Source: Stegostoma tigrinum
Taxonomy: Eukaryota
Direction of reading: 5' to 3'
Assembly (NCBI RefSeq): GCF_030684315.1
Contig: NC_081378.1
Location: forward strand, 37,682,252 to 37,746,251
Length of the DNA stretch: 64,000 nt
The position numbers were made by a program, and so were the translations under genes. The notes beneath the pieces are model-generated. The model made no database searches. It was given only the letters and a program-made list of their open reading frames with translations, and was not told the origin of the DNA. Below are positions 1 to 64,000 of this stretch, one piece after another (position 1 is the stretch's first letter; each line of letters starts with the position of its first letter).

Positions 1-605
1 TTCGTGTAAGGAACAGTAAGACAGTCCTTTCTTTCAGTGATTGACTAGCTTTGAGGCACTGAAACTCCCCATCAGAGCTTCTTTCAAGAATATGATAATT
101 CTTCAACTATGAGTGGAATCATTAAGAACACAGAGACTGACTTCAAGGGTACTGATAAGCAATGCCTGTTTCATGTTTGTTCCTGAAATAATTCTGAATG
201 AGGTTTGGCAAACATTAAGTCATTGTCAAGGATCTCATTTTTGCACAGCCAGAAATCTCTCTCAGATATTTTGCGTCAAGCATAAAGCCTCACATTCTGA
301 CAGATGACACTACTCATCTTCCAATCAATGTGAAATGTATTTTTCAAGCCAGCAGAGTGTGCAGGGAAATGTCCAATGCGTTCTATCAGGCAACAGGCAG
401 AGTGTTGTCCTTTCCACATCAAAGAGTTGATGAACTGACTAAATTGAAATCACGAGGCTCCATTGAAGATTTAAGCACAAGACGTTCTGAAGGCAGGGTG
501 TGGATCACATACCAAAACTGACAAAGAAGTTTCCCTACACCAATGTTTTTAATATTGTTGCTTCAAATTGACTTCTCACGTTTAATGAAAAAGGACTAAA
601 CTCAC

Positions 606-665
606 CAGTTGTGGAGCTGGCAGTAGAACTGGCTGTTGTGGTCGTCCCTGATGGTGATGTGGTTT
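606..665 (-). CDS. MUC19: PTS mini-exon class A (ETTSPSGTTTTASSTASSTT)
   Basis: 60 nt, pyrimidine tract+TAG / GTGAGT, phase 1-1. Confidence 0.85.
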
Positions 666-1382
666 CTATTGTAGAAAAGGAAATGTAAACACAATCTAGA
701 CACAACCTGATTCATGACCAATGAGAAAGATTTCACAGCACTTAGGGGGACATGCAAAAGGATGAGAGAATGTGGAAAAAAGATCAGAACCTATCCTACA
801 AATGGCCAATCCAAAAGCAACCTACCATATCATAAATTGTATCAAGCATCTGTGTCATTAATCTGCTCTCTATCACACGAGTGTTCCAATGGTAGGTCAA
901 GACTGTATTTCTGCTTGTAATAGCATCTAGGGCAGTCGCACACAAATTAGTGTGAGTTGCAAAGTGTCAAGTGTGAGGTGAGGAAACACATTTGGACAGA
1001 ATGACAGAGTTTGCCACTGGGCATTGTAACCTAACTGTGTGACACAACCAATTGATGCCAGGCATCAATCTGCATTAGACGTTTCTTTGATTAGAAACAA
1101 TGTGCGAGGCTAAGTGGAATAGCAGGGCATTGGCATTAATATTAAATGTTTGGAGAGGCTGAATATTTTCAATGGGACGGATGAAAAATGCCTGCACGAG
1201 ATTCCTTTTGATATTGTGGAAATATATTGACTTTTTGTGCTCAAAGCTCTCTCCTCTTGTAGGAATAGAATGAGATGCTGGAAGACCATGGGAACAGCCT
1301 TTGACCGAACAGGAGGTGAAGATTCCATCAATTCAATGGAATCTAAGGCCTTGCAATGCTTACAGGCATCATCGGTACTCAC

Positions 1383-1442
1383 CAGTTGTGGAGCCACTGG
1401 TTGAGCCAGGAGTTGTTGCTGAGACTGTTGTGGAGGTTTGTT
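1383..1442 (-). CDS. MUC19: PTS mini-exon class B (EQTSTTVSATTPGSTSGSTT)
   Basis: 60 nt, CAG / GTGAGT, phase 1-1. Confidence 0.85.
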
Positions 1443-1696
1443 CTGAAATATGAGAGAAATTGAAGTTCACAACACTTTGTCATTTCCAAAAGATTATATG
1501 CTACGTTTCAGAATGAGAGGAGGTAAGTATTTCTCCCAGATACATGGTGGAAATAAATAAATGTTAATGTCCAAACCACCACAGAAAAAGAGAAAAGTGA
1601 CAAATATAAATTGTCAAACAATTGAACCATAAATGAGCAAAGAAGTGATTCTGTTCAAGGGTCACTTCATGTTTAGTAACTGAAGTCTTCACTCAC

Positions 1697-1759
1697 CAGT
1701 TATGGAACTGGAAGTAGACGGTGCTGTAGTGGCGGATACTGTTGTTGAAGTGGTTTCTT
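1697..1759 (-). CDS. MUC19: PTS mini-exon class C (EETTSTTVSATTAPSTSSSIT)
   Basis: 63 nt, TAGAAG acceptor / GTGAGT, phase 1-1. Confidence 0.85.
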
Positions 1760-2334
1760 CTAAAAGATAAACAAATGAACTTCCAGTCAGTATATTCTTT
1801 TTTGATGCTGGGTTGGTTTTTCCTCTTGAAACAGCCCCTCCAGATGGTGTACAAACAAAGCGAAAGATGACGAGCCAGTTTGAAAATTGTGACCACAGCT
1901 GATAAAACATGGTTTATGTCACAATGAGAAGTAACGATCATTCCAAATAAATGAACCCAATTATCCATGTTACATATACTAAGACAGTGCCTTGTTTGAG
2001 GCATCAAATGGCTTTAAAGCACTGAATCTCACCAGCATACCTTCTTTCAACAACATGATGATATTCATAGTGATACCAATGCGAGTGGAAACATTTATAT
2101 TACAGAGACTGACTTCACAGACGCTCTTATATAAAAAAGCTTTCTATTTCATGTTTGTGTCTGAAATATTTCTTAATCAGGTTTGGCGAATAATTAGGAC
2201 ATCAATACCTGTCCACGTCAATGATTTTATTCAGTTTTTGAAGAGCACATCAACACAGTTTCATTGTCAAGGAGCTAAAGATGACGTTTATATCAAAGTC
2301 ATTGGTCTTACGGCTCATGGAAACCATCACATAC

Positions 2335-2403
2335 CTGTTGTTGAGGTACTGGTGGAGCCAGGTGTAGTTGTAGGCGCTGTTGTTGTTCTTGTTGATGTTC
2401 TTA
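2335..2403 (-). CDS. MUC19: PTS mini-exon class D (VRTSTRTTTAPTTTPGSTSTSTT)
   Basis: 69 nt, CAG / GTATGT, phase 1-1. Confidence 0.85.
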
Positions 2404-2640
2404 CTGAAAAAGAAAATGAATAATATTCAATACTTAATCAACATTCACCAGAAACAAATCTGACATGAATTATGATGGAAATGGGACAATCAACTGAATT
2501 CCGATAGAAATTTTACAATGAATTGTGCCAAGTATCAAGCTGACGGTAGTAGTATGTGTTCTCAGTGAGGCTGCTGAAATTCAGAAACCGTTCCACTTGC
2601 AACAAGGTTGCGAATTGTGTTGAATGCATGTATCACTCAC

Positions 2641-2703
2641 CAGCTGTGGAAATGGCAGTTGTCTCAGCTGTGGTGCCTGTCCCTGTTGTTGTAGCTGATT
2701 CTT
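2641..2703 (-). CDS. MUC19: PTS mini-exon class E (EESATTTGTGTTAETTAISTA)
   Basis: 63 nt, CAGAAG acceptor / GTGAGT, phase 1-1. Confidence 0.85.
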
Positions 2704-3305
2704 CTGAAGGAAAAAGAACAGAATCATCAAGTAATTTTTGAACGGCCCATGCGACAGGATTGAGAGAAGACAATCATTCTGTCATTGAAACGGACAGTGG
2801 ACACAGGTATCATGAAAATTATTACAATGACCTGGCAGCTGATAGGAGCCAAAGGTCACTGCAGGAAGGTAATTGCTTTTGAGGTGTGATCACTGTTGGA
2901 GAATAGGAATTGTGCCCATCAAATTTGTTTAAAGCCAGGCAATTCAAATAATCAATCTCAGAAGTTTTGAGTCAAGTGTCAAGACTGTTTGGCACCCTGA
3001 GGGAGCTCACTGCTCATCTTCCAATCAAAGTGAGAGGTATTTTTCAAGCAAGCAGATTGCGCAGGCAAACGTGTAATGCAATGTATCAGCCAGCAGGCCC
3101 AGTGTTGTCTTTCTGTATCAAAGGGTTGATGATCTGACTGAGTTGAATGCACAAGGCTGGACGGAAATCTTCAGCACAGCATCTTCTTTAGGCAAGACAG
3201 TGGTTGATGGACCAGAAGTAACAAAGGAATTTCCCTGTTCAGAGACTTTTTAGGTTCTTGCTTCAAATTGAATCTTCATGTTTACTGAGAAAGGACTGAA
3301 CTCAC

Positions 3306-3365
3306 CAGTTGTGGAGCTGGCAGTAGAACTGGCTGTGGTGGTCGTCCCTGATGTTGATGTGGTTT
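3306..3365 (-). CDS. MUC19: PTS mini-exon class A
   Basis: 60 nt, AG/GT, phase 1-1. Confidence 0.85.
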
Positions 3366-4085
3366 CTATTGAAGAAAAGGAAATGTAATCACAATCTCGA
3401 CACATAAACTGAATCATGACCAATGAGAAAGATTCAACAGCACTTAGGAGGGAGTGCACAAAGGATGAGAGAATGTGTAAAAAAGATCAGAGCCGAACCC
3501 ACAGATAGCCAATCAAAATGCATCCTACCATATCATAAATTGTGTCAACCATCTGTGTCATTAACCTGCTCTCCATCACACGAGTGTTCCAGTGGTAGGT
3601 CAAGACTTTATTTCTGCTTGCAATAGCATCAAGGGTAGTCACACACAATTTAATGTGAGTTTCAAAGTGTCAAGTGTGAGGTGAGGAAACACATTTGAAC
3701 AGGATGACGTTGTTTGCCACTGGGCGTTGTAAGCTAAATGTGTGACACAACCAATTTGATGCCAGGCATCAATCTGCGTTAGATGTTTCTTTAAACAGAA
3801 AAAATGTGTCAGGCTAAGAGGAGTAGAAGGGCAACGGCATCAATATTAAATGTTTGGAGAGTCTGAATATTTTCAATGGGACGGATGAAAAATGCCTGCA
3901 CCAGAATCCTTTTGTTATTGTGGAAATATATTGAATTTTTGTGCTCAAAGCTCTCATCTCTTGTGAAATAGAATAAGATGCTGGAAGACCATGGGAACAG
4001 CCTTTTACCAAACAGGAGGTGAAGATTCCATCACTTCACTGGTATCTAAGGCCTTGCAATTCTTACAGACATCATCGGTACTCAC

Positions 4086-4145
4086 CAGTTGTGGAGCCAG
4101 TGGTTGAGCCAGGAGTTGTTGCTGAGACTGTTGTGGAGGTTTGTT
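4086..4145 (-). CDS. MUC19: PTS mini-exon class B
   Basis: 60 nt, AG/GT, phase 1-1. Confidence 0.85.
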
Positions 4146-4398
4146 CTGAAATATGAGAGAAATTGAAGTTCACAACACTATGATTCAATTCCAAACTAAT
4201 ATATGTCATTTTTTCGGAATGAAATAAGGGAAGCATTCTGGTTGGATACATTATAGCAATCAGTAACTATATGTGTGAAATACACACTGAAATAGAGATA
4301 AGTGAAAGATAGCAGTTGTCCAAAATTTGAACGAATGCTGTGGGCAGTGATTCTGTTCAAATGATACTTAATGTTCAACAAACTAAGTCTTCACTCAC

Positions 4399-4461
4399 CA
4401 GATGTGGAACTGGAAGTCGATGGTGCTGTAGTGGTGAATACTAATGTTGAAGTTGTTTCTT
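4399..4461 (-). CDS. MUC19: PTS mini-exon class F (EETTSTLVFTTTAPSTSSSTS; paralog of C)
   Basis: 63 nt, TAGAAG / GTGAGT, phase 1-1. Confidence 0.85.
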
Positions 4462-5253
4462 CTAAAAGAAAACAAATGAACTTCGAGTCAGTATATTCCT
4501 TTTTGATTTGAGGCTGCTTATTCCACCTCAAGCAGCACCCTCAGGTCATGCACAAACCAACCGATAAAGACCAACCGGTTTGAAAATTCTTACTGCAGCC
4601 GAGAAAGCATGGCACGTGCCCAGAATAAAATAGATGGTGGATGCCACGTTTGTGTAAGGAACAGTAAGACAGTCCTTTCTTTCAGTGATTGACTAGCTTT
4701 GAGGCACTGAAACTCCCCATCAGAGCTTCTTTCAAGAATATGATAATTCTTCAACTATGAGTGGAATCATTAAGAACACAGAGATTGACTTCAAGGATAC
4801 TGATAAGCAATGCCTGTTTCATGTTTGTTCCTGAAATAATTCTGAATGAGGTTTGGCAAACATTAAGTCATTGTCAAGGATCTCATTTTTGCACAGCCAG
4901 AAATCTCTCTCAGATATTTTGAGTCAAGCATAAACCCTCACATTCTGACAGATGACACTACTCATCTTCCAATCAATGTGAAATGTATTTTTCAAGCCAG
5001 CAGAGTGTGCAGGGAAATGTCCAATGCGTTCTATCAGGCAACAGGCAGAGTGTTGTCCTTTCCACATCAAAGAGTTGATGAACTGACTAAATTGAAATCA
5101 CGAGGCTCCATTGAAGACTTAAGCACAAGACGTTCTGAAGGCAGGGTGTGGATCACATACCAAAACTGACAAAGAAGTTTCCCTACACCAATGTTTTTAA
5201 TATTGTTGCTTCAAATTGATTTCTCACGTTAAATGAAAAAGGACTAAACTCAC

Positions 5254-5313
5254 CAGTTGTGGAGCTGGCAGTAGAACTGGCTGTTGTGGTCGTCCCTGAT
5301 GGTGATGTGGTTT
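5254..5313 (-). CDS. MUC19: PTS mini-exon class A
   Basis: 60 nt, AG/GT, phase 1-1. Confidence 0.85.
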
Positions 5314-6030
5314 CTATTGTAGAAAAGGAAATGTAAACACAATCTAGACACAACCTGATTCATGACCAATGAGAAAGATTTCACAGCACTTAGGGGGACA
5401 TGCAAAAGGATGAGAGAATGTGGAAAAAAGATCAGAACCTATCCTACAAATGGCCAATCCAAAAGCAACCAACCATATCATAAATTGTACCAAGCATCTG
5501 TGTCATTAATCTGCTCTCTATCACACGAGTGTTCCAATGGTAGGTCAAGACTGTATTTCTACTTGTAATAGCATCTAGGGCAGTCGCACACAAATTAGTG
5601 TGAGTTGCAAAGTGTCAAGTGTGAGGTGAGGAAACACATTTGGACAGAATGACAGAGTTTGCCACTGGGCATTGTAACCTAACTGTGTGACACAACCAAT
5701 TGATGCCAGGCATCAATCTGCATCAGACGTTTCTTTGATTAGAAACAATGTGCGAGGCTAAGTGGAATAGCAGGGCATTGGCATTAATATTAAATGTTTG
5801 GAGAGGCTGAATATTTTCAATGGGACGGATGAAAAATGCCTGCACGAGATTCCTTTTGATATTGTGGAAATATATTGACTTTTTGTGCTCAAAGCTCTCT
5901 CCTCTTGTAGGAATAGAATAAGATGCTGGAAGACCATGGGAACAGCCTTTGACCGAACAGGAGGTGAAGATTGTATCAATTCAATGGAATCTAAGGCCTT
6001 GCAATTCTTACAGGCATCATCGGTACTCAC

Positions 6031-6090
6031 CAGTTGTGGAGCCAGTGGTTGAGCCAGGAGTTGTTGCTGAGACTGTTGTGGAGGTTTGTT
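6031..6090 (-). CDS. MUC19: PTS mini-exon class B
   Basis: 60 nt, AG/GT, phase 1-1. Confidence 0.85.
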
Positions 6091-6344
6091 CTGAAATATG
6101 AGAGAAATTGAAGTTCACAACACTTTGTCATTTCCAAAAGATTTTATGCTACGTTTCAGAATGAGAGGAGGTAAGTATTTCTCCCAGATACATGGTGGAA
6201 ATAAATAAATGTTAATGTCCAAACCACCACAGAAAAAGAGAAAAGTGACAAATATAAATTGTCAAACAATTGAACCATAAATGAGCAAAGAAGTGATTCT
6301 GTTCAAGGGTCAGTTCATGTTTAGTAACTGAAGTCTTCACTCAC

Positions 6345-6407
6345 CAGTGATGGAACTGGAAGTAGACGGTGCTGTAGTGGCGGATACTCTTGTTGAAGTG
6401 GTTTCTT
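6345..6407 (-). CDS. MUC19: PTS mini-exon class C
   Basis: 63 nt, AG/GT, phase 1-1. Confidence 0.85.
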
Positions 6408-6983
6408 CTAAAAGATAAACAAATGAACTTCCAGTCAGTATATTCTTTTTTGATGCTGGATTGGTTGTTCCTCTTGAAACAGCCCCTCCAGATGGTGTAC
6501 AAACAAAGCGAAAGATGACGAGCCAGTTTGAAAATTGTGACCACAGCTGATAAAACATGGTTTATGTCACAATGAGAAGTAACGATCATTCCAAATAAAT
6601 GAACCCAATTATCCATGTTACATATACTAAGACAGTGCCTTGTTTGAGGCATCAAATGGCTTTATAGCACTGAATCTCACCAGCATACCTTCTTTCAACA
6701 ACATGATGATACTTCATAGTGATACCAATGCGAGTGGAAACATTTATATTACAGAGACTGACTTCACAGACACTCTTATATAAAAAAGTTTTCTATTTCA
6801 TGTTTGTGTCTGAAATATTTCTTAATCAGGTTTGGCGAATAATTAGGACATCAATACCTGTCCACTTCAATGATTTTATTCAGTTTTCGAAGAGCAAATC
6901 AACACAGTTTCATTGTCAAGAAGCTAAAGATGACGTTTATATCAAAGTCATTGGTCTTACGGCTCATGGAAACCATCACATAC

Positions 6984-7061
6984 CTGTTGTTGAGGTACTG
7001 GTGGAGCCAGGTGTAGTTGTAGGCGCTGTTGTTGTTCTTGTTGTTGTTGTTGTTGATGTTC
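6984..7061 (-). CDS. MUC19: PTS mini-exon class D*, long variant (GTSTTTTTRTTTAPTTTPGSTSTSTT)
   Basis: 78 nt, acceptor CAATAG shifted 3 nt, 4 extra ACA codons, GTATGT donor. Confidence 0.8.
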
Positions 7062-7301
7062 CTATTGAAAAAGAAAATGAATAATATTCAATACTTAATC
7101 AACAATCACCAGAAACCAATCTGACATGAATTATGATGGAAATGGGACAATCAACTGAATTCCGATAGAATTTTTACAATGAATTGTGCCAAGTATCAAG
7201 CTGACGGTAGTAGTATGTGTTCTCAGTGAGGCTGCTGAAATTCAGAAACCGTTCCACTTGCAACAAGGTTGTGAATTGTGTTGAATGCATGTATCACTCA
7301 C

Positions 7302-7364
7302 CAGCTGTGGAAATGGCAGTCGTCTCAGCTGTGGTACCTGTCCCTGTTGTTGTAGCTGATTCTT
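7302..7364 (-). CDS. MUC19: PTS mini-exon class E
   Basis: 63 nt, AG/GT, phase 1-1. Confidence 0.85.
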
Positions 7365-7966
7365 CTGAAGGAAAAAGAACAGAATCATCAAGTAATTTTT
7401 GAACGCCCCATGCAGCAGGATTGAGAGAAGACAATCATTCTGTCATTGAAACGGACACTGGACACAGGTATCATGAAAATTATTACAATGACCTGGCAGC
7501 TGATACGAGCCAAAGGTCACTGCAGGAAAGTAATTGCTTTTGAGGTGTGATCACTGTTGGAGAATAGGAATTGTGCCCATCAAATTTGTTTAAAGCCAGG
7601 CAATTCAAATAATCAATCTCAGAAGTTTTGAGTCAAGTGTCAAGACTGTTTGGCACCCTGAGGGAGCTCACTGCTCATCTTCCAATCAAAGTGAGAGGTA
7701 TTTTTCAAGCAAGCAGATTGCGCAGGCAAACGTGTAGTGCAATGTATCAGCCAACAGGCCCAGTGTTGTCTTTCTGTATCAAAGGGTTGATGATCTGACT
7801 GAGTTGAATGCACAAGGCTGGACGGAAATTTTCAGCACAGCATCTTCTTTAGGCAAGACAGTGGTTGATGGAGCAGAAGTAACAAAGGAATTTCCCTGTT
7901 CAGAGACTTTTTAGATTCTTGCTTCAAATTGAATCTTCATGTTTACTGAGAAAGGACTGAACTCAC

Positions 7967-8026
7967 CAGTTGTGGAGCTGGCAGTAGAACTGGCTGTGGT
8001 GGTCGTCCCTGATGTTGATGTGGTTT
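7967..8026 (-). CDS. MUC19: PTS mini-exon class A (CAGCAG acceptor; may extend to 8029)
   Basis: 60 or 63 nt, AG/GT, phase 1-1. Confidence 0.8.
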
Positions 8027-8747
8027 CTGCTGAAGAAAAGGAAATGTAATCACAATCTCGACACGTAAACTGAATCATGACCAATGAGAAAGATTCAACA
8101 GCACTTAGGAGGGAGTGCAAAAAGGATGAGAGAATGTGTAAAAAAGATCAGAGCCTATCCCACAGATAGCCAATCAAAATGCATCCTACCATATCATAAA
8201 TTGTGTCAACCATCTGTGTCATTAACCTGCTCTCCATCACACGAGTGTTCCAGTGGTAGGTCAAGACTTTATTTCTGCTTGCAATAGCATCAAGGGTAGT
8301 CGCACACAATTTAATGTGAGTTTCAAAGTGTCAAGTGTGAGGTGAGGAAACACATTTGAACAGGATGACGTTGTTTGCCACTGGGCGTTGTAAGCTAAAT
8401 GTGTGACACAACCAATTTGATGCCAGGCATCAAACTGCGTTAGATGTTTCTTTAAACAGAAAAAATGTGTCAGGCTAAGAGGAGTAGAAGGGCAACGGCA
8501 TCAATATTAAATGTTTGGCGAGTCTGAATATTTTCAATGGGACGGATGAAAAATGCCTGCACCAGAATCCTTTTGTTATTGTGGAAATATATTGAATTTT
8601 TGTGCTCAAAGCTCTCTCCTCTTGTAGGAATAGAATAAGATGCTGGAAGACCATGGGAACAGCCTTTTACCAAACAGGAGGTGAAGATTCCATCACTTCA
8701 CTGGTATCTAAGGCCTTGCAATTCTTACAGACATCATCGGTACTCAC

Positions 8748-8807
8748 CAGTTGTGGAGCCAGTGGTTGAGCCAGGAGTTGTTGCTGAGACTGTTGTGGAG
8801 GTTTGTT
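8748..8807 (-). CDS. MUC19: PTS mini-exon class B
   Basis: 60 nt, AG/GT, phase 1-1. Confidence 0.85.
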
Positions 8808-9060
8808 CTGAAATATGAGAGAAATTGAAGTTCACAACACTTTGATTCATTTCCAAACTCATATACATCATTTTTTCAGAATGAAATAAGGTAAGTATTC
8901 TGGCTGGATATCTTATAGAAATCAGTAAGTATATGTGTGAAATACATACTAAAATAGAGATAATTGAAATGTAGCAGTTGTCCAAAATTTGAACGAATGC
9001 TGTGGGCAGTGATTCTGTTCAAATGATACTTAATGTTCAACAAACTAAGTCTTCACTCAC

Positions 9061-9123
9061 CAGATGTGGAACTGGAAGTAGACGGTGCTGTAGTGGTGGA
9101 TACTAATGTTGAAGTTGTTTCTT
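9061..9123 (-). CDS. MUC19: PTS mini-exon class F
   Basis: 63 nt, AG/GT, phase 1-1. Confidence 0.85.
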
Positions 9124-9997
9124 CTAAAAGAAAACAAATGAACTTCTAGTCAGTTTATTCCTTTTTAATTTGTGCTGCTTATTCCTCCTCAAGCAGCACC
9201 GCCAGACCTCTAGATCGTGCACAAACACACAAAGTTTACCAGCTGCTTTGAAAATTCTTACTGCAGCTAAGTAACCATGGCATATGGCCCAAATTACTCA
9301 AATAGTGTATGCCACTTTGAAGTTAAGAACAGTAGGACAGAACCTTTTTTGAGCAATTGGCTAGCGATGAGGCACTAAAGCTGACCAGCAATCCTCCTTT
9401 CAAGAGTATGATAACACTTCAACAATTAGTTCAATCATTCTGAAAACAGTGACTAACTTTTAGGAAGCCCTATTTACAGATTGCTGTTTCATGTTTGTTC
9501 CAAAAATAATTCTGAATGCAGTTTCGTGAATAATTAAGACATCAATCTCTGACCACTTCCATCTCTTGAGTCACTTTTGAAAGAGGAAATGAATACAATT
9601 TCATTGTCAAGGATCTCAAGATGCACATCATTTTGCACAGATAGGAATCAATCTCAAAAATTTTGAGTCAAGGATACAGTCTCACATTCTGATAGATGAT
9701 ACTACCTGTCCTCCAATCAATGTAAAAGGTATTTTTCAAGCCAGCAGAGAGTGCAGGCAAATGTTTGTTATGATCTATCAGCCAAGTGGCCCAGTGTTGT
9801 CCTTTCCACATCAAAGAGTTGATGATCTGACGAAATTGAATTCGTGTGGTTGCATTGAAGACTAAAGCACAACAAATTCCGAAGGCAGAATGTGGATCAT
9901 GGACCAAAATTGACAAAGCAATTTCCCAACATCCATGTTTTTAATGTTGTTGCTTCACATTGATCTCTCACCTTTAATGAAAATGGAGTCAACTCAC

Positions 9998-10057
9998 CAG
10001 TTGTGGAGCTGGCAGTAGAACTGGCTGTGGTGGTTGTCCCTGATGTTGATGTGCTTT
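9998..10057 (-). CDS. MUC19: PTS mini-exon class A (ESTSTSG variant)
   Basis: 60 nt, AG/GT, phase 1-1. Confidence 0.85.
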
Positions 10058-10767
10058 CTATTGAAGGAAAGGAAATGTAAACACAATCCATACGCATAAC
10101 CTGAATCATGATCAATGAGTGCGATTCATAAGCATTTAGGAGGGAATGGTCAAATGGAGAGAGAATGCGTAAAAAAGATCAGAAACTAGCACACAGATGG
10201 CCAATCCAGAGGAATCCTGCTATATCATAACTTGTACAAAGAATTTGCGTCATTCTCAAACTCTCTGTCACATGGGATTTCCTGTGGTAGGCCAAGACAT
10301 CGTTTCTGCTTGTAAAATCATCAAGGGCAGTCAGACACAGATTAATGTGAGTCAAGTGCAAGGTGCAGAAAAATATTTGAACATAATGACAGGTCGCCAC
10401 TTGGAGTTGTAACCTCAATGTGTGGAACAAGCAACTTGATGGCAGTGATCGAATTACAACAGACGTTTCTGTGCATAGAAACAATGTGCGAGGCTAAGTG
10501 GAGTAGCAGGGCAACGGTCTCAATGTTAAATGTTTGTAGAGGCTGAATAGATTCAGTGGAAAGATTCGCAAATGTCTGCAGAAGAATCGTTCTGTCATTC
10601 TATAAAAGTCCATGATCTTTTCAGCTCAAAATATTCTACTGTTGCAGAAATAGAATAAGATACTGGAAGACCATGGGAACAGCCTTTTACCGAACAGGAG
10701 GTGAAGATTCCATCAATTCACTGGTATCTAAGGCCTTGCAATTCTTACAGACATCATCGGTACTCAC

Positions 10768-10827
10768 CAGTTGTGGAGCCAGTGGTTGAGCCAGGAGTTG
10801 TTGCTGAGACTGTTGTGGAGGTTTGTT
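10768..10827 (-). CDS. MUC19: PTS mini-exon class B
   Basis: 60 nt, AG/GT, phase 1-1. Confidence 0.85.
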
Positions 10828-11078
10828 CTGAAATATGAGAGAAATTGAAGTTCACAACACTATGATTCAATTCCAAACTAATATATATCATTTTTTCGGC
10901 ATGAAATAAGGGAAGTATCCTGGCTGGATACATTATAGCAATCAGTAACTATGTGTGAAATACACACTGAAATAGAGATAAGTGAAAGATAGCAGTTGTC
11001 CAAAATTTGAACGAATGCTGTGGGCAGTGATTCTGTTCCAACGACACTTAATGTTCAACAAACTAAGTCTTCACTCAC

Positions 11079-11141
11079 CAGATGTGGAACTGGAAGTCGA
11101 TGGTGCTGTAGTGGTGAATACTAATGTAGAAGTTGTTTCTT
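11079..11141 (-). CDS. MUC19: PTS mini-exon class F
   Basis: 63 nt, AG/GT, phase 1-1. Confidence 0.85.
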
Positions 11142-11934
11142 CTAAAAGAAAACAAATGAACTTCGAGTCAGTATATTCCTTTTTGATTTGAGGCTGCTTA
11201 TTCCACCTCAAGCAGCACCCTCAGGTCATGCAGAAACCAACCGATAAAGACCAACCGGTTTGAAAATTCTTACTGCAGCCGAGAAAGCATGGCACGTGCC
11301 CAGAATAAAATAGATGGTGGATGCCACGTTCGTGTAAGGAACCGTAAGACAGTCCTTTCTTTCAGTGATTGACCAGCTTTGAGGCACTGAAACTCCCCAT
11401 CAGAGCATCTTTCAAGAATATGATAATTCTTCAACTATGAGTGGAATCATTAAGAACACAGAGACTGACTTCAAGGATACTGATATGCAGATGCCTGTTT
11501 CATGTTTGTTCCTGAAATAATTCTGAATGAGGTTTGGTGAACATTAAGTCATTGTCAAGGATCTCATTTTTGCACAGCCAGAAATCTCTCTCAGATATTT
11601 TGAGTCAAGCATAAAGCCTCACATTCTGACAGATGACACTAATCATCTTCCAATCAATGTGAAATGTATTTTTCAAGCCAGCAGAGTGTGCAGGGATATG
11701 TCCAATGTGTTCTATCAGGCAACAGGCAGAGTGTTGTCCTTTCCACATCAAAGAGTTGATGAACTGACTAAATTGAAATCACGAGGCTCCATTGAAGACT
11801 TAAGCACAAGACGTTCTGAAGGCAGGATGTGGATCACATACCAAAACTGACAAAGAAGTTTCCCTACACCAATGTTTTTAATATTGTTGCTTCAAATTGA
11901 TTTCTCACGTTAAATGAAAAAGGACTAAACTCAC

Positions 11935-11994
11935 CAGTTGTGGAGCTGGCAGTAGAACTGGCTGTTGTGGTCGTCCCTGATGGTGATGTGGTTT
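11935..11994 (-). CDS. MUC19: PTS mini-exon class A
   Basis: 60 nt, AG/GT, phase 1-1. Confidence 0.85.
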
Positions 11995-12712
11995 CTATTG
12001 TAGAAAAGGAAATGTAAACACAATCCAGACACAAACTGATTCATGACCAATGAGAAAGATTTCACAGCACTTAGGGGGACATGCAAAAGGATGAGAGAAT
12101 GTGGAAAAAAGATCAGAACCTATCCTACAAATGGCCAATCCAAAAGCAACCTACCATATCATAAATTGTATCAAGCATCTGTGTCATTAACCTGCTCTCT
12201 AACACACGAGTGTTCCAATGGTAGGTCAAGACTGCATTTCTGCTTGTAATAGCATCTAGGGCAGTCGCACACAAATTAGTGTGAGTTGCAAAGTGTCAAG
12301 TGTGAGGTGAGGAAACACATTTGGACAGAATGACAGAGTTTGCCACTGGGCATTGTAACCTAACTGTGTGACACAACCAATTTGATGCCAGGCATCAATC
12401 TGCATTAGACGTTTCTTTGATTAGAAACAATGTGCGAGGCTCAGTAGAATAGCAGGGCATTGGCATTAATATTAAATGTTTGGAGAGGCTGAATATTTTC
12501 AATGGGACGTATGAAAAATGTCTGCACGAGATTCCTTTTGATATTGTGGAAATATATTGACTTTTTGTGCTCAAAGCTCTCTCCTCTTGTAGGAATAGAA
12601 TAAGATGCTGGAAGATCATGGGAACAGCCTTTTACCAAACAGGAGGTGAAGATTCCATCAATTCAATGGAATCTAAGGCCTTGCAATTCTTACAGGCATC
12701 ATCGGTACTCAC

Positions 12713-12772
12713 CAGTTGTGGAGCCAGTGGTTGAGCCAGGAGTTGTTGCTGAGACTGTTGTGGAAGTTTGTT
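12713..12772 (-). CDS. MUC19: PTS mini-exon class B
   Basis: 60 nt, AG/GT, phase 1-1. Confidence 0.85.
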
Positions 12773-13027
12773 CTGAAATATGAGAGAAATTGAAGTTCAC
12801 AACACTTTGTTCATTTCCAAAAGATTATATGCTACGTTTCAGAATGACAGGAGGTAAGTATTTCTCCCAGATACATGGTGGAAATAAATAAATGTTAGTG
12901 TCCAAACCACCACAGAAAAAGAGAAAAGTGACAAATATAAATTGTCAAACAATTGAACCATAAATGAGCAAAGAAGTGATTCTGTTCAAGGGTCACTTCA
13001 TGTTTAGTAACTGAAGTCTTCACTCAC

Positions 13028-13090
13028 CAGTTATGGAACTGGAAGTAGACGGTGCTGTAGTGGCGGATACTGTTGTTGAAGTGGTTTCTT
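13028..13090 (-). CDS. MUC19: PTS mini-exon class C
   Basis: 63 nt, AG/GT, phase 1-1. Confidence 0.85.
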
Positions 13091-13666
13091 CTAAAAGATA
13101 AACAAATGAACTTCCAGTCAGTATATTCTTTTTTGATGCTGGGTTGGTTTTTCCTCTTGAAACAGCCCCTCCAGATGGTGTACAAACAAAGCGAAAGATG
13201 ACGAGCCAGTTTGAAAATTGTGACCACAGCTGATAAAACATGGTTTATGTCACAATGAGAAGTAACGATCATTCCAAATAAATGAACCCAATTATCCATG
13301 TTACATATACTAAGACAGTGCCTTGTTTGAGGCATCAAATGGCTTTAAAGCACTGAATCTCACCAGCATACCTTCTTTCAACAACATGATGATACTTCAT
13401 AGTGATACCACTGCGAGTGCAAACATTAATATTACAGAGACTGACTTCACAGACGCTCTTATATAAAAAAGTTTTCTATTTCATGTTTGTGTCTGAAATA
13501 TTTCTTCATGAGGTTTGGCGAATAATTAGGACATCAATACCTGTCCACTTCAATGATTTTATTCAGTTTTCGAAAAGCAAATCAACACAGTTTCATTGTC
13601 AAGAAGCTAAAGATGACGTTTATATCAAAGTCATTGGTCTTACGGCTCATGGAAACCATCACATAC

Positions 13667-13735
13667 CTGTTGTTGAGGTACTGGTGGAGCCAGGTGTAGT
13701 TGTAGGCGCTGTTGTTGTTCTTGTTGATGTTCTTA
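13667..13735 (-). CDS. MUC19: PTS mini-exon class D
   Basis: 69 nt, AG/GT, phase 1-1. Confidence 0.85.
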
Positions 13736-13972
13736 CTGAAAAAGAAAATGAATAATATTCAATACTTAATCAACATTCACCAGAAACCAATCTGACATGA
13801 ATTATGATGGAAATGGGACAATCAACTGAATTCCGATAGAATTTTTACAATGAATTGTGCCAAGTATCAAGCTGACGGTAGTAGTATGTGTTCTCAGTGA
13901 GGCTGCTGAAATTCAGAAACCGTTCCACTTGCAACAAGGTTGTGAATTGTGTTGAATGCATGTATCACTCAC

Positions 13973-14035
13973 CAGCTGTGGAAATGGCAGTCGTCTCAGC
14001 TGTGGTACCTGTCCCTGTTGTTGTAGCTGATTCTT
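13973..14035 (-). CDS. MUC19: PTS mini-exon class E
   Basis: 63 nt, AG/GT, phase 1-1. Confidence 0.85.
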
Positions 14036-14637
14036 CTGAAGGAAAAAGAACAGAATCATCAAGTAATTTTTGAATGGCCCATGCGGCAGGATTGAGAGAA
14101 GACAATCATTCTGTCATTGAAACGGACACTGGACACAGGTATCATGAAAATTATTACAATGACCTGGCAGCTGATAGGAGCCAAAGGTCACTGCAGGAAG
14201 GTAATTGCTTTTGAGGTGTGATCACTGTTGGAGAATAGGAATTGTGCCCATCAAATTTGTTTAAAGTCAGACAATTCAAATAATCAATCTCAGAAGTTTT
14301 GAGTCAAGTGTCAAGACTGTTTGGCACCCTGAGGGAGCTCACTGCTCATCTTCCAATCAAAGTGAGAGGTATTTTTCAAGCAACCAGTTTGCGCAGGCAA
14401 ACGTGTAATGCAATGTATCTGCCAACAGGCCCAGTGTTTTCTTTCTGTATCAAAGGGTTGATGATCTGACTGAGTTGAATGCACAAGGCTGGACGGAAAT
14501 CTTCAGCACAGCATCTTCTTTAGGCAAGACAATGGGTGATGGACCAGAAGTAACAAAGGAATTTCCCTGTTCAGAGACTTTTTAGATTCTTGCTTCAAAT
14601 TGAATCTTCATGTTTACTGAGAAAGGACTGAACTCAC

Positions 14638-14697
14638 CAGTTGTGGAGCTGGCAGTAGAACTGGCTGTGGTGGTCGTCCCTGATGTTGATGTGGTTT
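14638..14697 (-). CDS. MUC19: PTS mini-exon class A
   Basis: 60 nt, AG/GT, phase 1-1. Confidence 0.85.
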
Positions 14698-15420
14698 CTA
14701 TTGAAGAAAAGGAAATGTAATCACAATCTCGACACATAAACTGAATCATGACCAATGAGAAAGATTCAACAGCACTTAGGAGGGAGTGCAAAAAGGATGA
14801 GAGAATGTGTAAAAAAGATCAGAGCCTATCCCACAGATAGCCAATCAAAATGCATCCTACCATATCATAAATTGTGTCAACCATCTGTGTCATTAACCTG
14901 CTCTCCATCACACGAGTGTTCCAGTGGTAGGTCAAGACTTTATTTCTGCTTGCAATAGCATCAAGGGTAGTCGCACACAATTTAATGTGAGTTTCAAAGT
15001 GTCAAGTGTGAGGTGAGGAAACACATTTGAACAGGATGACGTTGTTTGCCACTGGGCAAAATGTAAGTGAAATGTGTGAAACAACCAATTTGATGCCAGG
15101 CGTCAAACTGCATTAGATGTTTCTTTAAACAGAAACAATGTGTCAGGCTTAGAGGAGTAGAAGGGCAACGGCATCAATATTAAATGTTTGGAGAGTCTGA
15201 ATATTTTCAATGGGACGGATGAAAAATGCCTGCACCAGAATCCTTTTGTTATTGTGGAAATATATTGACTTATTGTGCTCAAAGCTCTCTCCTCTTGTAG
15301 GAATAGAATAAGATGCTGGAAGACCATGGGAACAGCCTTTTACCAAACAGGAGGTGAAGATTCCATCACTTCACTGGTATCTAAGGCCTTGCAATTCTTA
15401 CAGACATCGTCGGTACTCAC

Positions 15421-15480
15421 CAGTTGTGGAGCCAGTGGTTGAGCCAGGAGTTGTTGCTGAGACTGTTGTGGAGGTTTGTT
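15421..15480 (-). CDS. MUC19: PTS mini-exon class B
   Basis: 60 nt, AG/GT, phase 1-1. Confidence 0.85.
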
Positions 15481-15733
15481 CTGAAATATGAGAGAAATTG
15501 AAGATCACAACACTTTGATTCATTTCCAAACTCATATACATCATTTTTTCAGAATGAAATAAGGTAAGTATTCTGGCTGGATATCTTATAGAAATCAGTA
15601 AGTATATGTGTGAAATACATACTGAAATAGAGATAATTGAAATGTAGCAGTTGTCCAAAATTTGAACGAATGCTATGGGCAGTGATTCTGTTCAAATGAT
15701 ACTTAATGTTCAACAAACTAAGTCTTCACTCAC

Positions 15734-15796
15734 CAGATGTGGAACTGGAAGTATACGGTGCTGTAGTGGTGGATACTAATGTTGAAGTTGTTTCTT
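15734..15796 (-). CDS. MUC19: PTS mini-exon class F
   Basis: 63 nt, AG/GT, phase 1-1. Confidence 0.85.
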
Positions 15797-16670
15797 CTAA
15801 AAGAAAACAAATGAACTTCTAGTCAGTTTATTCCTTTTTAATTTGTGCTGCTTATTCCTCCTCAAGCAGCACCGCCAGACCTCTAGATCGTGCACAAACA
15901 CACAAAGTTTACCAGCTGCTTTGAAAATTCTTACTGCAGCTAAGTAACCATGGCATATGGCCCAAATTACTCAAATAGTGTATGCCACTTTGAAGTTAAG
16001 AACAGTAGGACAGAACCTTTTTTGAGCAATTGGCTAGCGATGAGGCACTAAAGCTGACCAGCAATCCTCCTTTCAAGAGTATGATAACACTTCAACAATT
16101 AGTTCAATCATTCTGAAAACAGTGACTAACTTTTAGGAAGCCCTATTTACAGATTGCTGTTTCATGTTTGTTCCAAAAATAATTCTGAATGCAGTTTCGT
16201 GAATAATTAAGACATCAATCTCTGATCACTTCCATCTCTTGAGTCACTTTTGAAAGAGGAAATGAATACAATTTCATTGTCAAGGATCTCAAGATGCACA
16301 TCATTTTGCACAGATAGGAATCAATCTCAAAAATTTTGAGTCAAGGATACAGTTTCACATTCTGATAGATGATACTACCTGTCCTCCAATCAATGTAAAA
16401 GGTATTTTTCAAGCCAGCAGAGAGTGCAGGCAAATGTTTGTTATGATCTATCAGCCAAGTGGCCCAGTGTTGTCCTTTCCACATCAAAGAGTTGATGATC
16501 TGACGAAATGGAATTCATGTGGTTGCATTGAAGACTAAAGCACAACAAATTCCGAAGGCAGAATGTGGATCATAGACCAAAATTGACAAAGCAATTTCCC
16601 TACATCCATGTTTTTAATGTTGTTGCTTCACATTGATCTCTCACCTTTAATGAAAATGGAGTCAACTCAC

Positions 16671-16730
16671 CAGTTGTGGAGCTGGCAGTAGAACTGGCTG
16701 TGGTGGTTGTCCCTGATGTTGATGTGCTTT
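16671..16730 (-). CDS. MUC19: PTS mini-exon class A
   Basis: 60 nt, AG/GT, phase 1-1. Confidence 0.85.
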
Positions 16731-17440
16731 CTATTGAAGGAAAGGAAATGTAAACGCAATCCATACGCATAACCTGAATCATGATCAATGAGTGCGATTC
16801 ATAAGCATTTAGGAGGGAATGGTCAAATGGAGAGAGAATGCGCAAAAAAGATCAGAAACTAGCACACAGATGGCCAATCCAGAGGAATCCTGCTATATCA
16901 TAACTTGTACAAAGAATTTGCGTCATTCTCAAACTCTCTGTCACATGGGATTTCCTGTGGTAGGCCAAGACATCGTTTCTGCTTGTAAAATCATCAAGGG
17001 CAGTCAGACACAGATTAATGTGAGTCAAGTGCAAGGTGCAGAAAAATATTTGAACATAATGACAGGTCGCCACTTGGAGTTGTAACCTCAATGTGTGGAA
17101 CAAGCAACTTGATGGCAGTGATCGAATTACAACAGACGTTTCTGTGCATAGAAACAATGTGCGAGGCTAAGTGGAGTAGCAGGGCAATGGTCTCAATGTT
17201 AAATGTTTGTAGAGGCTGAATAGATTCAGTGGAAAGATTCGCAAATGTCTGCAGAAGAATCGTTCTGTCATTCTATAAAAGTCCATGATCTTTTCAGCTC
17301 AAAATATTCTACTGTTGCAGAAATAGAATAAGATACTGGAAGACCATGGGAACAGCCTTTTACCGAACAGGAGGTGAAGATTCCATCAATTCACTGGTAT
17401 CTAAGGCCTTGCAATTCTTACAGACATCATCGGTACTCAC

Positions 17441-17500
17441 CAGTTGTGGAGCCAGTGGTTGAGCCAGGAGTTGTTGCTGAGACTGTTGTGGAGGTTTGTT
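17441..17500 (-). CDS. MUC19: PTS mini-exon class B
   Basis: 60 nt, AG/GT, phase 1-1. Confidence 0.85.
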
Positions 17501-17753
17501 CTGAAATATGAGAGAAATTGAAGTTCACAACACTATGATTCAATTCCAAACTAATATATATCATTTTTTCGGCATGAAATACGGGAAGTATCCTGGCTGG
17601 ATACATTATAGCAATCAGTAACTACGTGTGTGAAATACACACTGAAATAGAGATAAGTGAAAGATAGCAGTTGTCCAAAATTTGAACGAATGCTGTGGGC
17701 AGTGATTCTGTTCCAACGACACTTAATGTTCAACAAACTAAGTCTTCACTCAC

Positions 17754-17816
17754 CAGATGTGGAACTGGAAGTCGATGGTGCTGTAGTGGTGAATACTAAT
17801 GTTGAAGTTGTTTCTT
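17754..17816 (-). CDS. MUC19: PTS mini-exon class F
   Basis: 63 nt, AG/GT, phase 1-1. Confidence 0.85.
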
Positions 17817-18609
17817 CTAAAAGAAAACAAATGAACTTCGAGTCAGTATATTCCTTTTTGATTTGAGGCTGCTTATTCCACCTCAAGCAGCACCCTCAGG
17901 TCATGCAGAAACCAACCGATAAAGACCAACCGGTTTGAAAATTCTTACTGCAGCCGAGAAAGCATGGCACGTGCCCAGAATAAAATAGATGGTGGATGCC
18001 ACGTTCGTGTAAGGAACCGTAAGACAGTCCTTTCTTTCAGTGATTGACTAGCTTTGAGGCACTGAAACTCCCCATCAGAGCATCTTTCAAGAATATGATA
18101 ATTCTTCAACTATGAGTGGAATCATTAAGAACACAGAGACTGACTTCAAGGATACTGATATGCAGATGCCTGTTTCATGTTTGTTCCTGAAATAATTCTG
18201 AATGAGGTTTGGTGAACATTAAGTCATTGTCAAGGATCTCATTTTTGCACAGCCAGAAATCTCTCTCAGATATTTTGAGTCAAGCATAAACCCTCACATT
18301 CTGACAGATGACACTAATCATCTTCCAATCAATGTGAAATGTATTTTAAAAGCCAGCAGAGTGTGCAGGGATATGTCCAATGTGTTCTATCAGGCAACAG
18401 GCAGAGTGTTGTCCTTTCCACATCAAAGAGTTGATGAACTGACTAAATTGAAATCACGAGGCTCCATTGAAGACTTAAGCACAAGACGTTCTGAAGGCAG
18501 GATGTGGATCACATACCAAAACTGACAAAGAAGTTTCCCTACACCAATGTTTTTAATATTGTTGCTTCAAATTGATTTCTCATGTTAAATGAAAAAGGAC
18601 TAAACTCAC

Positions 18610-18669
18610 CAGTTGTGGAGCTGGCAGTAGAACTGGCTGTGGTGGTCGTCCCTGATGTTGATGTGGTTT
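18610..18669 (-). CDS. MUC19: PTS mini-exon class A
   Basis: 60 nt, AG/GT, phase 1-1. Confidence 0.85.
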
Positions 18670-19387
18670 CTATTGTAGAAAAGGAAATGTAAACACAATC
18701 TAGACACAAACTGATTCATGACCAATGAGAAAGATTTCACAGCACTTAGGGGGACATGCAAAAGGATGAGAGAATGTGGAAAAAAGATCAGAACCTATCC
18801 TACAAATGGCCAATCCAAAAGCAACCTACCATATCATAAATTGTATCAAGCATCTGTGTCATTAACCTGCTCTCTAACACACGAGTGTTCCAATGGTAGG
18901 TCAAGACTGCATTTCTGCTTGTAATAGCATCTAGGGCAGTCGCACACAAATTAGTGTGAGTTGCAAAGTGTCAAGTGTGAGGTGAGGAAACACATTTGGA
19001 CAGAATGACAGAGTTTGCCACTGGGCATTGTAACCTAACTGTGTGACACAACCAATTTGATGCCAGGCATCAATCTGCATTAGACGTTTCTTTGATTAGA
19101 AACAATGTGCGAGGCTCAGTAGAATAGCAGGGCATTGGCATTAATATTAAATGTTTGGAGAGGCTGAATATTTTCAATGGGACGTATGAAAAATGTCTGC
19201 ACGAGATTCCTTTTGATATTGTGGAAATATATTGACTTTTTGTGCTCAAAGCTCTCTCCTCTTGTAGGAATAGAATAAGATGCTGGAAGATCATGGGAAC
19301 AGCCTTTTACCAAACAGGAGGTGAAGATTCCATCAATTCAATGGAATCTAAGGCCTTGCAATTCTTACAGGCATCATCGGTACTCAC

Positions 19388-19447
19388 CAGTTGTGGAGCC
19401 AGTGGTTGAGCCAGGAGTTGTTGCTGAGACTGTTGTGGAAGTTTGTT
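19388..19447 (-). CDS. MUC19: PTS mini-exon class B
   Basis: 60 nt, AG/GT, phase 1-1. Confidence 0.85.
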
Positions 19448-19702
19448 CTGAAATATGAGAGAAATTGAAGTTCACAACACTTTGTTCATTTCCAAAAGAT
19501 TATATGCTACGTTTCAGAATGACAGGAGGTAAGTATTTCTCCCAGATACATGGTGGAAATAAATAAATGTTAGTGTCCAAACCACCACAGAAAAAGAGAA
19601 AAGTGACAAATATAAATTGTCAAACAATTGAACCATAAATGAGCAAAGAAGTGATTCTGTTCAAGGGTCACTTCATGTTTAGTAACTGAAGTCTTCACTC
19701 AC

Positions 19703-19765
19703 CAGTTATGGAACTGGAAGTAGACGGTGCTGTAGTGGCGGATACTGTTGTTGAAGTGGTTTCTT
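19703..19765 (-). CDS. MUC19: PTS mini-exon class C
   Basis: 63 nt, AG/GT, phase 1-1. Confidence 0.85.
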
Positions 19766-20340
19766 CTAAAAGATAAACAAATGAACTTCCAGTCAGTATA
19801 TTCTTTTTTGATGCTGGGTTGGTTTTTCCTCTTGAAACAGCCCCTCCAGATGGTGTGCAAACAAAGCGAAAGATGACGAGCCAGTTTGAAAATTGTGACC
19901 ACAGCTGATAAAACATGGTTTATGTCACAATGAGAAGTAACGATCATTCCAAATAAATGAACCCAATTATCCTTGTTACATATGCTAAGACAGTGCCTTG
20001 TTTGAGGCATCAAATGGCTTTAAAGCACTGAATCTCACCAGCATACCTTCTTTCAACAACATGATGAGACTTCATAGTGATACCACTGCGAGTGCAAACA
20101 TTAATATTACAGAGACTGACTTCACAGACGCTCTTAGATAAAAAGTTTTCTATTTCATGTTTGTGTCTGAAATATTTCTTCATGAGGTTTGGCGAATAAT
20201 TAGGACATCAATACCTGTCCACTTCAATGATTTTATTCAGTTTTCGAAAAGCAAATCAACACAGTTTCATTGTCAAGAAGCTAAAGATGACGTTTATATC
20301 AAAGTCATTGGTCTTACGGCTTTTGGAAACCATCACATAC

Positions 20341-20409
20341 CTGTTGTTGAGGTACTGGTGGAGCCAGGTGTAGTTGTAGGCGCTGTTGTTGTTCTTGTTG
20401 ATGTTCTTA
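20341..20409 (-). CDS. MUC19: PTS mini-exon class D
   Basis: 69 nt, AG/GT, phase 1-1. Confidence 0.85.
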
Positions 20410-20646
20410 CTGAAAAAGAAAATGAATAATATTCAATACTTAATCAACATTCACCAGAAACCAATCTGACATGAATTATGATGGAAATGGGACAATCAAC
20501 TGAATTCCGATAGAATTTTTACAATGAATTGTGCCAAGTATCAAGCTGACGGTAGTAGTATGTGTTCTCAGTGAGGCTGCTGAAATTCAGAAACCGTTCC
20601 ACTTGCAACAAGGTTGTGAATTGTGTTGAATGCATGTATCACTCAC

Positions 20647-20709
20647 CAGCTGTGGAAATGGCAGTCGTCTCAGCTGTGGTACCTGTCCCTGTTGTTGTAG
20701 CTGATTCTT
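20647..20709 (-). CDS. MUC19: PTS mini-exon class E
   Basis: 63 nt, AG/GT, phase 1-1. Confidence 0.85.
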
Positions 20710-21311
20710 CTGAAGGAAAAAGAACAGAATCATCAAGTAATTTTTGAATGGCCCATGCGGCAGGATTGAGAGAAGACAATCATTCTGTCATTGAAACGGA
20801 CACTGGACACAGGTATCATGAAAATTATTACAATGACCTGGCAGCTGATAGGAGCCAAAGGTCACTGCAGGAAGGTAATTGCTTTTGAGGTGTGATCACT
20901 GTTGGAGAATAGGAACTGTGCCCATCAAATTTGTTTAAAGCCAGGCAATTCAAATAATCAATCTCAGAAGTTTTGAGTCAAGTGTCAAGACTGTTTGGCA
21001 CCCTGAGGGAGCTCACTGCTCATCTTCCAATCAAAGTGAGAGGTATTTTTCAAGCAAGCAGATTGCGCAGGCAAACGTGTAGCGCAATGTATCAGCCAAC
21101 AGGCCCAGTGTTGTCTTTCTGTATCAAAGGGTTGATGATCTGACTGAGTTGAATGCACAAGGCTGGACAGAAATCTTCAGCACAGCATCTTCTTTAGGCA
21201 AGACAGTGGTTGATGGACCAGAAGTAACAAAGGAATTTCCCTGTTCAGAGACTTTTTAGGTTCTTGCTTCAAATTGAATCTTCATGTTTACTGAGAAAGG
21301 ACTGAACTCAC

Positions 21312-21371
21312 CAGTTGCGGAGCTGGCAGTAGAACTGGCTGTGGTGGTCGTCCCTGATGTTGATGTGGTTT
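21312..21371 (-). CDS. MUC19: PTS mini-exon class A
   Basis: 60 nt, AG/GT, phase 1-1. Confidence 0.85.
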
Positions 21372-22091
21372 CTATTGAAGAAAAGGAAATGTAAACACAA
21401 TCTCGACACGTAAACTGAATCATGACCAATGAGAAAGATTCAACAGCACTTAGGAGGGAGTGCACAAAGGATGAGAGAATGTGTAAAAAAGATCAGAGCC
21501 TATCCCACAGATAGCCAATCAAAATGCATCCTACCATATCATAAATTGTGTCAACCATCTGTGTCATTAACCTGCTCTCCATCACACGAGTGTTCCAGTG
21601 GTAGGTCAAGACTTTATTTCTGCTTGCAATAGCATCAAGGGTAGTCGCACACAATTTAATGTGAATTTCAAAGTGTCAAGTGTTAGGTGAGGAAACACAT
21701 TTGAACAGGATGACGTTGTTTGCCACTGGGCGTTGTAAGCTAAATGTGTGACACAACCAATTTGATGCCAGGCATCAATCTGCATTAGATGTTTCTTTAA
21801 ACAGAAAAAATGTGTCAGGCTAAGAGGAGTAAAAGGGCAACGGCAACAATATTAAATGTTTGGAGAGTCTGAATATTTTCAATGGGACGGATGAAAAATG
21901 CCTGCACCAGAATCCTTTTGTTACTGTGGAAATATATTGACTTATTGTGCTCAAAGCTCTCTCCTCTTGTGGAATAGAATAAGATGCTGGAAGACCATGG
22001 GAACAGCCTTTTACCAAACAGAAGGTGAAGATTCCATCACTTCACTGGTATCTGAGGCCTTGCAATTCATGCAGACATCATCGGTACTCAC

Positions 22092-22151
22092 CAGTCGTGG
22101 AGCCAGTGGTTGCGCCAGGAGTTGTTGCTGAGACTGTTGTGGAGGTTTGTT
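22092..22151 (-). CDS. MUC19: PTS mini-exon class B
   Basis: 60 nt, TAG/GT, phase 1-1. Confidence 0.85.
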
Positions 22152-22405
22152 CTAAAATATGAGAGAAATTGAAGTTCACAACACTTTGTTCATTTCCAAA
22201 AGATATATGATATGTTTCAGAATGAGAGGAGGTAAGTATTTCTCCCAGATACATGGTGGAAATAAATAAATGTTAGTGTCCAAACCACCACAGAAAAAGA
22301 GAAAAGTGACAAATATAAATTGTCAAACAATTGAACCATAAATGAGCAAAGAAGTGATTCTGTTCAAGGGTCACTTCATGTTTAGTAACTGAAGTCTTCA
22401 CTCAC

Positions 22406-22468
22406 CAGTTATGGAACTGGAAGTAGACGGTGCTGTAGTGGCGGATACTGTTGTTGAAGTGGTTTCTT
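22406..22468 (-). CDS. MUC19: PTS mini-exon class C
   Basis: 63 nt, AG/GT, phase 1-1. Confidence 0.85.
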
Positions 22469-23043
22469 CTAAAAGATAAACAAATGAACTTCCAGTCAGT
22501 ATATTCTTTTTTGATGCTGGGTTGGTTTTTCCTCTTGAAACAGCCCCTCCAGATGGTGTACAAACAAAGCGAAAGATGACGAGCCAGTTTGAAAATTGTG
22601 ACCACAGCTGATAAAACATGGTTTATGTCACAATGAGAAGTAACGATCATTCCAAATAAATGAACCCAATTATCCATGTTACATATGCTAAGACAGTGCC
22701 TTGTTTGAGGCATCAAATGGCTTTAAAGCACTGAATCTCACCAGCATACCTTCTTTCAACAACATGATGAGACTTCATAGTGATACCACTGCGAGTGCAA
22801 ACATTAATATTACAGAGACTGACTTCACAGACGCTCTTAGATAAAAAGTTTTCTATTTCATGTTTGTGTCTGAAATATTTCTTCATGAGGTTTGGCGAAT
22901 AATTAGGACATCAATACCTGTCCACTTCAATGATTTTATTCAGTTTTCGAAAAGCAAATCAACACAGTTTCATTGTCAAGAAGCTAAAGATGACGTTTAT
23001 ATCAAAGTCATTGGTCTTACGGCTCATGGAAACCATCACATAC

Positions 23044-23112
23044 CTGTTGTTGAGGTACTGGTGGAGCCAGGTGTAGTTGTAGGCGCTGTTGTTGTTCTTG
23101 TTGATGTTCTTA
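23044..23112 (-). CDS. MUC19: PTS mini-exon class D
   Basis: 69 nt, AG/GT, phase 1-1. Confidence 0.85.
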
Positions 23113-23349
23113 CTGAAAAAGAAAATGAATAATATTCAATACTTAATCAACATTCACCAGAAACCAATCTGACATGAATTATGATGGAAATGGGACAATC
23201 AACTGAATTCCGATAGAATTTTTACAATGAATTGTGCCAAGTATCAAGCTGACGGTAGTAGTATGTGTTCTCAGTGAGGCTGCTGAAATTCAGAAACCGT
23301 TCCACTTGCAACAAGGTTGTGAATTGTGTTGAATGCATGTATCACTCAC

Positions 23350-23412
23350 CAGCTGTGGAAATGGCAGTCGTCTCAGCTGTGGTACCTGTCCCTGTTGTTG
23401 TAGCTGATTCTT
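23350..23412 (-). CDS. MUC19: PTS mini-exon class E
   Basis: 63 nt, AG/GT, phase 1-1. Confidence 0.85.
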
Positions 23413-24014
23413 CTGAAGGAAAAAGAACAGAATCATCAAGTAATTTTTGAATGGCCCATGCGGCAGGATTGAGAGAAGACAATCATTCTGTCATTGAAAC
23501 GGACACTGGACACAGGTATCATGAAAATTATTACAATGACCTGGCAGCTGATAGGAGCCAAAGGTCACTGCAGGAAGGTAATTGCTTTTGAGGTGTGATC
23601 ACTGTTGGAGAATAGGAACTGTGCCCATCAAATTTGTTTAAAGCCAGGCAATTCAAATAATCAATCTCAGAAGTTTTGAGTCAAGTGTCAAGACTGTTTG
23701 GCACCCTGAGGGAGCTCACTGCTCATCTTCCAATCAAAGTGAGAGGTATTTTTCAAGCAAGCAGATTGCGCAGGCAAACGTGTAGCGCAATGTATCAGCC
23801 AACAGGCCCAGTGTTGTCTTTCTGTATCAAAGGGTTGATGATCTGACTGAGTTGAATGCACAAGGCTGGACAGAAATCTTCAGCACAGCATCTTCTTTAG
23901 GCAAGACAGTGGTTGATGGACCAGAAGTAACAAAGGAATTTCCCTGTTCAGAGACTTTTTAGGTTCTTGCTTCAAATTGAATCTTCATGTTTACTGAGAA
24001 AGGACTGAACTCAC

Positions 24015-24074
24015 CAGTTGTGGAGCTGGCAGTAGAACTGGCTGTGGTGGTCGTCCCTGATGTTGATGTGGTTT
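24015..24074 (-). CDS. MUC19: PTS mini-exon class A
   Basis: 60 nt, AG/GT, phase 1-1. Confidence 0.85.
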
Positions 24075-24794
24075 CTATTGAAGAAAAGGAAATGTAAACA
24101 CAATCTCGACACGTAAACTGAATCATGACCAATGAGAAAGATTCAACAGCACTTAGGAGGGAGTGCACAAAGGATGAGAGAATGTGTAAAAAAGATCAGA
24201 GCCTATCCCACAGATAGCCAATCAAAATGCATCCTACCATATCATAAATTGTGTCAACCATCTGTGTCATTAACCTGCTCTCCATCACACGAGTGTTCCA
24301 GTGGTAGGTCAAGACTTTATTTCTGCTTGCAATAGCATCAAGGGTAGTCGCACACAATTTAATGTGAATTTCAAAGTGTCAAGTGTTAGGTGAGGAAACA
24401 CATTTGAACAGGATGACGTTGTTTGCCACTGGGCGTTGTAAGCTAAATGTGTGACACAACGAATTTGATGCCAGGCATCAATCTGCATTAGATGTTTCTT
24501 TAAACAGAAAAAATGTGTCAGGCTAAGAGGAGTAAAAGGGCAACGGCAACAATATTAAATGTTTGGAGAGTCTGAATATTTTCAATGGGACGGATGAAAA
24601 ATGCCTGCACCAGAATCCTTTTGTTACTGTGGAAATATATTGACTTATTGTGCTCAAAGCTCTCTCCTCTTGTGGAATAGAATAAGATGCTGGAAGACCA
24701 TGGGAACAGCCTTTTACCAAACAGAAGGTGAAGATTCCATCACTTCACTGGTATCTGAGGCCTTGCAATTCATGCAGACATCATCGGTACTCAC

Positions 24795-24854
24795 CAGTCG
24801 TGGAGCCAGTGGTTGCGCCAGGAGTTGTTGCTGAGACTGTTGTGGAGGTTTGTT
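24795..24854 (-). CDS. MUC19: PTS mini-exon class B
   Basis: 60 nt, TAG/GT, phase 1-1. Confidence 0.85.
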
Positions 24855-25108
24855 CTAAAATATGAGAGAAATTGAAGTTCACAACACTTTGTTCATTTCC
24901 AAAAGATATATGATATGTTTCAGAATGAGAGGAGGTAAGTATTTCTCCCAGATACATGGTGGAAATAAATAAATGTTCATGTCCCAACCACCACAGAAAA
25001 AGAGAAAAGTGACAAATATAAATTGTCAAACAATTGAACCACAAATGAGCAAAGAAGTGATTCTGTTCAAGGGTCACTTCATGTTTAGTAACTGAAGGCT
25101 TCACTCAC

Positions 25109-25171
25109 CAGTTATGGAACTGGAGGTAGACGGTGCTGTAGTGGCGGACTCTGTTGCTGAAGTGGTTTCTT
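25109..25171 (-). CDS. MUC19: PTS mini-exon class C
   Basis: 63 nt, AG/GT, phase 1-1. Confidence 0.85.
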
Positions 25172-25312
25172 CTAAAAGATAAACAAATGAACTTCCAGTC
25201 AGTATATTCTTTCTTGAGATAATGGGAACTGCAGATGCTGGAGATTCCAAGATAATAAAATGTGAGGCTGGATGAACACAGCAGGCCAAGCAGCATCTCA
25301 GGAGCACAAAAG

Positions 25313-25344
25313 CTGACGTTTCGGGCCTCGACCCTTCATCAGAG
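25313..25344 (-). ncRNA. Minimal hammerhead ribozyme motif (PLE type)
   Basis: ct-CTGATGA-AGGGTCGAGGCCC-GAAA-CG-TC-ag on the minus strand. Confidence 0.6.
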
Positions 25345-25440
25345 AGGGGGATGGTGGGAGGGAACTGGTCTTTACTCTCCATCTTCGGTCCGCCTCCCCC
25401 TCTCTCCCTATTTATTCCAGTTCCCTCCCACCATCCCCCT

Positions 25441-25472
25441 CTCTGATGAAGGGTCTAGGCCCGAAACGTCAG
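25441..25472 (+). ncRNA. Minimal hammerhead ribozyme motif (PLE type)
   Basis: ct-CTGATGA-AGGGTCTAGGCCC-GAAA-CG-TC-ag. Confidence 0.6.
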
Positions 25473-26072
25473 CTTTTGTGCTCCTGAGATGCTGCTTGGC
25501 CTGCTGTGTTCATCCAGCCTCACATTTTATATTCTTTCTTGATGCTGGATTGGTTGTTCCTCTTGAAACAGCCCCTCCAGATGGTGTACAAACAAAGCGA
25601 AAGATGACGAGCCAGTTTGAAAATTGTGACCACAGCTGATAAAACATGGTTTATGTCACAATGAGAAGTAACGATCATTCCAAATAAATGAACCCAATTA
25701 TCCATGTTACATATACTAAGACAGTGCCTTGTTTGAGGCATCAAATGGCTTTAAAGCACTGAATCTCACCAGCATACCTTCTTTCAACAACATGATGATA
25801 CTTCATAGTGATAACACTGCGAGTGCAAACATTAATATTACAGAGACTGACTTCACAGACGCTCTTATATAAAAACGTTTTCTATTTCATGTTTGTGTCT
25901 GAAATATTTCTTCATGAGGTTTGGCGAATAATTAGGACATCAATACCTGTCCACTTCAATGATTTTATTCAGTTTTCGAAAAGCAAATCAACACAGTTTC
26001 ATTGTCAAGAAGCTAAAGATGACGTTTATATCAAAGTCATTGGTCTTACGGCTCATGGAAACCATCACATAC

Positions 26073-26141
26073 CTGTTGTTGAGGTACTGGTGGAGCCAGG
26101 TGTAGTTGTAGGCGCTGTTGTTGTTCTTGTTGATGTTCTTA
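26073..26141 (-). CDS. MUC19: PTS mini-exon class D
   Basis: 69 nt, AG/GT, phase 1-1. Confidence 0.85.
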
Positions 26142-26378
26142 CTGAAAAAGAAAATGAATAATATTCAATACTTAATCAACATTCACCAGAAACCAATCTG
26201 ACATGAATTATGATGGAAATGGGACAATCAACTGAATTCCGATAGAAATTTTACAATGAATTGTGCCAAGTATCAAGCTGACGGTAGTAGTATGTGTTCT
26301 CAGTGAGGCTGCTGAAATTCAGAAACCGTTCCACTTGCAACAAGGTTGTGAATTGTGTTGAATGCATGTATCACTCAC

Positions 26379-26441
26379 CAGCTTTGGAAATGGCAGTCGT
26401 CTCAGCTGTGGTACCTGTCCCTGTTGTTGTAGCTGATTCTT
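26379..26441 (-). CDS. MUC19: PTS mini-exon class E
   Basis: 63 nt, AG/GT, phase 1-1. Confidence 0.85.
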
Positions 26442-27043
26442 CTGAAGGAAAAAGAACAGAATCATCAAGTAATTTTTGAATGGCCCATGCGGCAGGATTG
26501 AGAGAAGACAATCATTCTGTCATTGAAACGGACACTGGACACAGGTATCATGAAAATTATTACAATGACCTGGCAGCTGATAGGAGCCAAAGGTCACTGC
26601 AGGAAGGTAATTGCTTTTGAGGTGTGATCACTGTTGGAGAATAGGAATTGTGCCCATCAAATTTGTTTAAAGCCAGACAATTCAAATAATCAATCTCAGA
26701 AGTTTTGAGTCAAGTGTCAAGACTGTTTGGCACCCTGAGGGAGCTCACTGCTCATCTTCCAATCAAAGTGAGAGGTATTTTTCAAGCAAGCAGATTGCGC
26801 AGGCAAACATGTAGCGCAATGTATCAGCCAACAGGCCCAGTGTTGTCTTTCTGTATCAAAGGGTTGATGATCTGACTGAGTTGAATGCACAAGGCTGGAC
26901 GGAAATCTTTAGCACAGCATCTTCTTTAGGCAAGAAAATGGGTGATGGACCAGAAGAAACAAAGGAATTTCCCTGTTCAGAGACTTTTTAGGTTCTTGCT
27001 TCAAATTGAATCTTCATGTTTACTGAGAAAGGACTGAACTCAC

Positions 27044-27103
27044 CAGTTGTGGAGCTGGCAGTAGAACTGGCTGTGGTGGTCGTCCCTGATGTTGATGTGG
27101 TTT
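27044..27103 (-). CDS. MUC19: PTS mini-exon class A
   Basis: 60 nt, AG/GT, phase 1-1. Confidence 0.85.
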
Positions 27104-27824
27104 CTATTGAAGAAAAGGAAATGTAATCACAATCTCGACACATAAACTGAATCATGACCAAAGAGAAAGATTCAACAGCACTTAGGAGGGAGTGCACAAA
27201 GGATGAGAGAATGTGTAAAAAAGATCAGAGCCTATCCCACAGATAGCCAATCAAAATGCATCCTACCATATCATAAATTGTGTCAACCATCTGTGTCATT
27301 AACCTGCTCTCCATCACACGAGTGTTCCAGTGGTAGGTCAAGACTTTATTTCTGCTTGCAATAGCATCAAGGGTAGTCGCACACAATTTAATGTGAGTTT
27401 CAAAGTGTCAAGTGTGAGGTGAGGAAACACATTTGAACAGGATGACGTTGTTTGCCACTGGGCGTTGTAAGCTAAATGTGTGACACAACCAATTTGATGC
27501 CAGGCATCAATCTGCATTAGATGTTTCTTTAAACAGAAAAAATGTGTCAGGCTAAGAGGAGTAGAAGGGCAACGGCATCAATATTAAATGTTTGGAGAGA
27601 CTGAATATTTTCAATGGGACGGATGAAAAATGCCTGCACCAGAATCCTTTTGTTATTGTGGAAATATATTGACTTTTTGTGCTCAAAGCTCTCTCCTCTT
27701 GTAGGAATAGAATAAGATGCTGGAAGACCATGGGAACAGCCTTTTACCAAACAGGAGGTGAAGATTCCATCACTTCACTGGTATCTAAGGCTTTGCAATT
27801 CTTACAGACATCATCGGTACTCAC

Positions 27825-27884
27825 CAGTTGTGGAGCCAGTGGTTGAGCCAGGAGTTGTTGCTGAGACTGTTGTGGAGGTTTGTT
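27825..27884 (-). CDS. MUC19: PTS mini-exon class B
   Basis: 60 nt, AG/GT, phase 1-1. Confidence 0.85.
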
Positions 27885-28137
27885 CTGAAATATGAGAGAA
27901 ATTGAAGTTCACAACACTTTGATTCATTTCCAAACTAATATACATCATTTTTTCAGAATGAAATAAGGTAAGTATTCTGGCTGGATATCTTATAGAAATC
28001 AGTAAATATATATGTGAAATACACACTGAAATAGAGATAATTGAAATGTAGCAGTTGTCCAAAATTTGAACGAATGCTGTGGGCAGTGATTCTGTTCAAA
28101 CGACTCTTAATGTTCAACAAACTAAGTCTTCACTCAC

Positions 28138-28200
28138 CAGATGTGGAACTGGAAGTATACGGTGCTGTAGTGGTGGATACTAATGTTGAAGTTGTTTCTT
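28138..28200 (-). CDS. MUC19: PTS mini-exon class F
   Basis: 63 nt, AG/GT, phase 1-1. Confidence 0.85.
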
Positions 28201-29074
28201 CTAAAAGAAAACAAATGAACTTCTAGTCAGTTTATTCCTTTTTAATTTGTGCTGCTTATTCCTCCTCAAGCAGCACCGCCAGACCTCTAGATCGTGCACA
28301 AACACACAAAGTTTACCAGCTGCTTTGACAATTCTTACTGCAGCTAAGTAACCATGGCATATGGCCCAAATTACTCAAATAGTGTATGCCACTTTGAAGT
28401 TAAGAACAGTAGGACAGAACCTTTTTTGAGCAATTGGCTAGCGATGAGGCACTAAAGCTGACCAGCATATCTCCTTTCAAGCGTATGATAACACTTCAAC
28501 AATTAGTTCAATCATTCTGAAAACAGTGACTAACTTTTAGGAAGCCCTATATACAGATTGCTGTTTCATGTTTGTTCCAAAAATAATTCTGAATGCAGTT
28601 TCGTGAATAATTAAGACATCAATCTCTGATCACTTCCATCTCTTGAGTCACTTTTGAAAGAGCAAATGAACACAATTTCATTGTCAAGGATCTCAAGATG
28701 CACATCATTTTGCACAGATAGGAATCAACCTCAAAAATTTTGAGTCAAGGATACAGTCTCACATTCTGATAGATGATACTACCTGTCCTCCAATCAATGT
28801 AAAAGGGAGTTTTCAAGCCAGCAGAGAGTGCAGGCAAATGTTTGTTATGATCTATCAGCCAAGTGGCCCAGTGTTGTCCTTTCCACATCAAAGAGTTGAT
28901 GATCTGACGAAATTGTTTTCATGTGGTTGCATTGAAGACTAAAACACAACAAATTCTGAAGGCAGAATGTGGATCATAGACCAAAATTGACAAAGGAATT
29001 TCCCTACATCCATGTTTTTAATGTTGTTGCTTCACATTGATCTCTCACCTTTAATGAAAATGGAGTCAACTCAC

Positions 29075-29134
29075 CAGTTGTGGAGCTGGCAGTAGAACTG
29101 GCTGTGGTGGTTGTCCCTGATGTTGATGTGCTTT
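29075..29134 (-). CDS. MUC19: PTS mini-exon class A
   Basis: 60 nt, AG/GT, phase 1-1. Confidence 0.85.
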
Positions 29135-29854
29135 CTATTGAAGGAAAGGAAATGTAAACACAATCCATACGCATAACCTGAATCATGATCAATGAGTGCG
29201 ATTCATAAGCATTTAGGAGGGAATGGTCAAATGGAGAGAGAATGCGCAAAAAAGATCAGAAACTAGCACACAGATGGCCAATCCAGAGGAATCCTGCTAT
29301 ATCATAACTTGTACAAAGAATTTGCGTCATTCTCAAACTCTCTGTCACATGGGATTTCCTGTGGTAGGCCAAGACATCGTTTCTGCTTGTAAAATCATCA
29401 AGGGCAGTCAGACACAGATTAATGTGAGTTGCAAAATGTCAAGTGTGAGGTGCAGAAAAATATTTGAACATAATGACAGGTCGCCACTTGGAGTTGTAAC
29501 CTCAATGTGTGGAACAAGCAACTTGATGGCAGTGATCGAATTACAACAGACGTTTCTGTGCATAGAAACAATGTGCGAGGCTAAGTGGAGTAGCAGGGCA
29601 ACGGTCTCAATGTTAAATGTTTGTAGAGGCTGAATAGATTCAGTGGAAAGATTCGCAAATGTCTGCAGAAGAATCGTTCTGTCATTCTATAAAAGTCCAT
29701 GATCTTTTAAGCTCAAAATATTCTACTGTTGCAGAAATAGAATAAGACACTGGAAGACCATGGGAACAGCCTTTTACCGAACAGGAGGTGAAGATTCCAT
29801 CAATTCACTGGTATCTAAGGCCTTGCAATTCTTACAGACATCATCGGTACTCAC

Positions 29855-29914
29855 CAGTTGTGGAGCCAGTGGTTGAGCCAGGAGTTGTTGCTGAGACTGT
29901 TGTGGAGGTTTGTT
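29855..29914 (-). CDS. MUC19: PTS mini-exon class B
   Basis: 60 nt, AG/GT, phase 1-1. Confidence 0.85.
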
Positions 29915-30167
29915 CTGAAATATGAGAGAAATTGAAGTTCGCACCACTATGATTCAATTCCAAACTAATATATATCATATTTTCGGAACGAAATACGGGA
30001 AGCATTCTGGCTGGATACATTATAGCAATCAGTAACTATGTGTGTGAAATACACACTGAAATAGAGATAAGTGAAAGATAGCAGTTGTCCAAAATTTGAA
30101 CGAATGCTGTGGGCAGTGATTCTCTTCCAACGACACTTAATGTTCAACAAACTCAGTCTTCACTCAC

Positions 30168-30230
30168 CAGATGTGGAACTGGAAGTCGATGGTGCTGTAG
30201 TGGTGAATACTAATGTTGAAGTTGTTTCTT
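30168..30230 (-). CDS. MUC19: PTS mini-exon class F
   Basis: 63 nt, AG/GT, phase 1-1. Confidence 0.85.
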
Positions 30231-31214
30231 CTAAAATAAAACAAATGAACTTCGAGTCAGTATATTCCTTTTTGATTTGAGGCTGCTTATTCCACCTCAA
30301 GCAGCACCCTCAGATCGTGCACAAACCAACCGATAAGGACCAACCGGTTTGAAAATTCTTACTGCAGCCGAGAAAGCATGGCACGTGCCCAGAATAAAAT
30401 AGATGGTGGATGCCACGTTCGTGTCAGGAACCGTAAGACAGTCCTTTCTTTCAGTGATTGACTAGCTTTGAGGCACTGAAACTCCCCATCAGAGCTTCTT
30501 TCAAGAATATGATAATTCTTCAACTACGAGTGGAATCATTAAGAACACAGAGACTGACTTCAAGGATACTGATATGCAGATGCCTTTTTTATGTTTGTTC
30601 CTGAAATAATTCTGAATGAGGTTTGATGACGGGGAACTTGCAAAAGGATGAGAGAATGTGGAAAAAAGTTCAGAACCTATCCTACAAATGGCCAATCCAA
30701 AAGCAACCTACCATATCATAAATTGTATCAAGCATCCGTGTCATTAACCTGCTCTCTATCACACAAGTGTTCCAATGGTAGGTCAAGACTGCATTTCTGC
30801 TTGTAATAGCATCAAGGGCAGTCGCACACAAATTAATGTGAGTTGCAAAGTGTCAAGTGTGAGGTGAGGAAACACATTTGAACAGAATGATATAGTTTGC
30901 CACTGGGCATTGTAATCTAACTGTGTGACACAACCAATTTGATGCCAGGCATCAATCTGCATTAGATGTTTCTTTGAATAGAAACAATGTGAGAGGCTCA
31001 GTGGAGTACAGGGGAATGGCATCAATATTAAATGTTTGGTGTGGCTGAATAATCTGTCTGGATACATTATCACAACCGATAAGTCCAAGTGTCAAATACA
31101 CACTGACATAGAGATAACTTAAATTTAGCAGCTGTTCAAAATATGAGCGAATGCTGAGAGAAGAGATTCTCTTGAAAGGATACTTAATGTTCAACAAACT
31201 AAGTCTTCACTCAC

Positions 31215-31277
31215 CAGATGTGGATTTGGAAGCAGACGGTGCTGTAGTGGTGGGTACTAATTTTGAAGTTGTTTCTT
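31215..31277 (-). CDS. MUC19: PTS mini-exon class F, divergent (EETTSKLVPTTTAPSASKSTS)
   Basis: 63 nt, AG/GT, phase 1-1; sole exon of a module lacking A and B. Confidence 0.8.
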
Positions 31278-32128
31278 CTAAAAGAAAACAAATGAACTTC
31301 TCGTCAGTTTAAGTCCTTTTTGATTTGAGGCTCTGTATTCCATGTCAAGCATCATTTCCAGATCGTGCACAAACAAACCGAGAGATGCCCAACTGGTTTG
31401 AAAATTCTTACTGCAGCTGAGAAAGCATGGCACGTGCTCAGTATAAAATAGATGGTGGATGCTACATTCAAGTAAAGAACGGTAAGAAGGTTCTTTCTTT
31501 TAGTGATTGACTAGCTTTGAGGCACTCACCAGCAGACCTTCTTTCAAGAATATGATAATTCTTCAACTACGAGTGGAATCAAAAGAACACAGAGGCTGAC
31601 TTCAAGGATACTGATATGCAGATGCCTGTTTTATGTTTGTTCCTGAAATAATTCTGAATGAGGTTTGGTGAATAATTAAGACATCAACCTCTTCCCGCTT
31701 CTCTCTCTTGAGTCACTTTTGTAAGAGCAAATGATCGCAAATTCGTTGTGGAGGATCTCATTTTTGAACAGTCAGAAGTGTCTCTCAGAAATTTTGAGTC
31801 AAGCATAAAGCCTCACATTCTGATAGACGATACTACTCATTTTCCAATCAATGTGAAATGTATTTTTCAAGCCAGCAGAGTGTGCAGGGAAATGTCCAAT
31901 GCGTTCTATCAGGCAACAGGCAGAGTGTTATCCTTTCCACATCAAAGAGTTGATGATCTGACTAAATTGAAATCACAAGGCTCCATTGAAGACTTTAGCA
32001 CAAGACGTTCTGAAGGCAGGATGTGGATCACATACCAAAACTGACAAAGAAGTTTCCCTACACCAATGTTTTTAATATTGTTGCTTCAAATTGATTTCTC
32101 ACGTTAAATGAAAAAGGACTAAACTCAC

Positions 32129-32188
32129 CAGTTGTGGAGCTGGCAGTAGAACTGGCTGTTGTGGTCGTCCCTGATGGTGATGTGATTT
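32129..32188 (-). CDS. MUC19: PTS mini-exon class A
   Basis: 60 nt, AG/GT, phase 1-1. Confidence 0.85.
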
Positions 32189-32906
32189 CTATTGTAGAAA
32201 AGGAAATGTAAACACAATCCAGACACAAACTGATTCATGACCAATGAAAAAGATTTCACAGCACTTAGGGGAACATGCAAAAGGATGAGAGAATGTGGAA
32301 AAAAGATCAGAACCTATCCTACAAATGGCCAATCCAAAAGCAACCTACCATATCATAAATTGTATCAAGCATCTGTGTCATTAACCTGCTCTCTATCACA
32401 CGAGTGTTCCAATGGTAGGTCAAGACTGCATTTCTGCTTGTAATAGCATCTAGGGCAGTCGCACACAAATTAGTGTGAGTTGCAAAGTGTCAAGTGTGAG
32501 GTGAGGAAACACATTTGGACAGAATGACAGAGTTTGCCACTGGGCATTGTAACCTAACTGTGTGACACAACCAATTTGATGCCAGGCATCAATCTGCATT
32601 AGACGTTTCTTTGATTAGAAACAATGTGCGAGGCTAAGTGGAATAGCAGGGCATTGGCATTAATATTAAATGTTTGGAGAGGCTGAATATTTTCAATGGG
32701 ACGGATGAAAAATGCCTGCACGAGATTCCTTTTGATATTGTGGAAATATATTGACTTTTTGTGCTCAAAGCTCTCTCCTCTTGTAGGAATAGAACAAGAT
32801 GCTGGAAGACCATGGGAACAGCCTTTTACCAAACAGGAGGTGAAGATTCCATCAATTCACTGGAATCTAAGGCCTTGCAATTCTTACAGGCATCATCGGT
32901 ACTCAC

Positions 32907-32966
32907 CAGTTGTGGAGCCAGTGGTTGAGCCAGGAGTTGTTGCTGAGACTGTTGTGGAGGTTTGTT
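32907..32966 (-). CDS. MUC19: PTS mini-exon class B
   Basis: 60 nt, AG/GT, phase 1-1. Confidence 0.85.
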
Positions 32967-33220
32967 CTGAAATATGAGAGAAATTGAAGTTCACAACACT
33001 TTGTTCATTTCCAAAAGATATATGATATGTTTCAGAATGAGAGGAGGCAAGTATTTCTCCCAGATACATGGTGGAAATAAATAAATGTTCATGTCCAAAC
33101 CACCACAGAAAAAGAGAAAAGTGACAAATATAAATTGTCAAACAATTGAACCATAAATGAGCAAAGAAGTGATTCTGTTCAAGGGTCACTTCATGTTTAG
33201 TAACTGAAGGCTTCACTCAC

Positions 33221-33283
33221 CAGTTATGGAACTGGAAGTAGACGGTGCTGTAGTGGCGGATACTGTTGCTGAAGTGGTTTCTT
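33221..33283 (-). CDS. MUC19: PTS mini-exon class C
   Basis: 63 nt, AG/GT, phase 1-1. Confidence 0.85.
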
Positions 33284-33858
33284 CTAAAAGATAAACAAAT
33301 GAACTTCCAGTCAGTATGTTCTTTTTAGATGTTGGCTTGGTTGTTCCTCTTGAAACAGCCCCTCCAGATGGTGTGCAAACAAAGCGAAAGATGACGAGCC
33401 AGTTTGAAAATTGTGACTACAGCTGATAAAACATGGTTTATGTCACAATGAGAAGTAACGATCATTCCAAATAAATGAACCCAATTATCCATGTTACATA
33501 TACTAAGACAGTGCCTTGTTTGAGGCATCAAATGGCTTTAAAGCACTGAATCTCACCAGCATACCTTCTTTCAACAACATGATGATACTTCATAGTGATA
33601 CCACTGCGAGTGGAAACATTAATATTACAGAGACTGACTTCACAGATACCCTTACATAAAAAGTTTTCTATTTCATGTTTGTGTCTGAAATATTTCTTCA
33701 TGAGGTTTGGTGAATAATTAGGACATCAATACCTGTCCACTTCAATGATTTTATTCAGTTTTTGAAAATCAAATCAACACAGTTTCATTGTCAAGAAGCT
33801 AAAGATGACGTTTATATCAAAGTCATTGGTCTTACGGCTCATGGAAACCATCACATAC

Positions 33859-33936
33859 CTGTTGTTGAGGTACTGGTGGAGCCAGGTGTAGTTGTAGGCG
33901 CTGTTGTTGTTCTTGTTGTTGTTGTTGTTGATGTTC
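33859..33936 (-). CDS. MUC19: PTS mini-exon class D*, long variant
   Basis: 78 nt, CAATAG acceptor / GTATGT, phase 1-1. Confidence 0.8.
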
Positions 33937-34176
33937 CTATTGAAAAAGAAAATGAATAATATTCAATACTTAATCAACATTCACTAGAAACCAATCTGAC
34001 ATGAATTATGATGGAAATGGGACAATCAACTGAATTCCGATAGAATTTTTACAATGAATTGTGCCAAGTATCAAGCTGATGGTAGTAGTATGTGTTCTCA
34101 GTGAGGCTGCTGAAATTCAGAAACCGTTCCACTTGCAACAAGGTTGTGAATTGTGTTGAATGCATGTATCACTCAC

Positions 34177-34239
34177 CAGCTGTGGAAATGGCAGTCGTCT
34201 CAGCTGTGGTACCTGTCCCTGTTGTTGTAGCTGATTCTT
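34177..34239 (-). CDS. MUC19: PTS mini-exon class E
   Basis: 63 nt, AG/GT, phase 1-1. Confidence 0.85.
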
Positions 34240-34841
34240 CTGAAGGAAAAAGAACAGAATCATCAAGTAATTTTTGAACGGCCCATGCGGCACGATTGAG
34301 AGAAGACAATCATTCTGTCATTGAAACGGACAGTGGACACAGGTATCATGAAAATTATTACAATGACCTGGCAGCTGATAGGAGCCAAAGGTCACTGCAG
34401 GAAGGTAATTGCTTTTGAGGTGTGATCACTGTTGGAGAATAGGAATTGTGCCCATCAAATTTGTTTAAAGTCAGACAATTCAAATAATCAATCTCAGAAG
34501 TTTTGAGTCAAGTGTCAAGACTGTTTGGCACCCTGAGGGAGCTCACTGCTCATCTTCCAATCAAAGTGAGAGGTATTTTTCAAGCAAGCAGATTGCGCAG
34601 GCAAACGTGTAGTGCAATGTATCAGCCAACAGGCCCAGTGTTGTCTTTCTGTATCAAAGGGTTGATGATCTGACTGAGTTGAATGCACAAGGCTGGACGG
34701 AAATCTTCAGCACAGCATCTTCTTTAGGCAAGACAGTGGTTGATGGACCAGAAGTAACAAAGGAATTTCCCTGTTCAGAGACTTTTTAGGTCTTTGCTTC
34801 AAATTGAATCTTCATGTTTACTGAGAAAGGACTGAACTCAC

Positions 34842-34901
34842 CAGTGGTGGAGCTGGCAGTAGAACTGGCTGTGGTGGTCGTCCCTGATGTTGATGTGGTT
34901 T
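34842..34901 (-). CDS. MUC19: PTS mini-exon class A
   Basis: 60 nt, AG/GT, phase 1-1. Confidence 0.85.
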
Positions 34902-35622
34902 CTATTGAAGAAAAGAAAATGTGATCACAATCTCGACATATAAACTGAATCATGACCAATGAGAAAGATTCAACAGAACTTAGGAGGGAGTGCACAAAGG
35001 ATGAGAGAATGTGTAAAAAAGATCAGAGCCTATCCCACAGATAGCCAATCAAAATGCATCCTACCATATCATAAATTGTGTCAACCATCTGTGTCATTAA
35101 CCTGCTCTCCATCACACGAGTGTTCCAGTGGTAGGTCAAGACTTTATTTCTGCTTGCAATAGCATCAAGGGTAGTCGCACACAATTTAATGTGAGTTTCA
35201 AAGTGTCAAGTGTGAGGTGAGGAAACACATTTGAACAGGATGACGTTGTTTGCCACTGGGCGTTGTAAGCTAAATGTGTGACACAACCAATTTGATGCCA
35301 GGCATCAATCTGCATTAGATGTTTCGTTAAACAGAAACAATGTGCCAAGCTAAGAGGAGTAGGAGGGCAACAGAATCAATATTAAATGTTTGGCGAGTCT
35401 GAATATTTTCAATGGGGCGGATGAAAAATGCCTGCACGAGATTCCTTTTGTTATTGTGGAAATCTATTGACTTTTTGTGCTAAAAGCTCTCTCCTCTTGT
35501 ACATACAGAATATGATGCTGGAAGACCATGGGAACAGCCTTTTACCGAACAGGAGGTGAATATTCCATCACTTCACTGGTATCTAAGGCCTTGCAATTCT
35601 TACAGACATCATCGGTACTCAC

Positions 35623-35682
35623 CAGTTGTGGAGCCAGTGGTTGAGCCAGGAGTTGTTGCTGAGACTGTTGTGGAGGTTTGTT
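35623..35682 (-). CDS. MUC19: PTS mini-exon class B
   Basis: 60 nt, AG/GT, phase 1-1. Confidence 0.85.
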
Positions 35683-35935
35683 CTGAAATATGAGAGAAAT
35701 TGAAATTCACAACACTTTGATTCAGTTCCAAACTAATATATATCATTTTTTCGGAATGAAATAAGGTAAGTACTCTGGCTGGATACCTTATAGAAATCAG
35801 TCAGTATATGTGTGAAATACACACTGAAATAGAGATAATTGAAATATAGCAGTTGTCCAAAATTTGAACGAATGCTGTGGGCAGTGATTCTGTTCAAACG
35901 ATATTCAATGTTCAACAAACTAAGTCTTCACTCAC

Positions 35936-35998
35936 CAGATGTGGAACTGGAAGTAGACGGTGCTGTAGTGGTGAATACTAATGTTGAAGTTGTTTCTT
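35936..35998 (-). CDS. MUC19: PTS mini-exon class F
   Basis: 63 nt, AG/GT, phase 1-1. Confidence 0.85.
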
Positions 35999-36854
35999 CT
36001 AAAAGAAAACAAATGAACTTCGAGTCAGTATATTCCTTTTTGATTTGAGGCTGCTTATTCCACCTCAAGCAGCACCCTCAGGTCATGCAGAAACCAACCG
36101 ATAAAGACCAACCGGTTTGTAAATTCATACTGCAGCTGAGAAAGCATGGCACGTGCCCAGAATAAAACAGATGGTGGATGCCACATTCATGTAAGGAACA
36201 GTAAGACAGTCCTTTCTTTCAGTGATTGACTAGCTTTGAGGCACTGAAACTCCCCATCAGAGCCTCTTAGAAGAATATGCTAATTCTTCATCTACGAGTA
36301 GAATCATTAAGAACACAGAGACTGACTTCAAGGAAATTAATATGCAGATGCCTGTTTCATGTTTTTTCCTGAAATAATTCTGAATGAGGTTTGGTGAATA
36401 ATTAAGACAGCAACCTCTGCCCACTTCTCTCTCTTGAGTCACTTTTGTATGAGCAAATGAACATTAAATCATTATCGAGGATTTCATTTTTGCACAGCCA
36501 AAAATCTCTCTCTGAAATTTTGAGTCAAGCATAAAGCCTCACATTCTGATAGACGATACTACTCATCTTCCAATCAATGTGAAATGTATTTTTCAAGGCA
36601 GCAGAGTGTGCAGGGAAATGTCCAATGCGTTCTATCAGGCAACAGACAGAGTGTTGTCCTTTCCACATCAAAGAGTTGATGATCTGACTAAATTGAAATC
36701 ACGAGGCTCCATTGAAGACTTAAGCACAAGACGTTCTGAAGGCAGGATGTGGATCACATACCAAAACTGACAAAGAAGTTTCCCTACACCAATGTTTTTA
36801 ATGTTGTTGCTTCAAATTTATTTTGTAAGTTTAATGAAAAAGGACTAAACTCAC

Positions 36855-36914
36855 CAGTTGTGGAGCTGGCAGTGGAACTGGCTGTTGTGGTCGTCCCTGA
36901 TGTTGATGTGGTTT
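36855..36914 (-). CDS. MUC19: PTS mini-exon class A
   Basis: 60 nt, AG/GT, phase 1-1. Confidence 0.85.
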
Positions 36915-37219
36915 CTATTGTAGAAAAGGAAATGTAATCACAATCTAGACACAAACTGATTCATGACCAATGAGAAAGATTTAACAGCACCTAGGAGCAC
37001 ATGCAAAAGGATGAGAGAATGTGGAAAAAAGATCAGAAACTATCCTACAAATGGCCAATCAAAAAGCAACCTACCATATCATAAATTGTATCAAGCATCT
37101 GTGTCATTAACCTGCTCTCTATCACACAAGTGTTCCAATGGTAGGTCAAGACTGCATTTCTGCTTGTAATAGCATCTAGGGCAGTCGCACACAAATTAAT
37201 GTGAGTTGCAAAATGTCAA

Positions 37220-39391
37220 CATAGAACATAGAACATATAACAGTACTGCACAGAACAGGCCCTTCAGCCTACAATGTTGTGCCGACCATTGATCCTCATG
37301 TATGCACCCTCAAATTTCTGTGACCATATGCATGTCCAGCAGTCTCTTAAATGACCCCAATGACCTTGCTTCCTCAACTGCTGCTGGCAATGCATTCCAT
37401 GCTCTCACAACTCTCTGTGTATAGACCCCGCCTCTGACTTCCCCTCGATACTTTCCTCCAACCAGCTTAAAACTATGACCCCTCGTGCTAGCCATTTCTG
37501 CCCTGGGAAATAGTCTCTGGCTATCAACTCTATCTATGCCTCTCATTATCTTGTATACCTCAATTAGGTCCCCTCTCCTCCTCCTTTTCTCCAATGAAAA
37601 GAGACCGAGCTCAGTCAACCTCTCTTCATAAGATAAGCTCTCCAGTCCAGGCAGCATCCTGGTAAACCTCCTCTGAACCCTCTCCAAAGCATCCACATCT
37701 TTCCTATAATAGGACGACCAGCACTGGACGCAGTATTCCAAGTGCGGTCGAACCAAAGTTTTATAGAGCTGCAACAAGATCTCACGCCTCTTAAACTCAA
37801 TCCCCCTGTTAATGAAAGCCAAAACACCATATGCTTTCTTAACAACTCTGTCCACTTGGGTGGCCATTTTAAGGGATCTATGTATCTGCACACCAAGATC
37901 CCTCTGTTCCTCCACACTGCCAAGAATCCTATCCTTAATTCTGTACTCAGCTTTCAAATTCGACCTTCCAAAATGCATCACCTCGCAGTTATCCAGGTTG
38001 AACTCCATCTGCCACCTCTCAGCCCATCTCTGCATCCTGTCAATGTCCCGCTGCAGCCTACAACAGCCCTCTATGCTGTCAACGGCACCTCCGACCTTTG
38101 TGTCGTCTGCAAACTTGCTGACCCGTCCTTCAATCTCCTCATCCAAGTCATTAATAAAAATTACAAACAGTAGAGGCCCAAGGACAGAGCCCCGTGGAAC
38201 CCCACTCACCACTGACTTCCAGGCAGAATATTTTCCTTCTACTACCACTCGCTGTCTTCTGCTGGCCAGCCAATTCTGTATCCAGGCAGCTAAGTTCCCC
38301 TGTATCCCATTCCTCCTGACCTTCTGAATGAGCCTACCCATGGGGAACCTTATCAAATGCCTTACTGAAGTCCATATTCACCACATCCACAGCTCGACCC
38401 TCATCAACTTTTCTAGTCACATCCTCAAAGAACTCGATAAGGTTTGTGAGGCATGACCTGCCCCTCACAAAGCCGTGTTGACTGCATTTGATCAAGCCAT
38501 GCTCTTCCAGATGGTCATAAACCCTATCCCTCAGAATCCTTTCTAACACCTTGCAGACGACAGACGTGAGACTTACTGGTCTGTAATTGCCGGGGATTTC
38601 CCAATTTCCTTTCTTGAAGGGAGGAGTTACATTTGCCTCTCTCCAGTCCTCAGGTACGACTCCAGTGGAGAGCGAGGATGCAAAGATCTTCGCAAGTGGC
38701 GAAGCAATTTCATTTCTCGCTTCCCAAAGCAGCCGAGGACAAATCTGGCCCGGGCCTGGCGACTTGTCAATCTTAATGTTTGGCAAAATTTTCAGCACCT
38801 CAGCTTCCTCTATCTCTATCCATTCCAGCATGCACACCTGCTCTTCGAAGGTTTCATTCACTACAAAGTTTGTTTCTTTCATAAAGACAGAAGCAAAAAA
38901 CTCATTTAGGGCTTCCCCTACCTCCTCAGACTCCACACACAAGTTCCCTATGCTATCCCTGATCGGCCCTACTCTTTCTTTGACCATTCTCTTATTCCTC
39001 ACATAAGTGTAAAATGCTTTTGTGTTTTCCCTAATTCGTTCTGCCAAGCCTTTCTCGTGCCCCCTCCTGGCTCTCCTCAGACCATTTTTGAGCTCCTTCC
39101 TTGCCTGCGTGTAATCCTCTCTAGCTGAACTTGACCCTAGCTTCCTCCACCTTATGTAAGCTACCTTCTTCCTTTTCACAAGAAGCTCCACTGTTCTCGT
39201 CATCCAAGGTTCCTTTATCTTACCCCTTCTTCCCTGTCTCAGAGGGACATATTTACTCATCACTCGCAACAATTGTTCCTTAAACAGTCCCCACATGTCT
39301 ATAGTTCCCTTACCATGAAACAATTGCTCCCAGTCCATGCTTCCTAACTCATTTCTACTTGCGTCATAGTTTCCTCTTCCCCAATTAAATA
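37220..39391 (-). mobile_element. 5'-truncated CR1-clade LINE (HER1-like); ORF2 reverse transcriptase with one frameshift
   Basis: ORFs 38334-39449 and 37310-38356 join into RT (NYRPVSLTS, QHGF, DFSKAFDKVPH, GVPRGSVLGP, FADD, RPHLEYC). 3' end is a (TTCTATG)n tail. Interrupts an A-B intron; AAATGTCAA/AAATATCAA flanks. Confidence 0.96.
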
Positions 39392-39808
39392 TCAAGTGTG
39401 AGGTGAGGAAACACATTTGAACAGAATGACATAGTTTGCCACTGGGCATTGTAACCTAACTGTGTGGCACAACCGATTTTATGCCAGGCATCAATCTGTG
39501 TTAGATGTTTCTTTGATTACAAAACAAGGTGCGAGGCTAAGTTGAATAGCAGGGCATTGGCATCAATATTAAATGTTTGGCGAGTCTGAATATTTTCAAT
39601 GGGGCGGATGAAAAATGCCTGCACGAGATTCCTTTTGTTATGGTGGAAATATATTGACTTTTTATGCTAAAAGCTCTCTCTTCTTGTACATACAGAACAT
39701 GATGCTGAAGACCATGGGAACAGCCTTTTACCGAACAGGAGGTGAAGATTCCATCACTTCACTGGTATCATATGCCTTGCAATTCTTACAGACATCATCG
39801 GTACTCAC

Positions 39809-39868
39809 CAGTTGTGGAGCCAGTGGTTGAGCCAGGAGTTGTTGCTGAGACTGTTGTGGAGGTTTGTT
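39809..39868 (-). CDS. MUC19: PTS mini-exon class B
   Basis: 60 nt, AG/GT, phase 1-1. Confidence 0.85.
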
Positions 39869-40123
39869 CTGAAATATGAGAGAAATTGAAGTTCACAACA
39901 CTTTGTTCATTTCCAAAAAATTATATGTTACGTTTCAGAATGAGAGGAGGTAAGTATTTCTCCCAGATATATGGTGGAAATAAATAAATGTTAATGTCCA
40001 AACCACCACAGAAAAAGAGAAAAGTGACAAATATAAATTGTCAAACAATTGAACCATAAATGAGCAAAGAAGTGATTCTGTTCAAGGGTCAGTTCATGTT
40101 CAGTAACCGAAAGCTTCACTCAC

Positions 40124-40186
40124 CAGTTATGGAACTGGAAGTAGACGGTGCTGTAGTGGCAGATACTGTTGTTGAAGTGGTTTCTT
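40124..40186 (-). CDS. MUC19: PTS mini-exon class C
   Basis: 63 nt, AG/GT, phase 1-1. Confidence 0.85.
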
Positions 40187-40761
40187 CTAAAAGATAAACA
40201 AATGAACTTCCAGTCAGTATATTCCTTCTTGATGTTGGTTTGGTTGTTCTTCTTGAAACAGCCCCTCCAGATGGTGTACAAATAAAGCGAAAGATGACGA
40301 GCCAGTTTGAAAATTGTGACCACAGCTGATAAAACATGGTTTATTCCACAATGAGAAGTAACGATCATTCCAAATAAATGAACCCAATTATCCATGTTAC
40401 ATATATCAAGACAGTGCCTTGTTTGAGGCATCAAATGGCTTTGAAGCACTGAATCTCACCAGCATACCTTCTTTCAACAACATGATGATACTTCATAGTG
40501 ATACCACTGCGAGTGGAAACATTAATATTACAGACACTGACTTCATAGACGCTCTTATATAAAAAGTTTTCTATTTCATGTTTGTGTCTGAAATATTTCT
40601 TCATGAGGTTTGGTGAATAATTAAAAGTTCAATATCTGCCGACTTCAATGATGTTATTCAGTTTTCGAAGAGCAAATCAACACAGTTTCATTGTCAAGAA
40701 GCTAAAGATGACGTTTATATCAAAGTCATTGGTCTTACGGCTCATGGAAACCATCACATAC

Positions 40762-40830
40762 CTGTTGTTGAGGTACTGGTGGAGCCAGGTGTAGTTGTAG
40801 GCGCTGTTGTTGTTCTTGTTGATGTTCTTA
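40762..40830 (-). CDS. MUC19: PTS mini-exon class D
   Basis: 69 nt, AG/GT, phase 1-1. Confidence 0.85.
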
Positions 40831-41067
40831 CTGAAAAAGAAAATGAATAATATTCAATACTTAATCAACATTCACTAGAAACCAATCTGACATGAATTAT
40901 GATGGAAATGGGAGAATCATCTGGATTCCGATAGAATTTTTACAATGAATTGTGCCAAGTATCAAGCTGACGGTAGTAGTATGTGTTCTCAGTGAGGCTG
41001 CTGAAATTCAGAAACCGTTCCACTTGCAACAAGGTTGTGAATTGTGTTGAATGCATGTATCACTCAC

Positions 41068-41130
41068 CAGCTGTGGAAATGGCAGTCGTCTCAGCTGTGG
41101 TGCCTGTCCCTGTTGTTGTAGCTGATTCTT
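41068..41130 (-). CDS. MUC19: PTS mini-exon class E
   Basis: 63 nt, AG/GT, phase 1-1. Confidence 0.85.
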
Positions 41131-41731
41131 CTGAAGGAAAAAGAACAGAATCAACAAATAATTTTCGAATGGCACATGCGGCAGGATTGAGAGAAGACAA
41201 TCATTCTGTCATTGAAACGGTCAGTGGACACAGGTATCATGAAAATTATTACAATGACCTGGCAGCTGATAGGAGCCAAAGGTCAATGCAGGAAGGTAAT
41301 TGTTTTTGAGGTGTGACCACTGTTGGAGAATAGGAATTGTGCCCATCAAATTTGTTTAAAGTCAGACAATTCAAATAATCAATCTCAGAAATTTTGAGTC
41401 AAGTGTCAAGACTGTTTGCACCCTGAGGGAGCTCACTGCTCATCTTCCAATCAAAGTGAGAGGTATTTTACAAGCAAGCAGATTGTGCAGGCAAATGGGT
41501 AATGCAATGTATCAGCCAACAGGCCCAGTGTTGTCTTTCTGTATCAAAGAGTTGACGATCTGGCTGAGTTGAATGCACAAGCCTCGACGGAAATCTTCAG
41601 CACAACATCTTCTTAAGGCAAGAAAGTGGTTAATGGCCCAGAAGTAAGGAAGGAATTTTCCAGTTCAGAGACTTTTTAGGTTCTTGCTTCAAACTGAATC
41701 TTCATGTTTACTGAGAAAGGACTGAACTCAC

Positions 41732-41791
41732 CAGTTGTGGAGCTGGCAGCAGAACTGGCTGTGGTGGTCGTCCCTGATGTTGATGTGGTTT
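41732..41791 (-). CDS. MUC19: PTS mini-exon class A
   Basis: 60 nt, AG/GT, phase 1-1. Confidence 0.85.
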
Positions 41792-42510
41792 CTATTGAAG
41801 AAAAGAAAGTGTAATCACAATCTCGACACATAAACTGAAATCATGACCAATGGGAAAGATTCAACAGCACTCAGGATGGAAGCACAAAGGATGAGAGAAT
41901 GTGGAAAAACGATCAGAACCTATCCTACAAATGGCCAATCAAAAAGCAACCTACCATATCATAAATTGTGTCAACCATCTGTGTCATTAACCTGCTCTCC
42001 ATCACACAAGTGTTCCAATGGTAGGTCAAGACTTTATTTCTGCTTGCATTTGCATCAAGGGTAGTCGCACACTAATTAATTTGAGTTTCAAAGTGTCAAG
42101 TGTGAGGTGAGGAAACACATTTGAACAGAATGACATAGTTTGCCACTGGGCGTTGTAACCTAAATGTGTGACACAACCAATTTGATGCCAGGCATCAATC
42201 TGCAATCGAAGTTTCTTTGAATAGAAACAATGTGCGAGGCTCAGTGGTGTAGCAGGGCAATGGCATCAATATTAAATGTTTGGAGAGGCTGAATAGTTTC
42301 AACAGGATGAATGACAAATGCCTGCACGAGAATCGTTTTGTCATGTGGAAATATATTGACTTCTTATGGTAAAAGCTCCTCCTCTTGTAGGAATAGAATG
42401 AGATGCTGGAAGACCATGGGAACAGCCTTTTACCGAACAGGAGGTGAAGATTCCATCACTTCACTGGTATCTAAGGCCTTGCAATTCTTACAGACATCAT
42501 CGGTACTCAC

Positions 42511-42570
42511 CAGTTGTGGAGCCCGTGGTTGAGCCAGGAGTTGTTGCTGAGACTGTTGTGGAGGTTTGTT
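42511..42570 (-). CDS. MUC19: PTS mini-exon class B
   Basis: 60 nt, AG/GT, phase 1-1. Confidence 0.85.
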
Positions 42571-42824
42571 CTGAAATATGAGAGAAATTGAAGTTCACAA
42601 CTCTTTGATTCAAATCTAAACTAATATACATCATTTTTTTCGGAATGAAATAGGGGAAGCATTCTGGCTGGATACATTATAGCAATCAAAAAGTGCATGT
42701 GTCAAATACACACTGAAATAGAGATAAGTGAAAGATAGCAGTTGTCCAAAATTTGAACGAATGCCAAGAGAAGTGATTCTGTTCAAAGGATACTTATTGT
42801 TCAACAAACTAAGTCTTCACTCAC

Positions 42825-42887
42825 CAGATGTGGAACTGGAAGTCGATGGTGCTGTAGTGGTGAATACTAATGTTGAAGTTGTTTCTT
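42825..42887 (-). CDS. MUC19: PTS mini-exon class F
   Basis: 63 nt, AG/GT, phase 1-1. Confidence 0.85.
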
Positions 42888-43678
42888 CTAAAAGAAAACA
42901 AATGAACTTCTAGTCAGTATATTCCTTGTCGATTTGAGGCTGCGTATTCCACATCAAGCAGTACGTCCAGATCGTACACAAACAAACCGAAAATGACCAA
43001 CCGGTTTGAAAATTCTTACTGCAGCTGAGAAAGCATGGCACGTGCCCAGAATAAAACAGATGGTGGATGCCACATTCATCTGAGGAACAGTAAGAAGTTC
43101 TTTCTTTCAGTGATTGACTAGGTTTGAGGCACTGAAACTCCCCATCAGAGCTTCTTTCAAGAATATGATAAATCTTCAACTATGAGTGGAATCAATAAGA
43201 ACACAGAGACTGACTTCAAGGATACTGATATGCAAATGCCTGTTTCATGTTTGTTCCTGAAATAATTCTGAATGAGGTTTGGTGAACACTAATTCATTGT
43301 CAAGGATCTCATTTTTGCACAGCCAGAAATCTCTCTCAGATATTTTGAGTCAAGCATAAAGCCTCACATTCTGACAGATGACACTACTCATCTTCCAATC
43401 AATGTGAAATGTATTTTTCAAGGCAGCAGAGTGTGCAGGGAAATGTCCAATGCGTTCTACCAGGCAACAGGCAGAGTGTTGTCCTTTCCACATCAAAGAG
43501 TTGATGAACTGACTAAATTGAAATCACGAGGCTCCATTGAAGACTTAAGCACAAGACGTTCTGAAGGCAGGGTGTGGATCACATACCAAAACTGACAAAG
43601 GAGTTTCCCTACACCAATATTTTTAATGTTGTTGCTTCAAATTTATTTTGTAAGTTTCATGAAAAAGGACTAACTCAC

Positions 43679-43738
43679 CAGTTGTGGAGCTGGCAGTAGA
43701 ACTGGCTGTGGTGGTCGTCCCTGATGTTGATGTGGTTT
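43679..43738 (-). CDS. MUC19: PTS mini-exon class A
   Basis: 60 nt, AG/GT, phase 1-1. Confidence 0.85.
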
Positions 43739-44112
43739 CTATTGTAGAAAAGGAAATGTAAACACCATCCATACACAAAAACTGAATGAAGACAAATGAG
43801 TGTGATTCATAAGCATTCAGGAGGGAATGGTCAAATGAAAAGAGACCCCGTAAACTGATCAGAATCTATCACACAGGTGGCCAATCCACAGGAATCCTGC
43901 TATATCATAACATGCATCATTCTCTTTCTCTCTGCTGCAAGGGTTTTCCTGTGATAGGCCAAGACATCGTTTCTGCTTGTAAAATCATCAAGTGCAGTCG
44001 GGCACAGATTAATGTGAGTTGTAAAGTGTCAAGTGTGAGGTTAGAAAAATATTTGAACATAGTGACAATTCTCTAAGGCCTTGCAATTCTTACAGACATC
44101 ATCGGTACTCAC

Positions 44113-44172
44113 CAGTCGTGGAGCCAGTGGTTGCGCCAGGAGTTGTTTCTGAAACTGTCGTGGAGGTTTGTT
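44113..44172 (-). CDS. MUC19: PTS mini-exon class B
   Basis: 60 nt, AG/GT, phase 1-1. Confidence 0.85.
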
Positions 44173-44427
44173 CTGAAATATGAGAGAAATTGAATTTCAC
44201 AACACTTTGTTCACTTCCAAAAGAATGTATAACACTTTCCAGAATGAGAGGAGGTAAGTATTACTCCCAGATACATGGTGGAAATAAATAAATGTTAACG
44301 TCCAAACCACTACAGAAAAAGAGAAAAGTGACAAATATAAATTGTCAAACAATTGAACAATAAATGAGCAAAGAAGTGATTCTGTTCAAGGGTCACTTCA
44401 TGTTTAGTAACTGAAGGCTTCACTCAC

Positions 44428-44490
44428 CAGTTATGGAACTGGAAGTAGTCGGTGCTGTAGTGGCGGATACTGTTGTTGAAGTGGCTTCTT
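44428..44490 (-). CDS. MUC19: PTS mini-exon class C
   Basis: 63 nt, AG/GT, phase 1-1. Confidence 0.85.
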
Positions 44491-44663
44491 CTAAAAGATA
44501 AACAAATGAACTTCCAGTCAGTATATTCCTTTTTGATGTTGGTTTGGTTGTTCCTTGAAACAGAATCTCCAGATGGTGTACAAATAAAGCTAAAGATGAC
44601 GAGCCAGTTTTAAATTGTGACTTCATCTGACAAAATATCGTCATCATTGCATCTATCACTCAC

Positions 44664-44726
44664 CAGTTGTGGAACTGGCAGTCGTCTCTGTTGTGGTACC
44701 TGTCCCTGTTGTTGTAGCTGATTCTT
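44664..44726 (-). CDS. MUC19: PTS mini-exon class E
   Basis: 63 nt, AG/GT, phase 1-1. Confidence 0.8.
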
Positions 44727-45311
44727 CTGAAGGGCAAAGAAAAGAATCAACAACTAATAATCCAATGCCACCTGAGGGAAGATAATCATTCCGCCATTGA
44801 AATGGACAGTGGAATTGGATCACATTTAATGTATTGCAATGGCCTGGCAGCTGATAGGAATGAAAGGACTATGCAGGAAGGTCATTGTTTTTGAGGTGTA
44901 GTCACTTTTGGAGAATAGGGTTTGTGCCCATCAAATTTTGCACAGTCAGACAAGTCAGAAAACCAATCTCAGAAACTTTGAGTCAAGTGTAAAACCTGTT
45001 TGCCATCCTGACAGTGCTCACTACTCATCTTTGAATCAAAATGAGAGGTATTTTTCAAGCAAGCAGAGAGAGCAGGCAAATATCAGTATAATATATCTGC
45101 TAACAGGTCCAGTGTTATTGAGTCTTTATCAAAGAGTTGATGATCTGGCTAAATTGAATGCACGAGGCTCCACAGAAGATTCCAGCAAAGCACCTTCTTA
45201 AGGCAGAATGTGGATCATAGACCAAAACTGACAATAAATTTCCCTGTCCTGACGTTTTTTAAATTCTTGTTTTAATTTTTTTCCCACCTTTTTAAAAATG
45301 GACTAACTCAC

Positions 45312-45371
45312 CAGTTGTGGAGCTGGCGGTAGAACTGGCTGTGGTGGTCGTCCCTGATGTTGATGTGGTTT
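45312..45371 (-). CDS. MUC19: PTS mini-exon class A
   Basis: 60 nt, CAG/GT, phase 1-1. Confidence 0.85.
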
Positions 45372-46038
45372 CTGTTGAAGAAAAGGAAATGTAATCACAA
45401 TCTATATATATAAACTGAATCAAGAGGGAGTTCCTACTGTATTCTGGAGGAAATGAAGAAATGAAGAGAAAATATGTATGAAAGTTCAAAACATGTCACA
45501 CAGATGGCCAATCAGGAAAATGCTGCCATATCATAACTTGTGTAAAGCAACTGCATCGTTCTCGTGCTCTCCATCACATGAGTTTTCCTGTGATCATTTC
45601 TGCTTGTAAAACATCAAGGACAGTCGGACACAAGTTACTGTGAATTGCAAAGTGTCAAGTGTGAGGTGAAGGGAAACATTTGAACATATTGACGTGGTTT
45701 GGGACTAGAGGTTGTAACCTCAATTTGTTGTGCAACCAACTTTGAATAGAAACAATGTGCGAGGCTAAGTGGAAGACAGGGCAATGGCCTCGATGTTAGG
45801 TGTTTGGAGGAGCTGAATAGTTTCAATGGCAAGATTGGGAAATGTTGGCACCAGAGTTGTTCCATCCTTCTGTAAAAGTGTATGATCTTTAATGCTTGAA
45901 ATATTCCTTTGGTTCAGAAATAGAATAAGACGCTGGAAGGCCTTGGCAACAGCCTGTCACTGAACAGGAGGTGAAGCTTTGATCAATTCTCTGGTATCTA
46001 AGGCCTTGCAATTCTTAGCAGAAGACATCGTTACTCAC

Positions 46039-46098
46039 CAGTTGTGGAGCCAGTGGTTGAGCCAGGAGTTGTTGCTGAGACTGTTGTGGAGGTTTGTT
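46039..46098 (-). CDS. MUC19: PTS mini-exon class B
   Basis: 60 nt, AG/GT, phase 1-1. Confidence 0.85.
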
Positions 46099-46909
46099 CT
46101 GAAATATGAGAGAAATTGAAGTTCACAACACTTTGATTCAATTCCAAAGTAATATGTGTTGATTTTCAGAATAAAACCAGGGAGGGATTCTGGCCAGATA
46201 CATTATGGAAATAAAAAGTGCCATAGCATTGTTTATGTGGATATCTCATTGCATCATTTTATCACTTATTTGAAGCTTGTTACATTCATTAATAATACAG
46301 AGACTGCCTTCAATGATGCTTATGTAGGAAGAGCCCTCTTTCATGTTTGTTTCTGAAATAATGCATATTGAGATTTGTACACATCTGTACAATCTGTACA
46401 CATAAACTGAGTCAAGACCAATGAGAGAGTTTCTTCCGCATTCAGTAAGGAATGCCTAGGTAATGAAAGAATGTGTAAAAATGTTCAAAACCTGTCCCAC
46501 AGATGGCCAATCAGGAAGGATCCTGCCATATCATAACTTGTAGAAAGCATCTGCATCATTCTCCTGCTCTCCATCACATGAATGTTCCTGTGACAGGTCA
46601 AGACACTGTTTCTGCTTGGAAAAGCATCAAGGCCAGTCGGATACAGATTAGTGCATGTTGCAAAGTGTCAAGTGTGAGTTGAGGAAACACGTTTTGAACA
46701 GAATGACATAGTTTGCCACTGGGGATTGTAACCTGAATGTGTGACACAACCAATTTGATGCCAGTGATCGATTTAGTTTCCATCAGCTTCTCCACAATGA
46801 ATTTCAAGCTGATGGGATGAATATGCATTCTCAGTAAGGCTGCTGAAATTCAGGAACCATTCTGCTTGCAACAGGGTTGTAAATTGTGTTCAATGCATGT
46901 ATCACTCAC

Positions 46910-46972
46910 CAGCTGTGGAACTGACAGCCGTCTCAGTTGTGGTACCTGTCCCTGTTGTTGTAGTTGATTCTT
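46910..46972 (-). CDS. MUC19: PTS mini-exon class E
   Basis: 63 nt, AG/GT, phase 1-1. Confidence 0.8.
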
Positions 46973-47558
46973 CTGAAGGACAAACAAAAACTTTAACAAC
47001 CAATATGTCCAATACTATGTTGGACAGAATTCAGAGGAAAAGCAGACTCAAGGAGCATTTTGTCATTGAAATGGGCAGTGCAAACGAATAATGTTAAAAG
47101 TATTATAATGGCCTGACACCTGACATGAGGCAAAGTCACTGCGGAAAGGCAACTGCTTTTGAGATATAGTCACTGTTGGAAAATAAGGATGGTGCCCATC
47201 AATTTTTGCCCAGACAGAAAATCAAATCTCGGAAATTTTGATTTAAGTGTGAAGATTGTTTGGTACCCTGACAGATCTCACTGCTCATCTTCCAATCAAT
47301 GTGAGAGATAGTTTTGAAGCAAGCAGAGAGTGCAGGCAAAGGACCAATATAATCTAACAGCCAACAGGCCCAGTGTTATCTTTTCTATATCAAATAGTTG
47401 ATGAAGACTTCATCCACTGAAGGCTTCAGCACAACATCTTTGGAAGATAGAAGGTGGACCATGTACTAAGAATGACAAAGGGATTTCCCTGTCTATATGT
47501 TTTGTAGGATCTTGATTCAAATAGTTTACCACATTTAATGAAAAAGGACTAAACTCAC

Positions 47559-47618
47559 CAGTTGTGGAGCTGGCAGTAGAACTGGCTATGGTCGTCGTCT
47601 CTGATGTTGATGTGATCT
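47559..47618 (-). CDS. MUC19: PTS mini-exon class A, divergent (EITSTSETTTIASSTASSTT)
   Basis: 60 nt, CAG/GT, phase 1-1. Confidence 0.8.
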
Positions 47619-48286
47619 CTGTTTAAGAAAGCAAAATGTAATCACAATCCATGCGCATAAACTGAAACAAGACCAATGAGAGGGAATGCCTAAGTAATGA
47701 AAGAATGTGTAAGAAAGTTCAAAAACTGTCCTACAGATGGCCAATCAGGAAGGATCCTGCTATATCATTACTTGTAAAAAACATCTGCGTTGTTCTTATG
47801 CTCTCCATCACATGAATGTTCCTGTGATAGGCCAAGACACCATTTCTGTTTGCCATAGCATCAAGGGCAGTTGGGCACAGATTAATGTGAGCTGCAAAGT
47901 GGCCAGCGTGAGGTGTGGAAATATATTTGACCACAATGACAGTTTGCCACTGGGGGTTGTAACCTAAATGTGTGGTGCAACCAAATTGATGCCAGCCATC
48001 AAAGTGCATTAGATGTTTCTGTGTATAGAAACAATGTGTGAGGCTAAGTGGAGTAGCAGGGCAATGGTCTCAATGTTAAATGTTTGTAGAGGCTGAATAG
48101 ATTCAGTGGGAAGATTGGCAAATGTCTGCACAAGAATCTTTTATGCTAAAAGCTCTCTCCTCTTGTACGTACAGAATATGATGCTGAAGACCATGGAACA
48201 GCCTTTTACCGAACAGGAGGTGAAGATTCCATCAATTCACTGGTATCTAAGGCCTTGCAATTCTTACAGGCGTCATCGGTACTCAC

Positions 48287-48346
48287 CAGTTGTGGAGCCA
48301 GTGGTTGAGCCAGGAGTTGTTGCTGAGACTGTTGTGGAGGTTTGTT
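48287..48346 (-). CDS. MUC19: PTS mini-exon class B
   Basis: 60 nt, AG/GT, phase 1-1. Confidence 0.85.
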
Positions 48347-48465
48347 CTGAAACATGAGAGGAATTAAAGTTCACAACACTTTGATTCAATTCCAAAATAT
48401 TTTATATTGCCTTTAAGAATGAAAGGAAAATAAGATTCCTGTTATATGCATTTATGGAAATAAAT

Positions 48466-48784
48466 GGAGTGACATGTTGGCTCAGTGGTTAGCACTGCTG
48501 CTTCACAGCACCAGGGTCCCGTGTTCGATTCCACCCTCGGGTGACTGTCTGTTTGGAGTTTGCACATTCTCCCTGTGTCTGTGTGGGTTTCCTCCAGGTG
48601 TTACGATTTCACACCGCCCAAAGATGTACAGGGTAGATGGATTGGCCATGCTAAGTTGCCCATTGTATTCAGGGATGTGTAGATTATGTGGGGTACAGGG
48701 GGATGTGTCTGGGTGGGATGCTCTGAGGGTCGGTGTGGACATGTTTGGCCGAAGGCCCTGTTTTCACACTGTTGGGATTCTACG
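48466..48784 (+). mobile_element. tRNA-derived V-SINE (HE1-like)
   Basis: A box TGGCTCAGTGG (48478), B box GTTCGATTCC (48523), V-domain GGAGTTTGCACATTCTCCCTGTGTCTGTGTGGGTTTCCTCC, LINE-like tail GGCCGAAGGCCCTGTTTTCACACTGT. Confidence 0.85.
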
Positions 48785-48934
48785 TAATGTATAAGAACAA
48801 AATAATTCTTCATTTTGAGTCCATTACAGGAGAAGAGAGAGGTCGATCATCTCAATTATCAAAATAATTTCACTAAAGCTGAGTGAACTGATCATGTTCA
48901 AAGTTTATTGAACACATTCTAAGACTTCATTCAG

Positions 48935-49000
48935 CACTTGATGCACTGGAAGTAGACATTGGTGTAGTGGTGTATACCTCTAGGTGCTGTTTAAAAAATT
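48935..49000 (-). pseudogene. Decayed class C/F mini-exon (pseudo-exon)
   Basis: Aligns to F (ACTGGAAGTAGAC...TGTAGTGGTG) in the expected position, but the donor reads CTGAAT instead of GTGAGT and the 5' part is scrambled. Confidence 0.6.
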
Positions 49001-49377
49001 CTAAATTGAAGAAAATTAGAAATGTGGGCATGTCTTCCTGTGGTGTAATATTCTCTGGCTGTATAGGAACACTCTAATCATCTTCAACAGAATACCGCAG
49101 GCATTTTTATGTCCAGCAGAGGGTATAGACAAAGGTTACGCCTAATCTCCCATCTAACAGGTAACACCCACTCCTAGTATTGTCCTTTCTCGGGCAAACG
49201 TTTAAGATCTGATTCGATTTATCGCATAAGACTCTGGTGAGAGATTTGAGCATAATCCCTTCTGAACTGAGAATGTGGCCTCAGACCAACAGTGTAAACA
49301 TTTCCTGACCAGGAGTTTGTTACAATCTTGCTTCAAATTACTTTCCCATGTTAATGAAATAGGATGGCCTCACTTAC

Positions 49378-49437
49378 CAGGTGTGGAACTGGCAGTCGAA
49401 CTAGCTGTTGTAATTGTCTCTGTTGTTGTAGTTGTTT
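49378..49437 (-). CDS. MUC19: Divergent PTS mini-exon, A-like (ETTTTTETITTASSTASSTP)
   Basis: 60 nt, AAG / GTAAGT, phase 1-1. Confidence 0.75.
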
Positions 49438-50029
49438 CTTTTAAAGCAAAATAAATGCAGTCACAATTAATACAAACAACTTGAATCAGGACAGCACTGA
49501 ATGAATTTCAAAGGCATTCAGCAGGGGATACACAAAGGAAGAGAGAATTATTATGAAGTTTATAAACTATTCTCACTCATGCATAATTACCTAACACCCT
49601 GCTATTTTACAATTTGTTAAACCATCCACACCATTCACTAACTCTTCATCAAACAAGTGTCATTGTGAATGTTTCAGACGCTGGTCAGATCACCATTTAT
49701 GATCTCTCACTCTTATGACACTTAGAATACAGAGGGTGCATTGAAAGGCTGAAGGAGATGCAATGCAGAATACAATGCCATCTGTTAGAAATTGGATATT
49801 TCTCTGTTATTCTTTAGCTAGCCACCTTGTCTCCCATCTGGAGAAAGATCACATGCATCATGATGCTCAATGCAAAATTCAATCATAATCATCACTTTAG
49901 CTCAAACTATTCTTGCTAAACAGTTAAAAATATGCTTAATTTCATTGCAAGATGCAATTGCCCTTTGAAGATTAATTCGTTTCATTCAGCCAGAGAGCAT
50001 GAGTCAATGCTTTAAATTGTAAGCTCTAA

Positions 50030-50890
50030 GTTGGCAATTCAAAATAAGGCATAATCAAGAAGTACCAGACCACAGAATTGTGAATAATGTTATATCTCAT
50101 TGCATAGGTAGAGAGTTGCAGCTTGAACACAAAATTAGCTAAGCAATGGTATGCAGTGAGCAATGGTCAATGGTTACTTTATGGGAGTGGTGGGAACCTT
50201 GCTTTTCATGATATAAAATAATAGTGAAAATCTTGGTGTACAGAGGAGAATTTCAAAGTCTGTGGTGATATGAACATCAGAAGCATTGTAAACTGAGGAG
50301 AACACCAAAGGAAGTAGGCAAGTTGATGGATTGGGTCGAAAGGTGGCAATTATACTTTAATGTGAATTAACATGACACATTTGCATGGGAATAACATGGA
50401 TAGTCAATGGAAAATAAGAAATAAATAACATTCATAAGAGGGTGCAGTAGTAGAGGAAGCTGCTCGTGTATGTACATGGATCATTAACACTGGCAGGACA
50501 GATGGATAGAGCAATTAATGAAGCACACATTGACCTTGGCTGTATTAAGACAACCATTAATAGAAAAGCAAGGAGGATATGCTGAACTTACACAAGGCAC
50601 TTGATAAAACTTATCTGGAGTTTGGGTATGTTTCTGGGCATTTCATTAAAGGAGAGATGTAAATGCATAGGAGAGCAGACTGTAGACCTTTCTAAAAATG
50701 GTTGCCTGGGTGAAAAACTGCATCCCAGTTGGAAAGATTGGACAGATAAGGCCATGTATTTGGGAATAAGAATGATAACAGGAGATCTGAAATGCATGCC
50801 TTGAAGTTGAGTGGAGCCTTGATCAAATTCAGGCATTCAAAATAGTATTAAATGATTATTTGAACAGAAACACAATGGAATGGTACGGAG
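50030..50890 (+). mobile_element. Old degenerate CR1-like LINE fragment
   Basis: Remnants of RT 3' region, e.g. AAAGCAAGGAGGATATGCTGAACTTACACAAGGCACTTG; many stops; boundaries approximate. Confidence 0.6.
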
Positions 50891-51065
50891 AGATTGCTTT
50901 ACATTTGTTTTTGAAATAATTCAGGACGAGATTTGTCAACACTGAGGCTAATAATCTATAGCCTTGAACATGATTTGAATGTTCCTCAAAGAGCAGAGAA
51001 GTAAACTGCCAACGATAAGGAGTTCGAGATTTATATCCAAGGCTTTATGTTTGTACATCACTCAC

Positions 51066-51122
51066 CTGTTGTGGAAGCTGTGGTAAAACCAGGTGTAGTT
51101 GGAAGTATTGTTGTTGTTGTCC
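51066..51122 (-). CDS. MUC19: Divergent PTS mini-exon, D-like (GTTTTILPTTPGFTTASTT)
   Basis: 57 nt, poly-T+AAG / GTGAGT, phase 1-1. Confidence 0.75.
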
Positions 51123-51385
51123 CTTTTGAAAAAAAAGATATTCAAAACCATAAACCTTAATTTGATTCCGAAAGATGCTTTAACGGACATTCACCAAAAA
51201 CCAAACTAACACAGATTCAGATCAAACTAAGACAAAAGTTTAGATCACATCAGATTCTTCAAGAAGATTTGTGTGACATGTGAAGCCAACGTGGCTAATA
51301 CACTTTCACAGTGAGGTTGCTGAAGATCAAAAACCATTCCATTTAATGAACTTGGTAACGTGTATTCAATGCATGCATCACTCAC

Positions 51386-51448
51386 CAGTTGTGGAACTGG
51401 CAGTTGTCTCAGTCGTAGTGCCTGGCCCTGTTGTTGTAGTTGATTCTT
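51386..51448 (-). CDS. MUC19: Divergent PTS mini-exon, E-like (EESTTTTGPGTTTETTASSTT)
   Basis: 63 nt, CAGAAG / GTGAGT, phase 1-1. Confidence 0.8.
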
Positions 51449-52007
51449 CTGAAGGATGAAAAAAAGCATTAACAATCAAACAGCCAATTGCACATGGGAT
51501 GGAATTGAGAGGGGAGACAGACTCAACAAGTATTTCAAAATAGAAATGGAGGATACAAACAGATAATATTAAAACTATTATAATAACTTGGGACCTGATA
51601 TGAGCCAAAGAACATTGCAGAAAGGAAATTATGTTTGAGGTGTAGTCGCAGTTGGGGAATAGGAATGATGTCAATCAATTTTAGGACAATACATACAGCT
51701 GTACAAAAATCTATTAGAAATATTGGCTCAAGCCCATCTTCAATATAATACCACAGTCATTTTCCAGTTCACCAGAGAGTACAGACAATGCTCAGCTTTG
51801 CGTCTGATTCAACAGTCAACACTTCAGTCCCATTATTGACCTTCCTCAGTTGAACATCTTAAAAATCTGACTAGATTTAATGCACAAGGCTCTGGAGGGG
51901 GGTTTTGATCCGAACATTTCCTGAATTGAACGAAGACTGACAACAGGTTTATTACACTTTTGCTCTACACTTCTTTCTCTTAATTAATGACGTAAGAAAT
52001 CACTCAC

Positions 52008-52067
52008 CAGTTGAGGAACTGGCGGGAGACCTAGATGTAATGGTTGTCTCTGTTGTTGTACTTGTTT
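52008..52067 (-). CDS. MUC19: Divergent PTS mini-exon, A-like (ETSTTTETTITSRSPASSST)
   Basis: 60 nt, AAG / GTGAGT, phase 1-1. Confidence 0.75.
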
Positions 52068-52589
52068 CTTTAGAAGAAAAACAAATGCAATCACAATCAA
52101 CATACAGAACCTGAATCGAAACAGTGCTAAAAGAGTTTCAATAGCATTCAGCAGGGAATACACAAATGAACAGAAAATTTGCAAGAAACATTATTCCCAT
52201 TGATGCTCAAGCAGACAATATCCCATTATATTGTTGCTTGTGTAAACCATCTGTACCTTTCATCAGCTCTCCATCAAATGAGTGTCATTGTGTTGGATTG
52301 AGACACTGATTCCCATTACCATTTATGATTCATAACAGAATAGATATTAGTTATACAATAGCTGATCTCCTGGTCCTTGATCTGGAGACAGTTATCACAT
52401 AACAAGATAAGTCATGTAAATTCAATTACGTTTATCACCTAACTCAACACATAGGTGCCAAGTGGTTAAATGTTCTGCAAAAATTAGCTGCATGATCTAG
52501 TTACCCTTTGGAAATCTGTTGCATTCGCTTAAACAGGAAAGATTGTTTCAAGAACATTTACATTGGCAAATGTGAGTTCTAAGTTGGCA

Positions 52590-53205
52590 ATTCCAAATGA
52601 GGTATAACAAAAAAGTAAAGTGCCATATCACAAACTTGTCAGAAAAGCCCACACACACAGAATAAAGGGAGCAGTTGCAACATGGATATAGATTTCGCTG
52701 AGCAATGGGCAACAGAGATCAATGGTCAATAGATACCTATTTTTGTGCTGGAAGAAGGATAATAGTGAATTAGCAATGATATGGGCAATGCTCCCCTTGC
52801 TATTCCTGATATACCTTAGCAGTCTAGATCTCTTTGTGCAGAGTACACTTCTTAATAAAGTGAAGGAGCAGAGGGACCTGGATATATGTGCACATAGATC
52901 ATTGCAATTAATAGGACAGGTGAAGACAGCAGATAATACGATATCCAGTAGCCGGATTGGGTCATGGAGTAAAAGAGCAAGGAGGATATGCTGAATTTAT
53001 ATGAGGCCTTTGCTGGATTATTGTGTGTCGCTTACTTCACAGGAAGTATGTGAGCATACTAGAGAGAGAGTAGAGATGTATAATAATGGTTCCCAAGAAT
53101 GAGAAACTTCAGTTACTGGGAATAGTTTGGAGAGGTTTGGAGCATTCTCCTCAGAGAGAAAGCTAAGAGGAGATTCAATAGAAGTTTTGAAAATCATGAA
53201 TATAA
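52590..53205 (+). mobile_element. Old degenerate CR1-like LINE fragment
   Basis: GAAGGAGCAGAGGGACCTGG, AGCAAGGAGGATATGCTGAATTTATATGAGGCC; similar to the 50030-50890 fragment; boundaries approximate. Confidence 0.6.
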
Positions 53206-53345
53206 TGGGATCTTTTGCACCTACTTAGAAGATAGATGGTACCTTTGTTTAATTTCATTCAAAATTCAGGGCATCTGACAGTGCGTCACTCCCTTAGCAC
53301 CTTATTGTGGTGGAAATTTGTTTTCGGGTTCTGTTTCTTAAACTA
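53206..53345 (-). mobile_element. Degenerate DeuSINE (SacSINE1/AmnSINE1-like) fragment
   Basis: TGGGATCTTTTGCACCTAC...GGCATCTGACAGTGCGTCACTCCCTTAGCAC resembles the Deu-domain antisense from memory. Confidence 0.4.
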
Positions 53346-53407
53346 TATAAATTAATATTGTACTTGCCAACAGTCACATTGCTTTATAAGTATGGCTTTC
53401 TCTTTAC

Positions 53408-53500
53408 CTGTGCTCTTTATTGTTGAAGAAGATGTTGTCAGCGATATAAATGGAGTTGAAGTGGATGATACAGTTGTGCTCACAGTTGTGGGTGTAAATC
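53408..53500 (-). CDS. MUC19: First PTS exon (xFTPTTVSTTVSSTSTPFISLTTSSSTIKST)
   Basis: 93 nt, CAG / GTAAAG, phase 1-1, open and Thr/Ser-rich; weak pyrimidine tract. Confidence 0.7.
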
Positions 53501-53989
53501 CTGTTGTGATAAACATACCTCAAATAACTCTGGAGTTCTATTCTAATCATGACATTTTTTAGTACTGTTACTCAGTTCCCAAATGCAGAAAATAAGAGCG
53601 CACTTGTATTTAATGCTCATAGTAGGTATTATGTAAATATGGAAATACTAGGTAGATGAGGAATTGAGTGATGCTTGAGTGAGGTTAAGGCAATGTGGGC
53701 AGAGTAGGAGTAAGTTTTACTACTGAGAACGGCCCAGTATAGATGTGACTGTATGTAGGTGGATGCAGTTCTGAATATTTCATCACTTGATATCCTCTCT
53801 TCAATTGTCTCACCCTAATGCTCCCCATTTGGGCATTTAACTAATCTGTTCTCATGCAGCAAGCCTTCCGCATCAATTGGAAAGAAAATAGATTGTTCAT
53901 TAACCTATTGCATTAATCTTCACTGTCACTCAAATCACCTTATGTTTTGCAGCTGCAACAAATTTGTAAGAAATTGGAAAAGGAAGAGT

Positions 53990-54420
53990 TTCAATAAAAT
54001 GTTTAAAAATGGAAACAGGTAGCAAAGTGATTGTTGATCCTATAGAAAATAGTAATAGAAATTACAGAGATGGCAATTGACCTGAAGAGGTATTTTCCAT
54101 CATTCTTCACTATTGAGGATTCAAGTAACTTCCCAGAATGAGCTGTCAAACAGGAAATGGACAGAAGATAGGAACTCTAGAAAATAATGATCAGTGAGGA
54201 AATGTGACGAAACAAATTTTTGGAGTTATAAGTCGATGGCCCTTGATGCTGATGGACTTCATCTTTGGACCTTAAAAGAAGTTGATTGTGAGATAATTGA
54301 TAGGTAGATTTAACTTTCCAATGTTCTCTAAGTTCTGATAGGTTTCACTACAATAAAAAATACTGTTGTAATGTTTTTGTTCAAAAAATAAGGGAGACAG
54401 AAAGCGAGAAACTAGAGTGT
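53990..54420 (+). mobile_element. Old CR1-like LINE ORF2 fragment
   Basis: Degenerate YF.S.FT.ED...PG.DGLH...LKE...FKKG.R.K..NY-like segment; boundaries approximate. Confidence 0.5.
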
Positions 54421-54743
54421 ACTCCAATGAAAAAAATCACTGAGCCTCATGGCTCTTTGGACTCCAATTATTGACTTTAGAGTTAAACCAAACCTCCTAT
54501 CCACTGGAATAATACCTACTCATTTGCGCAACTGAATGTGATTTAATTATTTGCAACAGAATGTATTTTTAATCTGAGTTTGAACTGTAGGCCGTAAGCT
54601 CTTAAACATTAAATAGACTACAGGAGTTGTTAATATTGATACTGGGGAATTAAGAAGACAAGCACTGTCCTGCAGTCCAACAAAACTAGACATTTTACAT
54701 GCACTGAGTTAACAACTGAAGGCTGAGATGAAAAGTTACTTAC

Positions 54744-54775
54744 GGTTGCAATGTGTGACTCCATTGATACACATA
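54744..54775 (-). CDS. MUC19: 32-nt exon closing the D3 assembly (E3 module: C-MCINGVTHCN)
   Basis: TAG / GTAAGT; phase 2 in (matches TG| of the upstream exon), phase 1 out (matches the PTS exons). Confidence 0.85.
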
Positions 54776-54829
54776 CTATAAATGAAACAATAAGATATTA
54801 CAACAAGGTACAAGTGTGAAATGCTTCAC

Positions 54830-56138
54830 AGAATGTTGAACAACACAGACTGATTAGGGATAGTGAATATGGCTTTGTGTGTGGAAAATCATGTCTTACT
54901 AAATTGACTGCGATTTTTTTGAAGAAGTGAAGAAGAGGATTGTTGAAGGAAGAATGGTGGATGTTGTCCATATGAACTTCAGTAAGGCACTTGACAAGGT
55001 CCCTCATGGTTGACTGGTTAACAATGTTAGATCACATGGAACACAGGGAGAACTAGCTATTTGGATACAGAAATGGCTTGAAGGTAGCAGACAAAGAGTG
55101 GTGGGGCAGGGTTGGATTTTGGGCTGGAGGCCTATGACCAGCGAGCGGTGTGCGCAAGGATTGGCATTGGGTCCATTGTTTTTTGTCATTTATATAAATT
55201 ATTTGAGTATGAACATCAGAGGTATGGTTAGTAAGTTTGCAGATGATAAGAAAACTGGTGGTGTAATGGTCAGCAGGAGAGGTTACCTCAGACTAAAACG
55301 GGACCTTGAACAGACAGACCAATGAGCCAAAGACTGGCAGATAGAATTTAATTGAGACAAATGTGAAGTGCTACATTTCAAAAAGGCAAATCAGGGCAGG
55401 ACTTAATGGCAAGGTCCTGGGGGCTGTTGCTGAATAAAGAGACCTTGGAGTGCAGGCTCATAGTTCCTTGAAAGTGAAGTTGCAGGTAGATACAGCAGTG
55501 AAGGAGGAGTTAGGTACATGCCTTTTTTGGTCAGTGGATTCAATATAGGAGTTGGGAGGTATTCTCCTGTGGGACAGGACATTGGTTCACCCATTTTTAG
55601 AATACTGCATTCAATTCTGGTTTTCTTGCTGTAGCAAAGATGTTGTGAAACTTGAAAACATGCTGAAAAGATTTACAAGGATGTAGCCACAGCTGGAGGG
55701 ATAGAGCTGTTGAGAGAGCCCAAATAGGCTGGGGAGACTTTCCCTAGAGCATCAGAGGCTGAAGACTGACCTTATAGAGGTTTACAAAGTCATGAAGATC
55801 GTGGATAGGGAGAATGGTGAAGGTCTTTTCCCCAGGGTAGGAGAGTTCAAAACCTAGGGGGCATAGGTTCAAGATGAGAGGGGAAAGGTTTAAAAGAGAC
55901 ATAAGAAGCAATATTTTCATGTAGAGGGTGGTGTGAGTATGGAATTGGCTGCCAAGGAGGTGGTGGAGGCCAGTACAATTACAACATTTAAAAGGCATCT
56001 GGATGGGCATATAACTAGGAAAGGTTTAGAGGGATATCAGCAAAATGCTGGCAAATGAGACTAGATTTATTTAGAATATCTGGTCAGCATGGACGAGTTG
56101 GACCAACATGTCTATTTCTGTGCAGTACATCTCTATGA
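54830..56138 (+). mobile_element. Degenerate CR1-clade LINE 3' portion
   Basis: NFSKALDKVPHG, GPLFFVIYIN, SKFADD remnants and 3' tail ...GTGCAGTACATCTCTATGA; multiple stops and frameshifts. Confidence 0.9.
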
Positions 56139-56844
56139 TTATTACTCCATAACAAATAGGTATAAATCAGGAAGGCAAAAGGGAAAAATAATTGCATCCT
56201 CTGTAATCACAAGTAGAGGTGAAGGTCATTGGGAGGTTTCTAAACGCAAGCAATAGGGTAACGAGGGACAATTGTTAAATGATGGCTCTTCTAATGAAAC
56301 ATTTGTAGGGATTGACAGATCAGATGCTAAAAGGTGGAGGGAACAAGGAACTACAAATAAGCTGGTCTTGAAGAATCAGAAAACAAGCTAAAGTACAAAC
56401 AAAAGTACAAATCATAGAAATAAACATGAGGAGATTATTGTGAATTTGAAAGACAGAGTAAAAGTAGTAACATTGATTTCATGGTCAACAAGTTATTAGT
56501 TCAGTTGGGAGAGCATTGTAAAAATGTATTTTGTATTGAATTATCAAAATATCCATTTTATAATCTATAGTCTCAATTTTAAATTCACAAAATTGATTTT
56601 CTATGATTAAAGTGGTTCACAATATGAAATATCCTTGAACAATTAATCAACATTTGTGCTGTGCTAACCAAGGCACAGGATATGGGTGTAGATCAGGGCC
56701 CAATAACAATGAGTCAGGGCTCTAAGGTACCCAATATGCTCAAGCCATGGGTGAGATCGGGAGCCAGGGCCTGGAGCAACACCAAGGTCCATGATTTGTG
56801 TCTCTGTTCCTGATGTCACTCACAAGCATTACTGAAATTGAGTT

Positions 56845-57351
56845 GATGTGAGTTTGCTCGCTGAGCTGGAAGGTTAGTTTTCAGACATTTCGTCACCATT
56901 CTAGGTAACATCATCAGTGAGCCTCCGACGAAGCGCTGGTGTTATGTCCCGCTTTCTATTTATCTGTGTAGGTTTCCTTGGGTTGGTGATGTCACGATTG
57001 GGACAACACATCCATCCTAGGACAAGCCAAACAGAGACACGCACGAGAATTCCTAGAAGCATGGCATTCCAACCTGAACTCCATCAACAAACACACTGAT
57101 TTGGAGCCCATCTACCATCCTCTGAGAAAAAGAACAGGAAATGACATCACCAATGCAGGAAATGACATGACCAACCCAAGGAAACCTAAACAGATAACTA
57201 GAAAGCAGGACATAGCACCAGCGCTTCGTCGGAGGCTCACTGATGATGTTACCTAGAATGGTGACGAAACGTCTGAAAACTAACCTTCCAGCACAGCGAG
57301 CAAACTCGCATCCAGAACCTCAACCTGAGCTATAAATCTTCTCAAAACTCG
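56845..57351 (+). mobile_element. 5'-truncated Penelope-like element: inverted pLTR + GIY-YIG C-terminal fragment + pLTR
   Basis: Inverted arms 56845-56994 / 57163-57312. Frame from 56996 reads DWDNTSILGQAKQRHAREFLEAWHSNLNSINKH. TSD ATTGAGTTGAT at 56837-56847 and 57352-57362. Confidence 0.88.
57237..57276 (+). ncRNA. Minimal hammerhead ribozyme motif (PLE type)
   Basis: tca-CTGATGA-T-GTTACC-TAGAAT-GGTGAC-GAAA-CG-TC-tga; stem I tca/tga, stem II 6 bp. Confidence 0.65.
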
Positions 57352-57549
57352 ATTGAGTTGATCTATTTGTGGTTGAATGAAAGATGTCCCTTGGAATGAG
57401 TGTTAACATATTAAGGGTGGTTCTTTACAAAATTTCCATGTGAATGATTTAACAATTAAAGAATGTAAAAACTCTAATGCTTTCAATTTATGATTTAGCT
57501 TTTAGGATGAGAATAGTGATCAATTCAAGTAACTGTGTGGAAACTGTAC

Positions 57550-57691
57550 CATTTCTCACAGTCATTCCATGTTATTTCACCAGGTTGAAGGATTCTTCCA
57601 TCGTAATAACAAGTACACTGAGGTAGTGTAACACACTTCATTGTATTTTCGTCCAAATAAGGAGCACTCTCTGGGCATTTGGCATAACAAC
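57550..57691 (-). CDS. MUC19: Mucin D3 exon (TIL3/E3: GCYAKCPESAPYLDENTMKCVTLPQCTCYY...NDCEKC)
   Basis: 142 nt, TAG / GTACAG, phase 1-2. Confidence 0.92.
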
Positions 57692-57880
57692 CTAAAACAG
57701 TGAAAAGCAAAATCAACATGAAAATAAACAGAAAATCTGTGATTGCCGAACATCTTGATTAGAAGCAGAAAATGACCAAAACATCAGTGAGACACCAAAA
57801 TATTTCTGTGCTTCTCAGTTACAAAACACACTCACATCCAGTCCCTGTACACCTGCAATCCTCATGCAGATGGCCTTAAG

Positions 57881-58023
57881 GGCCTCCGCTTCTTCCTATT
57901 TATTTCAGAACCCTCTCCCCATCTCCTTTCTGATGAAGGGTCTAGGCCCGAAACGTCAGCTTTTGTGCTCCTGAGATGCTGCTTGGCCTGATGTGTTCAT
58001 CCAGCTTCACACTTTGTTATCTT
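57881..58023 (+). mobile_element. Penelope-like pLTR fragment (same family as 25218-25530) with hammerhead core at 57930-57957
   Basis: CTGATGAAGGGTCTAGGCCCGAAACGTCAGCTTTTGTGCTCCTGAGATGCTGCTTGGCCTG. Confidence 0.8.
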
Positions 58024-58359
58024 ACACTCAGATTGTTGAGTGGTTTCCAGTATGCACTGAGAAACAAATTGGGTAATCACTAGAGTTAGGATGTATGATT
58101 ATGATTTCTCAATTTCCGCTTCTCAAATGGAATGGGATTACAAAAAGCAACAAAAAAGACTCTGCATTTATGGTACGCTGATCTCTAGAAGCTGCTATGT
58201 TTAGCCTTCATTAAAGATACAAATTTAATTGGGGAAACGTGATTAAACAATTAACGTGGCAACAAAAATCATAGTCTACAATCACAGCATGAAAATACAT
58301 TTTCTAACAAGTCTTAGAAATATAGTTTAATGCAAAATCAAATATGATAGGAATATAAC

Positions 58360-58485
58360 CTTCAAGATTTGCAGATAACTTCTTTGCAATGGAATGGTCT
58401 GAGCAGGTTTTTGTTCTCAATGTTCCACATGGGTGATAATGCCAACTGCATTCACCAGGAGCGTTATAATAGTCACAATACACAG
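58360..58485 (-). CDS. MUC19: Mucin D3 exon (TIL3: [21 protein letters not shown]...LEG)
   Basis: 126 nt, CAG / GTTATA, phase 1-1. Confidence 0.92.
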
Positions 58486-59123
58486 CTGTAATGTGAAAGA
58501 AAAACAATTAAAATTTGATCATTATTCATTTACATAGTTTCTAAACCAAACACAATTTGAATCATCAATGCAAAATACAAACTGGCTTGAATTCCAACAA
58601 GGAAGAAGTTCATTTCTCCGACTTAGCTAAAATTGTACTGGAGGTCCACATTCTGGAAATCTTGCCTTCTTACTGGCTGGCGGAAGGTTGTAGTTTGCAC
58701 AGCTCTGGATAATGGAGGAAGCTGTACAATTGCACAATTGCCTTTAAACAGATCCAAATTTCACTTGGTGGATGCTCAAAACACAAGTTGTGCACCTTAC
58801 ACTTTTCATGTAAAAGTTTTAAGTTTACTCATGCTCTTTGGAGAGGCAGGATACCTTTTTAGGTGGGTCAAAGGGCACCTTTGAGGATGTTAAACCGCCC
58901 TTTGGGAGAGCTTAAGTTTAGGACTGTTGAAAGTAAATGTGAATGTTTGCAAAAATGTGGGTAAGCTCTCAAGACATTTAAATCTCCTGACCTTTAAATT
59001 TAGTACAAAACATTTTCCAATTTAAAGCAAAATCAGTTCTCACATTTTATAATGTTTATTAATATAAACCTAAGGCCTCAGGTTTTGATTCTTGTAACAA
59101 GGAAAACAGAAATATAAACTTAC

Positions 59124-59280
59124 GACATAGGTCTGGGGTTCTCCAGTGAATACAAACATCAACTTTGTTACAAGCTTCCGCATACACTGCTACTGCAGTA
59201 CAGAAGCCCAGATATCTTCCCTCCATATCACAAGCGCAAGCTTCTTCGACACATGCTTCATAGTATGGGGTTGGGTCAAC
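59124..59280 (-). CDS. MUC19: Mucin D3 exon (C8: [27 protein letters not shown]...WRTPDLC)
   Basis: 157 nt, CAG / GTAAGT, phase 0-1. Confidence 0.95.
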
Positions 59281-59362
59281 CTGATAAAGTACCACAGGAT
59301 CAGAAATCACTGGAGCTTTTTGTAAGAGTTTCATGTCTCGTTATAATTGTTCATCGTTTTAC

Positions 59363-59602
59363 CTTTTTATGACAAGCTTGAAAGACTGCGCCCTTAATTA
59401 TGTTGCATCTCTTCTGAGCCCAAGATAAACAATATGGATTCCTGTCACAAGGGAATGTTTGGTTCACTGTATTGGAGCAGGACTGTGATATTTTCCAACT
59501 GTTCCCAAACTCCACAGGACTGGTCACCACATAATTCCATTTTGTCGTCAAATCGTCTTCAATGTCATCATTGAAATTTCCACAAAGGCCACAAACTTTG
59601 TT
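59363..59602 (-). CDS. MUC19: Mucin D3 exon (VWD/C8: NKVCGLCGNFNDD...FGNSWK...FQACHKK)
   Basis: 240 nt, AAG / GTAAAA, phase 0-0; CGLCG motif. Confidence 0.95.
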
Positions 59603-60398
59603 CTTGACAGCACAAAAAAGAATTAAACCAATAGTAAATATTATAAAACTGTAATGCATGTTCCGTTATACTTTTCAAGGTAACACAAGTAATTATAACC
59701 TCAAATTAAATTTGCATCTTGCCTCTCTGCTTCCAGGTATGTTATTCAGTTCCGAATGCAAAGCAGTTACTCTAAATATATTTCAATAATACTCTTTGGT
59801 GATGTTGAACAATATAGTTTCAGTCTACAACTGCTCTGTGTTACATTCTCACTTCTTTTTCCCACCATCTTAGCCTTACGGCCAGTGCTTCAAGTGTCTC
59901 TATTTGATCTAGCTGTTTCCCACTTTAGCCTCCAGATGCACCATCGGTCACCGAGCTGCAATCTTAAAGTCTTAGTTTCCTGCCACTCACATCCATTCCA
60001 ACAGACACATATCTCAATTATCAACATCTTGTTAAAACATGGTATCCTCAACCACTCAGCCAATTCTATTTTGTATGCATTCTCCTTGCTTTTCTGTTGA
60101 TAATTTAACTCCTCATTCATAAGGCTGGCACACTTCAGACTCTACATTTCTATTGTTTCTCCACATCTAAATGGATAAATATTCCCCAGCTGTTTCCTCT
60201 AACAGAATCTCCAGAAATATCTCCATCTTTCCTACACAGTATTTTCACCGTGGTTCTGTAAATTTTGATAAACATGTACATAAGCCATTTTGTCATAGAA
60301 GTTTTTCAAGTCCTACAGTTAATTCCACTTTCTTATTAGGTTTTCTCTATTGATGAACAAATGTGAGGGAATACCACGAACTTCCACATTGTACTTAC

Positions 60399-60587
60399 CT
60401 TCCACTTCGCATCCAGTGTGATTGACAATCTTGTACGTTTGTCCCATATCACAGTGATCCCATTTGAAAATGTCAGGACCAGATAGAGTCCAACTGTGTG
60501 AAGTGTGTAGAGATTATCTGTGCACTGGGTTTTGCCAAGAGACACCTCAGTTACTCCGTTCCCACTCAAGAGAATTAGTTCTCGATC
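60399..60587 (-). CDS. MUC19: Mucin VWD3 exon (DRELILLSG...HTVGLYLVLTFSNGITVIWDKRTRLSITLDAKWK)
   Basis: 189 nt, AAG / GTAAGT, phase 0-0. Confidence 0.92.
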
Positions 60588-60691
60588 CTTTAAAAGAAAA
60601 TCAGGAATTTTTATTACATAATCATTTTATATTAGCTCATGCACTAAAATATCAAATAGGGGCATTTTAAATTATAAATCAAAACACACAC

Positions 60692-60796
60692 CTCAAATAA
60701 AATCCTGATATTCCGTGAACAAGTCACTCCATTTTCACAGCACGGAACACTTTCTGTCAGTATTTGGAATGTACCGATTGCTCGTTGACATTGATC
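60692..60796 (-). CDS. MUC19: Mucin VWD3 exon ([35 protein letters not shown])
   Basis: 105 nt, TAG / GTGTGT, phase 0-0; not in ORF track. Confidence 0.92.
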
Positions 60797-61764
60797 CTAA
60801 AATTAAATTGACTTGTGTGAAATTGCGCATTGGAACCTTGGCATGTAATCTGGGATGAATGCCAACTGAACAATTCAAATGCTATTTTTTAACTTGTCAA
60901 TGAAAGAGAAACATTCATGATGGCATCTGATCCTGATCTGTCTAATTCTAGGGAAGCTTCGACCACACTTTCTCTTCCTGCTCCTATGCGCCCCAACTTC
61001 TTCCCCCATCGAGGATCCAGCCTTAGCTCCTCCATTTTCCCATCTACAAGTTGACTCAACATTGCTTTCATTCAAAAACATGGTGACTGGGAATTAATGG
61101 GACCCGCGACAGCAGGAATGAGAGTGAGGATGTGGTGGGAGGGAGATGGCAGGAGAATTAATGATGCACTTGCTTCCAATTGCTCATGTCAGAAAATCTA
61201 TTGGGAAGTTTGTGTGAGGGGAGGTTGTTGCAGAGATCCCACCCATTTAATGGCTGGTTATCAATTAGGCTTGTTACTGAGCCACTTAAACCCAAATATG
61301 CCTCCTTCTTCTAGCAGTTAATTGTGGCTCAGATTTTCCACTGTGCCTGTCTCCATTTAAATTGTATGGCTTTTTCTGATGAATCAGCCAAGGATTGCTC
61401 CAGTTTTCCAACCACTTGAGTGAGCCCTTGACACTGAAACTAAATATGTTCCACTCTTAGGTCCTGGCAACAACCAGCTCTGCCTCCCCATCAACTCTCT
61501 TGAACACTGTTGTTTTTAAATTCTCTGACTGCTTATCTGTTATTCAGTATTGGATATGCAAAAACTTCTTTCAGTTAACTATTCAGAAATAAAACATTTC
61601 CCTTTTTTCTCTGTGCCCTAACCATTGACTCCTTCCCTCTCTGTGGCCAAGATCTGAGGCTCAATCAGACCTATTTCAGGATACACTCAAAAGCTTTCCT
61701 GCAGACACAAATGCAATCATGTATAATAGATGTGCGTAACAGATACAGCAAACAATGACATAGT

Positions 61765-61886
61765 AGGAACTGCAGATGCTGGAGAATCTGAGATAACAAG
61801 GTGTAGAGGTGGATGAATACAGCAGGCCAAGCAGCATCAGAGGAGCAGGAAAGCTGTCGTTTTGGGTCTGGACCTCTCTTCAGAAA
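61765..61886 (-). mobile_element. Diverged Penelope-like pLTR fragment
   Basis: GGAACTGCAGATGCTGGAGAATC...CAGCAGGCCAAGCAGCATCAGAGGAGCAGGAAAGCTG matches the 25218 family; hammerhead core mutated. Confidence 0.75.
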
Positions 61887-62299
61887 AAATAACAAATTAT
61901 CTTCCCTTTTGGCTCCCTTCTCTACCCCTATACAATAGCCATTTATTGTACTTCATTGAATATTTATGAGGTTGCTGCCATCATTATATTTTTGACTTAC
62001 TTTCAAATTGCAACAAGGTAATTAAATAATTACTGTGTTTGCCAGTGAGTGCTAATTACATAGCACATTTTTGCTAACCTTGAGATGTGAGTTTCAATGA
62101 CATAGCCAACATGTATTGCCCACCTGCACTTGAGAAATTGATGTCATACTACCCTCATCAATAGCTGAAGTCCATGCTTTTGTAAGCCCACCCTTTGTTG
62201 TTAGGGAGTTATTAACTTTCCACATTCACATCCAACATTTTCTAAATAATTCTATAGGTGGTACAAAGGAAGAATGATCAAAAAAGCATTGTAATTTAC

Positions 62300-62438
62300 C
62301 TCAACAATGACATATTCACAGTTCCCATCATAGCTGTATCTTTTTCCATCAAAGGTTTTGTAGTGACCATCTCCATAAACTAGGCAGGTCTTTGGACATG
62401 AGTAATCAGTACATGCCCATAAACCACCTTTGCATGTG
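62300..62438 (-). CDS. MUC19: Mucin E'/VWD3 start exon (CTCKGGLWACTDYSCPKTCLVYGDGHYKTFDGKRYSYDGNCEYVIVE)
   Basis: 139 nt, CAG / GTAAAT, phase 2-0; GDGHY.TFDG VWD motif; not in ORF track. Confidence 0.95.
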
Positions 62439-62472
62439 CTGCAATATAAAATGTACAGATTAATATTGTTAT

Positions 62473-63360
62473 ATAGTCATAGAATTGTACAGCACAGAAA
62501 CAGGCCCTTCGGTCCAACTCATCCATGCTGATTAGATACCCTAAATTAATCTGGACCCATTTAGCCCATATCCCTCAAATCCCTTCCTATTCATATGCCG
62601 ATCCAGATGTCTTTTAAATGTAAGTGAGCCAGCCTCCACCACTGCCTCTGTCAGTTTATTCCATACACACACCACCCTTTGTGTGAAGAGTTTCCACTTA
62701 GGTCTCTTTTATATCTTTCCCCTCTCACTTAAAACCTATGGTCTCCCCTACCCTGTGAAAAAGACCTTGGCTAATCACTCTATCCATGCCTCTGATGGTT
62801 TTATAAACTTCTATATGGCCATCCCTCAGCCTCCAATGTTCCAGAGAAAATAACCCCAGCCTATTTTAGTTTCTCCCAATAGCTCATAACCTCCAAACTT
62901 GGCAACATCCTTGTTAATCTTTTCTGCACACTTTCAGGTTTCACAACATCTTTCCTTCAGCAAGGAGACCAGAACTAAATGCAATATTCCAAAAGTGGCC
63001 TAGCCAATGTCCTGCACAGCTGCAATATGACATTCCAATACATATACTCAGGGCACTGACCATAAAGGCAACTGTACCAATTGCCTTCTTCACCACCCTG
63101 TCTACCTGTGACTCTACTTTCAAGGCGCGAACAATCGACACTCAAGGTCTGTGTGTTCGGAAATACTCCCCAGGACCCTGCCCTGATTTGCCTTACCAAA
63201 ATGCAACACCTCACATTTACCTAAATTAAATTCCATCTGAACCTCCTTGGCCCATTGTCACATCTGAGATTACCTTCTTCACTGTTCACTACACCACCAA
63301 TTTTTTTGGTATCATCTGCAAACCAACTATCCATTCCTTGTATGTTCTCATCCAAATTAC
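62473..63360 (-). mobile_element. Degenerate CR1-clade LINE 3' portion
   Basis: 3' tail (plus strand CATAGAATTGTACAGCACAGAAACAGGCCCTTCGG); remnants VDRVVKKA, LQLCRTLARPLLEYC. Confidence 0.88.
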
Positions 63361-63434
63361 ATATTTCTTCAATTTTGCACAGTTAGTTTCAAATTGTTTT
63401 GTTGTATTAGATTGTAATATCTATACAAGCTCAC

Positions 63435-63583
63435 CAATCATTGCAGTCACTTTTAATTGTTTCTCCAGAATTGAAGATTTCATCACCATATGAACAAGGA
63501 CACTTTTCTGGTAAAATGCAATTTCCATTGTAATCTTCCACCAAACCTTCAGGGCACACACAGCCAGGGACACAAGGATTTGG
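63435..63583 (-). CDS. MUC19: Mucin TIL'/E' exon ([30 protein letters not shown]...KSDCNDC)
   Basis: 149 nt, AAG / GTGAGC, phase 0-2. Confidence 0.93.
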
Positions 63584-63918
63584 CTTTATAAAAGAGAATA
63601 CACAATGTCTCAATTGGCAGTGTTAGTCATTGCACATGTACAGGATGTATGGATTAATCATCATGAAGGTGAAATATTATGTCATTTTCCATCATTTATT
63701 GTGCAATAAAAAAGTCAGTGGTTGCGTAAAATCTTTTGCTCTTTGTGTTACAAATTTTGTTGGAAGTCTAGGGAGTATTAGACACATTGCTATAGCATCT
63801 AGAATTGATCATTTCATATATTATGTGGTTAATCCTGTTAAAAATAATTGCCTTGAGGCATTGTTCAACACATTGGTCTATAATAGAAAAACTAAAGTGT
63901 AAATTTAGGGTCACTTAC

Positions 63919-64000
63919 GCACGGTGTGTTTAACATCTGGCACGTCTTTCTACATACTGAGTTAGTCTGACAGTCTGAAAATATTTTTGCTCCACAATCT
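63919..64000 (-). CDS. MUC19: Mucin TIL' exon at window edge (DCGAKIFSDCQTNSVCRKTCQMLNTPC)
   Basis: GTAAGT donor, phase 0, matching the next exon; 5' boundary at or beyond the window end. Confidence 0.85.

Follow-up and report, generated by a model that had tools for sequence, protein, structure and literature searches.

A MUC19-clade mucin gene of the zebra shark with a Thr/Ser-rich domain on about 110 predicted, probably tandemly duplicated mini-exons

The Thr/Ser-rich middle of a MUC19-clade mucin of the zebra shark (Stegostoma tigrinum) appears to be encoded by about 110 predicted mini-exons, which probably multiplied by tandem duplication of blocks of three or five exons and are probably spliced mostly all together. 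We put the probability of this reading at roughly 60%. The window analysed is a stretch of 64,000 nucleotides; 82 of the mini-exons lie within it on the minus strand, at 606-53500, each 57-93 nt long and in phase 1. The features are:

606-53500, minus strand: mini-exon array, 82 phase-1 PTS exons and introns, running on beyond window position 1
606-47618, minus strand: family A, twenty 60-nt exons, one of which is 60 or 63 nt, with low ends at 606, 3306, 5254, 7967, 9998, 11935, 14638, 16671, 18610, 21312, 24015, 27044, 29075, 32129, 34842, 36855, 41732, 43679, 45312, 47559
1383-48346, minus strand: family B, twenty 60-nt exons with low ends at 1383, 4086, 6031, 8748, 10768, 12713, 15421, 17441, 19388, 22092, 24795, 27825, 29855, 32907, 35623, 39809, 42511, 44113, 46039, 48287
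2641-51448, minus strand: family C, eleven 63-nt exons with low ends at 2641, 7302, 13973, 20647, 23350, 26379, 34177, 41068, 44664, 46910, 51386
1697-44490, minus strand: family D, nine 63-nt exons with low ends at 1697, 6345, 13028, 19703, 22406, 25109, 33221, 40124, 44428
4399-42887, minus strand: family E, ten 63-nt exons with low ends at 4399, 9061, 11079, 15734, 17754, 28138, 30168, 31215, 35936, 42825
2335-40830, minus strand: family F, eight exons, all 69 nt long except two of 78 nt (6984 and 33859), with low ends at 2335, 6984, 13667, 20341, 23044, 26073, 33859, 40762
49378-53500, minus strand: four divergent 5' mini-exons, 53408-53500, 52008-52067, 51066-51122 and 49378-49437
30231-31214, minus strand: mosaic intron at the only E-E junction, made of parts of three normal introns and lacking the B and A exons
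54744-54775, minus strand: last Cys-rich exon before the array, ending in phase 1
57560-63998, minus strand: nine D'/D3 exons (TIL, VWD3, C8) of the same gene
37220-39391, minus strand: LINE-like insertion of 2.17 kb bearing a reverse transcriptase, in one B-A intron, one module copy only
25218-25527, no strand assigned: interspersed-repeat insertion of 310 nt in one F-D intron, with a target duplication of about 15 nt, one module copy only

The exons were called by a procedure that is blind to length and frame. It uses a donor consensus, the Pro/Thr/Ser content upstream of it, and an acceptor chosen by pyrimidine content only. It made 84 calls in the window, 82 of them within 606-53500; those at 55771 and 56824, upstream and outside the array, were excluded. 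Straight from the caller, 81 of the 82 exons have a length divisible by 3. The exception is the first, whose automatically chosen acceptor left it 71 nt long and out of frame; its acceptor was moved by hand to give 53408-53500 (93 nt), which is also the first mini-exon of the annotated model P0002. The plus strand, taken as a control, gave 3 calls, and 20 block shuffles gave 5-11 calls apiece, with 0-4 multiples of 3. BLAST with all 42 distinct exon sequences detected 82 exon-like loci in the window, every one already called.

The lengths are 60 nt (41 exons), 63 nt (31), 69 nt (6), 78 nt (2), 93 nt (1) and 57 nt (1). The final base is G in 82/82, and the donor reads GTGAGT in 72, GTATGT in 8 and otherwise in 2. 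Together the exons comprise 5,133 nt, i.e., 1,710 amino acids free of stops, or 9.7% of 52,895 nt. Thr makes up 44%, Ser 23% and Pro 4% of these residues, which at 71% Pro+Thr+Ser form a central PTS-rich repeat domain. A preliminary description of this DNA had claimed just such a set of 82 stop-free, G-ending phase-1 mini-exons; it is borne out, far above controls. Its family counts agree within one exon with ours (20/20/11/9/10/8 and four divergent), with different letters. It missed that the array runs on past the left end of the window, by at least 26 further exons, which brings the whole to about 110 exons and about 83 kb. The introns in the array measure 173-2,894 nt (median 602). Run with periods up to 500, Tandem Repeats Finder reports five small arrays only; the unit repeated here spans kilobases.

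The 82 exons are not independent observations. They recur in modules of five (B-A-C-F-D) and three (B-A-E); among the six families, 87 adjacencies follow the module order versus 3 that break it. Higher-order repeats are 87-98% identical, e.g., 12.9 kb at 96% with an offset of 6,674. It is likely, judged from this order, that six exon families were multiplied as three- and five-exon modules by tandem duplication, introns included. The common phase of the exons would then result from the duplication of about six exon types, and shared phase by itself does not imply alternative splicing.

By its sequence, the gene is a gel-forming mucin of the MUC19 clade, and the earlier assignment of the array to the PTS domain of a gel-forming mucin is thus upheld. 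The array is flanked by three VWD-C8-TIL units on one side and by CysD, a fourth VWD and a cystine knot on the other. P0002 contains VWD, C8 and TIL three times each. In all, 28 D-domain exons were mapped to the gene, the 18 N-terminal ones past the right end of the window (to about +78,700); the best solved matches are MUC5B, MUC5AC and MUC2 at 890-906 bits. The C-terminal exons are open and match CysD (E=4.5e-15), C8 and cystine-knot models. Exons for the fourth VWD/C8 are also present, and two exons that lie some 49-50 kb beyond the left end of the window match PF00007, one of them above the cut-off. P0002 takes mini-exons 1-17 in order, skipping none; past exon 17 it reads on into the intron and stops there. 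Of about 110 repeat exons, the public model thus covers 17, and it has no connection between the array and the C-terminal exons.

The gene belongs to a cluster of seven paralogs, five with phase-1 mini-exons and two with large exons. All seven group with MUC19 at an SH-aLRT of 98.7 in a fast-search tree of 558 columns and 36 rows, rooted on lamprey and with no MUC6 row. An earlier tree with a single MUC19 row supported this grouping at only 68, with deep nodes at 40-68. The later tree places both large-exon genes among those with mini-exons (94.7, 96.5). Having the two layouts side by side, the cluster bears on whether the multi-exon one is ancestral. Membership in MUC2/MUC5 was considered and rejected on the D-domain sequences, which the tree places with MUC19; the MUC2/MUC5 features CysD and fourth VWD are nonetheless present. 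A separate gene on contig C20, with an open frame of 6,375 amino acids, groups with MUC2/MUC5. MUC19-clade genes of sharks and rays carry names such as mucin-2-like or mucin-6-like.

The cluster adjoins LRRK2. Directly upstream of it and on the same strand, Pfam identified LRRK2 in the flank frames by six exons of the beta-propeller and two of the kinase, although a search of the contig for the COR domain of LRRK2 gave no match. On the other (left) flank, no gene was found in 147 of 183 frames scanned, and CNTN1 was not seen there. The gene order taken as typical of the clade is SLC2A13-LRRK2-MUC19-CNTN1. In the MUC19/spiggin literature (PMC4948705, PMC2180178, PMC10557577, PMC7019335), human MUC19 also has LRRK2 as a neighbour; spiggins likewise form tandem paralogs, and three Muc19 paralogs had been noted in Callorhinchus, as compared to seven in the zebra shark. 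The mammalian MUC19 layout, described as having neither a fourth VWD nor CysD, does not apply to the shark gene, which has both; some spiggins, too, have a fourth VWD.

The exons are under constraint. Variability was compared in the 70 of 94 copies that have homologous flanks (24 were dropped). Variable columns amount to 31/378 in exons, 1/48 in the splice core and 9/108 in the pyrimidine tract versus 222/1031 in introns (Fisher p against intron 1e-9, 3e-4 and 6e-4, respectively). Non-homologous flanks had inflated an earlier exon-versus-intron estimate (0.18 against 0.61 variants per column), which was discarded. Statistically, selection maintains the splice sites, the frame and the Thr/Ser content; the crude omega of 0.68 points to weak constraint at the protein level. 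Every exon length change seen preserves the frame, whereas 0/12 intron indels are multiples of 3. In family F, the step from 69 to 78 nt comprises a 3-nt acceptor shift and a 12-nt expansion; one C copy is shortened to 39 nt, again in frame. A bamboo-shark protein shows all six families at 68-89% identity, each scoring above 100/100 shuffles; in 9/10 other shark or ray PTS regions they are not clearly recognisable, and matches are scattered only.

Exon duplication and deletion without frameshift, as had been proposed, is visible at the DNA level. Losses are seen at the E-E junction, which probably reflects a genomic deletion of the B and A exons with the frame unaffected, at a C-D junction and in three decayed copies at the 3' edge. 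Since every exon starts and ends in phase 1, breakpoints in introns leave the frame intact. Blocks of three and five exons would multiply in tandem along with the introns between them. Unequal crossing-over, or a deletion, that breaks within the introns (90% of the DNA) would add or remove whole repeat units in frame. While the geometry can be read directly, we infer the process from module order, mosaic introns and decayed copies. The product, to go by what is known of the family, would be a secreted polymeric mucin with an O-glycosylated domain of about 2,250 residues. Its length may vary mainly between alleles, of which one assembled haplotype is known. In-frame skipping would be tolerated and make a minor contribution.

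The major alternative, suggested in the preliminary description, is that combinatorial or regulated skipping of mini-exons generates most of the length and sequence polydispersity from a single allele. We regard this as possible, yet doubtful. The preliminary description had argued that any subset of exons keeps the frame. This holds at the cognate sites: each of the 6,724 ordered pairs of exons can be joined in frame, with E, V, G or A as junction residue and without a stop. It fails beyond them, with a weaker out-of-frame donor 26 nt downstream in 7 exons and an AG at +4 in 9; an in-frame tandem acceptor is present in 31/82. In titin, an unrelated protein, the PEVK region has more than 100 short repetitive exons whose number grows and shrinks through duplication, and their differential splicing is documented (PMC6469411). 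The splice sites of the mini-exons are, however, uniformly strong. Their donors match at 8.0/9 versus 6.7/9 in the 28 D-domain exons of the same gene, a comparison that draws on 24 distinct contexts, spread over six families, and on calls for which a good donor was itself a requirement. Strong sites and fixed exon order favour the view that the predicted mini-exons are mostly constitutively included. Strong sites do not exclude regulated skipping.

The relatives offer arguments to both sides. Their isoforms are predicted models, which in sawfish and rays presumably rest on transcripts. In two rays, annotated isoforms differ by one unique unit of 18-20 residues, sliding by 1-2 residues only (3/3 pairs compared), which is poorly explained by mis-mapping between identical copies; these cases are confined to 1-2 isoforms per gene and do not make a combinatorial set. 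For the sawfish orthologue, placed with a clade support of 100, isoform numbers run up to X45. The comparison with X1 covered 14 isoforms at protein level, the cluster having 42 members of which 15 were listed. In 12 of the 14, exactly one or two full 37-residue periods are missing, in one 69+1 residues and in one a single residue; a half period is missing in none. Loss of whole periods is what short-read mis-mapping in near-identical repeats would be expected to produce. As some PTS units are absent from annotated isoforms of relatives, skipping may also exceed a minor contribution. A more far-reaching proposal, which we hold to be improbable, is that cartilaginous fishes keep an old, expanded MUC19 cluster, whose five genes with about 300 frame-neutral mini-exons would yield, by splicing, many mucin lengths and CysD spacings per allele. 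If true, the two large-exon siblings would be a built-in control for splicing-based versus allele-based polydispersity.

Very unlikely, in our opinion, is an array that is real DNA but largely unused, with only its 5' exons spliced in or the gene decaying. The end of P0002 after exon 17, the decayed 3' copies and the two mobile-element insertions in introns could be so read. Yet 0/82 window exons contain a stop or frameshift, exons and splice sites are constrained relative to their own introns throughout the homogenised part, the C-terminal exons have open frames and match the domain models named above, and the bamboo shark shares the six families. An assembly error that inflated or scrambled the array is less probable still. 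Copies are up to 96-98% identical over 5-13 kb and no single read-assembled contig spans the stretch tested; against this, 1.4 Mb contain no N, the copies differ by 2-12% and carry private insertions, and four paralogs bear independent arrays of the same design. Moreover, four publicly archived runs, which come from two samples at most and may be those behind the assembly itself, contain 44,000-48,500 through its introns with few differences. These unclassified runs cross the introns without joints; they therefore behave as DNA and are uninformative on splicing.

The precedent claimed in the preliminary description exists, the closest being chicken Muc13; its appeal to MUC19 was half right, as the available excerpt puts the human repeat, a 30-bp VNTR, in an exon of about 12 kb (PMC10557577), unlike the shark mini-exons. 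One-exon-per-repeat design and splicing-tuned length were already published in 2006: in Lang et al. (PMC1552070), chicken and zebrafish Muc13 have their PTS domain on many near-identical exons, one per 20-residue repeat, and length control by alternative splicing was proposed for the chicken. Muc13, however, is a SEA mucin that spans the membrane and has a single type of repeat in at least 12 copies, whereas the shark gene is a predicted secreted VWD mucin with about 110 exons, six types and higher-order modules. A test of splicing-tuned mucin length at the scale of about 110 exons was not found in the literature searched. The locus is a large gap-free case with copy-diagnostic SNPs, suited to deciding whether such arrays are spliced combinatorially.

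Splicing of Xenopus FIM-B.1 has reportedly been described in an earlier paper. Like the shark gene, the Xenopus skin mucins MucXS/Otogl (PMC5789918) and FIM-C.1/FIM-B.1 (PMC7177656) are gel-forming with a multi-exon central domain. FIM-C.1 is polymorphic through alternative splicing (PMC7177656), and the shark repeat exons share the frame symmetry of such cassette mucins. Chicken MUC2 also spreads its PTS region over many exons (32-45) in repeated cassettes; one in-frame shorter splice form was found there, and massive alternative splicing was reported as undetected (PMC3549977). Its exons are fewer and larger than the shark mini-exons.

The mini-exon array is a real feature, built on a principle that is already known. 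Like the rest of the gene, the mini-exons lie on the minus strand. Taking neither length nor frame into account, an exon caller placed 84 calls in the window. Of these, 82 fall within 606-53500, and 81 of the 82 are multiples of 3; on the plus strand the caller made 3 calls, and in 20 shuffles 5-11 each. The acceptor of the first mini-exon was set by hand, which yields 93 nt; the annotated zebra-shark protein model of the gene, XP_059510759.1, uses the same one. BLAST of the 42 distinct exon sequences against the window returned 82 exon-like loci and zero extra ones. Together, the 82 exons encode 1,710 amino acids without a stop, the coding share being 9.7% of the span. Caller, BLAST and translation thus bear out the preliminary description, which had counted 82 stop-free exons in multiples of 3, about 1710 residues and about 10% coding sequence. 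Its claim that any subset of exons joins in frame also holds at the cognate splice sites: all 6,724 ordered pairs (6,724/6,724) give E, V, G or A as junction residue.

Loci on contig NC_081378.1 (G000:C33) and on contig G000:C20 of the same genome
G000:C33:37,682,252-37,746,251: window locus
G000:C33:37,190,000-38,423,000 (flanking stretches L001-L134 plus window): MUC19-clade tandem cluster of seven genes, one inverted, adjoining LRRK2
G000:C33:37,881,000-37,928,000 (L025-L030): closest paralog, D-domains 92%; about eleven repeats of a 3.2-3.7-kb module (four mini-exons, one CysD exon)
G000:C33:37,510,000-37,558,000 (L034-L039): paralog, 85 called mini-exons, each 45-63 nt; five-exon module of 2.8 kb, very regular
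L001-L003, window-relative about -6,940, -12,970 and -23,940: three decayed exon copies at the array's 3' edge, acceptor or donor lost
G000:C20, about 9,561,900-9,581,050 (L135-L137), minus strand: MUC2/MUC5-group gene, so placed by the tree; open frame of 6,375 aa with CysD and 69% PTS

An 83-aa D3 frame matches XP_059510759.1, named mucin-19-like, Stegostoma tigrinum, at 100%. This model maps onto 28 exons upstream of the array, comprises three VWD-C8-TIL units and takes up mini-exons 1-17 in order; it then reads through into an intron and is, therefore, truncated. The public model of the neighbour gene (P0035) likewise ends early inside its repeat array via intron read-through. Left of the window, 26 further clear mini-exons raise the array to 108, or about 2,236 amino acids; two probable short exons and the three decayed copies come in addition. 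The array is followed by the gene's one CysD exon, entered in phase 1, by fourth VWD and C8 exons, VWC-like exons and a cystine knot. With its CysD and fourth VWD, this layout resembles MUC2/5 and differs from that of mammalian MUC19 (PMC4948705).

Seven gel-forming mucin genes occupy 37.19-38.42 Mb of the contig. All join MUC19 in the tree (SH-aLRT 98.7; sampling without MUC6), apart from MUC2/MUC5. LRRK2 exons lie directly upstream of the cluster, and human MUC19 is flanked by LRRK2 and CNTN1 (PMC7019335). Five of the genes have mini-exon arrays, with phase-1 donors in 18/18, 85/85, 100/100, 56/57 and 36/38 calls with good acceptors, some of these calls being CysD exon ends. The other two have large PTS exons, with open frames of 798 aa in one and 438 plus 844 aa in the other. 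The repeated module of the closest paralog includes the CysD exon; CysD spacing is therefore modular. Rays carry orthologues of several of the paralog lineages. Elsewhere in the genome, G000:C36:48,115,000-48,227,000 holds about 24 consecutive half-length CysD matches, which suggests another repeat gene, its CysD being split across two exons.

Precedents are found in several systems. In chicken Muc13 each 20-aa repeat is one exon, a layout proposed by its authors to be ancestral and to allow length control by splicing (PMC1552070). Xenopus MucXS is multiexonic (PMC5789918), FIM-C.1 displays splicing-derived polymorphism (PMC7177656), and titin PEVK has >100 short repeated exons (PMC6469411). 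The account of chicken MUC2 places the PTS region across exons 32-45, with a single splice variant and no sign of massive splicing (PMC3549977). The human MUC19 VNTR sits within a ~12-kb exon (PMC10557577); the spiggins of stickleback form a MUC19 family arranged in tandem (PMC2180178). For sharks, a skin proteomics report gives, in its accessible text, mucin-2/5B-like names only (PMC10707392), and a description of the mini-exon architecture or the cluster was not found in the literature searched, in which subscription journals are sparsely covered. What is new is the variant, which is unusually large and belongs to a cluster of seven MUC19-clade genes in which both PTS designs occur.

The window contains 20 A, 20 B, 11 C, 9 D, 10 E, 8 F and 4 divergent exons, with identities of 92-98% within families versus 55-83% between them. 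They are arranged in two modules, B-A-C-F-D and B-A-E, which in turn sit inside higher-order repeats (e.g., 12.9 kb at 96% identity). Across the 108 exons, 87 adjacencies of family members keep module order and 3 break it; the intron at the E-E junction is pieced together from three normal ones, a mosaic in which two exons are gone. Because of this duplication structure, the shared phase counts as one trait that about six exon types have inherited, not as 82 items of evidence. Tandem duplication spares symmetric exons, as is established from exon shuffling. A LINE-like insertion (37220-39391) and a short interspersed-repeat insertion (25218-25527) each occur in one module copy only; of the LINE-like one, the cluster contains further copies at 95-96% identity.

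Among the 70 of 94 copies that have homologous flanks, variable columns amount to 8.2% in exons (p = 1e-9), 2.1% in splice cores (3e-4) and 8.3% in pyrimidine tracts (6e-4) versus 21.5% in introns, the columns being incompletely independent. The single exon gap measures 12 nt; not one of 12 intron gaps is divisible by 3. In the longer F copies the acceptor has moved by 3 nt and a 12-nt expansion has been added; among the C exons, one copy measures 39 nt. Exon variants comprise 25 synonymous and 36 replacement changes (crude omega 0.68); 23 of the 36 lead to A, S, T or P and none to a stop. Constraint on the protein, as judged from sequence, is loose. Each of the six families is found again in a bamboo-shark protein (68-89%); they were not clearly recognisable in 9 other regions tested. 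The comparison supports the view that the predicted exons are real and used.

A search for RNA runs of the gene found none, and the four public runs on the array sequence behave as DNA. The preliminary description had inferred that combinatorial splicing could take place; as a main source of length variation we consider this rather unlikely. Mini-exon donors match the consensus better than those of D-domain exons (8.0/9 versus 6.7/9) and their acceptors are slightly richer in pyrimidine, proxies that lean towards constitutive inclusion. In-frame tandem acceptors occur in 31 exons, weaker out-of-frame donors in 7 and an AG at +4 in 9. The isoforms of sawfish and rays are predicted models. For the sawfish orthologue, annotated isoform numbers reach X45; in 12 of the 14 that were compared, precisely one or two complete 37-aa periods are missing, and a half period is missing in none. 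This is the pattern expected from mis-mapping and speaks against combinatorial splicing. In its favour, 3/3 isoform pairs of two rays differ by one unique 18-20-aa unit, suggesting skipping that is genuine, if limited. Mostly constitutive splicing, with length changing at the allele level, is the reading we prefer, with a probability of about 0.6. Many isoforms, differing by repeat blocks of 11-90 aa, are also annotated for MUC19 of dog, dingo and otter (P0085-P0092, P0158-P0171).
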